Assembly: GCF_004010195.1 (NCBI RefSeq)
Contig: NC_057718.1
Coordinates: 75,993,843-76,057,842 of the forward strand
Reading direction: 5' to 3'
Length of the DNA stretch: 64,000 bases
From: Chiloscyllium plagiosum
Lineage: Eukaryota
Shown: piece by piece, positions 1 through 64,000 of the stretch
Layout: the number at the start of each line of letters is the position of its first letter
Numbering within the stretch: the first letter of the stretch is position 1
Notes under the pieces: generated by a model
The model's database searches: none
The model's input: only the letters and a program-made list of their open reading frames with translations
What the model was told of the DNA's origin: nothing
Translations under genes and position numbers: made by a program

Positions 1-1211
1 GGTGTCAACATTTTGACCTCCTGATTGGTTTGTCCAGTTTACAGAGGTGACATATAACTAAGTATCACACTCGGTAATTAAGACCTTTAGATTAGGAGCA
101 GGAATAAGCAATTCAACCCACGAGCCTACCCTGTCATTTAATATGAACATTGCTGATCTATCTCAGCCTCCATTTTCCTGCCTGCTCCCCACAATCCTTT
201 AACCAATTACTGATTTAAAAAAATCTGTTTACCTCCTCCTTAAATGTACTCAATTTTACAGCGTCCACCACAGTCTGGGACAGTGAAATCCACAGATTCA
301 CAACCGTTTGAGGGAAGTAATTTCTCCTAATCTGTTTCAAATTTATTCCTTATCCCAAAACTATAACCTCTTGGTCTAGATTGCCTGAAAGAGGAAATAT
401 ACTCTCCAGGCGGACTTTGTCAATCCCTCTTAGTATTTTACATACATCAATGAAATTGCTTCTCATTCTTCTAAACTCCAGAGAGCCAAGTCCTAAAGTG
501 TTCAATTTCTCTTCATGAGACATACTCATCTCTGGAATCAATCGAGTGACTGTCCTCTGTAGTAGCATTGGAGGCAGTTCAATCTAAAGTAAATGGACCA
601 AAATTGTACGCAATACTGCAGGTGCATTTCACCAATGTCTTGTACAGAAGCATTTGCCTACAGTTATACTTTATTTCTTTTGCAATAAATGCCAAAATTT
701 CATTTGCCTTCCTTATTACTCGTTGTACCTGCATACTAGTATTGTGATTGCGGCACAAGAACATCCAGATCCCACTGCACTGTAGCACTAAAGTTTCTCT
801 CCATGTATTTAGGTTGCCTTGCTATTCCTCCAATCAAAATGGAGGATCTCACACTTGTGGACATTAAACTCCATCTGCCAAATGTTGGCCCATGCCATAC
901 TTACATATGCATTTGTAAGTTTATAATTTCTTCATTGAAACTTATTTTCCCACATATTTTAGTATCTAATTTAACGATACAACCTTCTTTCCCTACATTT
1001 ACGTCATTTATATAAATTGCAAATAATTGGGGCCCAATGACGAAATCTATGTACCCCATTAGTTACAGTTTGCCAACCAGAAGAACACTATTGTGTTAGC
1101 TAGCCAATTCTTTACCCATACTAATGAATTACCCCTCACCCGAATTGATCTTACATTGTGTGTTAACATTTTGTATGGTACCTTATCAAATGCCTTCTGG
1201 AAGTCCAGATA

Positions 1212-1524
1212 TAGATTCGATTACTTACAGTGTGGAAACAGGGCCTTCGGCCCAACAAGTCCACACCGACCCTCCGAAGAGCAACCCACCCAGACCCCTA
1301 CATTTACCCCTTCACCTACCACTATGGGGCAATTTAGCATGGCCAATTTGCCTAACCTGCACATCTTTGGACTGTGGGAGGAAACTGGAGCACCTGGAGA
1401 AAACCCACGCAGACACGGGGTGAATGTGCTAACTCCACACAGACAGTTGTCTGAGGCAGGTATTGAACCCGGGTCTCTGGTGCTGTGAGGTAGCAGTGCT
1501 AACCACTGTGCCACCGTGTTGCCC
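1212..1524 (-). mobile_element. HE1 V-SINE
   Basis: tRNA-like head on minus (GGGCAACACGGTGGCACAGTGGTTAGC...GGTTCAATACC; A and B boxes), V-domain (CTGTGTGGAGTT...CCCACAGTCCAAAGATGTGCAGG) and a CR1-like tail ending in a TCTA-type repeat. Confidence 0.92.
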
Positions 1525-2004
1525 GTACATCTACAGGAGCCCTAGTATCTACCTTGCTTGCGACATTTTTGAAGGTCTCTAGCAAATTAGTCAAACGCAA
1601 TTTGCCTTTCATAAAATCACGTTGACTCTTATGGATTGTGTTTTGTTTTCTAATTGACCTTTATTACTTTTTTTAAGAATGAATTCTAACAACTTCACAA
1701 TGAAACATTAAACTAACTGGTCTACAGCTTCCTACTTCCTATCTTCCCCATTTTTGAATAAGAGTTATTAGCACTGGTTGAATCTGCTAGAACCCTTCCC
1801 CAAACCTAGGGAATTTTGGAATACTATAAATCAATGGATTCACTATCTCCATCACCACTTTCTTTAAGACCCTAGGATATTGACCATTAGGGCCTGGGGA
1901 ATTGTTTGCCTTAAAGTTCAAGAGTTTGCGCAGTACTTTCCCCCAGGAAGGAATTATCACTATCTAGAAACTCTGCATTCCCAGTTACTTTTGGGATGGT
2001 ACTA

Positions 2005-3440
2005 ATATAAAGGATTAGCTGACTAAAACGATGACAGTATGTGGGAATAAAGGAAGTCTTTTTTCAGGATGGCAGCTGGTGACTAGCGGAGCTCCACAGA
2101 TGGTCAGTGTTGGGAGCACACTGTTCACATCTTACATTAATATTTGGAAGAAGAAAATTTGCAACATGTTGCTAGGTTGCAGATGCCACAAAGACAGGTA
2201 GAGGTTCAGGTAATGTTAAGAAAGCAGGGAGGCTGCAGAAGGACTTGGACAGGCTGGGAGAGTAGACAAATAAGTGGCAGACAGGATACAGTGTTTGGTT
2301 ACATACTTAGGTTATCACAATACAGATTAGATTACAGATTAGATTACTTACAGGGTGGAAACAGGCCCTTCGGCCCAACAAGTCCACACTGACCCGCCGA
2401 AGCGCAACCCACCCATACCCCTACCCCTACATTTACCCCTTTAACCTAACACTAAGGGCAATTTAGCATGGCCAATTCACCTGACCCTGCACATCTTTGG
2501 ACTGTGGGAGGAAACCGGAGCACCCGGAGGAAACCCACGCAGACACGGGGAGAACGTGCAAACTCCACACAGTCAGTCGCCTGAGTCGGGAATTGAACCC
2601 GGGTCTCTGGCGCTATGAGGCAGCAGTGCTAACCACTGTGCCACCGTGCCGCCCACTAGCCACCGTGCCGCCAGGTAGGGAGAAGAGGCACAGATGATTG
2701 CCTAAACGGGGAAAGAATTCAGAAACTTGAAGCACACAGAGACTTAGAGGACCTGGTTCAGAATTCTACGTTTAATATGCAGGTTCAGTTGATAGTTAGG
2801 AAGGCAAATGCAATGTTAGCATTCAAGAGTGCTAGGAATACAAGAGCGGAGATGTACTGCTGTAGTTGCATAAGGCTCTGGTAAGACTACATTGGAATAT
2901 TATGAGCAGTTTTGGGCCCTAATATCTTAGGAAGCATGTGCTGACCTTGGGTTGGGGTTGGGGAGGTAGGGGGTGGTGTTGAGAGGAGGGTCATGAGTGA
3001 TCCCAGGGCTGAAGGGCTTGTCACATGAGGAGTGGTAACAGACTCAATGGAGTTTAGAAGGATGGGGGGGGGGGTCTCTCTGAAACTTGTGGGATACCAA
3101 GACGCCTTGATAGAGTGGATGTTTTGTAGATGTTCCCATGAGTAAGAGAGTTTAGGACCCAATGTTACAGCCTCAGAGTGAAGGGATAACCCGTGAGAAC
3201 AGAGATGTGGAGGAATTTCTTCAGCTAGAGGGTGGTTAACCTATGGAACTCATTGACATAGAAGGCTGTGGAAGCCAAATCATTGAGTGTCTTTAAGACA
3301 GAGCCAGATAGGTTCTTGATTATTAATGGGATCAAAAGTTATGTGGAGAATGCAGAGAATGGGATTGAGAAAACTTCAGCCATAATTGAATGGCAGAGCA
3401 GACTCAATGGGCTGAATAGCCTACTTATGCTCCCATATCT
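2005..3440 (+). mobile_element. CR1 LINE 3' portion (RT to 3'UTR), interrupted by an HE1 SINE
   Basis: RT-region DNA (GTGACTAGCGGAGCTCCACAGA...GTGTTGGG, GCAAATGCAATGTTAGCATTC) and a typical 3' end GGGCTGAATAGCCTACTTATGCTCC. Confidence 0.85.
2321..2672 (-). mobile_element. HE1 V-SINE, young copy with a duplicated 5' tip
   Basis: Same head, V-domain and tail as the 1212 copy, CpGs largely retained, (TAGAT)-type tail at 2321-2348. GCCACCGTGCCGCC occurs twice (2640-2653, 2659-2672). Confidence 0.93.
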
Positions 3441-3774
3441 TCTATCCTCCACCATGAAAACTGAAGCAAAATACTGATTTTGTGACTTTGCCATTTGTGT
3501 TCCCCACAATTAATTCCCTAGTCTCACCCTCCAAGGGACCAACATTCATTTCGGCTATTATCTTGCCTTTTATATATTTATAGGTCTTTTGCTATCCATT
3601 TTTATATTTTCCTTTACTTTTCTTCCATAATTTACCTTTGCTCATTTTATTACTTTTTTAGTTGATGCTTTGTTGATCTTCAAACGTTTCCCACTCTTTT
3701 TACCTGTCACTGGCCTTTGAAATATTGTATGCCATAGTTTTTGTTTGTATATTATCTTGAAATTCTTACCATTA

Positions 3775-4085
3775 AGTGTACAAGTCCTGCCCTGATTTGC
3801 CTTACCAAAATGCAGTACTTCACATTTATCTAAATTAAACTCCCTCTGCCACTCCTCGGCCCATTGATCCGTCTGGTCAAGGTCCCTATGTATTCAGAGG
3901 TAAACCTCTTCGCTGTTCACTACACCACCAATTTTGGTGTCTCCTGCAAATTTACTAACCATACATCCTATTTTCATTTTGAAATAATTTATACACATGA
4001 CAAAAAGCAGTGGAGCCAGCACAGATCCTTACAACCCACCAGTGGTCAAAAACCTCCAGTCCAAACATCAACCTTCAGTCTTTTA
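3775..4085 (-). mobile_element. CR1 RT fragment
   Basis: CCAAAATGCAGTACTTCACATTTATCTAAATTAAACTCC..., near-identical to CR1 copies at 19480, 44990 and 48200. Confidence 0.8.
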
Positions 4086-4649
4086 CCCAGTCAACTCTGT
4101 CCTCATGCCAATGTAATTACCTTTATTTTACAAAAGAACACTAGTATGGGACTCCAGTTGCTTCTCCTCCAACTGAATTTGAAATTCTAACATGCTCAGT
4201 GCTATTCTCAGTCAGCAGTTAAGAACCAGCTACAGTGCTGTGGACCTGGAGTCATGTAAGGGCCAGACCAGAAAAGGATAGCAAATTTCCCTCCCCAAAG
4301 AACATTGGAGGTGGTTTGTTTATTTTGCTATTTAGGTTATGCCTATGTACCATAATGTCATGGGGAGATATTAAAAGGGTTTTTTTAATGTTTAGATGTA
4401 TGGTTTTCTGCAGAAGCAGATGAAATTAGCTGGAAGCAGCTTTGAGATAAGTAGAAAGATTTTGTTTCAGGAGCTGTTGACCAGTTACAGAAGGCTCACG
4501 CCTGAGCTGACAGTCCACAATCATGAGGTGCTGAAGTGCCATCTAGCCAGATGTTAATTGAAGGAACCCAAGATATTTCATAACTCAGAACAGTGGGAAC
4601 ACACTAGAAAATTAAAGTGAATTCCTGAGAGCTGTGCTACACCTTAGTT

Positions 4650-4990
4650 TAGAACATAGATAGAACATAGAACAGGCTCTTTGGCCCACAATGTTGTGCC
4701 GAGGTTTAATTAACGTAAAATATAGTAACTTAATCTAGGCACCCCTCAACTCAGTGCTATCCATGTACATGTCCAGCAGTCGCTTAAATGTCCCCAATGA
4801 CTCTGCTTCCACCACTATAGCTGGCAACGCATTCCATGCATTCACTACTCTCTGCGTAAAGAACCGACCTCTGACGTCTACTTTATACCTTCCTCCTAAT
4901 CTCTTCAAACTATGACTTCTCGTACCAGTCAATCCTGCCCTGGGGAAAGTCTCTGTCTATTGACTCTATCTATTCCACTCATTATTTTGA
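4650..4990 (-). mobile_element. CR1 3' end
   Basis: ORF 4735-4932 (TRSHSLK...FFTQRVVNAWNALP...VVEAESLGTFKRLLD) is the CR1 ORF2 C-terminus; (CATAGAA)-type terminal repeat. Confidence 0.88.
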
Positions 4991-6099
4991 TCCCAGAAAA
5001 AGAGATCAAAATCCTGTCACCTTTAGATGGAAGCAGGCAAAGTTTGTTGTTGCAATTTTTTGAGTGCAAGATGAAATAGTGCTCAAGTTAGTAACATTCA
5101 CTATTTAACTCATACAGTAGAGGATTTTGTTTAAAGTGTAGAATTAGGTCACATGGTTTCTTCAGTTGATAACGGAGTTAAAAAAAGATACTAATCTTTC
5201 CCGCGATTGTAACAAAAGATGTATTCAAGATCATAATGGGTCTAGATAGAAAGTGCACCCATTGGCAAAGGAGCCAAAAACAGAAGAAGATGATACTGAT
5301 TAGAAACAAAGACAAAATAACCAACAGGCAGCATGAAGTAAAGCTTTTCTACACAGTCAGTGCTTAGCATCTGGACTATACAGTCTGAGAATGTGGTAGA
5401 AAAAAAAATAAATTATGGCTTACAAAATGGAATTTGATAAGCACCTGATAAGAAAAAATGTTGCCAGACTACAGGGAACAGTGAATTGGCCTGCTTACAT
5501 TGGGCTGAATGGGGTCCATCTGTGTTATTACCATTCTACGTATGGATTCTAAATGTACAAACTGAAAATCTGGAGGGAATTGTTTAAAATATGTTATTGC
5601 CCTCTAGGCTCCAGGAATAAAAAGTTAATTGCCAGGAAATTGCTGCAAACAATGAGAGAAAAATCATTACACAGAGCATAATGTATTTTTTATTTTAAAT
5701 CTGTGAACATTTCTATTTGAAATGGAAGGAAAATCTATTTGCCAGACAAGATTTGTCAAAAGACAAAAGAATGTGTCCAATTTTGTAACAGAGATTTGGC
5801 GTGTGTAGGCATACTGCCACTAAGATGGGAATGATTCTAACAGGAGCAGGAAATAAACAGTTGGTGCTAGCAGGTTCTAAGAGGAAATATCTAGGAAGAA
5901 ATCTTCAATTACCCTAATTAGCAACCACATTCTGTTTTTCTTTATGACAGCAGCAAATGAGTCAGGCCAAGATTTAGATGATACTAACGGCAAACTGTCA
6001 AACGACAAAGTCTGATTTAGCAACTCAGCTAATTCAATAATCAAACATTAAGTTGCACAATCAAAAAATATAGAAGCAAAGACCAGGAAACACCTGTGC

Positions 6100-8365
6100 A
6101 AACCCTGTGAACTGCTACATTAAGTATTAAACATGGTACCCTCTGCCAATGATTCAAGGCACTTAGTAAAGAGCCACATTCAGAAAATAGTACACACAAG
6201 TTACCAACAATTCTCTCAGGTTCGAAAATTTCTGCTCAGGTATTCTGTGCATGACTGTTTTGGGAAGAGTGTTGACTGCACAGTCCTTGCAGACACAAAG
6301 TCCACCTTCACACTGACAATATCCTCCACTATGTTATGTATCACTTTAATCATGTTAAATGGTATAACCTCAAAACACATCTAGCAACTCAAGATGGGGC
6401 ATTTAGGAGATGCTGCAACAGAATTGTACTCCAGCAAAATCTGCAACCTCATGGCCCAGCACATCCCACTCAAACATTACTATCCAGCTGGGGGATTAAC
6501 CTGGTGCAATGGAGTGTGCATACCAGGAGCAGTACAGGCATATCTGAAAATAAGGTGTCAACCTTGTGAAGCTACTAAACAGGACTACTTGTGTGACAAA
6601 CAGCAGAAGTAGCAAGTGACAGACAGAGCTAAGCAATGCCACAACCAATGGATCAGAGCTAAAGTCTACAGTTCTGCCACATCTAGTCATGAATTGTGAA
6701 GGGCAATTAAACAATTCACTGGAGGAGATGGCTCCACAAATACCCCCATCCTCAGTGATGGAGGAGCCCAGCACAATTCAAAGTTCAATTGATTGCAGCA
6801 ATCTTCAGTCAAAAGCGCCAAGTGGAGAACCAATCTTGGCCTCCCCCAGTGGTCCCTAACATCACAAAGGCCAGTTTACAGCCAATTCAAGTCACTTCAT
6901 TTGATATCAAGAAACAGTTAGACACACTAGATACAGCAAAGGCAATGGGTCCTGACAGCATTCCAGCAACAGTACTGAAGACTTGTGCTCCAGAACTTGC
7001 CACTTCCCCCAGCCAAGTTCTTGACATTCAGCCACACCATTGGCAACCTCCTGACAATGTAGAAAATTGCCCACATATGTCCTGCACACAAAAAGCAGGA
7101 CAATATCAACCTGGCTGTTACCATCCCATCTGTTTGCGCGCCATCATCAGTAAAATGATAGAAGGTATCAGCAGGGCTATCAAGCAGTATTGCTTGGCAA
7201 CCATCTGCTCTGACACCCAGTTTGGGTTTTGCCAGGACCACACAACTCCTAATTTTATTACAGCCTTGGTTAAAACATGGACAAAAGAGCTGAATTCCAC
7301 AAGTTAGGTGAGAGGGAGTGAGACATCAAAAAGCCCTAGCAAAACCAAAATCAATGGGAATCAGGGGTAAAACTCTACTTGTTGGAGTCATACCTAAACA
7401 TAAAAGAAAATGGTTGTTGCTATTGGATGTCAGTCGTCTCAGCTCCAGGGCATCTCCGTGAGAGTGCCTCAGGGTAGTATCCTAGGCCCCACCATCTTCA
7501 ATTTCATCCACCAGAAGGTCAGAAATTGAGGTGTTGGTTGATGATTGCAATAATGTTCAGTACTATTCATGACTCCTCAAATACCGAAGCAGTCCATGTT
7601 CAAGTGCAACAACATCAAGATAATATCAAGATTTGGGCTGACCAGTGGCAAATAACATTCACTCCACACAAATGCCAGCCTATGACCATCATCAGAAAGT
7701 GTCAATCCAACCACCACCCCTTGACATTCAGTAGTGTTACCATCACAGAATCCCCCATCAACACTCTGGAGCTGCCATTGGACTTGGCATATAATACAAT
7801 GGCTACAACAGACAACATGGTGGCTCAGTACTTACCACTGCTGCCTCACAACACCAGCAATCTGGGTATGATTCCATCCTTGAACGACCATCTGTGTAGA
7901 GTTTACACATTCTCCTCGTGTCTGCATGGGTTTCATCTGGTTTCTTCCCACAATCCAAAGATGTGCAGGATAGGCGGATTGACCTGCTAAATTGCCCATG
8001 ATGTCTACGAATGTGCAGGCTAGGGGAATTAGCCATGGGAAATGTAAGATTACAGGGATAAAGTGGGGGAATGAGTCTGAGTTGGATGCTTTTCGGAAGG
8101 GCAGTGTGGACTCGATGCACTGAATGGTCTGCTCCCACACCGTGGGATTCTACTATGCTAAGAGCAAGTCACAGGATAAGAATCACTTCCCGATTCCCCA
8201 AAGCTGGGCCACAATCTACAAGGAACAACTCAGGAACGTGATGGAATACTCTCTCCTTGCCTGGATGAGTGCAGCTCCAGCAACACAAGAAGCTTGCCTC
8301 TATCTAAGTCAAAGCAGCCTGCATAATTGGTACCACATCCACCAATACACACTCCCTCCACCACT
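6100..8365 (+). mobile_element. Decayed LINE of a second CR1-group lineage (RT region), with an HE1 SINE inserted
   Basis: ORF 6789-7307 has LDTAKAMGPDSIPATVLKTCAPELA...YHPICL...QFGFCQDH; later PQGSILGP-type DNA and MEYSLLAWMSAA. Frameshifted. Confidence 0.82.
7812..8160 (+). mobile_element. HE1 V-SINE (older copy)
   Basis: GGTGGCTCAGTACTTACCACTGCTGCCTCAC head, V-domain, tail CCACACCGTGGGATTCTA; splits the LINE phrase GGCTACAA...AGAGCAAGTC. Confidence 0.85.
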
Positions 8366-9062
8366 TACCTACCAGAGGGAACTGAGAGACTGTTGTGTGC
8401 TCTGCTCCAAGGAGACTTGGCTCACACCTGTCATTCCCGACTGCGCCCTACAAGCTGATGGGTACTCCATACATCATGTGAACTGCACATAATCCTCGGA
8501 CAAGGAAAAGGTTGATGGGGCATGCTTCCTGATCAACACTTCCTAGTGCTCGGTCTTAGTGACCTTGACAAGCCACTGCTCCCCTGATCTGGAATACCTT
8601 ACAGTAAAATGCCATCCCTTATTCCTACGAGAGTTCACCTCTGCCATCCTGACAGTAGTCTTCATCCCACCCAGTGTGGATGTGAAAAATGCCCTGGACG
8701 TGATTTACACTGCCACAAACACTCTAGAGATGAAATTCCATGAGGCCCTACTCATCATGGTCAGCGACTTCAACCAGGCCACCCTTTAGAGGGTTCTGCC
8801 AAAACACCACCAACACACCTCCTGCCCCACCAGATGGCCAAGCATCATGGACCACTGTTACACAACTAAAGATACATACCACTCCATTCCCTGCCCACAC
8901 TTCAGAAAATCAGATCACAGCACTGTGTTCCTCTTCCCAGCTTACAAGCAGAAGTTGAAACGGGAGGATCCTTCACAAAAGGAAGTACAATGCGGGTCCA
9001 AGGTTGTGGAAGACAATCTCTGGGACTGCTTGGAATCAGTGGACAGGACCACATTCAAGTAC
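8365..9062 (+). mobile_element. Rex1/Babar LINE, apurinic endonuclease fragment
   Basis: Peptides YQRELRDCCVLCSKETWL, CSPDLEYLTVKCHPLFLREFT, SDFNQA and DHCYT...PHFRKSDH are Rex1-type APE motifs. Confidence 0.85.
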
Positions 9063-9179
9063 ATCATCTTTGCTGTGACAAGTGTGCGTAGCTATTTCTT
9101 TTTGTCATATCAAGTTAACTGATTGGTTGAAGACATAGGATTTCATGGTTGGGACTGTGAAAGATGCTGAAACGTATCA

Positions 9180-9626
9180 TATTGGAAAGATGTTGTGAAA
9201 CTTGAAAGGGTTCAGAAAAGATTTACAAGGATGTTGCCAGGATTGGAGGATTTGAGCTATAGGGGGAGGCTGAACAGGCTGAGGCTGTTTTCCCTCAGAG
9301 GCTGAGGGGTGACCTTATAGAGGTTTACAAAATTATGAGGGGCATGGATAGGATAAATAGACAAAATCTTTTCCCTGGGATCGGAGAGTCCAGAACTAGA
9401 GGGCGTAGGTTTAAGGTGAGAGAGGAAAGGTATAAAAGAGATCTAAGGGGCAACGTTTTCACAGAGGGTGGTACGTGTATGGAATGAGCTGCCAGAGGAT
9501 GTGGTGGAGGCTGGTACAATTGCAACATTTAAGAGGCATTTGGATGGGTATATGAATAGGAAGGGTTTGGAGGGATATGGGCCGGGTGCTGGCAGGTGGG
9601 ACTAGATTGGGTTGGGATATCTGGTT
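9180..9626 (+). mobile_element. CR1/HER1 3' end, young
   Basis: CTTGAAAGGGTTCAGAAAAGATTTACAAGGATGTTGCC...GGACCGAAGGGTCT...CTCTATGACTCTAT terminus. Confidence 0.9.
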
Positions 9627-10829
9627 GGCATGGATAGGTTGGACCGAAGGGTCTATCTCCATACTGTACATCTCTATGACTCTATATGTCCAGCATTTTT
9701 AGCGAGGATGGTTGCACAATTCTCTGTGGAATAACCAGTGTTTTTGACAATTTCAATATAATCTCTATCCTTTAATACTGTAGGTTCAGATTTATCTCAC
9801 ATGCACTGTTAAACATCTCACCTTTTCTACTACCTTCAGAGATCTGGAAAACTGTACTCCAAGGTCCCCTTGTTTATTCCATACTTCTCAGTTTTACACC
9901 TTTTGCATTTTCCCTTGCCTTGCTCCCACGGCCCAAATGCATTACCTCAGTTTTCCAAACAATTTCTCTCAGCACCTTTCAGACCTATTTAAATCTACAC
10001 ACCCACACACACACCTGTATGTGAGACTACTCAAAAGGTGGTTCAAAGATGGCTGCTATCGAACACAGAATGGGTACATTTCTGTTTTAGAAATATCCAA
10101 CCAATTACCTGGATAAATCTAACCCATCGCCATTCTGGAACATCTCACTTCCCATTTATATGAATATTCCAGTCAAGCCAACACAGGAACACTGGCCAGA
10201 ATGTCTACTTCAGCTCATTCAGAACAAAGCAAACAACTGAAATACATTGTGCACGAGATGGCACTAATGTTTGCACAATTGTTTGCAACAAAACAGAATA
10301 GTTTCACCAGGGTACCAAAACACACTGTTTGCTGAGTGGCTAAGCCAGAAAACCCACAGTAGTAACATGACAACTGTTAATTTGAATTGTCTTTAATTAT
10401 GCAGTTTTTGACTTATTTTTTCAGTCTGCTTATACCATCAGGGCAATCAACAATAAAAGCAGCTCTGGGCTTAACTGAGCATACTGCTAATTTTGACCTC
10501 TCTCAAGAGTCTGATTTCTGAAAAAGTCCATAATTTTGTCTGCAATGTTATCTAATTCCTGGTTTATAACCTTCATCTGCAACTTGACTACAACTGAGCT
10601 CCTGCAAACAGATGAACAGAAGGAGTTCGACTAGATATAGACTTTACTAGAATCTAACTCACGTTAACCAAGCTGAAAACATTTTATTCAAGTAATCTGG
10701 AACTTTTTTTTTCTTCCCCCCCCCCCTTTCTCATTCTCTGTGCTTTGTACAAATTTGGTCTCCTTATTTGAAACCGGATATAAATATTTTTAAAGCATTT
10801 CATAAAAGGTACACTTAATCCACTCTTGA

Positions 10830-11300
10830 CATGAACGAGAAGGATTTGAATAGTGTGGGCCAATACCCATTGGAGTTAGAGGAATAAGATGTGATCCTAC
10901 AAATTATATGGTCATATAATATCAAAAACAAACAAACCTGAGGAAATTTGGCAAAGTACACTCTAAGAGGATATTCCTTCCTGTAAGACAGAACGGAATC
11001 AAGGGCAGAGTGTTCAGGAATAAGAAATACTCCTTTTAAAATGGAGATGAGGAGGAATATTTTCTTTGATAGAATTTAGTCTGTGGAATTCATTTCCCAA
11101 GATGACAATGGAGGCTGCATCATTACGTTGATATAAGGCTGAGCTAGACAAGATTTCTGATAGACCAGAGAGCCAAGATTTTATTTTGAGAGGGGGTGGA
11201 AGCATAGAAAACTGAAGTTGAGCCCACAATCAGATCAGCTACGATCCTTCTGAATGAAGGGCTATATGGGTTGCTCCTCCTAAATTCTATGTTCCTATGT
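10830..11300 (+). mobile_element. Old CR1 3' end
   Basis: GAGATGAGGAGGAATATTTTCT...GTCTGTGGAATTC and a terminal CTCCTAAATTCTATGTTCCTATGT. Confidence 0.7.
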
Positions 11301-11304
11301 AGGA

Positions 11305-11455
11305 ATGAACCAAACAGAGGTGACAGAGACACAAATACCAGGCAGCTCAGACCACCAATGCTCTACCAGAGGAGCACTGACGACGTCACCTAGCGAGATG
11401 ATGAAACATGTGCAGAAAAACAGAAAAATATCTGCTCAGCGAACAAATCTATGAC
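11305..11455 (+). mobile_element. Penelope-like pseudo-LTR fragment with a decayed hammerhead motif (11374-11413)
   Basis: GCA-CTGACGA-C-GTCACC-TAGCGA-GATGAT-GAAAC-ATG-TGC gives helix I GCA/TGC, a CUGANGA core, an imperfect helix II and GAAAC; the cleavage triplet is mutated. Confidence 0.6.
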
Positions 11456-11530
11456 CTTTTCAGGATGAGTGCAATTGGCAAATAAACCTCAACACAGATG
11501 AGCATAGGTGGACCATTTCTGTCAGAAGAA

Positions 11531-11835
11531 TGGCTCAGTGGTTAGCACTGCTGCCTCTCAGCACCAGGGTCCCAGGTTCGATTCCAGCCTCGGACAACTG
11601 TGGGGAGTTTGCACATTATCCCCGTGTCTGCGTGGGTTTCCTCCAGGTGCTCGGTTTCCTCCCACGGTCCAATGATGAGCAGGTCAGGTGAATTGGCCAT
11701 GCTAAATTGCCCATAGTGTTAGGTGCATTAGTCAGAGGGAAATAGCACAGGGTGGTTTACTCTTCAGAGGGTCGGTGTGGACTTGTTGGGCCAAATGGTC
11801 TGTTTCCACACTGTATGGAATCTAATCTAATCTAA
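11531..11835 (+). mobile_element. HE1 V-SINE
   Basis: TGGCTCAGTGGTTAGC A box, GGTTCGATTCC B box, V-domain and a (TCTAA)3 tail. Confidence 0.92.
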
Positions 11836-14800
11836 AATAAGGCAGCCATCGTACTCCTTAGAAATGGGTCGAAAATGACAGAACAGCAGAAAGAATTGGA
11901 GATGCCAATAAGGCCATAATGTAGCAGCCTAGGTTATTAAGCCATTCAAGAATGGAGCTCATTACTGAAGGGATAGGACTGGAAAGCTAAGAAAGAGATA
12001 CTATTTGATTAAATCACACTTGGATTACAGATCACACATGTACAGCAGGAATTTATCCTCCAGGTCAGGACTTCAGCATCAGGGTCAATGAAGGGTCACA
12101 ATACTGCACTGTTTGGGAGACCAGACTCCCCAAATTGGTCATCTCTAGTGGTCAGAGGGTGGACTGTTGAATTAGCAACAATGGATGGTGTCTCGAAGCT
12201 GGAGGGCCAATGGGAGACCCTGCAACACTGAAGGAACAGTGGCTTATAGATGAGGTAAGAAGGACCACACCATTTTGAGGCAACCTCTCCAATTCCGTAC
12301 ACTTTTTAATATTAAAAAATGTTTTATCAGCGACATCACCACACAGAGAGGGGGACTGCCTCCACAGAGTTAGCAGCAGTTACAGCTCAAAGATAGCCTG
12401 GACCCACCCAGCCAGTAGTCCTTCAGGCAGTTGATCTCATCCCTTTTGCTTTAGGGGGTTCAGAGGCAATTCTGACAATACACCTCAACTGACTAGTGCA
12501 ACTGGTTACACACCACTTGTGATCAGGCAGCTGTGCTGACCCCATTCTCTCTGCAGGAAAGTGACCAGGTGCACCATAATGCCAGGAAGCCAGCAAATTG
12601 GCCAGTAAACTGAATTTTCACAGAGGGCTGCCACCACAATCACGGTCAACTGGAATCTAAAGACCCTACTCCAGCTGTAACAGTTTTACCTCTGCTCTCT
12701 TATAACCTAAATTTTAGTTTGAAGTGAAAAGTATCCCATATGCCTGTCCTGTGACTTTCTACATACACACATCATAAGGTCGCTCTGCTCCACCACTCCT
12801 GAGTCAGAACCTTAACCTTTAACGTGTATTCACATGTCTCCATTCCATCCTCCCCAAAGTAAATTACCACACACTTTGCCAAACTAAATGTCATTTGCCA
12901 CTTTCCTGCTCACTTGGTCAGTCTATTGAAATTTTCTTGAAGACTGTAGCTATCTTCGTGATCAACCATAATTTTCATCTGGAAGCTTCTTTAACACATA
13001 TACCTCACACTGTGGTATAAATAATTTAGTCTTCGAACAGCAAAGAACCCAATGCTGGATCCTGCAAATTCTCAAATGAAACTGTGGGAACATCCTGAAA
13101 ACATCAAGTGCACAATACAATGAGATTTTTGCTTTACTTCTGAATGATAAAAAAGTCATCACAAGGTGTGAAAATTACTTTGTATACAATTTGAAGTGAG
13201 TGTTTCATGGTACATTCAGTGAAGAATCGTGCATACGCTCAAATTCAGGTTGCAAAAATGCAAAGATTGGAGGTGGGGTATCTTGTAACAGTCAAGTAAC
13301 ATCATTCAGCAGAACAGCCTTAAGATGCAAATACTGCTTCTCACACAAGATTAGTTCACATAGCTGTGATGGACAAGAGACTAGATTCCTTGTTAGTGAG
13401 AGAAGAATAATAAAAAGAATGCGTTGTTACAAAGTTTAAAACTGTTCATTTCAAGAAACCAAATTTGGTATTTTTTTTTTAATCTAATGTTGCTTTTATT
13501 CCTCACACAAGCTGTTTCAATTCCTGCTGAGATCTACACTCAAGAACAATTAGAGATGATGAAACATGTTAAACCTAAAATGTTGCATATAATGTGCGCT
13601 ACCGTTTTTTTTTGCAATCTGTACAGCCTTTTACAAGATAGCTTTAGGCGCAAAGATGCTGTTTTTTTGTAAGACTAGAAACAATATTTCCCAAGGCTAG
13701 ATGGGAGATAGGAAAAGGAATGTACATTTGGGAGCAATTTAATTTGCCCTCCCAAGAAAACAATATGAAAGTAACAACGTTCAGAAGAAAAATAATCAAG
13801 TGCTAACTGTTGGAAAGCGTTGCTCTTTAAGATTACGATGTTCTTAAAATCCAGTGACTAATGTTGAAGAGAATGAAACTTATTCTAATTGCAATTCATT
13901 AAACTATTGAGGATTAAATAAATTTGTACTGAATTTTTATTTGGATTTGTCTTGTCATGATGTGTGTATTCTAACAAGGCCACTTCAAAATAGATTGCAA
14001 CAGCTGAGAGCATGGGTAGATGGTCACATTCAGTACTACTTAAATCAAGCTTGGAAACAGCACCATTCCCGATCATAGGAAATGGATTTTGGTGTTAATC
14101 ACTACAATTTTAATGTTGGCAATTTTTAAGCAAACAAACCTTTCACTATAATCTAGGAGTGATGCACCTGATGACTCCGTAAGGATTAGGAAATTCAAGC
14201 AAATTAGCCTAAACAGGGTACTGCACTGTGCACAAAAAAAGAAAAGTATTGGTCCTAGAAATAAGGACTATTTTGTGATGTTCAGATAATTATGGGAAAT
14301 CCAAATAAGACATGGTGTCACTGAAAAACTCATTTCACTCGACTACAAATGGTCAATAGCCAGCTGCATGAAACGGGACTTCATTATTGTACGGAGTGGA
14401 AAATAGATGTGCCAAATGGGTTCCTGTCCTCATAGGTCATAGTACTTTGTTTGCATCCATTGCTGCTCCACTTGTATATCTCTTGCTAATAATTGTCTCA
14501 TGATGTAATTTTGTCTTTTAAAGGTGGTAAGTCTAACAGGGGAGGTGTAAACACCAAAACAAGACATCGTTCATGCCTCATTAGTCCAATGTTTACTGTG
14601 ATTTTTTTCATAGCTTAAGAATAATCGTCAAAAAGAGTGCTTTTGCATCAAAAGAACACACCCCAGAGACACACAAGAGACTCACTCTCATTCAGTTGGT
14701 AGAATAGGAAGAAATCAGATTGTCATTAAGAATATTCTATATGGAGCTGCAAACAGGTGGTTTTAAACAGTCAAACTAGTAATAAATATATTAGATGCAC

Positions 14801-16119
14801 GTGGATTTTTTTTGTAATGCCTTGTGCTTTTTTGCTTCAATGTTATATGTAAATATATCAAACAATGTGTTTAGCCTCTACACAGAGGATTGTCAGAGCA
14901 TGTAATGTAATTGCCACGTTGCATTAGTTTTCAATGTCCAGGCTTTTCCACCTATGCCCAGCAAAATGCTGTAAATCTGAAATAAAGTCAGAAGAAAAAA
15001 TCTGGAAATAACCAAAGAATTTTATTCCGCTTAAAGTATTCTTTTGGCTTCAGGAAATAGTAATCCTAATCCACATATGAGAAAGATTTTGGGGATGCCT
15101 GAACTGTTATCTCACAGAAATTCACAAAATGATTTACTCAAAATATTGTGTGTTGTCAACACTATAAAATCAACAGTGGGCAGCTTTCTAAAAAAGAAAA
15201 ACAAGTGTTATGCTCAGTGACATGTGAAATCCCAAGCGTGTGGGAGATATTTTAATGCAGTGATGTCACTTCTGAATTACCTTGGGTCTCCGTGGGCAGT
15301 AAACAACTTATATTCCATGACATAAAACATTTTACCAAATAGGTAAGATGTGGACATTAAGTTTCCCAGGCAATTTAAAACAACACCGAAAACCAAAGTT
15401 AGAAGCTGTCTCCAGCAGACAGCAAAAGTACCTATATTGAAATTTTCTATAACTGATTAAATCTGCAAGAGGAAGACATCAACTGATGAATCAAGAAAAC
15501 AATGTAGAACTGACCCAGCCCATAACAGTCATTTTCAACAGATGTAAACCAACAGGCAAACAGATTTTCTCCCCATTCTAAGGTAAACATTGTTAACTTT
15601 CACATGACGACACACACTTTATGGAGATATATTTCAAATAATTAAATATTTTCCTCAGAATTAATTTCAAATGGATTCTCATCGATAAACAAATAATCTT
15701 AAACCACGCACTCGACAACAATATTCTAACTTGTCCTCATTGCCTACACCCGCACTGGAATGAAAACCCAAAAGGAATAGAATTCATTAGTGAAATTATC
15801 CTTCCACATGTCCATCAATTAAATTTACTTCAAAGTTTTCTTTCTTAGCACAACCACAGACATAATAAATAAGACTAGCTTTTGTGGCAGTCATTAATTC
15901 AGTTTGAATTCGCCAAGTAAAAGCTTCCTTTTATATAGTATCTTTCACATCCAGAGGCCATCACAAAAATGTCTTTGGCCAAGGAATTAATGTTGCTGTG
16001 TAGAAAAACAGCAGTTTTAAACTGAAATGAAATGAATAGCTGGGCAAATCAGTTTTTGGAAGTTAAAAATAAATAGTTAATCCACTGGGAAATAGTACCA
16101 TGGAAGCTTTAATGCTTAT

Positions 16120-17660
16120 ATAAACAGAAAATAAGTGCACGAGGCCATTTGGCCCTTTTGGCCTGCACCTTCAAATCAAAAAAATTATGGCTGATCATGT
16201 AATCTCAGTATCCCATTCCCACTCTCTCCCCATACCTCTAGATCACTTTAGTTGCAAGTGCCACGTCCAGCTCCCTCTTAGAACAAAGAGGGATACAAAA
16301 CACAGGAGTAGGCAGTTTGACCTGTCAAGCCTGCACCGCCACATTTTGCCCTGTCTTCACTTACAGGATCCGTATCCCTCTATTCCCTTCCTTTTCAAGT
16401 ATTCATCCAACTCCTTCTGGAATGTTGCTATTATATCTGCTTCCACCACCACCTCTGGCAATGCGTTCCAGGCACTCACCACCCTGTGTGTCAAAAACTT
16501 GCCTCGCACAGCTCTTTTAAACTTCCCCCACTCATACCTTGAACCGGTCTCCTAGTAATTGACCCGTCCACCCTGGGAAAAAAAAGTCTCCACTCCATCC
16601 CTGCCATTCACAATCTTATGAATTCTATTAGGTCACCCCTCAACTTCCTGCGTTCCAGTGAAAACAAACTCAGTCTATCCAAGCTCTATTTATAACTAAA
16701 ATCACACCAGGCAACATCCTAATAAACTTATTCTGTACTCTATCGAAATCATCCACATCCTTTTAGTAGTATGGTGATCAGAACTATGTGCAATATTCCA
16801 AGTGTAGCCTACTAAAGTTCTATAAAGCTGCAGCATAACTTGTCTCTCCTTACACTCAATGCCCCTTCCAATGAAGGCAGGCATGCCATAAGCCTTTTTT
16901 ACTACCTTATTTACCTATGCTGCCACCTTCAGGGATCTGTGGGCCTACACACCCAGATCCCTCTGCATATCAATACTCTTTAGGGTTCTGCCATTCACAA
17001 ATATATCTAATGAACTTGCTCCAACAGCTTCCTGCAGGAGAGGATTCCACAGGTTCACAACTCTTGAGTGAAACAATTCTCTCTCACCACAGCCCTGAAT
17101 GGCCTACCCCTTATTCTTAGATTGTGATCCCTAGTTCTGGACATCCTCATTGGGAAAATTGTTTGCGCATCTAGCTTGTCCAGTACCATCAGGATTTTAT
17201 ATATGTTTCTATGAGGTCCCCTCTTATTCTTTTAAATTTCAGCCAACACAAGCCCAGTCAATCCAGTCTTTCCTCATATGTCAGCACAGCCATCCCGGGA
17301 ATCAGTCTGGTGAACCTTTGCTGGACTCCCCCAGTAGCAAGAACATGCTTCCTCAGACTAGGAAACCAAAACTGCACACAGTACTCAAGGTGTGACCTCA
17401 CCAAGGCCCTGTATAACTGCAGTAAGACATTCCTACTCCTAACCTCAAATCCTCTCACTATGAAAGCCAGCATGCTGTTGCTTTTCTCACTGCCTGCTGC
17501 AACTGCATGACAGCCTTCAGCATGACATCCAGGTCTCGTTGCAGCTCACCTTCTCCTAAACTGCCACCATTCAAGTAATCGGCTTTCCTGCTTCTGCAAC
17601 CAAAGTAGGATAACCTCACATTTGCCCACATTATATTTTATTTGCCAAGTGTTTATCTAA
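16120..17660 (-). mobile_element. Two nested CR1 3' fragments (inner copy about 16281-16997)
   Basis: ORFs 16702-16884 and 17258-17473 (LQLYRALVRSHLEYCVQFW...VQQRFTRLIPG). The outer phrase CAGCTCCCTCTT...AAATATATCTAATGAAC is split by the inner copy. Confidence 0.82.
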
Positions 17661-18769
17661 GAGCATCAGAATGATAGTATCTCCAGTATTCCCCAGTGTT
17701 GCTAGCCTAAATCTCCGGCTCAAATCCCAGAATGAAATATGAAGCCACTGGCATTCTAACATTAAAAGACTGAATATACAATCTGGGAAATATGTTATTT
17801 CCATCAATATTCCAGATTACAGGGGATGCAGAAAGGATGTTGGCTAGGTTGGAAGATTTATAAAAATGTTTTCAATATTGGTAAAAAGGTAAATCATGGC
17901 TAATAAGAGGGATGCCTCTTCTTGATGTGGCAATGCTCATGTCTTCTCCCACAAAATAAGAAACTGGGCATTAATATCATGATATTTGAAGAATCCAACT
18001 TACATTCATTACAGCTCATTATGTACAAACATTACAATGATAGCCAACAATTGTTAGAGATTTTCACGTATTCTAATATTGAAAATGACAATATGTATAG
18101 AAGGCACAGAATTCCTCAAGGGATTTTATGGAAACCTTTACAGCAAGTGCTTAACAAGCATAGTAAAATGAACAGCAATTCTGGGCTTAGTTCAGTTTAA
18201 TGTAGGAATATCTGTGGAAGAACCTGTTTTAAATAGCAATCATAACTACATTAAACATAACTAAATTATGGAAAAAGGACAAAGTAAGACCAGAAATAAG
18301 AAACTGAAGAACACCTAACATTATTAAACCAAGGTGCAATTTCACAGAAGTAGGAAGGAAAGAACTACTTTGGAGGTAAAATAGCCAGAGGGGATTTTCA
18401 AGGTTGTCAGAGCAGGTTTAGAACAAATGTGTTCCCATTTAATTCCAGTTAATTTTGGATCCAAATTCCACAAGATGTTTTTATGATTAGAAGGCAACTC
18501 GAGTAAAATTCTGCAGGCTTAGAAATAGGTCCTTTGCTTTTTCGACTTAAATGTAGTGAGATATTTGCATATCCTACCAATATTGGCTATGCATTGAGAA
18601 GGATGAAATAAAGCTGAAGATCTCAACTGACTGGATAAATGAGTGGTAACTGGTAAACAGATCAGTGCAGAGAAACATGAGGTAGGACATTTCAGGCTGG
18701 ATAACGAGAGCAGGAGATGTATTGCACATGGTAAGGTAATGAGAGCGAGAGCAAGAGCAAGAACCTGAA

Positions 18770-20410
18770 GCAGAGTCATTTGGCATGGAAACAGACCCTT
18801 CAGTCCAACTCATCCATGCCAACTAAGTTTCCCAAACTAAACTAGTCCCACTTGCCTGCATTTGGTCCATATCCCTCTAAACCTTTCCTATTCATGTACA
18901 TATCCAGATGTTTTTTCAATGATTTTATGTATCTGCATCCACCACTTCTTCTGACAATTCATTCCACATACAAACCATCTGTGTGAGAAAGATGTTTCTC
19001 AAGTCTCTTAAATCTCCCTCCTCGAACCTTAAAAAATCACCCTTAGTTTTGAACTCCCTCACCATAGGGAAAAGGCATTTGCTATTCACCTTATCCACGC
19101 CCATCATGATTTTATAAACCTCAATAAGTCACCCCTCATCCTCCTACGCTCCAGTGAAAAAGGTCCCCGCCTATCCAGCCTCACCTTATAAGCAAATCCT
19201 CCAGTCCCAGCAACAGCATTGTAAATCTTTTCTGAACTCTTTATAATTTATTACCCAGAACTGTACAAAGTACTTCAAAATGGCCTCACTAGTGTCTTGT
19301 ACAACCTCAATATGACATCCCAACTTCGACACTGAACAGTCTGTGCAATGAAGGTAAGCCTGCTGGACACCTTAAACACCATATCAACCTGCGACACAAC
19401 TTTCAAAGAACTATGTACTTGAATCCTGGAGGTGTCTCAGGGACCTATCATTAATTGTATAAGCCCTGCCTTTGTTTGTTTTACCAAAATGCAATACTTT
19501 ACATTTATCCAAATTAAAGTCCATCTGCCTCTCCTCAGCCTGTTGACCCAATTGATCAAGATCCCTTTGTAATCTTCCTTCACTGTCAACTACACCACCA
19601 ATTTTGATGTTATCCACAAACTCACTAACCATTCTTCCTAAATTCTCATAATTGACAAACATAAGTGGACCCAGCATCGAACCCAACAGATCACCACTGG
19701 TCACAGGCGTCCAGTTTGAAAAATAACCCTCCACCATCCTCTGTCCCCTACTGTCAAGCCAATTTTGCATCCAATCAACAAGTTCTCCCTGAATCCATGT
19801 GATCTAACTTTACTAATCAGTCTACGATGTAGAACCTTGTCAAAGGTTTTAGTAAAGTCAGATTGACCATGTCTACCACTCTGCCCTCAATCGTTTTGAG
19901 TACTTCCTCAAAAAAACTCAAGCGCGTGAGACACAATTTCCCACACACATGTCCACAGGTCACTGATGGTAAAGGTGTCATAACAAATACTTATATTTAT
20001 TTTAGAGTCAGAATCATAGAGCATGGAATCAGACCCTTTGGTCCAACTCATCCATGCTGACCAGACTCCCCAATATAATCTAGTTTCATATGCCTATAAA
20101 CTTTTCTATTCATATACATTTTAAACGTAATTGTACACCCTCCACCATTTCCTTTGGCAGCTCATCCCATACACGGCCACCCTCTGCATAAAAAAAATTA
20201 CCCCTCAGATCCTTTTTATATCTTTCTCCTCTCACCTTAAACCCATGCCCTCTAGTTTTGGATTGCCCTACCCTGGGTAAAAGACCTTGGCTATTCACCC
20301 TATCCATGCCCCTCATGATTTATAAACCTCTATAACGTAACCCCTCAAACTCCGACACTCCAGCTCATAAGCCTCAGTCTATTCCACCTCTCCCTATAAC
20401 TCAAACCTAG
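18770..20410 (-). mobile_element. Two CR1/HER1 3' fragments (18770-19950, 20000-20410) inside an older plus-strand CR1 relic (about 18600-20745)
   Basis: ORFs 19411-19770 (NWTPVTSG...LGPLMF...LQRDLDQLGQ...KCKVLHFG) and 20110-20316 (TRGHGFKVRG); plus-strand CR1-like phrases lie on both sides. Confidence 0.82.
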
Positions 20411-20992
20411 CCAATGTTTTTGACTCAATGCCAGGGAATAGAAAGCAGGAAGGTGACATTAGAGTTGTAACATTCTTTAGGTTGTGGTTAGATTTCTGGT
20501 CACCATATTAAAGAAAGCATTTGATCACATTGCATAGTGTGCAGAGGTAACTTAAAAGGACATTGCTCACAATGGAGAATTTCAGCTCGGAGGAAAACTT
20601 GCATGGAATAGGTTGTTTTCGTTGAAGCATGTGAATTTGATTAAGATGTACAAAATTGTGTGGCTCCTTGACAGAGTGAATCGGAGGGAACTAAACCCCT
20701 CAACAGAAAATCAAATGATCAGATTTAAAGTCATTGACAGGATGGCCCCAAGGAATGATGCCAACAGCTACTTCCAGCACCTAACAGGAAAATTACCTAG
20801 ACTGGAAGCACCATGTGGGTTGATCTTGTAACTTGCCAATGTCACTCAATGTTTTGCACATTGCACATGCAATAATCCATCGTGGACGCAAATCAGCGTG
20901 AACTTGCCATTTCTTTTCATATTCTCAGGATGTCCCAAAACAGAACAATTCATAGATAGCCAATGTAAATAACATTTGAGTATCATGCTCAC

Positions 20993-21109
20993 CTTGTTTC
21001 TTTGATTCAAAGGTTCAATTGTTAAGGAGTCAACACCAATGTCAATAATGGAACCCAGCTGGAACCCATCCAGGGGATGTGGAGCCCACACAGGCTTCCC
21101 GTCGTCCAT
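20993..21109 (-). CDS. MYO6: Myosin VI, first coding exon (39 codons, [39 protein letters not shown])
   Basis: Peptide matches the vertebrate myosin VI N-terminus (human [39 protein letters not shown]). The 117-nt coding part ends at a phase-0 donor AAG|GTGAGC. ATG is in a strong Kozak context (AACATGG) with an in-frame upstream TAG. Confidence 0.97.
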
Positions 21110-21138
21110 GTTCACTTTTCTTAACTAACCACGATTCC
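21110..21138 (-). other. MYO6: 5'UTR part of the MYO6 first coding exon (splice acceptor at 21140-21139)
   Basis: Minus strand reads TTGTGTTTTGTTTTCTTAAACTAG|GGAATCGTGG: a T-rich tract plus AG, 29 nt before the ATG. This implies an upstream non-coding exon. Confidence 0.75.
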
Positions 21139-22429
21139 CTAGTTTAAGAAAACAAAACACAAGCAAATAAGTTTATGCTTTTTATAAACATAGTGCATCT
21201 GGCAACTAAAAATGGTGTCCCATCAAGTGTGATTAGTTTAGAATGGTGTCATGGTCAGCATGGTGGGCTAAATTGCCTGTTCCTGTGCTGTAAGTCTTAC
21301 TGTAGCACATTTTAAGCATACAGTGATACCTCTGAGTTCCTTGCACCTGAGCTGGAAGGATACAGTGAGAGGACTGAAGGAAAGAGGAAATAACATCATG
21401 GAGAAGCACCTCCATAAGCACTTTGAAAAGGCGGCGACAAGGTGGCTTTAACCAAAGTTGATCGAAAACTTTTGGCGTGGGGTGGTGGTAGGACAGGGAG
21501 TTGGTGTTGGGGTGCTGCACAGGTGAAGTTATGTCACAATTTAAAGAATGAATGAATGTTTCAACATAATATTTTTCCAATTCAATAGCTTTTCTCTTCA
21601 AAATCATTTAGGAGTTAAACAAATGAAGCAGTTATATAAGTGAAGTAACCTTTTTACTCTCAATGATCAGCTAACACCAAGTTGTTATTTCTAAATCATG
21701 GGAACAAGTAAATAATTTTAAAAGTTAAACAGATTACTTTGATAAGCTGAGAAACATGGTTCCAACAAAATATGTTTGAGACAAAAATGCAGGTGAATTA
21801 AAAATAGTGGTGATTTAATAGCTATGGACATTTCCCACACCAATTTATTGACTAAATTACAATTATAATTTGGGAAAATGCAGCAAGTATTAAGCAATAT
21901 GGGACACAGTTGTGTACATAGAATTTGCTCACAGATCAACAATGAACTCACTGAATGTGGCAGAGGAAGTCTTTTAGAAATCAATGTTATTATTATTAAA
22001 TTACTGTATGAAATGACTATTTACCATTAAATCATTATTTTTAAAATGTTAAATTAGTCAATTTTAATTATTGCATGTTAATGATATTGATTGGCACAAC
22101 AAGATGTCATAAGACAAAAAAATTATCTTGATGTATAGGGTGAACGATCGGACTGAATAGATTTCTGTTGTCCCAGCTTGAAATGACATACAAGAGGCAT
22201 TGTAAAGAAGAAAGGGTTGAAGATGGGGTAAGTAGTTGGCAGGGACAGGGAGGTCAAGAGGCGATTGTCAAAGAGAAGGATAATGGTGACAGATTTAAAA
22301 GGAGAGTATTTGTATCAGTCCCAAGGTGTACAAGACAAAAAGGTTTCTGCAATATAGGCCTCTGTTTCCAGCAATGTTGAAGTCCTGAATTACAAAACAA
22401 TTGTTTCCTACCCATCCTAATATGATAAA

Positions 22430-23005
22430 ATTGATTCCTTCATCCAAGTCAACCCTGTAGATAATAAATAGTTTAGACCCACAGATCCCTACAGCATTCC
22501 ATTAGTCTCAGTTTGCCAACCTTAAAATGACCCATTTGTCCAAACTGCTTCCTATTAGCTAACCAGCCCTCAGTCCATGTTAATATCATTCCAAGCACCA
22601 TATATGTGTCATAATCTCATATGTCACATTTAAAAGGTGGTCTTTGGAAATCTAAGTGTACTATAACTACCAATTCCCATTTATTCACATCTTCATTACA
22701 TCCTCAAAAATATTAATAAATTTAACAAACACAAGTCCCCTTTCACAAAGCTATATTGACTCTGACAAAACGATTATGATTTTCTAAATGTTCTATTACT
22801 CTCCCTTAAATAATGGATTCTAGCATTTTTCAAATGACAGATGTCAGGCAAACAGGCTCCTAGTCTCGTGCTTTTTTATTGCTCTCTCTTCTTAAACAAA
22901 AAGTGTTAAATATTCAGTTTTCCAACCTCCCAGAACCTGGGAACATTTGGAAGATTACAACTAACACATCCAATCTCTGTGCAGCCACTTTGTTCTTTTT
23001 TCAAC
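22430..23005 (-). mobile_element. Old CR1 RT fragment
   Basis: GTTTGCCAACCTTAAAATGACCCATT and CCCTTTCACAAAGCTATATTGACTC resemble the CR1 copies at 1070-1630 and 51100-51330. Confidence 0.65.
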
Positions 23006-23764
23006 TAGAGCCTGGGACACCCTATGGTACTGGAGTTTTTGTGCTCCGGAGGGGCTTTTGAATCTGGATCCTTCTGACTCAGAGGCAAAAGATGCAACCA
23101 ACTTATCATAGCCACAGAGCAGAACAGTTCATAAGGCTTAATTTCTAAACAGGACCTGTGGCAATGAAATTGTAGAGTTTAAAAAAATAAGAGCCAGATT
23201 GTCCACTGCCAGACAGTCATTATTTCAGCTCAGATAGAAGCTGTACAATGGAAACCCTGTGTGAATTCTCAACGTTGAAGGAATTGCCTGTGCAGTTTAA
23301 TTTTTTTTGCTGGACAATTCCAGTTTAAAATCGGAGACTTGGCAGGGTTCCAACAAACTAAATTACTCAGGAAAAGTTAAATGGTTGAACACATAGCCTA
23401 ATTCCGGAGTTAGTATTAAACTGACCACATACTTGCCTCTTTCTGCCAACTACACCACCATGGACATCATCCATCCACCGATCAGACCCTGCCCCAATCT
23501 CCCTCTCCTCCCACCAAGATAGTGACTTCGGCACTTGCTGAAACTGGCCTTTCCATCAGTAATGCTGCGATTCTCATGGAGCAGATTAATTGGGATTTTG
23601 CCCAATTTTCTACAATAGATTTGTCAGTCTTTTTACTTCAACTGTAAACATATTATTCAGCTGTGACAAGTTCATTAAAATTATATTCATGACACTACTT
23701 CAGTGCAAGGTCTTTGCATAATTGGGATGCAACATGCATGCCAATTGAGAAATAAAGGATAGAA

Positions 23765-23935
23765 ACAGCTTGCCTTTACAGAGCATCTTTCACGATCTCA
23801 GGGAAATTCCAATGTGCTCCACAACCAAGTGTATTTACAGTCATAACGAAATAACTCTTTAGCCATTTTGTATACAGCAAAGTTCCACAAAACATAATGA
23901 CCAAATAACAAAAAATACAAATCATCTTATGAGCT
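23765..23935 (-). mobile_element. DeuSINE (SacSINE1-like) 3' end relic
   Basis: AGCCATTTTGTATACAGCAAAGTTCCACAAAACATAATGACCA matches the tail shared with 33855-34306 and 54197-54455. Confidence 0.55.
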
Positions 23936-25479
23936 ATTTTCCTACACGTTCCTTCAGTAAGTCCTAAAAATGGCATTCAACAGAGCGCAGGTCTCACAAT
24001 TAACTGGGAGACAAAGATTAGTCAGGACAGATGTAGAGCTCATTAGTAATATGGAATTTTGTAATTCACTTGGGGCCTTGGACCTCTCATGTGAAAGGCA
24101 ATGCTTGCAATGCAATCTTGCAAACAAATAACTTGTACTGAAGTGAAACTCAAACCCATGAATTTTCGACAAGACATAAAACTGCCATTCAGCCACATCT
24201 GACACCAGCAAATGAACTTACTATGCTACACATCGATGATGTTCACTGGATTGAGAATTACTGTGTGCCGGCAGATGTATTGTTTGTATATTTCAACATG
24301 TTTTTTAACTTTGTAATTTCACTCTTGCCATGCCAGGGGGATTTCAATTTAGTTCTCGCCCTGCAAACTGAATAATTCCAGTCACTAAAGGACCACCTTT
24401 AGTTTCTATCTTCTAAAAAGCAAGCAACTTAACTAAAAGTGGCTTTGGCTCTGAACAGTGAACAAAGATTCACTTTGATGATCCTTAAATAGTGAAGTGC
24501 CCACGTTGAGCAGAAAGATTAGTCATTCTGCTAGTGTAAAGATTTTTTTGACAAAGCAAACTCTTTACCTGGTTCATTTAGTTAACTTGTGCATTAACCC
24601 TTTATTCTTCAATAATGAATTTTCTTTAAAAGTTCTTTTATTCATCAAAAGTGAAGCCCTACAAACTGCATTAAACACCAGTTTTATTTTACTTTTAATA
24701 CCAATGGAAGAGTTAGGTGAGTACATGATTTGGCCCTTCTTTGTTGATAATCTACATGAATGCAGTGAAAACACAATATTAAATCAAACCCACTGTTTCA
24801 GTAGGTTTCCAAAATGTACTGACACCAACAATGGCTGGCTCTGTCACTGTGATCTTGTGGCTAAAACATATGGTTACTGCATACACCAGTAATAGAAAAC
24901 CTCTGCATTGTGGACTTGATGCAATTAATTTACAAAAATGGATTTACAGTTTTCAAGTTTTGCCTGGTACATTAAATATAGCTTAAATTGCAGTGCAAAA
25001 AAAAAAAATGATTTGGAAACAGCCCACCAAGGACCAGGCACCGCAAGTTTGCAGTTTGCTATTAAAATTAACCTGAATTAGACTAGCCACATTCAAGAAA
25101 TACGAAAATTTGGAATTGCTCAAAAGATTGCAAGTCAAAAGGCCACATCTACATTCAAGTTTATAACTGAGAGTGTAGAAGCATAATAGTTACATTACTG
25201 GACAAGCAATCAAAAACCTAAATGAAAGAAAATGCACAGAATGCAAGTTCAAATCCCATAATGGCAGCTTGAGAATGAACGGTTTAAGTTGGAACTAAAA
25301 AGGCTGCTACCAGTAAAAGTAATAATTCAACTGAGAACTTGTCATGGATACTCAAGTGGTTCAACAATGTCTTTGAGAACTAAAGTTGCAGTCTAGATCT
25401 CCAGTCTTACATTGATGTTTTTGACTCATTGCTGCTCTCAAAGTAGGTTTTCAAGCCACTCAATTCTATGAAACCTAGG

Positions 25480-25725
25480 AAGACAGCATTAGATACATGG
25501 AAATATCATGACCTCCAGGCTCCCCTCCAAATCACACTTCACCTTGACTTGCAACGAGACCACCATTCCCTTCAGCATCACTGGATCAAAGTTCTGGCAA
25601 TCCTAACCCAACAGTACTGTGGTATTATTTTTGCAACACATGGACTATCGCAGTTCAGAAAGTCGGCTTATTAATTACTTTTCAAGGATATGTAGGAATA
25701 GGCAATGAATACTGACCTTGCTGCC
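25480..25725 (+). mobile_element. 3' end of a second-lineage CR1-group LINE
   Basis: CCTTCAGCATCACTGGATCAAAGTTCTGG...CATGGACTATCGCAGTTCAG is the reverse-complement homologue of 57500-57740 and 61290-61450. Confidence 0.6.
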
Positions 25726-26524
25726 CCTGTGGCAAGAGCTAATTATAAAGAACTAGTTCTACATACCGTTAAAAAACACAAATGAAGCCATGAACTGCTG
25801 GTATTGTGAAGCCTGTATAGCCAGTTCAATTAGATCTTAATTTCCAATGCACTATTTTAAGAACAGGGACCTGTCATCCCTCAAATATTTGTTGAAAACA
25901 AAAAAATTAACAAGTCATTGACCTCAATATTGTTTGTGGGTGTCTTCTGTACAAAATAACTGCCAATTTTCATCATATGCATATTTTTAAATCAGTGAAG
26001 TGTTTGAAGTACAGAAGCATATGATTATGCTTAAAAGTCTCCAGAAGTTACTGAGAAATCCAGTGCAATTCGGTTTTTTCCAACAGGGAATACACATTAA
26101 CCTCACTTGAATACCTTACATTCAATGACATTAAATTCAAAAATACTGCTGGAGTTCTCAGAGTTGGAGCTGTGCCACCTACCAGCAGAGCTCTGGTGTA
26201 CTTCCTGCTGCTTAATCAGGCAGGTCAATTTGGGAGTCTCCCTTTAGGATATCAGCCTGTCAGCTGATGTGTTGCAAATACTAAAAGTGTCAGCACAAAC
26301 CATCAGGTCTAACTGCTCATGCTCCTTTAATGGCAGTCATGCTGAATGGTCAGCCATCAATAACAAACCAACACTCAACAGTTGTTACAGAATCTCCTTA
26401 AAAATGTTTCAAACATGCCTCCAACAGTCTCCACATTTGAAAGTAATCATGCAGAGTGCATTAAGAACTCAGTGAGATACTGATTGAAGAGCCATTATGT
26501 ATAATCATACTGTAAAAAGAGGTG

Positions 26525-28200
26525 ACCCATTTTCCAGCGCTTGGCTCACAGCCTTGAATGTTATGGCATTCCAAGTACTTGTCCACGTTCTTTTTACACA
26601 TTTGAGAGGTTGCCCACTTAAACTATTCTCCTAAGCAGCACATTGCTGATTCCCAACACTTTCTGCATGAGATAGAAATGCCTCAAATCCCCTCTAAACC
26701 TCTGACCCTCCACCTCAAAAATTATGTCCACTTGTTATTGGTATGTGCGCACGCATACACGCACACATATAGCTGCTTCCCATCCACTGTTCCATGCCTC
26801 TCAATCTTAGAGATCAATGAAGCCCCCTCCCAGCCTTCTTTGCTCTGAAGAAAAGGATCCAAGCCTATCCAGGTTTTTGATACAGTAGTTGAAATGCCCT
26901 AAGCCAGACAATAGCCTGGTGAATCTCCTCCCAGTGCAATCGCATCCTTCCTATAGTGTCCTATAGCACACAATACTCCAGCAATGGCCTAACCAAAGTT
27001 TTGCATCACTTCAACATAACCTCCTTACTCTTGTATGCCATAACTGATAAATGGAAGTGTATGCCCCATTAACTACCCTATTAATCTGTCTTGCTGCTTT
27101 CAAGGATCTTAGGATGAACAGCCCAAGATCCTTCTGAACTTCGAGTCTTGCCATTCATTGAACACTCCTTTGTCTTGTTACTTCTTCCAAAATGCATCAC
27201 CTCACAATTATCAGGATTAAGTTCCATCTGCCACTAATCTGCTCATCTGACAAATCCATTTACATATTCCAGTTGCCCAAGAATCTTTCTCACTGCCAAT
27301 CACCCAACCAACCTGTGTGTCATCCACAAATTTACTTAAGAATGCCCCCACGTTTTCTACTTAATCACTTCTTGTTTGTAATATAAAGGGACTCAGCACA
27401 GATCCCCATGGCACGCCATTGGACACAAACAGCCTCTACCACCACCCTGTCTTCTGCCACTAAGTCAATGTTGAATCCAACTTTTGGGTCCCATGTGCTT
27501 TTACCTTTTCATCAGTGTCCCATATGAGACCTTGTCAAAAATTTTGTTGAATTCCATTTAAACTATATCAACTGCATTATCCTCTCAACACACCTGATCA
27601 CCACCTCGAAAAATTCCATCAGATGAATAAGGTATGACCTCCCTTTGACAAAGCCATGTGACAATCCTTGATCAAACCTTCCCTCTCCAAGTGGAATTAA
27701 TTTGCTCCTTTAGAATTTTCCCCAATAGTTTCTCTATCACTCATGTGAGACTCACTAGTCTGTAATTCCCCGATTTATCTCTAACACCTTTCTTGAACAG
27801 TAGAACCACATTTGCTGTTTTTCAGTCCTCTGTAACCTCCTTGTGGTCAAAAAGGAATTAAAAGTTTGGATCAAAGCTCCATTAACTTCTTCTCACATAT
27901 TCCCAAAGCAGCCTCAGATACAACTCATCCTGACCTGGATATTTGTCAAATTTTTAAGCTCACCAAATATCTCTTCACTCCCTATGCTGAACGCTCAAAA
28001 AACCCTTTTTCTCTTTGAGAATTCTGTACCTACATCCTCCTTTGCCAAGATGTGAAATACTTACTTAACACCTACAAAAGTCCTCTGGCTCCACAGATTG
28101 CTCCCTTGGGCCGTACTCCTTCTCTGCTTACACTCTTACCCTTGAATACACTTATTTGGAACACAGAACAGCTTAATGATTCTCCTTAATCTTACCCACC
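26525..28200 (-). mobile_element. Decayed CR1 LINE
   Basis: CCAAAATGCATCACCTCACAATTATC, GACCTTGTCAAAA and CCCTTTGACAAAGCCATGTG are CR1 RT phrases, followed by 3'-end phrases. Confidence 0.75.
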
Positions 28201-30194
28201 AGCATTTATTCAAGAAAACAGATTCCAAGCAATCAGTGACAAACTGAGAACTTTCAGTATTAACGCTTGAAATAAAAACATATATAGCAAATTCAATAGG
28301 ACTCTTCTATATCGATACCTGAGCAGATTTAATACAAGAATACACAATACCTACAAAACTTTGTTCTGACTCTCGAACCTGGGAAAATTGGCTGCAATTC
28401 TTTAATCTAGGAAGGCTTGATGTGAGATGAAGAGAAGAGAAAGTGTTAATCATCTGCTCCTTCACACCCCGAGCCTAAGGAGAAATAATTTGTTATTCCT
28501 CTGGATGCGAAGAGGAAGGAGAAATAAGTTTGGTTTCCTGGATCTGTGCACTAAACAAGTGCAGAAAAAATACTTAAGACTTAGCCTCTGTTTGTATTGC
28601 AAAATTCTATTTGGTCCATCATGTTTGTGCTAGTTCACTAAAAGAAACCAGTAATGCCATCATTCTACACTTTTTCCTTCTGAAAAGTTTTTCCACCACC
28701 ATTTCAGGCTCTGCACTCCAGATCAAAGCAATACAATGGGTGAACAAAAATTGTCGTCATGTTCCCTCTGCTATCCTGTGCATTCTTAAAATCTGTATTG
28801 TCCAGTTACTGACTCTTCTGCCAGCAGAAAGCATTTTGCCCCATCTTTACCAAAACCCTTTGATGTCAAAAATTCCAGGTCTATTAAGAATATGTAACTT
28901 AGTTAAAGCAAGTCATTCTGGCCTCAAAAGGTTCCTGTAATCTGAAATTGGTAACAGGACACACAAAAGCCAAACTGCTTTAAAATAATATAGTTTGCAC
29001 ATTAGTATTGGGGATCTTTTTTTTTTCCATTGTCACCACAGCATCCAATTAATAAATCTGGAATATAAAGCTAGTGTCAGTGAGACTAATTATTTATTGT
29101 AATAAAGGCCCAATCCAGTTGACTCAATTACCATCTGAAATTGCCTTCAGTTCAAGCATAACGAGACACAAGTAACAAATACTGGCCTTCCACAAATGCC
29201 TATGTTAGGATGAAGAAAACAATTCTGCAAATTATTTCTGTTCAGCCTATTATCCAATCTGGTTTCGAAGGCCACAACTGAATTTGCTTCCACCACACTC
29301 ATGGTCTATTTTCTGGATCCTGACTAACAAATTCTGCCTTTTGTTACTTTGTCATTCAACTTAATGTGTGTTTCTCTGGCTCTCAAGCCTTCCCCAATGG
29401 GGTTAAATTCTACCTCCTTTATCTAGATCCTTCAAGACTATACCATCAAATCTCCTCACTCTTCTCTTGGCCTGGGAGAACAGCCCCAATTTCTCCAATT
29501 TATACACATAACTGAAATCCTTCATCTATTCTTACAAACATTTCCTCAAAATGTCTTCCTTAACATGTGCTGCCCAGAAAATGGACAATACTCCACTGGA
29601 GGCTAAATATTATTTTTTGGTTAAGGTTCAGTATAAATTGAGGTTTGACCATTAAGTCAGGATTCCGTAGGCTTTAGGTCACTGTCCTTGCACTTCCTCT
29701 TTGGAGCCATACACTTGGCTTTCCTAATTCTTCCTGCTAAAAGACTTTGTTTCACATTTCATCATATCCAGCTGTCCTAGCAATGTGACTATGTCCTCCT
29801 AACGTTCATCACAATCCTCCTCATAGTTCACAACACTTCCAATTTTATATCATGTGCAAATTTTGAAATGATGCCCTGTACACAAAAGGCATTACCCGCA
29901 ATTGTCTGTGTTATGGAGAAAAAAACCTGAATCAAAATCAGTTACATATCAACTGGCTTTACCAACAGATATTCTGGCTTTTCTTTCTTAATCCAGATTG
30001 AGCTAGGTGTCTTAATTGTGTCCCAGAACACGGATGAAAAACTTTTCCATCACCTAAGTCAAATGAACCAGTCAGCAGGAGGCAGAGTTTATTCTTACAC
30101 CTTTCATTTTAACAAAGGTGATTTCATTTACAATTAGAGTCCTCTGATACCATTCATTCTTGATCATCAGTAAAGTCATAGAAGGATTATCACA

Positions 30195-32310
30195 AGACCA
30201 TAATATATAGGAGCAGAGAGTTAAGCCATTTGGCCAATTAAGTCTGCTCTGTCATTCAATCATGGTGGATATATTTCTCAACCCTATTCTCCTTTAGGTC
30301 TCATAACCTTTAATGCCTCACTAATTGAGAAACTATCTATCTCGGTCTTAAAAACACAATGACATGGCCTTTATGACAGCGTCACCATTCTCTGGCTGAA
30401 GAGATTCCTCATCTCGGCTTGAAAGGATCACCTCTTCATTCTGAAATTGTACCTTCAGATCCTATTCTCTTCTACTCATGGAAACATCTCCATGTCCACT
30501 CTATCCCGGCCTCTCAATATTCTGTAAGTTTCTACAAAATTTCCCCCCTTATCTTTCTAAATTCCACTGAGTAAAGACCCAGAATTCTCAACCGCTCCTC
30601 ATATGACAATCCTTCATTGTAAACCTTCTCTCAAACCCCTCCTTCTTAGATACAGGGACCAAAACTGCTCACAATATTCCAAATGCAGTCTGACCAGAGC
30701 CTTTTACAGCCTCAGCAGTACATCCCTGCTCTTACATTCTAGTCTTCTTGAAATGTATATTAACCCTGCATTTGCCTTCCTAACTGCCAACTAAGCCTGC
30801 ATGCTAACCTTGAGAATCCTGAACTAGAACTCTTGTCTCGTTGTGTTTCAGATTTCCAAAGCCTTTTATCATTTAGAAAATAGTCAACACCTCTATTCTT
30901 CCTGCCAAAGTGCATAATCTCACACTTTCCCAAATTGTATTCCACCTACCACTTCTTTGTTCACTCTCCTAGCATGTCTGCATCCTTCTGTAGCCTCCCT
31001 ACCTCAACACTACCTGTCTCAATCTTTGTGTCATCTGCAAACTTTGCAATAAAGCCCACAGTTTCAGATTGTTAACATGAATAGTTGTAGTCCCAATACT
31101 GACCAGCTGCAGAACACCACTACTCACCAGTTGCCATCCTGAAAAAGAAAAACCCTTTGCCCCCACTTCCTGTCTTCTGCTGGTCAGCTAAACCTCCATC
31201 CATGCCAGAACCTTGTCCCTAATTCCATGGGCTCTGATCTTATTTAGCTGCCTCCTGTGTAGCATCTTGTCAAAGGCCTTCTGGAATTCATTTGTCCAAC
31301 TTACTCATTACCTCCTCAAAGAATTCTAACAGATTTGTCAGACATTACCTTCCCTTGACAAAGCAGTGCTGACTAGCTCTATTTTACCATGCACTTCCAA
31401 GTACTTCACAATCTTACCCTTAATAAGGGACTCTAAAATCTTACCAACGACCAAGGTCAGCCTAACTGGCTTATAGTTTACTGTCTTCTGCCTCTCTGCT
31501 TTCTTGGCAATTGGCAATTTGCTCATCCTCTGGGACCCTTTCAGACTCTCGAAATTCCTAAAAGATCACCAATGCCTCCACGATCTCCTCCGCTATCTCC
31601 TTCAGAACACTGGGGTGCAGTCCAGCTGGTCCGGGTGATTTATCTGCTGTCAGACCTTTCAACTTCCCCAGCTTCTCCTTCTTAGCAATGGCCACTATAC
31701 TCACCTCTGCCCCAAATCTCTTGGAAGCTTGGTACGCAAATGCTGTCATCCACCATAAAGACCAAGGCAAGTACCTATTCAGTTCCTCCAACAATTTTTT
31801 TATTCCCCATTACAATTTCTTCAGCCTCATTCTCCAGCAATCCAATGTCCAATTTTGCCTCTCTCTTACTAAAACTCATATCTAAAAAAAACTCTTGCAA
31901 TCTTCTTTTATGTTAGCAGCTAGCTTACCCTAACATTTTGTCTTCTTTTCCCTTAAGTCTTCTGCAGGTTTTGAAAGGTTTCCCAATTCTCTGGCCTCCA
32001 AGTAATCTTCACCATATTGTATGCTTTTTCTTTTGCTTCTACGTTGTCCCTAACTTCCCTTGTCAGCCAATTTTACCTCATCCTCCCTTTATAGTGTTGC
32101 TTCTTCGTTAGGAGGAATTTCTGCTGTGGCTCCTGAATTACCCCCAGAAACTCCTGCCATTGCTGCTCCACTGTCTTTCCTGCTATTCTTCCCTTGTAAT
32201 CAACTCTGGTCAACTCCTCTTTGTGTTACCTTCACCCAATTATAATACACAGTTACATCTGATTCAAGTTTGTCGCTCTCAAACTACAAGATGAATTCGA
32301 TCATATCAAG
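30195..32310 (-). mobile_element. CR1 LINE, about 2.1 kb 3' portion
   Basis: ORFs 30760-30945 (YNLGKCEIMHFG), 31338-31526 (NYKPVRLTLVVGKILESLIK) and 31558-31794 (DKSPGPAGLHPSVLKE). Confidence 0.87.
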
Positions 32311-32429
32311 TTTAACAAAAACCTGCCCATAGCAGTCAGTTTGGGTTCAAATGTGGACAAACAACTGAGGTCAAGAGAAGAGCGATTTCCCTTGACTCTT
32401 GGTTACATTTTACTAAGAAAGGAGTCTGA

Positions 32430-32860
32430 GTAATAATGGAGTCAATGGGAATTGTAGGAAGAAAAACTCCATGGGTTGCAGTCATACCTAACAAAGGAAG
32501 AAAAGTGTGGTTACTGGAGGTCAGTCATCTCAGCTCAGGACATTTCTGCAGGAGTCCCTCAGGGTAGTTTTAGCTCCTTCATCAATGATCGTCCCTCCAT
32601 CTTAAGGTCAGAAGTGGGTCGTTTGCCAATGATTGCACAAGGTTCAGCACATTTGTGAATCTTCAGATCCTGGAGGAGTCCATGTTCAAATGCAAAAAGA
32701 CTGGAATAATATCCAGGTTTCATCTGACAAACAACAAGTTACATTTGTCCCATAAGTGTCTGGAAAGGCCAATTTTCCATCAAGAGAGAATCCATCCATC
32801 ACCTCTTGATATTCAATAGCATTCCTGTTGCTGCTTTGCCTGCCAACATCCTGGGGTGGA
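32430..32860 (+). mobile_element. Second-lineage CR1-group LINE RT fragment
   Basis: ORF 32476-32658 (DISAGVPQGS...FIND); homologous to 7340-7770. Confidence 0.72.
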
Positions 32861-32892
32861 CAATGTCAGAAATCACACCCCCTCCCCCCCCA

Positions 32893-33545
32893 CCAGATTA
32901 TACTTTATTTGAAAGCACAAGCTTTTGGAGTGCAACCCTTTCATCAGGTGAAGTGAGAGAGAAGCACACAGAACACAGAATTTATGGGTAGAGAAATCAA
33001 AAGATCATACAAATGGTGTGAGTGCAGTGTCAAATAAGTCTCTGCAGATGACCAAGAGAGTGAGACGGTGAGAGTAAAAAAGTGTCAACAGCTAAATAAC
33101 AAGCAAAGGGATGACCTATAAATCCAATTAAATGAAGCAGAAAGATAATAAAAAATTAAAAATAAGGTGGTGCTTGGAGACAAACCAAAATGACTGGAAA
33201 AACATGGAATAAAAACAGAAGCTGCTGGTAAGCCCAGCAGGTCTGGCAGCATCCGTGAAGAAAAACCAGAGGAAGGGTCACCGGACCCGAAATATTAACA
33301 CTGATTTTACTTCACAGATGCCACCAGACTTCCTGTGCCCCACCTCCACCTCCAGCAATCCTTGCCTTTGCTCCTGATTTACAGTCTTCACAGTTCTTTT
33401 GGTTTTTATTTGACTGGAACAACACGATAGGTATAAGAGTTGCATGCTGAGGGTCTAAGCAAAATAATAAGTAATCCAAAACTGTACAAACTAATTGAGG
33501 TAGAGAGATCATAACCACTCAACAAGATAATGGTGTCAAAACAGG
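32893..33545 (-). mobile_element. Penelope-like pseudo-LTR/3' region with a decayed hammerhead (32916-32950), hosting a mini-element
   Basis: Minus strand reads CAC-CTGATGA-A-AGGGTTGCACTCC-AAAAGCTT-GTG, followed by CTTTCAAATAAAG. Helix I CAC/GTG and the AAGCTT palindrome are retained; G12 is changed to A. Confidence 0.65.
33207..33410. mobile_element. Fold-back Penelope-derived mini-element with a 16-bp imperfect TSD
   Basis: Inverted arms (GTCTGGCAGCATCCGTGAAG / CTTCACAGATGCCACCAGAC), central GGGTC-ACCG-GACCC-GAAA, and flanks TGACTGGAAAAACATG (33191-33206) and TGACTGGAACAACACG (33411-33426). Confidence 0.78.
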
Positions 33546-33854
33546 TTCACCTTCCACACACAAACCTTAACATGATTCTTGCTTCAGATTCTGACTAACT
33601 GTGAAATTTAAACAGTTTAGTTCATTATTTCAGAACTTCAGCTCTCAGGACTTTGTTGTTCTTCCCTTTCTCTCTCAAAACTACATGCTTCAGGCTGACT
33701 GTATATCTAAAGTCAGATCACTAACATTTCCTTTAAAGCTCTATTTAAGAACAGACTTTGATAATGAAGAGTTTAAATTACAAAAGAGTTTTTGAATATT
33801 GATTAAAGTGTTGTTAATTATATGCTATCATTCACTACAAAAAGGAGAGAAAAA

Positions 33855-34306
33855 AAAATGTGCATTGATACAGCATTTTTTACAATGGCTGAATGTCTCA
33901 AAACACTTTAGAGCCAATGAAGTACTTTAAGTCTGGACATGGCTATAAATGTTTTAAATGTGGCACAATATGCACACCATGCCATTTGCAAGAGTTCAAT
34001 CTAATAAACAGATAATCTGCTTTTGTATTGTTGACTTGAGGGATAAATGTAATCAGAATACTGGGAATATTTCCCTGCTCTTCTTAAATATTCCATTGAA
34101 ACTAATTTGAAGATGAGCAGGGAATTATTCCTAGTATCCCAAGCAGGCAGATTGGATGCCAGTTTAAAACATGGCCCTGTGGAGCATCCTCTCATACTAC
34201 ATTGGATTATTTGCATTGATCTTTTAAACTAGATTACTGAAGTTGTAACTGAACCTGAAACCTGTAACACGACAGGCAAAATGTATCAAGTGAACCACAA
34301 CTGACC
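33855..34306 (-). mobile_element. Near full-length old DeuSINE (SacSINE1/AmnSINE1-related)
   Basis: CACTTTAGAGCCAATGAAGTACTT tail, Deu-domain-like TTGAGGGATAAAT...TCCCTGCTCTTCTT and a tRNA-like head near 34250-34306. Family assigned from recalled consensus. Confidence 0.62.
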
Positions 34307-34504
34307 AAGTTGTAGAATAGTTATCTAATAGTACAACTGGATCTTGATCAACTGGGCCAATGGGCTGAGGAGCAGCAGATGGAATTCAATTTACATATAT
34401 GTAAGGTGTTGTAATTTGGTAAGATAAACAAAGGCAGCAGTTCTATAGTTAATGGTAAGGTCCTGGGGAGTGTTATTGAACAAAACGGTCCTAGAGATTC
34501 AGGT

Positions 34505-34697
34505 TAGAGTGGTGGTGGAAAAGCACAGCAATTCAGGCAGCATCCGAGGAGCAGGAAAATCGCATTTCGGGCAGAAGGCCTTCATCAGGAATAGATGTCA
34601 ATTTTCCTGCTCCTCGGATGCTGCCTGAACTGTTGTGCTTTTCCAGCACCACTCTAATTTAGATTCTGGTTTCCAGCATCTGCAGTCCTTGTTTTTA
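34505..34697. mobile_element. Fold-back Penelope-derived mini-element with a perfect 15-bp TSD
   Basis: 57-bp inverted arms 34504-34560 and 34601-34657; minus-strand CTGATGA-A-GGCC-TTCT-GCCC-GAAA; TSD CCTAGAGATTCAGGT at 34490-34504 and 34698-34712. Confidence 0.88.
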
Positions 34698-35033
34698 CCT
34701 AGAGATTCAGGTACATAGTTCATTGAAAGTTGTGTTACAGATAGACAGGGTGGTGGAGAAAGCATTTGGCACACTTGCCTTCATTGCTCAGATGATTTGA
34801 CTACAGAAGTTTGGGTATCATGTTGCATTTGTACAGGATGTTGGTGAGGCCATATTTGGATTACTGTGCACAGTTCTGGTCACCATGCTGTAGGAAGATA
34901 TTTTATGAAATTGGAAAGGATGCAGAAAAGATTTACAAGGATGTTATGGGGAATGGAGGGTTTGAGTTATGAGGAGAGGCTGGGTAGACAGAGAAGTTTT
35001 TTCCCTGGAACATAGAAGGTTGAGAGGTGACCA

Positions 35034-35671
35034 TGTTAAACAATTAAATGGGAACCTCTCTCTAGACATTAATGTAATATTGAAGAGTTAAACTGCAACG
35101 ACTAAACATTCTGGAAGTGGATGGGGACGACAGTCAGGTAAGAATGCAAATGACCGCCACTCCATTTAGACAGTCATTTGCTACTACTCCCCCTGCTATT
35201 ATCAAATTAAACTATCATTCAAATCACTTCCATTCAGAAATGTTTTCTAGCCATCCCCTGAAGCTATGTATGTCACATACATTGTCTTGGGAAATCACGG
35301 AGTCAGGAAATATTTTGCATAACATTCCCCAGGATTAGGGCATTAGCATTATCTCGGAGGATGATCTCATCCTACCATCATACTTTGGGGTAACATATGA
35401 CTGTGAGGGAGTAACTGAGGGATTTTCTCAAGTGGCATGTGACCATGGGGAAGTGGCCAGAGTATCTGTAAGCATGGCCAACTGACCTGCATAAAGGAGA
35501 TGTATTTTCTTTGTTCAGAGCCTCACTTTGACTCAACCTCACACACCTGCAAAGAGGGTCAAAGGGGGGTTCACATAGCTTGTACAAGCTTTATTAAACT
35601 TTAACGGTTTGCAGAAGTGGGTGTATGCAAATTGCATCTCATGTGTGAAACCTCAGGAAAAGAACCCAACA
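35034..35671 (+). mobile_element. Probable solo LTR (638 bp)
   Basis: Interrupts a CR1 at GAGGTGACC...CTTACACAGTTTTATAA; TGTT...AACA termini; TATA-like CATAAAG near 35490 and ATTAAA near 35593. Confidence 0.55.
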
Positions 35672-36829
35672 GCCTTACACAGTTTTATAATATCATGAGG
35701 AGCACAGATAAGGTGAATTGCAAAGGTCTTCTCCCCCAGGTCGGGGTGTTTAAAACTAGAGGGTATATTTTTAAGGTAAGCTGAGAGGAGGAAGATTTAA
35801 AAAGGGACCTTAGGAGCAACTCTTGGAAGCGGCAGGGCATCAGCTGTGGTGGTGGCAGTGCCCAGAGCACAGCCTCCTGGCTGCAGTACATCAGGAGCAG
35901 AGGCTCTTGGCAGTGTGTTAGTGGCTGCAGCAGCAGCAGAACCAGGGTCTCCTGGGGCATCAATGTTGTCATTGCTTTATCTGGAACAGGGATTCCTTGA
36001 GGCCTGTAACACCTTGCAAAGGCTCTGAGCCAAGTTTGAAAACCAATTTGACAGAAAGAATTTGATTTAAGTAATTCCTTCTTATTGTTTTTGTAACTCA
36101 AAATAGCATCAGATTGTGATAACACAACACTTTTCACTACATGTGAGACAATGAAATCATTCGTTCATGAAAGGTTTAGAGGGATATGGATTAAACACAG
36201 GCAAAGGGACTAATTTGGTTTGGGAAACCTGATTGGCGTGGACAAGTAAGACCAAATGGTATGTTGCCATGCTGTTTGACTATAATATTAGTATAAAGTT
36301 TTATTTAATCAGAATTACAGTCCTCAGGACCAATATACACTTCAACACAGATTTTACAATATCTGATGACTGAGAACATTACAACGAGACAACAGACAAT
36401 GCATGCCAGACTAAAACTACAGCTCCAGGCTTCAAGGCCATTAACAGCCATAAACATTTTAATAGTCATCAGGAACATACTCACTGTCAGAACTCCACTA
36501 TGCATCTCACCAAAGCTTAATATCCTCTGACAGATAAAGGAATAGTTAAAATAGGGATTTCTTTAAAGTAAAAGGTTGTAGTGTCTGCTGGTTAAGAATT
36601 GGATTGAGAACAATCTGTTACGTATTAGTATTAGGAGTAAGATATTTGCCCAGTTAAACCTGTTCCGACAGCTTCACAAAACCTACTTAAAAAAGGAACT
36701 TGTACAGAAATTACAAAAGAAAGTGAAACAATGAACTGATTCAAAGTGAGTGCCAGTCATAACGCCTTTTAGGCAATGCCAAATTTCACAAAAAACTTCA
36801 GAACTCTGAGTCCATTCAAGTCTCTGCTA

Positions 36830-38050
36830 TAATAAAACAAAAATGCAGATGCTGGAGATCTGAAACAATAACTGATATTGCAGAAACTCTGCTATCTTCC
36901 TGCAGATACTGCCAGATCTGCCGAGTTAATGCTTTGAGTCCTGGAGGGAATAATCTCTGCAGACTCCCTTCTGTAACAGTGGTTTCCTGCCCACTGTGGT
37001 TGACACGGACCTCAACAGCATCCTTTCTTATCATCACCTGCACTTCCACCCTTACCCTTCCCGTCATTCACAACTGTGTGATCGGGATCCCCTTGGCCTC
37101 CCCTTTCACCCACCAGTTCCACATTCAAAGGATCATTCTTAGTCATTTCAAACAAGTCAAGCAGAACACCACCACCAAACAAGTCTTCTCCTCACTCCCC
37201 CTGCTTGCGTTTCACAGGGATCGTTCCCTCCAGGACACCCTAGTCAATTTCTCAACCAACACCACTAATTCCCCATTACCCCTTCCCACAGCACCTTCCC
37301 ATGTAACTGCAGAAGTTGCAACACCTTCCCCTACACCTCCTCCCTGCTCACCATCCAAGGGCCAAAACTGTCTCTCCAAGTGAAGCAGCATTTCACCTGT
37401 ACCTCTACAATCTTCTGTACTGTATTAATTGCACCTAACGTGGCCTACTCTTCATTGGAGAAACTAAACACAGACTGGGTGACAAATTTGCAGAACACCT
37501 CCAGTCTGTGTGGAAACAGAACCCAAACCTTCCCATAGCTGGTCATTTTGACACAGCCCATGTGTCTGTCCTCAGCATGATACAATGCTCTAGTGAATCA
37601 CAACGCAAACTGGAGGAACAACATCTCATCTTCAGACTAGGCACCTGGCTCAATCTTGACTTCAATACCCTCAAATTGTGAACTTCCTCCCATTCCTTCC
37701 CTTTTTGAGCTTTACTAGTTATATTCTCTGTCAGCATGTCCTCTCTCCCCTTCTCACACCACAATGGGACTGTCTGCTCCCTCAAATCTGGCAGTTAGAC
37801 ACACTACTGCTCTACATTCTCACATTCTGATCACAATCTGAATTATCAACATCCTTTCTTCCTCAGCACTCCATACCAACCCCACCCTGACTCACTACAC
37901 CATAAATGCTGTCCTTCTAAACTTCACTGCACCTCTGAAGAAAAGTCATCTAGACCAGAAACACTAGCTTGCTTTCCCTCCAGGGACCCGCTCTGATTGC
38001 CAGCATTTTTTTTCAGTACATATTCCAGCATCTGCTGTAATTTGCTCCCA
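36830..38050 (+). mobile_element. 5'-truncated Penelope-like retroelement (RT C-terminal linker, GIY-YIG endonuclease, pseudo-LTR)
   Basis: HIQRIILSHFKQ...PLLAFHRDRSLQDTLV (ORF 36934-37383), then frameshifted FPCNCRSCN, FTCTS, GLLFIGETKHRLGDKFAEHL and RKLEEQHLIFRLGT. The pLTR has CTGAAGA...GAAAC at 37935-37962, and an inverted pLTR-like segment lies at 36830-36925. Confidence 0.88.
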
Positions 38051-38948
38051 TATTGTTTTTGTTTCAAGTCTCCGATGCTGTACCAATCAGCTTAGTGATG
38101 AATTTAGAGCATGGCAACACTGCCATGGCAATGGGAGGAACATAAGACACAAACCAATGATGTAATTGTTGGTGGGTCTGACATTTCCTTGCTCTAAGTA
38201 AACTGGCTGGCAGACATGCAAAGATCTGCAATCAAAGAGTACCCAAAGAAAAAAATATGTGGGATGCAAGAATAATAGGGTGGTTATGGAAGGGGATTTT
38301 AACTTTCAAAACGTAGACTGGGACTGGCATAGTTTTAAGGAGAGGAATTTATTAAGTGTATACAAGAAAATTTTCTGATTAATACGTGGATGTACCTACG
38401 AGAGAAGGTGCAAAACTTGAACTACTCTTGGGAAATGTGGCAGTGCAGCTGACTGAGGTGTCAGTGGGGGAACACTTTGGGGACAGCAACCATAATTCTA
38501 TTAGTTTTAGAATAGTGGTGGAAAAGGACATACCAGATCTCAAAAGTTGAAGCTCTAAATTGGAGGAAGGCTAATTTTAACAGTAATAGGCAAGAACTTT
38601 CAAAAGCTGATCAGGAGCAGATATTCACAGGTAAAGGGACGGCTGGAAAAAGGGAAGTCTTCCGAAATGAGATAACGAGAGTCCAGAGACAGTATATTCC
38701 TGTTAGGGTGAAAGGAAAGGCTGGTAGGTATAGGGACTACTGGATGATTAAAGAAATCGATAGTTTGGTTAAGGAAAAGAAGGAAGAAATGTAAGGTAGA
38801 GACAAGATAGATCGAGTGAATCCTTAGAAGAGTATAAAGGCAGTAGGAGTATATTTAAGAGGGAAATCAGGAGGGCAAAAAGGGGTCATGAGATAGCTTT
38901 GGCAAATAGGGTTAAGGAAAATCCAAAGGGTTTTTACAAATACATTAA

Positions 38949-39275
38949 GGGGCAGCACAGTGGCTCAGTGGTTAGCACTGCTGCCTCACAGCACCAGGAT
39001 CCCAGGTTAGATTCCAGCCTCGGGCAACTGTCTGTGTGGAGTTTGCACATTCTCACCGTGTCTACGTGGGTTTCCTCCAGGTGCTCTGGTTTCCTCCCAC
39101 AGTCCAAAGATGTGCAGGTTAGGTGAATTGGCCATGTTAAATTGCCCATAGTGTTAGGTGCATGAGTCAGGGGTAAATGTAGGGAAATGGGTCTGGGTGG
39201 GTTGCTCTTCAGAGGGTCGGTGTGGACTTGTTGGGCCAAATGGCCCGTTTCCACACTGTAGGGAATCTAACCTAA
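38949..39275 (+). mobile_element. HE1 V-SINE
   Basis: GGGGCAGCACAGTGGCTCAGTGGTTAGC head, V-domain, tail CCACACTGTAGGGAATCTAACCTAA. Confidence 0.92.
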
Positions 39276-40848
39276 AAGAATAAGTAGGGAGAGAATAGTG
39301 CCCCTCAAAAATCAGCAAGGCAGCCTTTGTGTGGAGCCGCAGAAAATGGGAGAAGATACCAAACTAGTATTTTGCATCAGTATTTACTGTGGAAAAGCAT
39401 ATGGAAGATACACACTGTAAGGATATAGATGGTAACATCTTGCAAAATGTCCATATTATAGAGGAGGAAGTGCTGGATGTCTTGAAACACACGAAAGTCG
39501 ATAAATCCCCAGGACCTAATCAGGTGTACCCTCGAACTCTGTGGGAAGCTAGAGAAGTGATTGCTGGCCCTCTTACTGAGATATTTGTAATATCGATAGT
39601 CACAGGTAAGGTGCCAGAAGACTGGAGGTTGGCTAACGTGTTGCCACTGTTTAAGAAAGGTAGTAAAGGACAAGCCAGGGAAATATAGACCAGTGAGCCT
39701 GATGTCAGTGGTGGGAAAGTTGTTGCTGGGAATCCTGATGGACAGGATGTACATGTATTTGTAAAGGCAAGGACTGATTAGGGATAGTCAACGTGGCTTT
39801 GTATGTGGAAAATCATGTCTCACAAACTTGATTGAGTTTTCTGAAGTAACAAAAAAGATTGATGAGGACAGAGAGGTGGACGTGATCTATATGGACTTCA
39901 ATAATGCTTTCGACAAGGTTCCCCATGGGAGACTTATTAGCAAGGTTAGATCTCATGGAATACAGGTAGAACTAGCCATGTGGATACAGAACTGGCTCAA
40001 AGGTAGAAGACAGAGGGTGGTGGTGGAGGGTTGTTTTTCAGACTGGAGGCTTGTTACCAGTGGAGTGCCACAAGGATCGGTGCTGGGCCCACTACTTTCA
40101 TCATTAACTAAATTATTTGGATGTGAGCATAATAAGTATAGTTGGTAAAATTGGACATCAAAATTGGAAGTATAGTGGACAGCAAAGGAGATTACCTCAG
40201 ATTACAGTAGGATCTTGATCAGATAGCCCAATAGGCTGAGACTTGGCAGATGGAGTTTAATTTAGATAAGTGCTAGGTGCTGCATTTTGGGAAAGCAAAT
40301 CTTAGCAGGACCTATACACTGAATGGTAAGGTCCGAGGGAGTGTTGCTGAACAAAGAGACCTTGGAGTGCAGGTTCATAGCTCCTTGAAAGTGAAGTCGC
40401 AGGTAGATAGGATAGTGAAGGCGGCATTTGGTATGCTTTCTTTATTGGTCAGAGTATTCAGTACAGGAGTTGGGAGGTCATACTGTGGCTATGCAGGACA
40501 TTGGTTAGACCACTGTTGGAATATTGTGTGCAATTCTGGTCTCCTTCCTATCAGAAGGATGTTCTGAAACTTGAAAGAGTTCAGAAAAGGTTTACAAGGA
40601 TGTTGCCAGAGTTCGAGGATTTGAACGAAAGGGAGTGGTTGAGTATGGGGCTGTTTTCCCTGGAGCATCGGAGGCTGAGGGGTGACCTTCTAGAGGTTTA
40701 GAAAATCATGAGGGGCATGGATAGGGTAAACAGACAAAGTCTTTTCCCTGGGGCGGGGGAGTCCAGAACTAGAGGGCATAGGTTTAGGGTGAGAGGGGAA
40801 AGATATAAAGAGAGACCTAAGGGGCAACTTTTTCACACAAGAGGATTG

Positions 40849-41164
40849 TAGATTACATTACTTAGTGTGGAAACAGACCCTTCGGCCCAACAAGTCCACA
40901 CCAACCCTCCGAAAAGCAACCCACCCAGACCCATTCCCCTACATTTACCCTTTCACCTAACACTACTAGCAATTTAGCATGGCCAATTCAACTAACCTGC
41001 ACATTTTTGGACTGTGGGAGGAAACCAGAGCACCCGGAGGAAACCCACACAGACACGGGGAGAATGTGCAAACTCCACACAGTCAGTCGCCTGAGATGGG
41101 AATTGAACCTGGGTCTCTGGCACTGAGAGGCAGCAGTGCTATCCATTGTGCCACTGTGCTGCCC
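40849..41164 (-). mobile_element. HE1 V-SINE (one unit of a head-to-tail pair)
   Basis: Complete head, V-domain and tail; ends at GCTGCCC 41164. Confidence 0.9.
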
Positions 41165-41451
41165 CTATTCTCTACAGTGTGGAAACAGGCCCTTCGGCCC
41201 AATAAGTCCACACCGCCCCTCCGAAGAGAAACCCACCCAAACCCATTACCCTATATTTACCCTAACACACCTAACACTGTGGGCAGTTTAGCACGGCTAA
41301 TTCACCTGACCTGCACATTTGGGAGGAAACCGGAGGAAACCCACGCAGACACAGGGAGAATGTGCAAACTCCACACAGACAGGCAGGAATTGAACCCAGG
41401 ACCCTGGTGCTATGAGTCGGCAGTGCTAACCACTGAGCCACCGTGCTGCCC
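41165..41451 (-). mobile_element. HE1 V-SINE (other unit of the pair, with small internal deletions)
   Basis: Head ends GCTGCCC at 41451, after which the CR1 resumes (TGGTACATGTATGG). Confidence 0.9.
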
Positions 41452-42759
41452 TGGTACATGTATGGAATGAGTTGCCAAAGGAAGTTGTGGAGGCTAGTAC
41501 AATTGCAACATTTAAAAAGGCATCTGGATGGGTATATAAATAGGATGGGTTTGGATGGATATGGGCCAGATGGGGTTGGGATATCTAGTTTGCATGAATG
41601 GGTTGGACCGAAAGGTCTGTTTCCGCGCTGTACAGCTCTGACTCTATATAAAATGAAAAGCTGAAGGGAGAAACCCAACAGACCACAATGCCAGTTAAAA
41701 ATGAAACAAAATACATTACAAAACAGAGGCCTAGTAACATGACCAGAGAAGATGGCACTTGTTCAATGATATCAGTCTGCTCCAGTTAGCATCAGCTCTT
41801 TCCCTGTCGACCTGATATTTAGTTTACAGAAACTGAATTACCACGGGACCAATTTATTCAAGTAACTGTTTTATTTTTAAAAAGTGCAAGAAAGGCAAGA
41901 TGAAATGCGTCTGTTATTCAAATTTGAATGTAACATTGCAGAATATTGTCAATGAATTTAACAGTGCTGAAGCTTTATATATTTTTTGAAAAAAAGCAAG
42001 CTGTTCAAAGGATTAAACAAAAAAGGATAGGTGGAGATCCCCAGAGTTTCTTTTATACACAAGAAGCAGTGATCAACAACAGAAGACTTCTTTGTATTTG
42101 TTTTCTGGCAAATTCAGCATTTATTATCCACCCCCAAAAGTCCTTCTTGAACTGTTGCAGTCCATCTCAACGAGATGTATTCAAAAAGGTGTTGGGAAGG
42201 AATTCCATTTTTCTTGACCAGTGACAATAAGTCACAAAATAATCCCAAGTCAGAATCACACGTGGCTTAGAGGGGAGCTTCCAGATGCAAAGGAGCTTGT
42301 AAGTGGCACACAATACTGTCATGGTAGCAAAAGGCAGTCAATGGTAGCCAGGGTGATCATCAAGCAGGTTGATCTTATCTTGGATGGTGTGATACCTTTT
42401 GATTGTTGGTAAAGTCACACCCAGCTAGTCAAGTATAGATTACTCCACCACATTCATGATCTTTGTATTATGAATGGAGGAAAGGCTCTGGGGAGTCAGG
42501 AAGCAAGTTATTCATCAGATAGTACCCAGCTTCTGATGAGCTCATGTAGTCAGTGTTTGTATGGCAGGTACACAAAAGTCTGTCAATGATGACCCCTAGG
42601 ATGCTGATGACAAGGGATTCACAATCATAATCCTGGTGAATGTGGGCTATGGGAAGTGCAGACAATGTCACACTTGGTGAACATTTTGTCTTAGGAGGAT
42701 AAGTTGGCCAAGCCATCTTGTACCTTGACTGATATATAAAAGATCTGAAAATGGTCTCA

Positions 42760-43010
42760 ACAAGGTGGACGTGGAAAGATGTTTCCTTTTGTGGGAGAGA
42801 TTTAAGAGGCTTTGGAACTCTTCACTTCAGAAGGCCAAAAGCAGATCATTGAACATTTTTAAGACAGAAATAGATGTATTGTTAGGGAAGGGAGTCAAGG
42901 GTTAATTGGAGTTAATAAAAATGTAGAATTCAAGTTACAAATCAACAGATCAGCCATTATCTGATTGAATAGCAGGCCAGGTTACAGGGACCAAACCCTA
43001 CTTCTGCTCC
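42760..43010 (+). mobile_element. Old CR1 3' end
   Basis: GGTGGACGTGGAAAGATGTTTCC...CAGATCAGCCATTATCTGATTGAATAG...CCTACTTCTGCTCC. Confidence 0.65.
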
Positions 43011-44089
43011 TTTTTCATTATTGGCATTTTTGTATTGAAATCCCATCAGAGGGACAGTGAAGTGTCATCTATGCATTGAGCTTTGCCACATTGCCGAGTA
43101 TCGGAATCACAGAAGCCAACTCAACAGAAGCCGAATAACATTCTCCAAAAGTTTGCAATTGCATCAACCAAAAAAATTCTGATGCAAGCAAATCACTAGG
43201 GAAAAAAAAAAATCTTTCAAAAAAGCCAGTGCCACCTCCGAAACAAAACATGCTACAGCAGATGAAAAGGGGAAGGGGCAGCACTCCAGATCTTCTGCCT
43301 GCCCTGCCTTCCCACATGCCCTCTGGTCTATGCAAGACCCCACCCAGTCTCCTTTCTCCCTTCATCTCACATTAAGGTTCTCCAAGAAATTACCAACAAA
43401 AGAGGCCAATTCAGTCAATAATGCCTGTGCTGGCTCTTCAAACGTGCAGTTCCCTCACCACTCTCCTTCATGCAATCATTTTTGCTTTTCATCCTTTAAA
43501 ACAGAAAATTCCAGAACACAAAACACAAAAAACTTCTCATCTCGCCTTTGACTCTTGTTGCCTATTTACAACGATCCTCAATTTCACCCATCCCGCTCAA
43601 TTTTCTTTTTGTGATGAAGTAGCTGTCTGCTACCCTTTTAAGGGCATAAGAACAACAAACCGGAAGGTGACGACAATTCAGCAATTCCAACCTGTTTACC
43701 AATCCAATTAGATTAAGGTTGATATGCATCTTAATTCCATTTATCCACATCAATTTTAGAACACAACGTCCTCATTGAACAAAAGCTGTGCTTTAAAACA
43801 ATCTTTAACATCAGTGTGGTTGAAAATTCAGTTCTGTAGGTAGGAACAATCTTCTAATCTGATTAATTCTGTGGTGAGAGAGAATGTAGTACTGGTCAGC
43901 GATATGTAACAAAGAGGATGAGAGAAAAAGTTCAAGGAGCATTCCTAAGCTTCTCTCATGTACCACTCAGCCAAATACTTGAGAATTTGTCATGTATCCT
44001 TTCATTTTGGTCAAATTTGGTATCTCACATGGGAGAAAACGTTTTAATAAATTAATCCATTATTTCAATAACACCTTAATACAAAATTA

Positions 44090-44589
44090 NNNNNNNNNNN
44101 NNNNNNNNNNNNNNNNNNNNNNNNNNNNNNNNNNNNNNNNNNNNNNNNNNNNNNNNNNNNNNNNNNNNNNNNNNNNNNNNNNNNNNNNNNNNNNNNNNNN
44201 NNNNNNNNNNNNNNNNNNNNNNNNNNNNNNNNNNNNNNNNNNNNNNNNNNNNNNNNNNNNNNNNNNNNNNNNNNNNNNNNNNNNNNNNNNNNNNNNNNNN
44301 NNNNNNNNNNNNNNNNNNNNNNNNNNNNNNNNNNNNNNNNNNNNNNNNNNNNNNNNNNNNNNNNNNNNNNNNNNNNNNNNNNNNNNNNNNNNNNNNNNNN
44401 NNNNNNNNNNNNNNNNNNNNNNNNNNNNNNNNNNNNNNNNNNNNNNNNNNNNNNNNNNNNNNNNNNNNNNNNNNNNNNNNNNNNNNNNNNNNNNNNNNNN
44501 NNNNNNNNNNNNNNNNNNNNNNNNNNNNNNNNNNNNNNNNNNNNNNNNNNNNNNNNNNNNNNNNNNNNNNNNNNNNNNNNNNNNNNNNN
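44090..44589. other. Assembly gap (500 N)
   Basis: Run of exactly 500 N. Confidence 1.
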
Positions 44590-45215
44590 TCGAAACCTGA
44601 CATATGCTTCCTTCTTTTTCTTAACTAAACCCTCAATTTCTTTAGTCAGCCAGCATTCCCTATATCTACGAGCCTTTCCTTTCACCCTGACAGGAATATA
44701 CTTTCTCTGGATTCTTGTTATCTCATTTTTGAAGGCTTCCCATTTTCCAGCCATCCCTTTACCTGCGAACATCTGCCTCCAATCAGCTTTTGAAAGTTCT
44801 TGCCTAATACCGTCAAATCCTCTCAATCCACTGACCAATAAAGGAAAGTATACCAAATGCGTTCTTCACTATCCTATGTACCCGTGACTCCATTTTCAAG
44901 GAACTATGAACCTGCACATGAAGGATGGTTTTGTTCAGCATCATTCCCCAGGATCTTATAACTAATTGTCTAAGTCTTGCTCCGAATTGCCTTTCCAAAA
45001 TGCAGCACCTCACATTTATCTAAATTAAACTCCATCTGCCACTTCTCAGCCCATTGACCCATCTGATCAAGATCCCTTTGTACTCTGAAGTAATCTGCTT
45101 CACTGTCCATTACACCTCCAATTTTGGGGTCATATGTACACTTACTAACCATACCTCCTATGTTCACATCCAAACCATACGTATGACGAAAAGCAGCAAC
45201 CCTTGTGGCACACCA
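44590..45215 (-). mobile_element. Two abutting CR1 pieces (young 44590-44817; RT piece 44818-45215)
   Basis: FDGIRQELSKADWRQMFAGKG...EAYVR (endonuclease-RT linker) directly follows LDQMGQWAEKWQMEFNLDKCEVLHFG...AFGILSFIGQ on the minus strand. Confidence 0.85.
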
Positions 45216-46399
45216 ATGCTCAGTCCTCCAGCTGAAACTCTAATCTCCTTAAGAAACTTCACAGCCTCCCTCAAAATCACAGGTTTAAAAAAAAAAATCG
45301 TGTTATGGTCAGAGAGAATGATTGGGAACCCTCTGTTCATACGGTCCACCGAGATGGTACTTTTAGCTCATCAAGGCATACCGTTCCTTGATTCTTCATC
45401 TCCAGATACTTTCACTTGTTTGCAGGTTGCATGTGATTGGTTCCCTCTGAAAAAATGAATTTGACTGATCAAGTAAAAGTCACTCCTTTTGGCAATTAAA
45501 AAAAAAGGGAAATAAGCTGGATATCTTCAGACTTGACCTTTTTCTAAAGATTAACACCGGTATAAAAAAAGCTCCTCCTCAACTCTGGCTGTTTCTGCCA
45601 AAACACCCCAATACCACCAAAAAAAAATCAAATTTTGTGTATTGACCAGATTGTAGGTGAGAAAATGGTGTATTTTGAAAGCTGCAATTGGCATTGATAT
45701 TGGATATTAATGACTTCCAGGCATGAAGCCTGATATAATGGATAATTTCCCAATTACAGTGTGCTGCACTCAGACAATATAGCACAGGAAGACATTAAAT
45801 TTATTTTAGAGAAAATAAACTGAGTGTCCCACTTATCCATTTTTCAACAAAGCCATGTAAATGGTTCCTTTTAAAATATCTAGTTTACTCTTTCAAAATC
45901 TATTGATATGCATTCCACCAGTTTTCCAAGTAAAGCAATCCTGATAACTAACATTTACACAAAATATTCTCATCTCTCACTCATTTCTTTTTAAACCAAC
46001 TAAGCCCAAGTCCTTCCGTTACTTATCTTTCTAAAGAAATCATTTCATTCCCATATGTGTCAAAAATCTTCACAACGTTTAACAGCGAATAGATAGTGAG
46101 ACATTTGTACATGACTGCTCACCAGTGGAAAGCCACAAAAAGACCCCATTTCTGAATCAACAAAACAAAAAACTGAAATCAATGTAGATTCTATTTCTAC
46201 TATATTAAGACATTTGCACTGATTCAAAAAGCCTCGTATCACTCGCAAAGGTGAACAAATTAAACCTTTGACTTTATAAAGCACGAAACAAAATCCCAAA
46301 ATCCTTAAGCAAAACCAAAACAGTTTGCAAGCATTCAAGCTATTTGTTCCAAAAAAATTACTTGCATTTCAGCTAGGAGCCATCAATCAGATACTGACA

Positions 46400-46910
46400 C
46401 TCCAACTCTTAACCTTTGGTCAACTCGCAGCTGCTAATACTTGGCTTTTATCCCGCGTTTCAAGCGGTTTCTTTGTACTTTGAGACTTTTACTTAAAGTT
46501 GAAAATATGCTGTTTACCTAACAATCTGGGTACAGCTGTGCGTTAGTACATCGTTTGCTCGCGTCTGGGAACTAGATTAAGCATGTCGAAATTTTCACTC
46601 CCTCAAAAGGCTGTCGAACTTCAACGATTAGCAAGCTTCAGTCCAGTTTCTAGATATCTCCTACCTGCTGCCGTTCAGAAATCTTAAAAAGGGAACCATT
46701 CAGGAAGTAAGTCTGGAGAACATCGCTGCTCCAGTTGTAGTGCTTCCTGGTTACCGGGTGCAAAGTAGAAAAATGTTCCACACCCTCTTTCTCCCTCTGA
46801 TAACCACACAGTAATTACTGACGGCTCAGATTTCAGGCCAGCCATCCCATTACATCACTGAAAGGTCTTCAGTCTTGTTTTTATAGATTCACTGTCATAC
46901 GGAAGAGTCG
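46400..46910 (-). promoter_or_regulatory. CpG-enriched unique island; candidate MYO6 alternative promoter/5' non-coding exon or enhancer
   Basis: About 17 CpGs by hand count in about 500 bp versus about 1 in 45450-45950. Minus-strand donor CAG|GTAGGA at 46665/46664; ETS-like, CACCC, GATA and RUNX-like motifs at 46701-46808. Confidence 0.4.
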
Positions 46911-47484
46911 AGCTAATACACTTTGCCTGAAGCTTTTGTTAAATTGTTACTATGGATACCAGGGTGCAATGTGAAAGATTTATGACTCCAAACACAAACT
47001 ATCGAAGGCGCAAAGAATTCAGCATCATTTCTAAATCTCACCAATGGAGAGAAGCCAGCTTGTTCAATTAGGTCTAAACATTGCACAGTTAATTGTTCGG
47101 GGTTTGTGCTGAGCTTCCAGAAATACTTGTTAAACATGTAAAACTGTCAGCTCAGACCTTCAGTCATTGACAAGGTTAGTGTATAGAACAATATGGACTT
47201 CAGTACAAAAATGTTAGGTTAATTGTAAGACTATTTTACACAAAAAAAATGTAAAACATATTTATAAGCTACGTACAATTTTGTAGGTCCTAAACAAGGT
47301 CAAAGGAGAGACAGAAAGATAGTGAGAAGGCAAGGTCTCAACTTAGATAGGGAGGTGTTATAAATGGGAGTTTATCTTGTATTCTTCACTGAATCCCAAG
47401 CACATTAATTTTACAACAACTACCCCTCTTCACTTGTTACTAGTATCCTAGAACATGGGATTTTGTTTCAATGTTGAAATCCAA

Positions 47485-48295
47485 TAGAATCATCGAGATA
47501 TACAGCACAGAAACAGACCCTTTGGTCCAATTCATGTATGTAGACCAGAAAAATCAAGTCCCATTTGTCAGCATTTGTCCCATATCCCTCTAAACCCTTC
47601 TTATTCATATGCCCATCCATATGCCTTTGAGGTTATAATTATACCAGTCTCCACTTCTGGCAGATCATTCCATAAACGCATCACCCTCTGCATGAAACGT
47701 TGCCCCTTAGGTCCCTTTTAAATCTTTCCCCTCTCACCTTAAACCTATGCTATATAGTTCTGGACTCCCCCAATTCCAGGGAAAAGACCTTGGCCATTTA
47801 CCATATCCATGCCCCTCACAATTTTACAAACCTTGATAAGGTAACCCCTCCACCTCCAATGCTCCAGGGAAAATAGCCTCAGTCTATTCAGCCTTTCCCT
47901 ATAGCTAAAACCCTCCAACACTGGCAACATCCTTGCAAATCTTTTCTGATTTCTTTTAATGTTTCACAACACCCTTCCCATGGCAGGGATACCAGAATTG
48001 CATGTAGTATTCCAAAAGCGGCCTAACCAATGTCCTACACAGCCACAATGTGACCATCCAACTCCTTTATTCAATGCTCTGACCAATAAAGGAAAGCATA
48101 CCAAACACCCTCTTCACTATCCTGTCCACCTGCAGTTCCTTGAAAATGGAGTTATGAACTTTGTTCAGCAACACTCCCCAAACACTCCCCATTAAGTGGA
48201 TCAGTCCTGCCCTGATTTGCCTTTCCAAAATACAGCACTGCACACTTATCTAAATTAAACTCCATCTGCCACTCCTTGGCCCATTGGCTGATCTT
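47485..48295 (-). mobile_element. CR1/HER1 3' portion
   Basis: ORF 47745-47930 (MLPVLEGFSYRERLNRLRLFSLE...KIVRGMD) and a 3'UTR like that at 9560-9626. Confidence 0.87.
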
Positions 48296-48689
48296 GGCAT
48301 TCTGGTGTACAACTTTAGAACTGTACTAAAAAAAGTATCTGAAAACAATATAAAAAAAAAACTTTGCTCAACTAAGCTGTATGCGCTGAAGGACTAGCTT
48401 AAGATATGAATATATATACACACACAAAGCTAGAAGCAAACTTCTAAACCTCTTTCAGCAGACTGACTAGAAAGGAAAATAAACCTAACTCCAGGTGAAA
48501 AGGAAGCCCAAATTTCAGTCCATTCCAATCTAACCCAACAAGATCAAAATAACCTAAGTGGAAGGTTGATTTGTGAAGGTGTTGAGAGAGCAATTCCATC
48601 AAATTCTTAAAATGGACAAAACACTATAGTAAAACATTACTCTCAATACTGCACAAATTAGCAGTTTCACTTATTCAGAATATTAAAAC

Positions 48690-49990
48690 CATAAAATCAT
48701 GAGAAAGGAGCAGAATTTACCCATTGAGTCCCCTCCATTTGATTATGACTGAAATGTTTCTCAACTCCCTTCTCCTGCTCTCTCTCCATAATCCTTGGTC
48801 CCCTTACTAATCAAGAACCTGTCAATGTTTGTCTTAAAGATGCTCAATGACTTGGCAATGCGTTCCATAGATTCATCACTCTGCCTCAAGAAATTTCTCA
48901 TCTCAGTTCTACAGAGTCATCCCTTCACAGAAGCTGTGCTCTCAGGTGCTAGTCTCTCCTAATAGTCAGTCCTGATATAACGCATTAGTTCCATTCTTCT
49001 GTGATTTCACGTTAAGAAAATTGTGCAATAGCCACACCATTTAAATTAATGAGGCTGGAATCGCATTGTAGCCAATACAGGTAAGGAAAGTTTGCACTGT
49101 GCAATAACAGTCTGAAATCTGCAATCATATTAAAGCCAATTCTCATTGAAGTACACATTATAGCAAAGCAAACTGTAATGAAAACATCTTCTCCAAGTTC
49201 ACTCTATCCAGGCCTCTCAGTATTCAGTAAGTTTCAATGAGATCCCCCACATCCTTCTAAATTTCATCAAATACAGACCCAGAATCCTCAACCACAAGCC
49301 CTTAATTCCCAGGATCATCCTTGTGAACCTCCTCTCAATCCCCTCCAATGCCAACACTTCCTTCCTTAGGTACAGGGCCAAAAGCTCCTCACAATATTCC
49401 AAATGTGGTCTGACCAGAGCCTTTTACAACCACAGCAGTACACATCCCTACTCTTATATTCAAGCAGTTTTGAAATGCATGTTAACATTGCATTTGCCTT
49501 CCTAACTGCCAACTGAATCTGCATGCTAACCGTAAAAGAATCCTGAACTAGGACTCAATTCCACTGTGCTTTAGATTTCCAAAACCTTTTTCCCCATTTA
49601 GAAAATACGCCTTTATTCTTTCTATCAAAGTGCATAACCTCAAACTTTCCCATATTGTATTCCATTTACCACTTTGTCCATTTACTCATGTCTAATTCTT
49701 CCTGCAGCCCCCCAGCTTCTTCAAAACTAAATTACCCCTCCACCTGTCTATATGTCATCTGCCTCCTTTGCAGCACCTTGTCAAAGAACTTCTGGAGATC
49801 CAAATAGATCACATTCACTGGCTCTCCTTTGTCTAACTTACTAATTATCTCTGAAAGAATTCTACCAGATAGGTCAGGTATGACTTCCCCTTGACAAAGC
49901 TGTGCTGACCTAGTCCCATTTTGCCATGCACTTCCAAGTACTCCATAATCTCATCCTTAATAATGAACTCTAAAATCTTACCAATATTAA
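48690..49990 (-). mobile_element. CR1 3' portion interrupted by a MITE
   Basis: ORFs 49217-49402 (LALEGIERRFTRMI) and 49845-50063 (GKILEFIIKDEI...QHSFVKGKS); same subfamily as 30195-32310. Confidence 0.83.
48963..49175. mobile_element. Tc1/mariner (Tigger/pogo-like) MITE, 213 bp
   Basis: Imperfect terminal inverted repeats TAGTCAGTCCTGATATAACGC / ACATTATAGCAAAGCAAACTG followed by TA. It interrupts the CR1 phrase TCTCTCCTA...TGAAAACATC, which is uninterrupted near 30470. Confidence 0.65.
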
Positions 49991-50734
49991 GAAAAGGTGG
50001 CTGTAGAAAGTAAGGGTCAGGGTCTAAGAGAGAAGAATTCATTTGGTACTGGCTTGCCTTCATTTAAGTATATCGCAAGAGTCTTGTACAATTCAGTTCA
50101 CAATTCACCATACAGAACTGTAAAAGAGGAAAATGAATCTAGTTTCCTTCATTGATACCCTGCATCTTTAGCTACAAAAAAATTGAATACGTACATCTAA
50201 AGTGGTCATATTTTAGATGCAAAAAAAAAAACTCTAGAAAAATTTAAAATCTTAATTCAACTATTTTGAGAGACTTGGTTCAGTTGTAGAAATTTTGTCA
50301 GATTAAGACACCCTCCCAGAAACCTAAACATATAAAGTGCCACTTCAGTGAAGTGCTAAGGGAGCCCTGGACACACTGAGCTGCTGACTTGTGGATAAGA
50401 GTTCCAGCAGCTCTCATGAGGCAGTCAGTACTAGAAATGGAACTGAACATTTACACAGGATATGGAGTTGGGAATTCAAACCAAGGTCAAGCAAGAGACT
50501 GGAGGTTACAAATAGTTTGGGTGAATCTGAAACGCCAAAATAGCGTTTGAGACAGGATCCAAAAGACAATAGCTCACTTTCCAAAACATTTAAGGGGAGG
50601 AAGCTATAGTTCAAAGATTGGCTTCACAGGCACAGACTGACAGCACAGAAATAGTAGTGGAGAGGTTGAGTTGGCAACCGAATGGAAACTGGCCTCGTGT
50701 GTAGACAACATCACTAAGTGGCAGTGTGCAACAT

Positions 50735-52760
50735 TTAAATTCAATTCCTTTCACAGTAAATGATAACCTTCCTAATTATTTGCTGTACCTGCACACTCAC
50801 CTTTTGCAGTTCATGAATTGGAACACCCAGAGCCCCTCCAATCTCAGTTCTGAAACCACTCATCTTTTAGATTCTTTTTCATTCTTCCTTCCAAACGAAA
50901 CAATTGCACACTTTCCCACTGGATACTCCATTTGCTACATTTTTGCTCACTCAATCTAATTATATCCCGAAACAACCTTCTGCCAGCTTCACAACTCACT
51001 ACTCATCTTTGTGCCATCAGCAAACTTAGCAACTGCACCCTCCCCTCTCCATCATACAAATCACATAGCAAGTGTGAAAAGGTTGTGATGCCAGCACTGA
51101 TCCCTATGGCATGCCACTTGTTACACCTTGCTAATCAGAAAATGACCCATTTGTATATACTGTTTTCTGTTAGCTTGCCAATCTCCTAATCATGCCAATA
51201 TGTTAGTCCCAAAACCATCAGTTTTAATTTTAACACATGGGACATTCACTGGTATTCCTTTGTCCACAGAACACACAACTTCTTCAAAGAATTCCAATAG
51301 ATTGAATAAACACAATTTCCCTTCAAAATAATCAGCTGAAATTATTTTGTGAACTTTTCCAAACAGCCTGCTATAACTGCTTTGATAACAGTTTTTAACA
51401 ACTTCCCAGTGGCATTTGAAATATTTAGCCTGTTGATTTCTGTTTTCTGTGTCCCTCCCTTTCTGACCAAAAGGAGATACATTCACTATTTTTCAATCTA
51501 ACGTAACATTCCATGATTTAAGGTATGTTGGAAAACTAATCACATCAACTATTTCACTAGTCACTTCTTTTGGGATCCTAGAATAAAATTCACCAGGATC
51601 CAGGTTCTTTGCTGCCTGCAGCAATGATTTGCTCAATACTACTTCCTTGGTGATTGCAACTGTCCTGAATTCCTCCCTTCCACCCATTTCTTGATTTACA
51701 GCTATTTCTGTTACTAGTATCTTTTATAGTGAAGACTGATGAAATGAACCTTTTCAAATTGTCTACCATTTTTCCTTATTAATTACCCAGACTCCTTCCA
51801 TAAGACAAAGATTCATTTTGTTAACTACTTTTTAAAAAAATATCTAAGAAACTGTGACAATCTGCTTTAATATTTATTGCCAGCTTTCTTACACTCTTTT
51901 TCCTTATCAATCCTTTCTTTATTGTTCTTTATATTCTGTCCAATCTTCTGCCCCACCCCTCTGCACAAAATGTGTTCCCCTCCACTCCCACCATTAATAC
52001 TATTGTTAGCGGTTCTAATTAGATAGTCGTTCCACCCATTGGATTTTTTTCTTCTGTTTGAAATGCATCTATTTCAGAATAGACAAAATATCCCCTTAAT
52101 GTTTGCCACTCTACATCTATTGACAAACCCATCAATTTGCAAGTTCACTTTTGCAAGCTGTGCTTTCATATGCTCATATTGCTCTTATCTAAAATTTAAA
52201 ACATTAGCCATGGACCCATATTTCTCTCCTTTAAATTGAATCTACAACTCATTCATACTATGGTCACTGCTACCTCGGGGTGCATTCATTGTAACATTAA
52301 TTGATCCTATCTTATTGTACAAACTAGGTTCATGAATGTGAGACTTCTGGTCAGCTCAACAAATGTGCTGTCCTAAGAAACTAACCTGAAGACATTCTAT
52401 GAGCTCATCTAGGTTATTATTCCCCATTCGATTTTTCCTGGGTTGTTTGGAGCTAAACTCCCTCATTTTATCCTTCTGACAGATTTCCATTTGTCTTCCT
52501 TTATACTCTGCTTGACCATATAGTGACTGTCAGTTGGTCTTCTTGCTTTTATTATTTCAACTCTATCCAAAAATTGTTTCTACAGCCTGGCTTAATGAAC
52601 TTAGCACAGCCAGCTATACTGCGCTAATTAACAGTGCCACATCTCCACATTTCCAATTTCCTGACCTTCCTAAACATCATGGACACTTCAATATTCACGT
52701 CTCAGTCTGTGTCATTCTGCAGCCATGTCTTTATAATGACTATCAAACGATTCTTTGTTG
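50735..52760 (-). mobile_element. Old CR1 LINE fragment
   Basis: ORFs 51190-51486 (GKLCLFNLLEFFEEVVCSVDKG) and 51493-51687 (LDPGEFYSRIPKEVTSEIVD). Confidence 0.72.
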
Positions 52761-52764
52761 AAAT

Positions 52765-53550
52765 ATTCTGGAGGCCAGTCAAGAGAGTGCAACAGAATAG
52801 TTAAGTCGAAAAGGTAGCAGATTAAGGTGTCAGCAGATGAGCTGAGGCAAAATAAGGGAGATAGAAATAGGCAGTCTTCGGGACAGCACAACTATGTGGT
52901 CAAGTGCTCATTTCAGGCTCCATGAAGATACCAGGTAGGAAACACAGTATCTGACTTTTAACCTTAGGCATTTACAAGGGAGAGAGATGGCATCAGTTGC
53001 TAGGGAATTTAGGTCAAGGCCCTAAGCCAATAGCTCAAGTCTTCTCGATATTTATATCAGAGAAATCTTTGATCATCATGTTCTAAAAATATTAGATCAG
53101 CAGTCTAATAAATTAAGCAACAGTAGAAGTGATGTGGTGTGTTAGAACCAGGTGTCGTTGGTGAGAGGGTTAGAGTGAATATACATGTGAAAATTAATGC
53201 TTTGTTTTCAGATGATATTGATAAAAGAACAGTATGTTGGTAAGAAATAGGTGGGATGAAGAATAGTTCGTTAGGAAACAGAGGTTTAACAGTGTAGGTG
53301 TGGAAAGGGAAGCTATTGCAAGTGATATTTTGGTTATGAATAGGTAGATAAGAATGGAGTCCCATCCAGGTGAACAGGAAAATGACTGGAGGACAATTGT
53401 GCAGTCAACCATGTGAAAATGTTGTAGGTCAAGTAAGTAAAAGGAGAGATCGCCTACCTTTGTTGAAGTCACATTGGAATTTGTGTCTTTGATCAGAGTT
53501 ATTACAGTCATGTAGTAGGACTGGAAAACCGATTAAATGTATTCAGACCT
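52765..53550 (-). mobile_element. Old L2-type LINE RT fragment
   Basis: Minus-strand peptide remnants (LLDLQHFHMVDCTIVLQ...HSYL...QNITCNSFPFH) resemble L2 RT; heavily decayed. Confidence 0.5.
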
Positions 53551-54196
53551 GACGATTGGTCAGTAAAAGGTTGTCTACATTTCTACAACCTTAGGTGAGA
53601 AGTTTACATGACATAAAACAAACCAGAACAATTCACATTTTCTGTCCTGACAAATTGTCTGACAAAGTTTCGACCAATCCCTCTGCAATCAAAATATGCT
53701 CCGCCACTCCTTCATTACCAGTCTCATCAAATGTTCTTCAACTTTTCAGAACTGACCTGTCTCCACAAAACATTTTAAAAATGTTACCATATACCCTGTA
53801 GAATCCATGCTATTTCAGTAAAGGTCATTGTGACTTTATAGTTACTACAACAGTAGTCAAAGCAAATTTCTATGGCTGACACCTTCTTGATCAATTGCAA
53901 TTGTTATACACCCAGGCATACGGATATGAAATACCAGTATGTACTATTGTATTTTATTAAGGTCTCGTTTCAGAAATCGGCATTTACCACAGATTTAAAA
54001 TCCTGCAGGCAATTTAAGATTGACACATTTGTTTGACATGGGGCACAGAGATAAAGAAACTGCTGCACTCTATTTTCTGGGAAAATAAAAGAATTTTCCA
54101 TTTGACATTGTCAGTGATAGCATTAAAGTATTAAGTATTCTCAGGGCACAATGAGCGTGTGTTAAAACTTCTGTTGCTCTCCTAATCATCTTAAAT

Positions 54197-54455
54197 GGAA
54201 GAATTTGTATTTGCATAATACCTTATTAAGTACTGAAAGAGATCTCAAAGCTCTTTGTAGCTAATAAGTTATGTCTGAAGTGCAGTCTTTGTTGCTATTT
54301 ATACACAAAGATAGCAGCCATTTTGCACACAGCAAGATCCAATATGATAACTCATCAGATTTGGTTGTAATAGTTTGAGAGAAAGAGGACGACTTTGGGA
54401 GATTTCCCTGCTCTTCTTTAAACAGTGCCACAGGTTAATCTACATCGACCCAAGC
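54197..54455 (-). mobile_element. DeuSINE (SacSINE1-like) 3' half
   Basis: GAAGTGCAGTC...AGCAGCCATTTTGCACACAGCAAGATCC...TCCCTGCTCTTCTTTAAACAGTGCCA. Confidence 0.65.
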
Positions 54456-54459
54456 ACTA

Positions 54460-54582
54460 AATAAAAACTGGAAGAACTGCGGATGCTGTAAATCAGATAC
54501 AAAAACAGAAGTTGCTGGAAAAGCTCAGCAGCTCGACCAGGATCGGTGAAGAAAAATCAGTGTTAAATGTTTCAGGTCTAGT
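54460..54582 (-). mobile_element. Single-arm Penelope pseudo-LTR fragment
   Basis: GAACTGCGGATGCTGTAAATCAG...AAAAACAGAAGTTGCTGGAAAAGCTCAGCAG; same family as 33207-33410. Confidence 0.7.
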
Positions 54583-54967
54583 CAAAAGTAGGAGGCCTAG
54601 CAATTTTAAGGTGACTTACAATGACTAAATCACAAATTTTCTTTTTAAATAAAAGTTTAATATCCAATTATCAACAAACAGAATAAGTATTAAACTGTGA
54701 AATTCCTTGATAGGACTACAAACTCGATACATTTCACGGAAGTGTTTTAACCATACCAGAGTGTTGCACAATCAAGGCGTCTTATTTCAAGATGAATATT
54801 GACTAATGAAACTGGAAATTTACAATCATGTATAAAAACAATGACAAAAGTGTTACTATTCAGTCAATGATTGTGATCAATATAACGTCAATTCCGTCCT
54901 TTTAGCCAAGTCACTTGTATAACAGGGATTTACAGACGTTATAAAGATTTGGCCAAAACCTACGTGT

Positions 54968-55150
54968 CAGAAATTGCTGGCGAAACTCAGATCTGGCAGC
55001 ATCTGTGGGAAGAAAGCAGAGTTAACATTGAGTCCAGTGGCTCCTTATCCAAGTGCTCTTAAGAGTCACCAAACTCAAAATGTTAACTTATTCTTCTCAC
55101 AGGTGCTGCTAGACTTGGTGATTTTTACCAGCAATTCCTGTTTTATTGTT
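54968..55150. mobile_element. Decayed fold-back Penelope-derived mini-element
   Basis: AATTGCTGG...GCAGCATCTGTGGGAAGAA...GTTAACATTGAGT is inverted against ACTCAAAATGTTAAC...TTCTTCTCACAGGTGCTGC...CCAGCAATT. Confidence 0.7.
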
Positions 55151-55575
55151 TTTCTATAATTTACACGATGCAGCTGTTAAATGTGGGTTGAATTATGAAA
55201 GAAAAATATTCTCCATCAACACTTTTCAAAATTTGTTGCTTTGCAAGTCAACAAATATTTAAAAAGTACCTGTGCAATTATCCTCTGCCCATCTTCCAAA
55301 ACTTACTGCTGACTAAATTTATACTCATTGCAAGGCTCCCATTGGTAAAAACCTACAGTTGAATTAAAGTGAAACATTCTTGCCTTTTCCCAGTGGCATA
55401 CATTGCATGTAATTTGTTTCCCACTATGAATTTCTGTTCTTGAAAACAGAAGTATGGCATAGCTCAGGCAAAGTTGCAATTTTAAAAACAAATTTACAGT
55501 GAAGCATATCAATTCAGCAGAGAAAATTGTTATTTAATACTTAACTTTGATTAATTTTGACGACTGTGGGTTCGC

Positions 55576-55662
55576 AGGCGAGAGTGTGGTGCTGGAAAAG
55601 CACAGCAGGTCACGCAGTATCAGAGGAGCATCGACGTTTTGGGCATAAGCCCTTCAACAGGA
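55576..55662 (-). mobile_element. Single-arm hammerhead mini-element with an 11-bp direct-repeat flank
   Basis: Minus strand CATC-CTGTTGA-A-GGGC-TTAT-GCCC-AAAAC-GTC-GATG; flanks TGTGGGTTCGC (55565-55575) and TGTGGGTTCAC (55663-55673). Confidence 0.75.
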
Positions 55663-57494
55663 TGTGGGTTCACGTCAATTGTACCTCACCGATTGCAAAG
55701 CACTTTGTGATGTCTAGTGGTTATGAAAATTGCTCTATTAATGCAAATATTTCTTTCAGTGTACTAAACTGTTCCACAAAGAAATTTCCCAAGTTCAGCA
55801 CTCCACTGAGCAACATTTTGAATATAAAATTCATTACAAAAGCTGTTAGAGCATATTTGCCTCCAACTCAGAGTACAACAAAATAGGAAAGACATTTAGA
55901 CCATGATTCTGCTCAAAAATCTTTCATATTCAGCCTCTCAAAATTAAACACAAAAAGAATTATTCACAAACAAAACTATCAAATTTCAAATTACTTCCTG
56001 TAGTGGCAGTCTAGAGAGAAAAAACATTGCAAAAATACATAACTTCATCAAACACTTGGCAAACAAAACATCAACTAATTGGACTTCCTTGCTTGTTCAG
56101 TATCCATTTTCACATGTATGCTACTTGAGGTGAAAAAGAATAAGCAGAAAATAACCTACAAAATTACTTAAACATATATACAGAAGGGAAACAAATGTAT
56201 CAAGGTCTTGCAACTATTTCTACAAAATATTTGGTACAAAAATTTTTCAGAATCTGAAAAGCAAATAAATCTCTTCTGCTTCCAACGTGTCTGCATCCCT
56301 AATTATAGGAAGTCAACCATGCCATTTTCCTCCAACGCTGCTCCACTATTATCCACTTGAACAGGACTACAAGCACCTGGCTCCATTTTCATATACACAG
56401 TCACAACCAGAGAATCTCTTCCTACTGGCTCGAATATCTGAAGTGTCCCTCAAAGATCCATCCTTGGACACTCATTAATTCTTATCGACACATTGATCTT
56501 CAGCAACATTAGCCAAAACTACTTCAATTTCCACAAGTGTACTGATACATCCTCACTGCCAACTCCCTCCGATCCTCCCCGCCTTGTAATTTGCCATATT
56601 GCTTATCTAATATCCATTACTGGAAAAGCCGAAATTTTATCCACTGTTACAAATTTGAGACTTGCACAAGACAATGGTTTTAAAATGTTTAATTAATGGG
56701 GAAATAGAATGCTCTGGAGAAGGGAGATTGTGATCCTATTAGCTCTGCTTGGATACAGGTCCTTTTGACTGAATTATCATAGGGAAAAGGGGCCCAAGCA
56801 GAAACTTTGAAACAGAAATAAGGACAATTGCTTTTTGTGCAGAAAGAATTCATTGGCTTGGAGAAACAGAAGCAACTAAAGTGTAGGCTTAACTGTTTTG
56901 GTGTTTGAAAGTCTGTAAAATTTGATTCTTTATTTGAGTAGAAGGAAACAAAATTGACAGTACCTTTGAGATGCATGAAAGACTGAGCAGCTGAGACAGA
57001 CTCGTTGGTAGAAACCTATGCTGGTATACTCCGATTGATTGGAATGAATGTGGAAGGACAGCAAATGAATCAATCATTCTGGTAGACCAGGCAGAACTGA
57101 GCCTTCTTTTTGTATCACTACTGATTGACCAGAGACGGATAAAGAAATTTCTGTGGTATGTTTCAATTGTGCTAACTGGACTTGAAAGTACCTGTCCTTG
57201 TACAATGTATGCGTTGACAGATAAATGCTCACTTTATCTTAATTTGTTTTGCTTTGTTGGTTACCATATTAGGGAAATTGTGTCATCTCACAATGATTTC
57301 AGATTTCTGAGAAATACATATTTTTGAAAAAGTTACTAGCCTCAATGGGGATCTTAACATGATTAAATATTGGAGAGACCAAAGCCATTGCATTTAGCAT
57401 GCAAAAACTCCATTCCTTTACCTGGCAATGGTCTCAGATTATGACACTTAGGAACAATGATACACAAGGAATTTCTGACCACATATCCTTTTTT

Positions 57495-58620
57495 ATTCAT
57501 TCGTGGGATGTGGATGACGCTTGCCAGCATTCATTGCTCATTCCTAGTTGCTGTTGAGAAGGTAGTGTTGAGTTGCCTATCTGAACCGCTGCAGTCCAGA
57601 TGCTGTGGGTTGCCATACTATGCTTTTAGGGAGAGTTTTCCAGGATTTTTAACCAGCAGCAATGGTAAAATGGTAATGTAGCTCCAAGTCAAGATAGTGA
57701 ATGGCTTGGAGAGGAACCTGCAGGTTGTGGTGTTCCCATGTGTCTGCTGCCCTTGTTCTTGAAAAAAATGGTCATGGGTTTGGAAAGTGCTGTCTGGGGA
57801 TCTTTGGTGAATTTCTGCAATGTATTTTTTGGATAGTACACATTCCTGTGACTGAGCGTCAGTGGTGAAGGGAGTAGATGGTTGTCAATGCCAATCAAGC
57901 AGGATGTTTTGTCCTGGATGGTGTCAAGCTTCTTCATTGTTGTTGGGGCTGCACTCATCCAAGCATGTGGAGAGTATTCCATCACACTCCCGACTTGAGC
58001 TTTACAGCTTTACAGGCTTTGTGGAGTTAGAAAGTGAAAGTGAGTTACTCACTGCAGTATTCCTAGATTTTAGTCGGAAACATCATTGAATGTCATGGGG
58101 TGGTGGTTAAATGGTCTCTTTTTGGTGATGGTCACTGCCTGGCATTTGTATGGCATAAATGTTACTTGCCAATTGTCCACCCAAGCCTGGATATTGTCTC
58201 GATCTTGTTGTGTTTAGACTGCGTAGAACAGACTGCTTCAGTATCTCAGGAGTTGGCAAACATTCCCACTTCTGATCTTATGATGGAGGTGGTCATTGAT
58301 GAAGCAACTGAAGATGCTTGGGCATAGGATACTACCCTGAGGACCACCTGCAGAGATGTCCTTAAGCTGAGATCTCCAACAACCAAGACCATCTTCCTAT
58401 GTGTCAGTTATGACTCCAACCAGCAGACAGCTTGCCCCTTATTCCCATCGATTCCCGTTTTGCTTGGGGTCCTTGTTGCCAAATGAAGCCCGACGCCAAG
58501 GGCTGTCAAACTCACTTCACCTCTGGAATTCAGCTGTTTTGTCCATGTCTAAACCAAGTCTAAAATAGAGGACCGGAATATAGGCCCTAGCGGAACTCAA
58601 ACTGGGCATCACTGGATACT
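57495..58620 (-). mobile_element. Second-lineage CR1-group LINE, 3' portion
   Basis: ORF 57689-57985 (MEYSPHAWMSAAPTTMKKLDTIQDK); homologous to 7300-8360. Confidence 0.8.
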
Positions 58621-58814
58621 AAACTAGCCTAAGCTCAACAACTGATGAAATCTTCCTGGTTCCTGGAGAGAGGAGAGTATTCCAGTAATCTCCCACTTCC
58701 TATAGTCTGTAAGCTTGAGGTCAGCCAAACCGCCACAATCATTGTTACAGCTCAAGTTCTATTCACCCAACACAACTATACTTGCTGAAGTAATGTGTGT
58801 CCTAGTTAAGTAGG

Positions 58815-59019
58815 AAATGTGTTGCTGGAAAAGCGCAGGTCAGGCAGCATCCAGGGAACAGGAGAATCGACGTTTCGGGCATAAGCCCTTCTTCAGGAAT
58901 CAGGGCTTATGCCCGAAACATCGATTCTCCTGTTCCCTGGATGCTGCCTGACCTGCTGCACTTTTCCAGCAACACATTTCCAGCTCTGATCTCCAGCATC
59001 TGCAGACCTCACTTTCTCC
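58815..59019. mobile_element. Young fold-back Penelope-derived mini-element with a perfect 15-bp TSD
   Basis: Inverted arms of about 77-80 bp (58813-58889 / 58902-58981); TSD TCCTAGTTAAGTAGG at 58800-58814 and 59020-59034. Confidence 0.92.
58864..58901 (-). ncRNA. Minimal type I hammerhead ribozyme motif with an intact core
   Basis: GAUUC-CUGAAGA-A-GGGC-UUAU-GCCC-GAAAC-GUC^-GAUUC: helix I (4 pairs plus U.U), CUGANGA, 4-bp helix II, GAAA, palindromic ACGU in place of helix III, and a GUC cleavage triplet. Confidence 0.75.
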
Positions 59020-59039
59020 TCCTAGTTAAGTAGGGCCTC

Positions 59040-59325
59040 ATTATTGTTTCAAATTCCTCCATGATCTCATCCTTTCTCTCTAGTCTCATAATACTTATAT
59101 CTGCACTGTTCCAATTCCGGCCCCTTGAGCATACTAATTTTAATTTTTCCATGATTGGCAACAAAGCTCTGGGATTTCCTCAATAACTGTTCCAGATCTA
59201 CCTAACATTACTCCTTGAAGAAACTCCTTAAAACCTACTTCTGTATTTCATTATGTGTCTGGTGTCAAATTGTACTGGATCAGACTTCTGTGAAGCATCA
59301 AGGAGTATCTTACCACATTAAAGAT
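59040..59325 (+). mobile_element. L2-type 3' end relic
   Basis: AAGCTCTGGGATTTCCTC...CTCCTTAAAACCTACTTC...TGTGAAGCATC; typical L2 3' phrases. Confidence 0.55.
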
Positions 59326-59839
59326 CTCAATCACATCCCAGAAAGGGGAATTCAGATATATCTCCACCTTCAGCTCAGATAAACACTCACATCTGTATGC
59401 GTGGAATTTTCCAAGCAAACACAGCAATCCAAGATAAAATTAGGATCACAAACTGCAGTGGGTTCTGTAAGCATTTGCAAACCAACAATCTGAGCTCTGC
59501 AAGGTTAATTTCTCATAGGAATGACAAGCCACTTCTGATTTTTGTGCCAGGATATGAAGACCTCATTTAGATCCCACACAATAATTTTCAATATCTTCTT
59601 CTGTAAGAGAAAAAAAATAAAATAGGACTACATGTTAAAGCCAATAATGAAGGAGCACTGAAGCAAAACCAACCTTTCTGGTTATCTCCATTTTATCAAC
59701 TTTATTAAATCCCAGTATAATGCTTTGGTATAAAAAGTACATTACACTGTTTCCCATATGAGACACAAAATGGTTAAGTGGCAAATTAATCACAATAGGT
59801 AAAAAAGTTTAACTATATATTAATATTAAGGAAATGAAA

Positions 59840-60335
59840 TCATAGAATCACTACAGTGTGGAAATAGGCTATTTGGCCCAACAAATCCACACCGACTCTG
59901 AAGAGTATCTCACCCAGACCCATTCCCCAACTATATTACTCTACATTTACCCCTGACTAATGTTCTTAACCTACACATCCCTGAACACCCCTGACTAATG
60001 TTCTTAACCTACACATCCCTGAACACTATGGGCAATTTAGCATGCTGAAGAGTATCTCACCCAGACCCATTCCCCAACTATATTACTCTACATTTACCCC
60101 TGACTAATGTTCTTAACCTACACATCCCTGAACACTGGGCAATTTAGCATGGTCAATTCACCTAACCTGCACATCTTTGGATTGTGGGAAGAAACCAGAG
60201 CACCTGGAGAAAACCCACACAGACACGGGCAGAATGTGCAAATTCCACACAGACAGTAGTTGGAGGCTGGAATCGAACCTGTGTCTCTGGCACTGTGCGA
60301 CAGCAGTGCTAACGCCTGAGCCACCGTACCGCCCC
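59840..60335 (-). mobile_element. HE1 V-SINE with nested internal tandem duplications
   Basis: Head ends at 60335; a 107-bp segment is repeated (59898-60044, 60045-60151) and a 38-bp unit is repeated (59949-59986, 59987-60024). Confidence 0.9.
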
Positions 60336-61279
60336 ACTGAAATATTACAACTTCTATGCAATGAGAGAGATGCACAATGCACTATTTAAACATTATGCAA
60401 TCATTTCATACCTATTTGATGTCTTAAAATTCAGAAATACAATTGGGCCAAAAAATTAAAGTTAACACTAACACAACCAATTATGGAACCATCTCTTTCC
60501 TTTACTCCTGGTTTATGCCAGTCCACTGAAGCAAATTGAAAAATGAATATGGGAACCTTATTTTTACAATTTCACAACACGTCCGAGAAATATATTCAAA
60601 TGGATTATACTCATAGGAAAATGCATTGAGTTACTCTCTCCAACCAAGACTATTAGAAACTACAATCAAGCACAAAGCAGTTTTGATTTACTATGAGCTC
60701 TTGCCAAAAAAAGGGTTCATATATAGTTGGTGAGAAAATGTTGTCACTTTATTTGAAGATTTAATATCCTAACTAATGAGGCTTATGAAATCATTCTTCT
60801 TGGTGCATTAAACAAATAAATAATTCATTTTACTATAATTCAACAATACCAATGCTGACAAGTATGGCAAGAAAACCACAAAAACCATTATAGTATCCTC
60901 AAGGACACTAAGAAGGGAAGTGGTTTCTCAGAGCACGACAGAGTAGCTTCTCCATTAGTGAACATGGCAACAAAGAGAGATCTAATAGTTCTGTGTATCA
61001 AATGGAAAGCACTGAAGACTAAAATCTATAAGTGAATGCTATACACACCCAGAAAAAAAAAGATAACAAGCAATCAGGTCAACAAACTTATGCAGAAACA
61101 ATTATTGGGTTATTGATAAAAGAGACATGTTGCTGAAGTTTATATCAGGTCAAACAAGAACATAAAATTTCAAATGATTGCAACAATTTAAGGTTTTTTT
61201 CAAAAAACTGTGCAACAGGCAGGTGCTTGAGTAGTTCAGCCAGCATTTAATACCTGTTGTTATTAATTATCGTGGAGAC

Positions 61280-61945
61280 CTGTTGATGGTGAATCTTCTT
61301 GAATTACTGCAGCTCATGGGAGGTAGCTACACCCACAGAGCTATTGGTAGTTCCAGAATTTTGACCCAGTGACAATGAAGGAACGGTGACATAATTCCAA
61401 GTCAGGTTGGGGAGTGGCTCCGAGAGGAACTTGGTGGTGGTGTTCCCGTGAACTTGTTGCACTTGTCTTGCTAGGTGGTAGAGGTCACAGGTCAAAATAA
61501 CCATGATTAATTGCTACAGGGAATCCTACAAAAATGTTTATAAAAATCTCTGCCAATGCACAGTGATGAAAGGTGCAAACTTTTTTTTTTAAAAATAGTG
61601 GTGGATTGGGTGTCATACAAGTGGCCTGCTGTGTCCTGGATATTAAGCTTTGAGTATTGTTGCAGCTGCACTCATTCAGGGAAATGAAGAATATTCCATT
61701 GCACTGTGGACTTGTGCCTGTAGATGGTAGACAGGCTTTGGGGAGTCAGGTTGAGAGTTACTTGCCACAAGAATCCTAGTACCTCTTACCTGCTCTTAGA
61801 CCATAAGACATAATACATAGGAGTGGTAAGGCAGCCATTCGGCCCATCGGGTCCATTCCGCCATTTAAATCATGGCTGACCAGCATTTCAACTCCACTTA
61901 TCTGCACTCTGCTCGTAGCCCTTAATTCCTTGCGAGATTAGGAAA
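61280..61945 (-). mobile_element. Second-lineage LINE fragments (61280-61795) and a CR1 3' end (61800-61945)
   Basis: TTTTGACCCAGTGACAATGAAGGAACGG and GCAGCTGCACTCATTCAGG; then CATAGGAGT...CCATTCGGCCCATCG. Confidence 0.65.
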
Positions 61946-62165
61946 ACTTGTCAAAGTTTTAATTGCCAGTCCAGTTCAGTTTCTGGTTAATGTTAAATTC
62001 TGAAGATGTTGGTCCTCGGGGCTGGCAATACTACTGAATGGCATGGGGAAATGATCACAATCTCTTTTACTATTCAGGAGAAAAGGGTACTGATTAGTTG
62101 GCATGTCAACTCCCATTGCTTTCTCCATGGTAATGCATAAACCAGTGTGGAATGACTGACTCCAC

Positions 62166-62270
62166 ATTGAATTGAATTCATTGTCACGTGTACCGAGGCA
62201 CAGTGAAATGCTTTGACTTGCGAGCAATACAGGCAGATCACATAGTTAAGTAACATAGATAAATTAATCA
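62166..62270 (-). mobile_element. Rex1-type 3' terminus
   Basis: Minus strand reads CATTTCACTGTGCCTCGGTACACGTGACAATGAATTCAATTCAA, with a (TTCAA)n tail. Confidence 0.55.
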
Positions 62271-62934
62271 AAGTCAACTCCCTACACTACAATTAATAGG
62301 AAGGCACAATTCCCAACAATAACTAAACTCCATAGTGTTAAAGGTCCAAGATATCAAGGCAAATTTGCACCAGAAACTCATTCTTCGTTATTTTTCAGCA
62401 TGAAAATTTGCTTTTGAGAAGCGGTGCTATATACCAACAGGATGGCACTATGTAATCCTCAGGTCTTTGATTAAGCACTGCAATCGGTGGACACCACTTT
62501 GTAACCACATTCTGACCAGCCCCTTGGTAACTTCTGGAGTATTTATTAAAACAACTTAGCTGCACAACTGCTACAGCCTCAGCACCCAATTCAACAGCTC
62601 AAGGTTTTACCTTTCAGTCAATAGTGTTTCCTCATCCTTGTGTCAGAAGATTTTGGTTCCAGTGCCATATTAGAAAAGAATGCAAATTCTCACCTGAGAA
62701 GTAGCTGCTCTGTTAGAGGTAAAAATCAAGCTGTTGGCCTGGCTGCCTTCACAGTTTGGTGTAAAAGACTCCCTGGTACTATTTTAATTAGTGGCGTTCT
62801 CCTGATCAATATTCATCCTTCGACCAGTATCACTGGAAACAGATTAACTTGTCATCACATTGTAAAAACACCAGGTACAAATGAATGTTAAGAGTTTGAG
62901 TGTCCATTTAGTATTCTAATAGTAGGGTGAAAAC

Positions 62935-64000
62935 TATTTTGAAATCGGCTGGTGCATGTATTCAGGGTTCTGTATCTTCTCCCCAGTGGTAGATAGAGGT
63001 TGTAGAAAAACTTTGCCAGGATGGGATGAATCTTTAAGAATGTTGGCGGCCTTTGCTTGACAGCAGGCCGAGTAGATGGATTCTCTGGATGGAAAGTTGG
63101 CCTTTGTGATCGTCCAGGCCAAGTTCACCACTCTCTGTAACGGTCTCCGATCTTGAATGGTACCCAGTTGCCATACCAGCTAGCGATACATCCAGACAGA
63201 ATGCTCTTGATGGCTCACCTATAAATGTTGGCAAGAGCATTCACCGTCATGCAAAATTTCCTCAGCTGTCTGGGGAAGAAGTGACTTTGTTGGGCCTTTG
63301 TAACCAGTGCATGAAAAGTCCAAGAAAGCTTGTTGTGGATGACCACTCCCAGGAGTTCAACACTCTCCACTCGTTCCACCATTGTGCTACTAATGTGTAG
63401 GGGGTCATGGGTAACATCCTGCCGAAAGTCAGTAATGAGTTCCTTGGTTTTGCCGGCATTGAAAGCTAGGTTGTTCCAGGTCTTTTTTCCAGGTCTTCCA
63501 CCTCCCGTCTGAAGTTTGTTTCGTCACCATCGGAGATTCGACCAACTATGGTGGTGTCATCAGCGAACTTGTAGATGGCATTAGTCTGGTATTTGGTGAC
63601 GCAGATATGGATGGGTATATAGTGAGTATAGTAGGGGGCTGAGTACATACCCCTGGGGGGCTCCAGTTTTGAGTGTTACCAAGGATGAATTTTGTCCCCA
63701 ATCTTCACTTATTGTGGCCTGTAGGTCAGGAAACTGAGGATCCAGTTGCAGAGAGTGGGGCTTAGTCTGCGATCAGCAAGTTTAGCAAATCAGTCTCGAG
63801 GGGATAATAGTGTTGAAGGCTGAACTGTAGTCAATGACTAGGATTCTTAAACAGCTGTTTTTGGTGTCAAGATGTTCTAGGGAGGAGTGAAGGGCATCTG
63901 ATGTGGATCTTTTGGTCCAATAGGCAAATTGGAGTGGATCAAGAGTAGTGGGGAGGCTGGAGTTGATTAATGTCATGACCAGCCTTTCAAAGCACTTCAT
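62935..64000 (-). mobile_element. Rex1/Babar LINE reverse transcriptase (runs off the window)
   Basis: MKCFERLV...LDPLQFAY...RSTSDA...[33 protein letters not shown] and KAANILKDSSHP; frameshifted. Confidence 0.92.

What the first reader, a model, noticed from the sequence alone, without database searches (positions are those of the whole stretch)
33191..59034. Family of non-coding fold-back hammerhead mini-retroelements derived from Penelope pseudo-LTRs
Seen: six related 90-210 bp inserts (33207, 34505, 54460, 54968, 55576, 58815) share GCTGG..AA..CAGCAG..GCAGCATC arms. Four fold back on themselves around a hammerhead-like centre, and four carry 11-16 bp direct repeats. Their ends resemble the 3' pLTR of the GIY-YIG Penelope at 36830-38050 (TTCCAGCATCTGC). 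Known: Penelope-like elements carry minimal hammerheads in their pLTRs and make inverted 5'-truncated pLTR ends with long TSDs. Inference: these are either extreme truncation products or a SINE/retrozyme-like non-autonomous class that uses the ribozyme for RNA end formation and is mobilised by Penelope RT in trans. They are easily mislabelled as MITEs.
Basis: partly seen in the sequence, partly recalled or inferred. Interest (0 to 1): 0.8.

Follow-up and report, generated by a model that had tools for sequence, protein, structure and literature searches.

The report
Fold-back stubs of shark Penelope retroelements
These short hairpin-shaped insertions are real, but they are abortive copies of the front end of a Penelope-like jumping gene rather than a separate family, and their very regular end points hint at how such elements copy one RNA from both sides of a DNA cut.

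Summary
The six inserts are real: four fold back, four have 9-15 bp flanking repeats. They are ends (pLTRs) of GIY-YIG Penelope-like elements with a Neptune/Nematis-type linker, from at least three families; the Penelope at 36825-38062 is a relative, not their parent. The 58815 family has 19,238 exact tail copies. Of 84 position-ordered copies, 57 fold back, with 42 different junctions; only 56 copies genome-wide share 58815's centre. So there is no master element, and ends avoid the ribozyme cut site (4 of 141). Breakpoints are not random either: 53 of 84 stop within 5 nt of one base just before the hammerhead, which is also where copies carrying the ORF start begin, and an extra G is enriched there. 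Best reading: two cDNAs, primed at both target nicks from the two known 'tail' start sites, run off the capped 5' end of the element's mRNA and are joined. The inverted-pLTR-plus-tail layout is published, and this scan noted such inserts twice before in this genome; the stop-point, extra-G and RNA-reuse evidence was not found in seven literature searches.

The parts
58815..59019 (+). Young fold-back insert: inverted tail-less arm 58815-58900 (element positions about +89 to +1), one extra base C at 58901, direct arm 58902-59019 (+12 to +129, with tail)
   Evidence: numbering: +1 = the A five bases before the hammerhead's UGA, in real copy L090
58864..58900 (-). Complete minimal type I hammerhead motif (CUGAAGA, extra A, 4-bp stem II, GAAAC-GUC); predicted cut between 58869 and 58868. 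Activity not tested
   Evidence: layout as in PMC4209133
58800..58814 (+). Target-site duplication, left copy (15 bp; right copy 59020-59034)
34505..34697 (+). Fold-back insert of a sister subfamily, inside a decayed LINE-like repeat: inverted arm ends at +1 (34592), direct arm from about +30 (34597) to the tail; hammerhead cut site broken
34490..34504 (+). Target-site duplication, left copy (15 bp; right copy 34698-34712)
33205..33410 (+). Older-family fold-back: inverted arm about 33208-33271, direct arm 33269-33410 starting at the first base of a degenerate hammerhead core; 14-bp repeat with 1 mismatch at 33191 and 33411
54458..54582 (-). Older-family single 5'-truncated copy with tail, stopping inside hammerhead stem II; no TSD found
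54968..55143 (.). Older-family fold-back; no TSD found, right boundary uncertain
55577..55662 (-). Single tail-less arm running to about +2/+3; 9-bp exact flanking repeat (55565, 55663); core broken
36825..38062 (+). 5'-truncated, decayed Penelope-like copy of a different family: linker/endonuclease remnants 37123-37678, degenerate hammerhead near 37935, short inverted tail-like piece at its left end, 10-bp flanking repeat (36815, 38063)
   Evidence: tblastn to P0004 and P0007, E 2e-26 and 8e-22

Best explanation
The inserts are by-products of normal target-primed reverse transcription by an endonuclease-bearing Penelope-like element, made anew at each insertion. Shown: they are pure pLTR sequence of a GIY-YIG element; the pLTR lies both after the endonuclease and in front of the ORF start; copies end at two 3' sites about 35 nt apart; short copies stop at one 5' position (+1). 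Inferred: the protein cuts the target with a 13-17 nt stagger and primes cDNA at both nicks, one at the distal site (+129 to +135, with tail), one at the proximal site (about +95). When it starts on the pLTR at the front of the mRNA, only 95-135 nt of template lie upstream, so both cDNAs run off the RNA's 5' end at +1, and the two ends are trimmed and joined, mostly through the short self-complementary words of hammerhead stem II. One cDNA alone gives the simple 120-135 bp stubs; jumps back onto the RNA give short partial tandems. +1 is most likely the capped transcription start (about 0.6 for this step). The hammerhead is a passenger of the pLTR here, not the cutter of these ends.
For: Parent linkage: L054 and 30 further loci join a GIY-YIG domain (Pfam PF01541, 23.6 bits, cut-off 22.6) to the same pLTR; the tail runs on into an ORF whose start aligns with residue 1 of a 909-aa RT-endonuclease protein (E 2e-13). 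Two 3' ends: of 30 endonuclease-bearing copies 15 end at +89..+103, 11 at +128/129, 4 earlier; inverted arms start at +86..+106 in 51 of 57. This matches the two initiation sites and both-strand extension shown in vitro for an Anolis element (PMC11167929). De novo origin: 42 junction classes in 57 fold-backs; each of the three commonest classes occurs on two haplotypes with both arms agreeing; 56 copies share the 58815 centre. Two cDNAs: in 26 of 57 the tail-less arm reaches 5 nt or more further 5' than the tail-bearing arm, the reverse in 11, equal in 20; one self-primed cDNA cannot give the 26. Stop point: 53 of 84 at -5..+5, 5 of 84 beyond -5; 12,131 sites with a non-parent base before +1 against 1,114, about nine in ten of them point changes, at a control site 84 nt downstream; depth in an independent contig set drops about threefold at +1. 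Copies bearing the ORF start also mostly begin there (32 of 46 multi-unit inserts have no unit past -10). Extra G: first 100 rows G58 A27 T15 (hand count) against G8 at the control; G versus A p 8e-7; untemplated junction bases end in G in 12 of 23. An extra G marks cap copying in L1 (PMC11702581, PMC2912911). RNA reuse: units of one insertion share an unusual upstream 5' end in 5 of 43 inserts, 0.4 expected.
Against: No RNA 5' end was seen: the one read lay showed no pile-up of molecule starts (polyA single-cell library, about 2% of the run, so a weak test). The G excess is not significant in the sister subfamily to which 34505 is closest (G13, A10 among first 100 rows, p 0.11). At jumps from the ORF back to +1 the base before +1 is usually the parent's C, not G, and many copies reach -2..-6, so the RNA end is spread over several bases. 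Part of the G rows are explained by the opposite arm (10 templated G). Only 11 of 50 sites examined had a resolvable TSD, of which 5 showed an untemplated G-ending junction, 2 an A-ending one and 4 none. About half of all sites (53 of first 100 rows, hand count) run 12 nt or more past +1, so the tail-anchored sample overstates the share of stubs. No intact full-length source element was recovered, and the RT was not placed on a tree. Three inserts (L264, L267, L269) repeat an identical internal junction, which suggests some rearranged copies or circles were themselves templates.
Confidence: 0.72

Rival explanations
1. Same origin as insertion by-products, but the fold-back comes from one cDNA (or RNA) that folds and primes itself, as proposed for rotifer Penelopes, and the stop at +1 is a stall of the RT at the hammerhead's 5' edge or at bound protein, not an RNA end. 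Later flips of the centre between the arms blur the order.
For: Junctions sit in short palindromes; 20 of 57 have both arms ending within 4 nt; arms share 24 variant sites, 3 of them private to one copy; +1 is also the 5' edge of hammerhead stem I; self-priming was inferred from junction palindromes in PMC3846280.
Against: 26 of 57 have the tail-less arm reaching further, against 11 the other way; simple stubs without an inverted arm stop at the same place (12 of 27 at -5..+5); a stall does not predict the extra G or shared unusual ends within one insertion.
Confidence: 0.15
2. An independent non-autonomous family (SINE- or retrozyme-like): short pLTR-only or fold-back RNAs are transcribed from mini-elements, processed by the hammerhead, and copied in trans by the Penelope protein.
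For: Very high copy number; 47 of 84 copies keep an intact minimal core; a stub starting at +1 might keep an internal promoter (TSS lies in the pLTR of D. virilis Penelope, PMC8557442 section 10); non-autonomous pLTR derivatives and retrozymes from PLEs are published (PMC8557442; 10.64898/2026.07.22.740005); three inserts repeat an identical internal junction.
Against: No dominant junction; 4 of 141 ends at the cut site; tails often run on into ORF-start sequence, which a stub lacks; same layout with long arms; window inserts are not tandem arrays.
Confidence: 0.1
3. MITEs of a DNA transposon.
For: Short, non-coding, long inverted repeats.
Against: TSDs are 12-19 bp, mode 14, 65 of 65 different; the inverted repeat leaves a 35-nt tail unpaired; the sequence is continuous with a retroelement's endonuclease and ORF.
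Confidence: 0.02

Closest known systems
Insertion units of canonical endonuclease-positive Penelope-like elements: 5' truncation, partial tandems, adjacent inverted 5'-truncated pLTR, optional 30-40 bp tail (PMC8557442, PMC3846280)
   Same: Inverted arm next to a direct pLTR, tail on one end only, TSD, minimal hammerhead in the pLTR, initiator-like motif in the pLTR, CX2-5CxxC linker and C-terminal GIY-YIG in the parent.
   Different: Here the insert is often nothing but the pLTR ends (80-346 bp), in tens of thousands of copies, with 13-17 bp TSDs (8-10 bp in the rotifer examples read) and a single-position 5' stop.
Poseidon of Anolis carolinensis, in vitro (PMC11167929)
   Same: Two RT start sites flanking the tail at the pLTR-ORF junction; both target strands cut and extended; hammerhead cleavage not needed for insertion.
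   Different: Other clade; there the ORF begins inside the hammerhead, here about 165 nt after +1; that work did not address inverted arms or the 5' stop in the parts read.
L1 twin priming and cap-derived extra G (PMC11702581, PMC2912911)
   Same: Two cDNAs from opposite nicks, inverted 5' segment, discrete 12-18 bp TSD, extra G at true RNA 5' ends.
   Different: In L1 the two segments are adjacent parts of the RNA; here both cDNAs copy the same stretch, giving a hairpin.
Non-LTR retrozymes (10.64898/2026.07.22.740005)
   Same: Non-coding, type I hammerhead, derived from PLE pLTRs.
   Different: Retrozymes are head-to-tail arrays of complete units; these are head-to-head or single, and their ends are not at the cut site.

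Membership tests
EN+ Penelope-like element (Neptune/Nematis type), truncated copies | C-terminal GIY-YIG endonuclease upstream of the same pLTR | tested here: met
   (for the 58815 family; not tested for the older 33207/54460/54968 family)
EN+ Penelope-like element (Neptune/Nematis type), truncated copies | CX2-5CxxC linker before the endonuclease | tested here: met
   CX4CxxC in L066, L078, L085, L088; definition from PMC8557442
EN+ Penelope-like element (Neptune/Nematis type), truncated copies | RT domain grouping with Neptune rather than Nematis | not tested
   no RT core recovered, no tree; homologues carry PF00078
EN+ Penelope-like element (Neptune/Nematis type), truncated copies | pLTR also in front of the ORF start | tested here: met
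   contiguous endonuclease-pLTR-ORF start in L263
EN+ Penelope-like element (Neptune/Nematis type), truncated copies | Inverted truncated pLTR, one-sided 30-40 bp tail, TSD | tested here: met
   57 of 84 inverted; 52 of 57 with TSD of 12 bp or more
EN+ Penelope-like element (Neptune/Nematis type), truncated copies | Intact full-length autonomous copy | tested here: inconclusive
   none among 90 loci of about 3 kb found with ORF-start or endonuclease queries; the assembly has N gaps beside many copies
Minimal PLE hammerhead | CUGANGA, extra base before stem II, GAAA, no stem III loop, NUH site | tested here: met
   58815 minus strand; 47 of 84 genome copies; not met in the other five window inserts
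Minimal PLE hammerhead | Self-cleavage (as dimer or protein-assisted) | not testable with these tools
   monomer does not fold into the active shape, as expected for this class
Non-LTR retrozyme | Two or more tandem units each with a complete hammerhead | tested here: not met
   none of the six window inserts; short partial tandems exist elsewhere but include ORF sequence
Non-LTR retrozyme | Unit ends set by ribozyme cleavage; circular RNA | tested here: not met
   4 of 141 ends at +32..+35; circular RNA itself not testable
SINE | Uniform master-derived structure with a tRNA/5S/7SL head | tested here: not met
   42 junction classes in 57; inserts align wholly to pLTR; no such Rfam match
MITE | Terminal inverted repeats at both ends and TA/2-9 bp TSD | tested here: not met

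The most novel reading that the evidence does not exclude
This genome holds a record, tens of thousands of events deep, of the unresolved Penelope insertion reaction: a protein dimer primes two cDNAs at the two tail sites on one capped sense mRNA, reads the same RNA two or three times, and because the start sites lie within 135 nt of the cap, most tail-bearing products are pLTR-only hairpins. That would explain inverted pLTRs, one-sided tails and partial tandems by one rule (run off the 5' end, then join or jump), in place of antisense self-priming. At the bold end, some short tandems or circles made this way are re-copied, which would be the birth stage of retrozymes.
Probability: 0.4. Interest if true: 0.72.

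Novelty: new member of a known kind. Interest (0 to 1): 0.45.

Why it matters
As an element it is ordinary: a known Penelope insertion layout at its shortest, easily mislabelled as MITE or miRNA hairpin. Its value is mechanistic. How Penelope-like elements make tandem and inverted ends is stated as undefined in PMC8557442, and the in vitro work leaves the later steps open. Here the ends can be counted in bulk and give exact predictions (transcription start base, two start sites, both cDNAs from one RNA) that 5'-end sequencing and an in vitro assay can test. The hairpins are also a large potential source of double-stranded RNA in shark transcripts (inference).

Tried and rejected
One search (whole 58815 insert as query) returned 30 loci, nearly all with the same centre, which looked like a uniform family; rejected as ascertainment bias after one search showed common words are skipped, one search gave varied centres and one search counted only 56. 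One search (3' 70 bp) returned nothing for that technical reason. Ribozyme cleavage as the source of ends: rejected. A second NUH just before +1 was considered and dropped, because it cannot pair with the core (reasoning only). The window's Penelope as parent: rejected. Rfam: no hammerhead family matched. No RNA holder on record was listed for the ORF-start stretch. Read lay: X20 laid nothing; X19 gave 2,025 reads on both strands, 91% running on into unlike sequence, depth 1-2 over the ORF start, no start pile-ups, which fits read-through of scattered copies and says nothing on the source mRNA. Searches for an intact source element found none. The shared-5'-end count was first 8 of 46; three inserts with duplicated junctions were removed and it was redone as 5 of 43. 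Six of 90 tail-anchored copies were dropped for N gaps. The 20 extra loci were picked by eye from rows 31-100 as looking flank-joined.
Full report
Observation. The six inserts exist at the stated places and cross-match. Four fold back significantly against 200 shuffles each. Flanking repeats are 15 bp exact (34505, 58815), 14 bp with one mismatch (33207) and 9 bp exact (55576, weak against the null); none was found for 54460 and 54968. Only 58815 keeps a complete minimal hammerhead, on the minus strand. They belong to at least three related families: 58815 (94-97% to young copies), 34505/55576 (about 80%), and 33207/54460/54968 (older; relatives L065, L227). The host is a 3.56-Gb genome; the closest named protein to the ORF start is from Hemiscyllium ocellatum at 92%, so a carpet-shark relative is likely; the species was not determined.

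The parent. Following the 58815 family, a 646-bp copy (L054) joins the same 3' end to a GIY-YIG domain; 3,595 candidates carry that region. Upstream lies a CX4CxxC linker, the mark of Neptune and Nematis clades (PMC8557442). Downstream, the tail continues into an ORF whose first residues align with residue 1 onward of a 909-aa RT-endonuclease protein. L263 holds endonuclease, pLTR, tail and ORF start in one piece. No intact full copy was found. The Penelope at 36825-38062 is a decayed member of another family (44% amino-acid identity over 57 residues, 63% DNA over 105 bases).

Population. An exact 36-mer of the tail occurs 19,238 times, reversed control 0. I took the first 90 listed places on contig C1, a sample blind to the centre, and dropped 6 for N gaps. 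Positions are counted from +1, the A just before the hammerhead core. Of 84, 57 have an inverted arm; 52 of these have a TSD of 12 bp or more (mode 14). The inverted arm starts at +86..+106 in 51 of 57 and lacks the tail; the direct arm ends at +129 or a few bases on. Long endonuclease-bearing copies show the same two 3' ends (15 and 11 of 30) and inverted arms up to 700 bp. So the short inserts are one end of a continuum.

No master element. The 57 fold-backs fall into 42 junction classes, the largest with 7. Each of the three commonest occurs on two haplotypes with both arms agreeing. The exact centre of 58815 occurs 56 times genome-wide. Of 141 5' ends, 4 lie at the ribozyme cut site and 68 at -2..+5.

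A sharp stop. The furthest 5' reach is -5..+5 in 53 of 84, and beyond -5 in 5. Genome-wide, 12,131 of 47,726 sites have a non-parent base before +1, against 1,114 at a control site of the same local context, where about nine in ten of the first 100 rows are point changes (the control's total was not counted). Contig depth in an independent data set falls about threefold at +1, with loose ends and one- or two-base inserts beginning with C on the antisense strand there (that run's kind is not on record and it may be the assembly's own source). Copies that carry the ORF start also begin at +1, and many are two or three units that each restart there. A caution: 53 of the first 100 rows run at least 12 nt past +1 (hand count), and in 200 kb of random sequence 5 of 19 units did, so long-type copies are common in subfamilies or forms that my tail anchor under-samples.

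Why there. The base before +1 is G in 58, A in 27, T in 15 of the first 100 non-C rows (hand count; background G 21%), against 8 G at the control. Some G's are templated by the other arm; among junction bases not explained by element sequence, 12 of 23 end in G. TSD-resolved cases are few. In L1 an extra G marks a copied cap (PMC11702581, PMC2912911). The context fits the initiator consensus YYANWYY (recalled, from no call), but it is also hammerhead stem I, so its conservation proves nothing. Against: the sister subfamily shows G13 to A10, not significant, and ORF-to-+1 jumps mostly show the parent's C. A second line points to an RNA end, not random fall-off: units of one insertion share an unusual upstream end in 5 of 43 inserts, 0.4 expected, p 5e-5, though a minor end near -45 may contribute.

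One cDNA or two. A cDNA that starts at the tail and folds back can only copy what it already holds, so its arm must reach furthest. The tail-less arm reaches further in 26 of 57, the tail arm in 11, equal in 20. Two cDNAs from opposite nicks explain all three classes, and agree with the in vitro finding that a PLE protein cuts and extends both strands and starts at two sites flanking the tail (PMC11167929). Later inversion of the centre could mimic this but should not favour one direction.

Comparison. The layout is the published PLE pattern (PMC8557442, PMC3846280), and pairs of minimal hammerheads 100-700 bp apart on opposite strands were noted in PMC4209133. Seven searches of the open library showed no paper on shark PLE stubs, a cap-derived G in PLEs or twin priming in PLEs; subscription papers are not covered. 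What I saw: PMC4209133 and PMC11167929, parts 1-2 of 4; 10.64898/2026.07.22.740005, part 1 of 5 and passages; PMC8557442, passages and section 10; PMC3846280, PMC2912911, PMC11702581, PMC3681739, passages; no supplements. Two earlier notes of this scan on other parts of this genome call such inserts ordinary truncated PLE ends; my reading was set down before seeing them, and a second look-up on the stop point returned nothing.

Verdict. Real, a known kind, not an independent family. The interest lies in the end statistics, which make the open question of how PLE inverted and tandem ends form directly testable. Interest 0.45.

Noticed in passing
window 11377 and 14168 (+): Two further hammerhead-like motifs of a different layout (longer stem II); 11377 resembles a motif in L134, possibly another Penelope clade.
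   Followed up: no
window 34061-34134: A 74-nt hairpin unrelated to the six inserts (sub-threshold miRNA match); a similar word lies near 54395-54425. Probably an old SINE domain (recalled, untested).
   Followed up: no
window 44090-44589: 500-base assembly gap; N gaps also abut many fold-back copies elsewhere, so their share may be underestimated.
   Followed up: partly
L264, L267, L269: Multi-unit inserts in which an identical ORF-to-pLTR junction is repeated (in L267 in both orientations), suggesting a rearranged copy or a circular RNA served as template.
   Followed up: partly
L262, L266, L270, L271: Several units begin at -40..-47, just upstream of a pyrimidine tract and AG that look like a splice acceptor; a possible second RNA 5' end.
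   Followed up: no
P0001, P0003, P0006: Shark and ray gene models named mucin-2-like, prostatic acid phosphatase-like and divergent protein kinase contain this element's ORF pieces; likely annotation of retroelement sequence.
   Followed up: no
window 1210-2657, 38941-41451, 59848-60337: Abundant SINE- and CR1/L2-like repeats; 34505 sits inside one of the LINE-like remnants.
   Followed up: no
tail-anchored loci: TSDs start with C or T in 50 of 65 and end in G in 25 of 65, matching the element's ends; suggests priming by short target-RNA pairing at both nicks.
   Followed up: partly

Follow-up and report, generated by a model that had tools for sequence, protein, structure and literature searches.

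Insertions of EN+ Penelope-like elements (PLEs) have been described in which an inverted, 5'-truncated pLTR lies head to head with its partner, a tail of 30-40 nt is found at one end only, and a target-site duplication (TSD) flanks the whole (PMC3846280; PMC8557442). The pLTR of these elements carries a hammerhead ribozyme, and a reverse transcriptase (RT) is followed by a C-terminal GIY-YIG domain. How the inverted ends and the tails are formed is still an open question (PMC8557442; PMC11167929). For Poseidon PAc, a PLE of Anolis, in vitro work found two internal start sites of reverse transcription that bound the tail, both strands being cut and extended; the uncleaved RNA is the template there, and the ribozyme needs an element protein (Frangieh et al., 2024, PMC11167929).

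The minimal hammerheads of PLEs have no helix III and a short helix I, and they share an extra base 9.1, a G10.1-C11.1 pair and palindromic positions 15.2-16.2 (Cervera and De la Pena, 2014, PMC4209133). In that study, such helix-III-less ribozymes did not cleave as lone monomers and were weak as dimers, and motif pairs on opposite strands were noted too. Non-LTR retrozymes, which are non-coding, PLE-derived and equipped with a type I hammerhead, are direct tandem arrays with at least two cores (bioRxiv 2026.07.22.740005).

A Penelope end in intron 1 of MYO6

The window, which is the whole 64,000-nt stretch of Chiloscyllium plagiosum DNA analysed here, contains at 58815-59019 a 205-bp head-to-head fold-back with arms of 87 and 118 nt and no ORF. 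The shorter arm (58815..58901, minus strand) is tail-less and sense to MYO6; its 5' end, at 58901, is an extra G preceding ATTC, and compared with other copies it has lost 3 nt near 58834. The longer arm (58902..59019, plus strand) is antisense to MYO6, begins at helix II of the hammerhead (AGGGC) and is the only one to carry a PLE tail, of about 38 nt (58982..59019), of the type described in PMC8557442 and PMC11167929. The same 15-mer flanks the element on the plus strand as left (58800..58814) and right (59020..59034) copies of a TSD, the last 2 nt of the left copy being compatible with the element arm too and the first 2 nt of the right copy with the element's onward sequence. The tail up to 59019 and the 15-bp duplication are additions to what the original prediction had described.

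That prediction placed an intact minimal hammerhead on the minus strand at 58864-58901, and every core nucleotide it listed is present. Read from 58901 to 58864, the strand consists of GATTC, CTGAAGA, A, GGGC, TTAT, GCCC, GAAAC, GTC and GATTC; by the definition of PMC4209133 it is a minimal type I core (58864..58901). It comprises the CUGAAGA box (58896-58890), the extra base A9.1 (58889), a helix II of 4 bp (58888-58877), GAAAC (58876-58872) and the GUC triplet (58871-58869), with the expected cut between 58869 and 58868. An ACGU palindrome stands in place of helix III. The core boxes, helix II, base 9.1 and this palindrome agree with the earlier assignment to the PLE type, and the G10.1-C11.1 pair and the palindromic positions are those of the published minimal motifs (PMC4209133), which a putative short helix I would match as well. 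Unlike these, the MYO6 copy has a helix II of 4 bp, a U.U mismatch in helix I and no nearby tandem partner with which to form a dimer. Helix I, also named in the prediction, is weaker than was implied: four Watson-Crick pairs flank the mismatch, its pairing probability in a single folded arm is 0.57-0.59, and its outer G (58901) is absent from the usual template of the element. The opposite-strand copy, read directly from the plus strand, lacks CUGANGA and has AUC for GUC (GAAAC-ATC), just as had been stated; the change from GUC is decay at 58920. The hammerhead pattern was matched in none of 100 shuffles of the window and is thus not due to chance within it; an Rfam scan of the window returned no match at gathering score.

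The gene context was read from the exons. Near 21100, a frame on the minus strand has its match in myosin VI (E 4e-16), and together with spliced contigs it defines MYO6 exon 2, the first coding exon, at 20993..21137 (minus strand). These contigs, from runs X1 and X2 and presumed to derive from RNA, cover 20993-21139 and then run into sequence found once among 170 loci (L155), where it is followed by a GT donor. This places exon 1 at about G000:C9:76104620, beyond the window end; some 52 kb separate it from the element on its left, and intron 1 spans about 90 kb. The element sits in MYO6 intron 1 with its hammerhead in sense orientation, as predicted, and the exon positions confirm that the antisense arm is the first to be transcribed in the MYO6 pre-mRNA. 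Immediately upstream of exon 1 there is a GC-rich tandem repeat whose units measure roughly 35-40 nt (L155:6900-7200). The window itself also holds a 500-N gap (44090-44589), an older solo pLTR fragment in MYO6 sense with a broken CUGANGA box (55585-55662, minus strand) and the tandemly duplicated end of an abundant repeat (59898-60156).

The hammerhead copy is not special in the genome: its 28-nt core has 33,157 exact copies, and the element is an ordinary Penelope-type remnant. Judged from the coding remnants of its longer relatives, the repeat is the pLTR of an EN+ PLE. RT motifs (L203, L205) and GIY-YIG motifs (L213, L218) are located directly upstream of the same repeat, although the Pfam hits for these remnants are weak (E 1e-4 to 1.5e-3, at or below the cut-off) and one RVT_1 stretch in L213 resembles a different, joined LINE. 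The Cys motifs that precede GIY-YIG resemble those of Neptune, a candidate clade for the element beside Penelope/Poseidon. Among 30 loci with long upstream sequence, many of them with gaps, no copy with an intact full-length ORF was found. At 36763-37383 (plus strand), the window contains a 206-aa stop-free frame that resembles the PLE stretch between RT and endonuclease in L213 and has no Pfam hit.

The locus is thus like the known EN+ insertions in its head-to-head inverted pLTR, one-sided tail, TSD, pLTR hammerhead and RT-GIY-YIG relatives (PMC3846280; PMC8557442). Unlike the insertions presented in those papers, the MYO6 copy is composed of two pLTR stubs only, and the family combines a TSD of about 15 nt and a very high copy number with 5' ends piled at one point and an excess of G. 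With the retrozymes it shares its non-coding, PLE-derived nature and the type I hammerhead, whereas here the units are inverted and a single core is present. Elsewhere in the genome, L284 and L310 contain short units of about 195-210 nt repeated in direct tandem, with two hammerhead-like cores of which the upstream one varies at helix III; they resemble retrozyme units and could form dimers.

Taken together, the insertion is most probably (with a probability of roughly 0.77) a dead, 205-bp PLE end whose mirror-image arms likely arose in one insertion event, which would make the antisense arm a likely by-product rather than a regulatory sequence.

Predicted sequestration of the ribozyme

The original prediction held that the antisense arm sequesters the ribozyme in a hairpin of about 77 bp and so acts as a built-in off switch. 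The structural half of this proposal agrees with RNA folding. The arms are 95-96% complementary, the fold-back has a predicted energy of -171.4 kcal/mol (z -22; none of 200 shuffles equally good), and its main hairpin has about 77 pairs, counted on the predicted structure. Within it the ribozyme fold is predicted to be abolished: the pairing probability of helix II falls from >0.99 without the arm to about 1e-12, and forcing the ribozyme fold would cost 38.6 kcal/mol.

As a function, the switch finds no such support. It would require that the antisense arm was retained to silence a ribozyme that otherwise cuts the MYO6 pre-mRNA, and the location, the order of the arms and the predicted sequestration are all borne out. 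Head-to-head geometry, however, puts an antisense arm first on either strand, so that this order is uninformative about MYO6. In a genomic sample, the core is covered by an antisense partner in 29 of 91 insertions and uncovered in the other 62. There is also little to switch off, as lone motifs are inactive in the assays of PMC4209133 and the anole ribozyme depends on a protein (PMC11167929); the MYO6 motif is such a monomer without helix III, an ACGU duplex would contribute just -3.1 kcal/mol, and within the intron 32 kb separate it from the closest other sense core. The arms, finally, show ordinary decay (the CpG loss at 58920 and the 3-nt deletion). Nothing found points to selection on the MYO6 copy, and an evolved switch, which if real would mute a genomic ribozyme by a new route, is very unlikely.

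The sample consists of 91 core-bearing insertions taken in order along contig 1 (88 loci, most of the first 100 places listed; L070 and L082 were removed as duplicates of L069 and L081). Because it was selected for the exact core and comes from the first 8 Mb of a single contig, it is enriched in young copies that bear the core, and no main arm in it can start beyond +1. It contains 41 head-to-head fold-backs and 50 solo copies, and a duplication of 12-17 nt flanks 25 of the 41.

A weaker form of the idea is that fold-backs are neutral in origin and that intact sense cores persist in introns mainly where an antisense arm covers them. Both sense copies in intron 1 with a CUGANGA/GAAA core are indeed in fold-backs, four solo sense fragments have no intact core, and the sole fully intact sense core is the covered one at 58864-58901; PLE-derived retrozymes are, moreover, reported as depleted in Xenopus introns (bioRxiv 2026.07.22.740005). 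This amounts to one fully intact case, and the second core (window-equivalent 91224) is uncovered, its partner beginning at +28. With 78-88% identity the solo fragments are old, and decay suffices to account for them. Such a passive filter is accordingly improbable.

RNA data refer to the family and not to the locus. About 2,000 reads map to 57500-60000, all from sibling copies, and the unique flanks have a depth of 0. These reads show no pile-up of ends that would mark cleavage, a point on which this type of library is uninformative. Places with A>G plus T>C changes number 36 of 76 in RNA and 23 of 62 in a comparison run (P 0.23), again with reads from sibling copies. An apparent A>G change at 58920 was rejected as editing, since it is the CpG decay of the MYO6 copy itself seen against its siblings. 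In flies, Penelope inverted repeats yield siRNAs (PMC3681739), which makes plausible a passive double-stranded role of the fold-back as an ADAR or siRNA substrate, a possibility also raised in the original prediction.

The probable 5' end of the copied RNA

The arms of the sampled copies begin at a narrow point. Of the core-bearing arms, 68 of 91 start within -9..+1 (positions are counted from the first C of CTGAAGA), where a later start is impossible by selection; among the unselected partner arms, 25 of 41 start within -9..+10. Run-off at the hammerhead cleavage site can be dismissed as the main stop, as 2 of 41 partner arms begin near it. Loose ends accumulate at 58900 in RNA reads and in the contigs of another run.

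The base that precedes ATTCC is the template C in 24,716 genome copies, 11,998 of which have the five upstream letters also. It is G in 5,546 copies and A or T in 3,654, so that G makes up 60% of the non-template letters, compared with 28% expected from flank composition. In a control one base further in, G was found in 14 of 100 among the first 100 matches listed. Such an excess is expected if a capped RNA end is copied, and untemplated G in L1 and SVA insertions, an extra 5'-junction G in run-off copies as here, has been attributed to cap copying (PMC3287187). Solo copies, which number 17 among 50 G copies and 8 among 22 A/T copies, allow the junction to be viewed directly: a single clearly untemplated letter follows the TSD in 4 of the 17 G solos and in none of the 8 A/T solos. 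In 8 of the 17 the G is part of the TSD, a position that is also compatible with the annealing to the target of a cDNA whose last base is C.

Two other sources of the G were considered and rejected. A template variant with G before ATTCC is not the main source, for G is accompanied by the template upstream sequence in 73 copies only, compared with 11,998 for C, and long upstream sequence was found in 1 of 50 G copies. A splice-acceptor origin is contradicted by the template, which has CTC and not AG before ATTCC, and by the preceding letters (T 13, A 9, G 4, C 4; n=30). The G at 58901, which lengthens helix I, is therefore read from the sequence as a likely cap copy. In the shark family, the surrounding letters TCATTCC fit the initiator pattern. 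The Penelope element of D. virilis has an internal pLTR promoter (PMC2377424).

Two arms, probably from two priming sites

The 3' ends of the arms form two classes, one without a tail at about +90 and one with a tail at about +125. Of the 41 fold-backs, 31 pair a tailed with a tail-less arm, 8 a tailed arm with another end and 2 a tail-less arm with another end. None has two tails, compared with 9.3 expected if the arms were independent (P 2.7e-5). Exactly one tailed arm in 39 of 41 copies, and never two, favours a model in which both nicks prime and two start sites are used. The tail-less end also terminates 28 solo copies, which marks it as a priming site. Of 30 copies chosen for the first bases beyond the tail, 11 have a further stretch of template in common, which indicates initiation internal to a longer RNA; other copies that run past the tail also rejoin a core within 70-155 nt. 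The two internal sites of Poseidon PAc match these arm ends (PMC11167929); that work, in the sections consulted, does not derive inverted insertions from them.

The arms of one copy resemble each other in their variants. Among 43 distinct copies with the type of junction seen in MYO6, the arms share minority letters in 76 cases, compared with 19 in permutations. In the unbiased set the figures are 17 and 5, from 28 of the 41 fold-backs (arms overlapping by 40 nt or more; four pairs with wide spacing excluded; L058 gave no pair). These shared variants argue for one source and are also compatible with self-priming or later gene conversion. In self-priming, which was proposed for the palindromes of rotifer PLEs (PMC3846280), a single cDNA, or an antisense template, would fold back and be copied from its own strand, and the variants common to both arms would follow directly. 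The junction can form a small hairpin as well. A cDNA primed at the tail would, however, retain the loop on its tailed arm when folding back, and a cDNA without a tail has none to contribute. In the MYO6 copy the arm that is longer at its 5' end is the tail-less one, and the extra 5' sequence lies on the non-tailed arm in 32 of 43 siblings with this type of junction, too. A single self-priming cDNA is insufficient here unless the loop was later flipped between the arms, which could rescue the model. That solo copies, too, were primed at the tail-less end further weakens self-priming, which is held to be unlikely. A second copy with the MYO6 junction, L037 (G000:C9:76185781), 133 kb away, has its core on the tailed arm, its loop being flipped relative to the MYO6 copy.

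The exact junction of the MYO6 copy occurs 31 times in the genome, each time at its own site, as would be expected of a palindromic mini-element that moves as a unit from a MITE-like master copy. Several observations speak against such an element. Junction copies amount to <0.1% of the core copies, 59 copies show a sister junction that has the template C, and junctions vary widely in the unbiased sample. The 43 distinct copies with this type of junction are mixed in their subfamily variants and in loop orientation (the non-tailed arm carries the core in 32 of them, the tailed arm in 11), which points to recurrent formation and not a single lineage. The mini-element is very unlikely. For the MYO6 copy we infer two separately primed cDNAs that were copied from one source and joined head to head.

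In this two-cDNA reading, the element endonuclease would nick both target strands about 15 nt apart, and each nick would prime reverse transcription, on one and the same kind of RNA, at about +90 or about +125 from the core. Both cDNAs would extend to a defined 5' end of the RNA, probably capped and situated just ahead of CUGAAGA, before being joined head to head by their 3' ends. Within the MYO6 pre-mRNA the copy would form the 77-bp hairpin, stay uncleaved and depart with the intron, and the hairpin may serve as a passive ADAR substrate. Opposite-facing cDNAs at two nicks are familiar from another class of elements. In L1 twin priming, two nicks prime cDNAs that face in opposite directions, and the resulting arms do not overlap. 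The shark arms are like those of L1 in the two nicks proposed for them and unlike twin-primed arms in that they overlap by about 80 nt and begin at two fixed internal sites.

As a locus the MYO6 insertion is ordinary, and it is the family that bears on how PLE inverted ends and tails form. Tentatively, and at somewhat less than even odds, the fold-backs may record the whole Penelope reaction, from an uncleaved capped RNA that starts 3-4 bases before the core, through priming from both nicks at two fixed internal sites and copying of the cap, which leaves an extra G, to head-to-head joining. The inverted pLTRs and the one-sided tail would then be explained, the element start site would be mapped inside helix I, and the genome would be seeded with hairpins of 60-90 bp, of the order of ten thousand, that feed ADAR or small-RNA pathways. 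Such a reaction predicts that each nick primes at a different RNA site, that the template has its cap immediately ahead of the hammerhead core and that the ribozyme leaves the copied RNA uncut. In the largely open-access literature on Penelope priming and ribozymes that was covered, no paper that argues for dual priming or for a cap-derived G was found.

The fold-backs of intron 1 also share an orientation. In all six (34509-34689 and 58815-59019 in the window; window-equivalent 77099, 91224, 104614 and 106927 in L152-L155), the arm whose 3' end extends further, a tailed arm in five of them, lies on the plus strand, antisense to MYO6 (P 0.03, post hoc). Beyond exon 1 this holds for 3 of 9, and the bias could reflect the direction of transcription or of the replication fork at the time of insertion.
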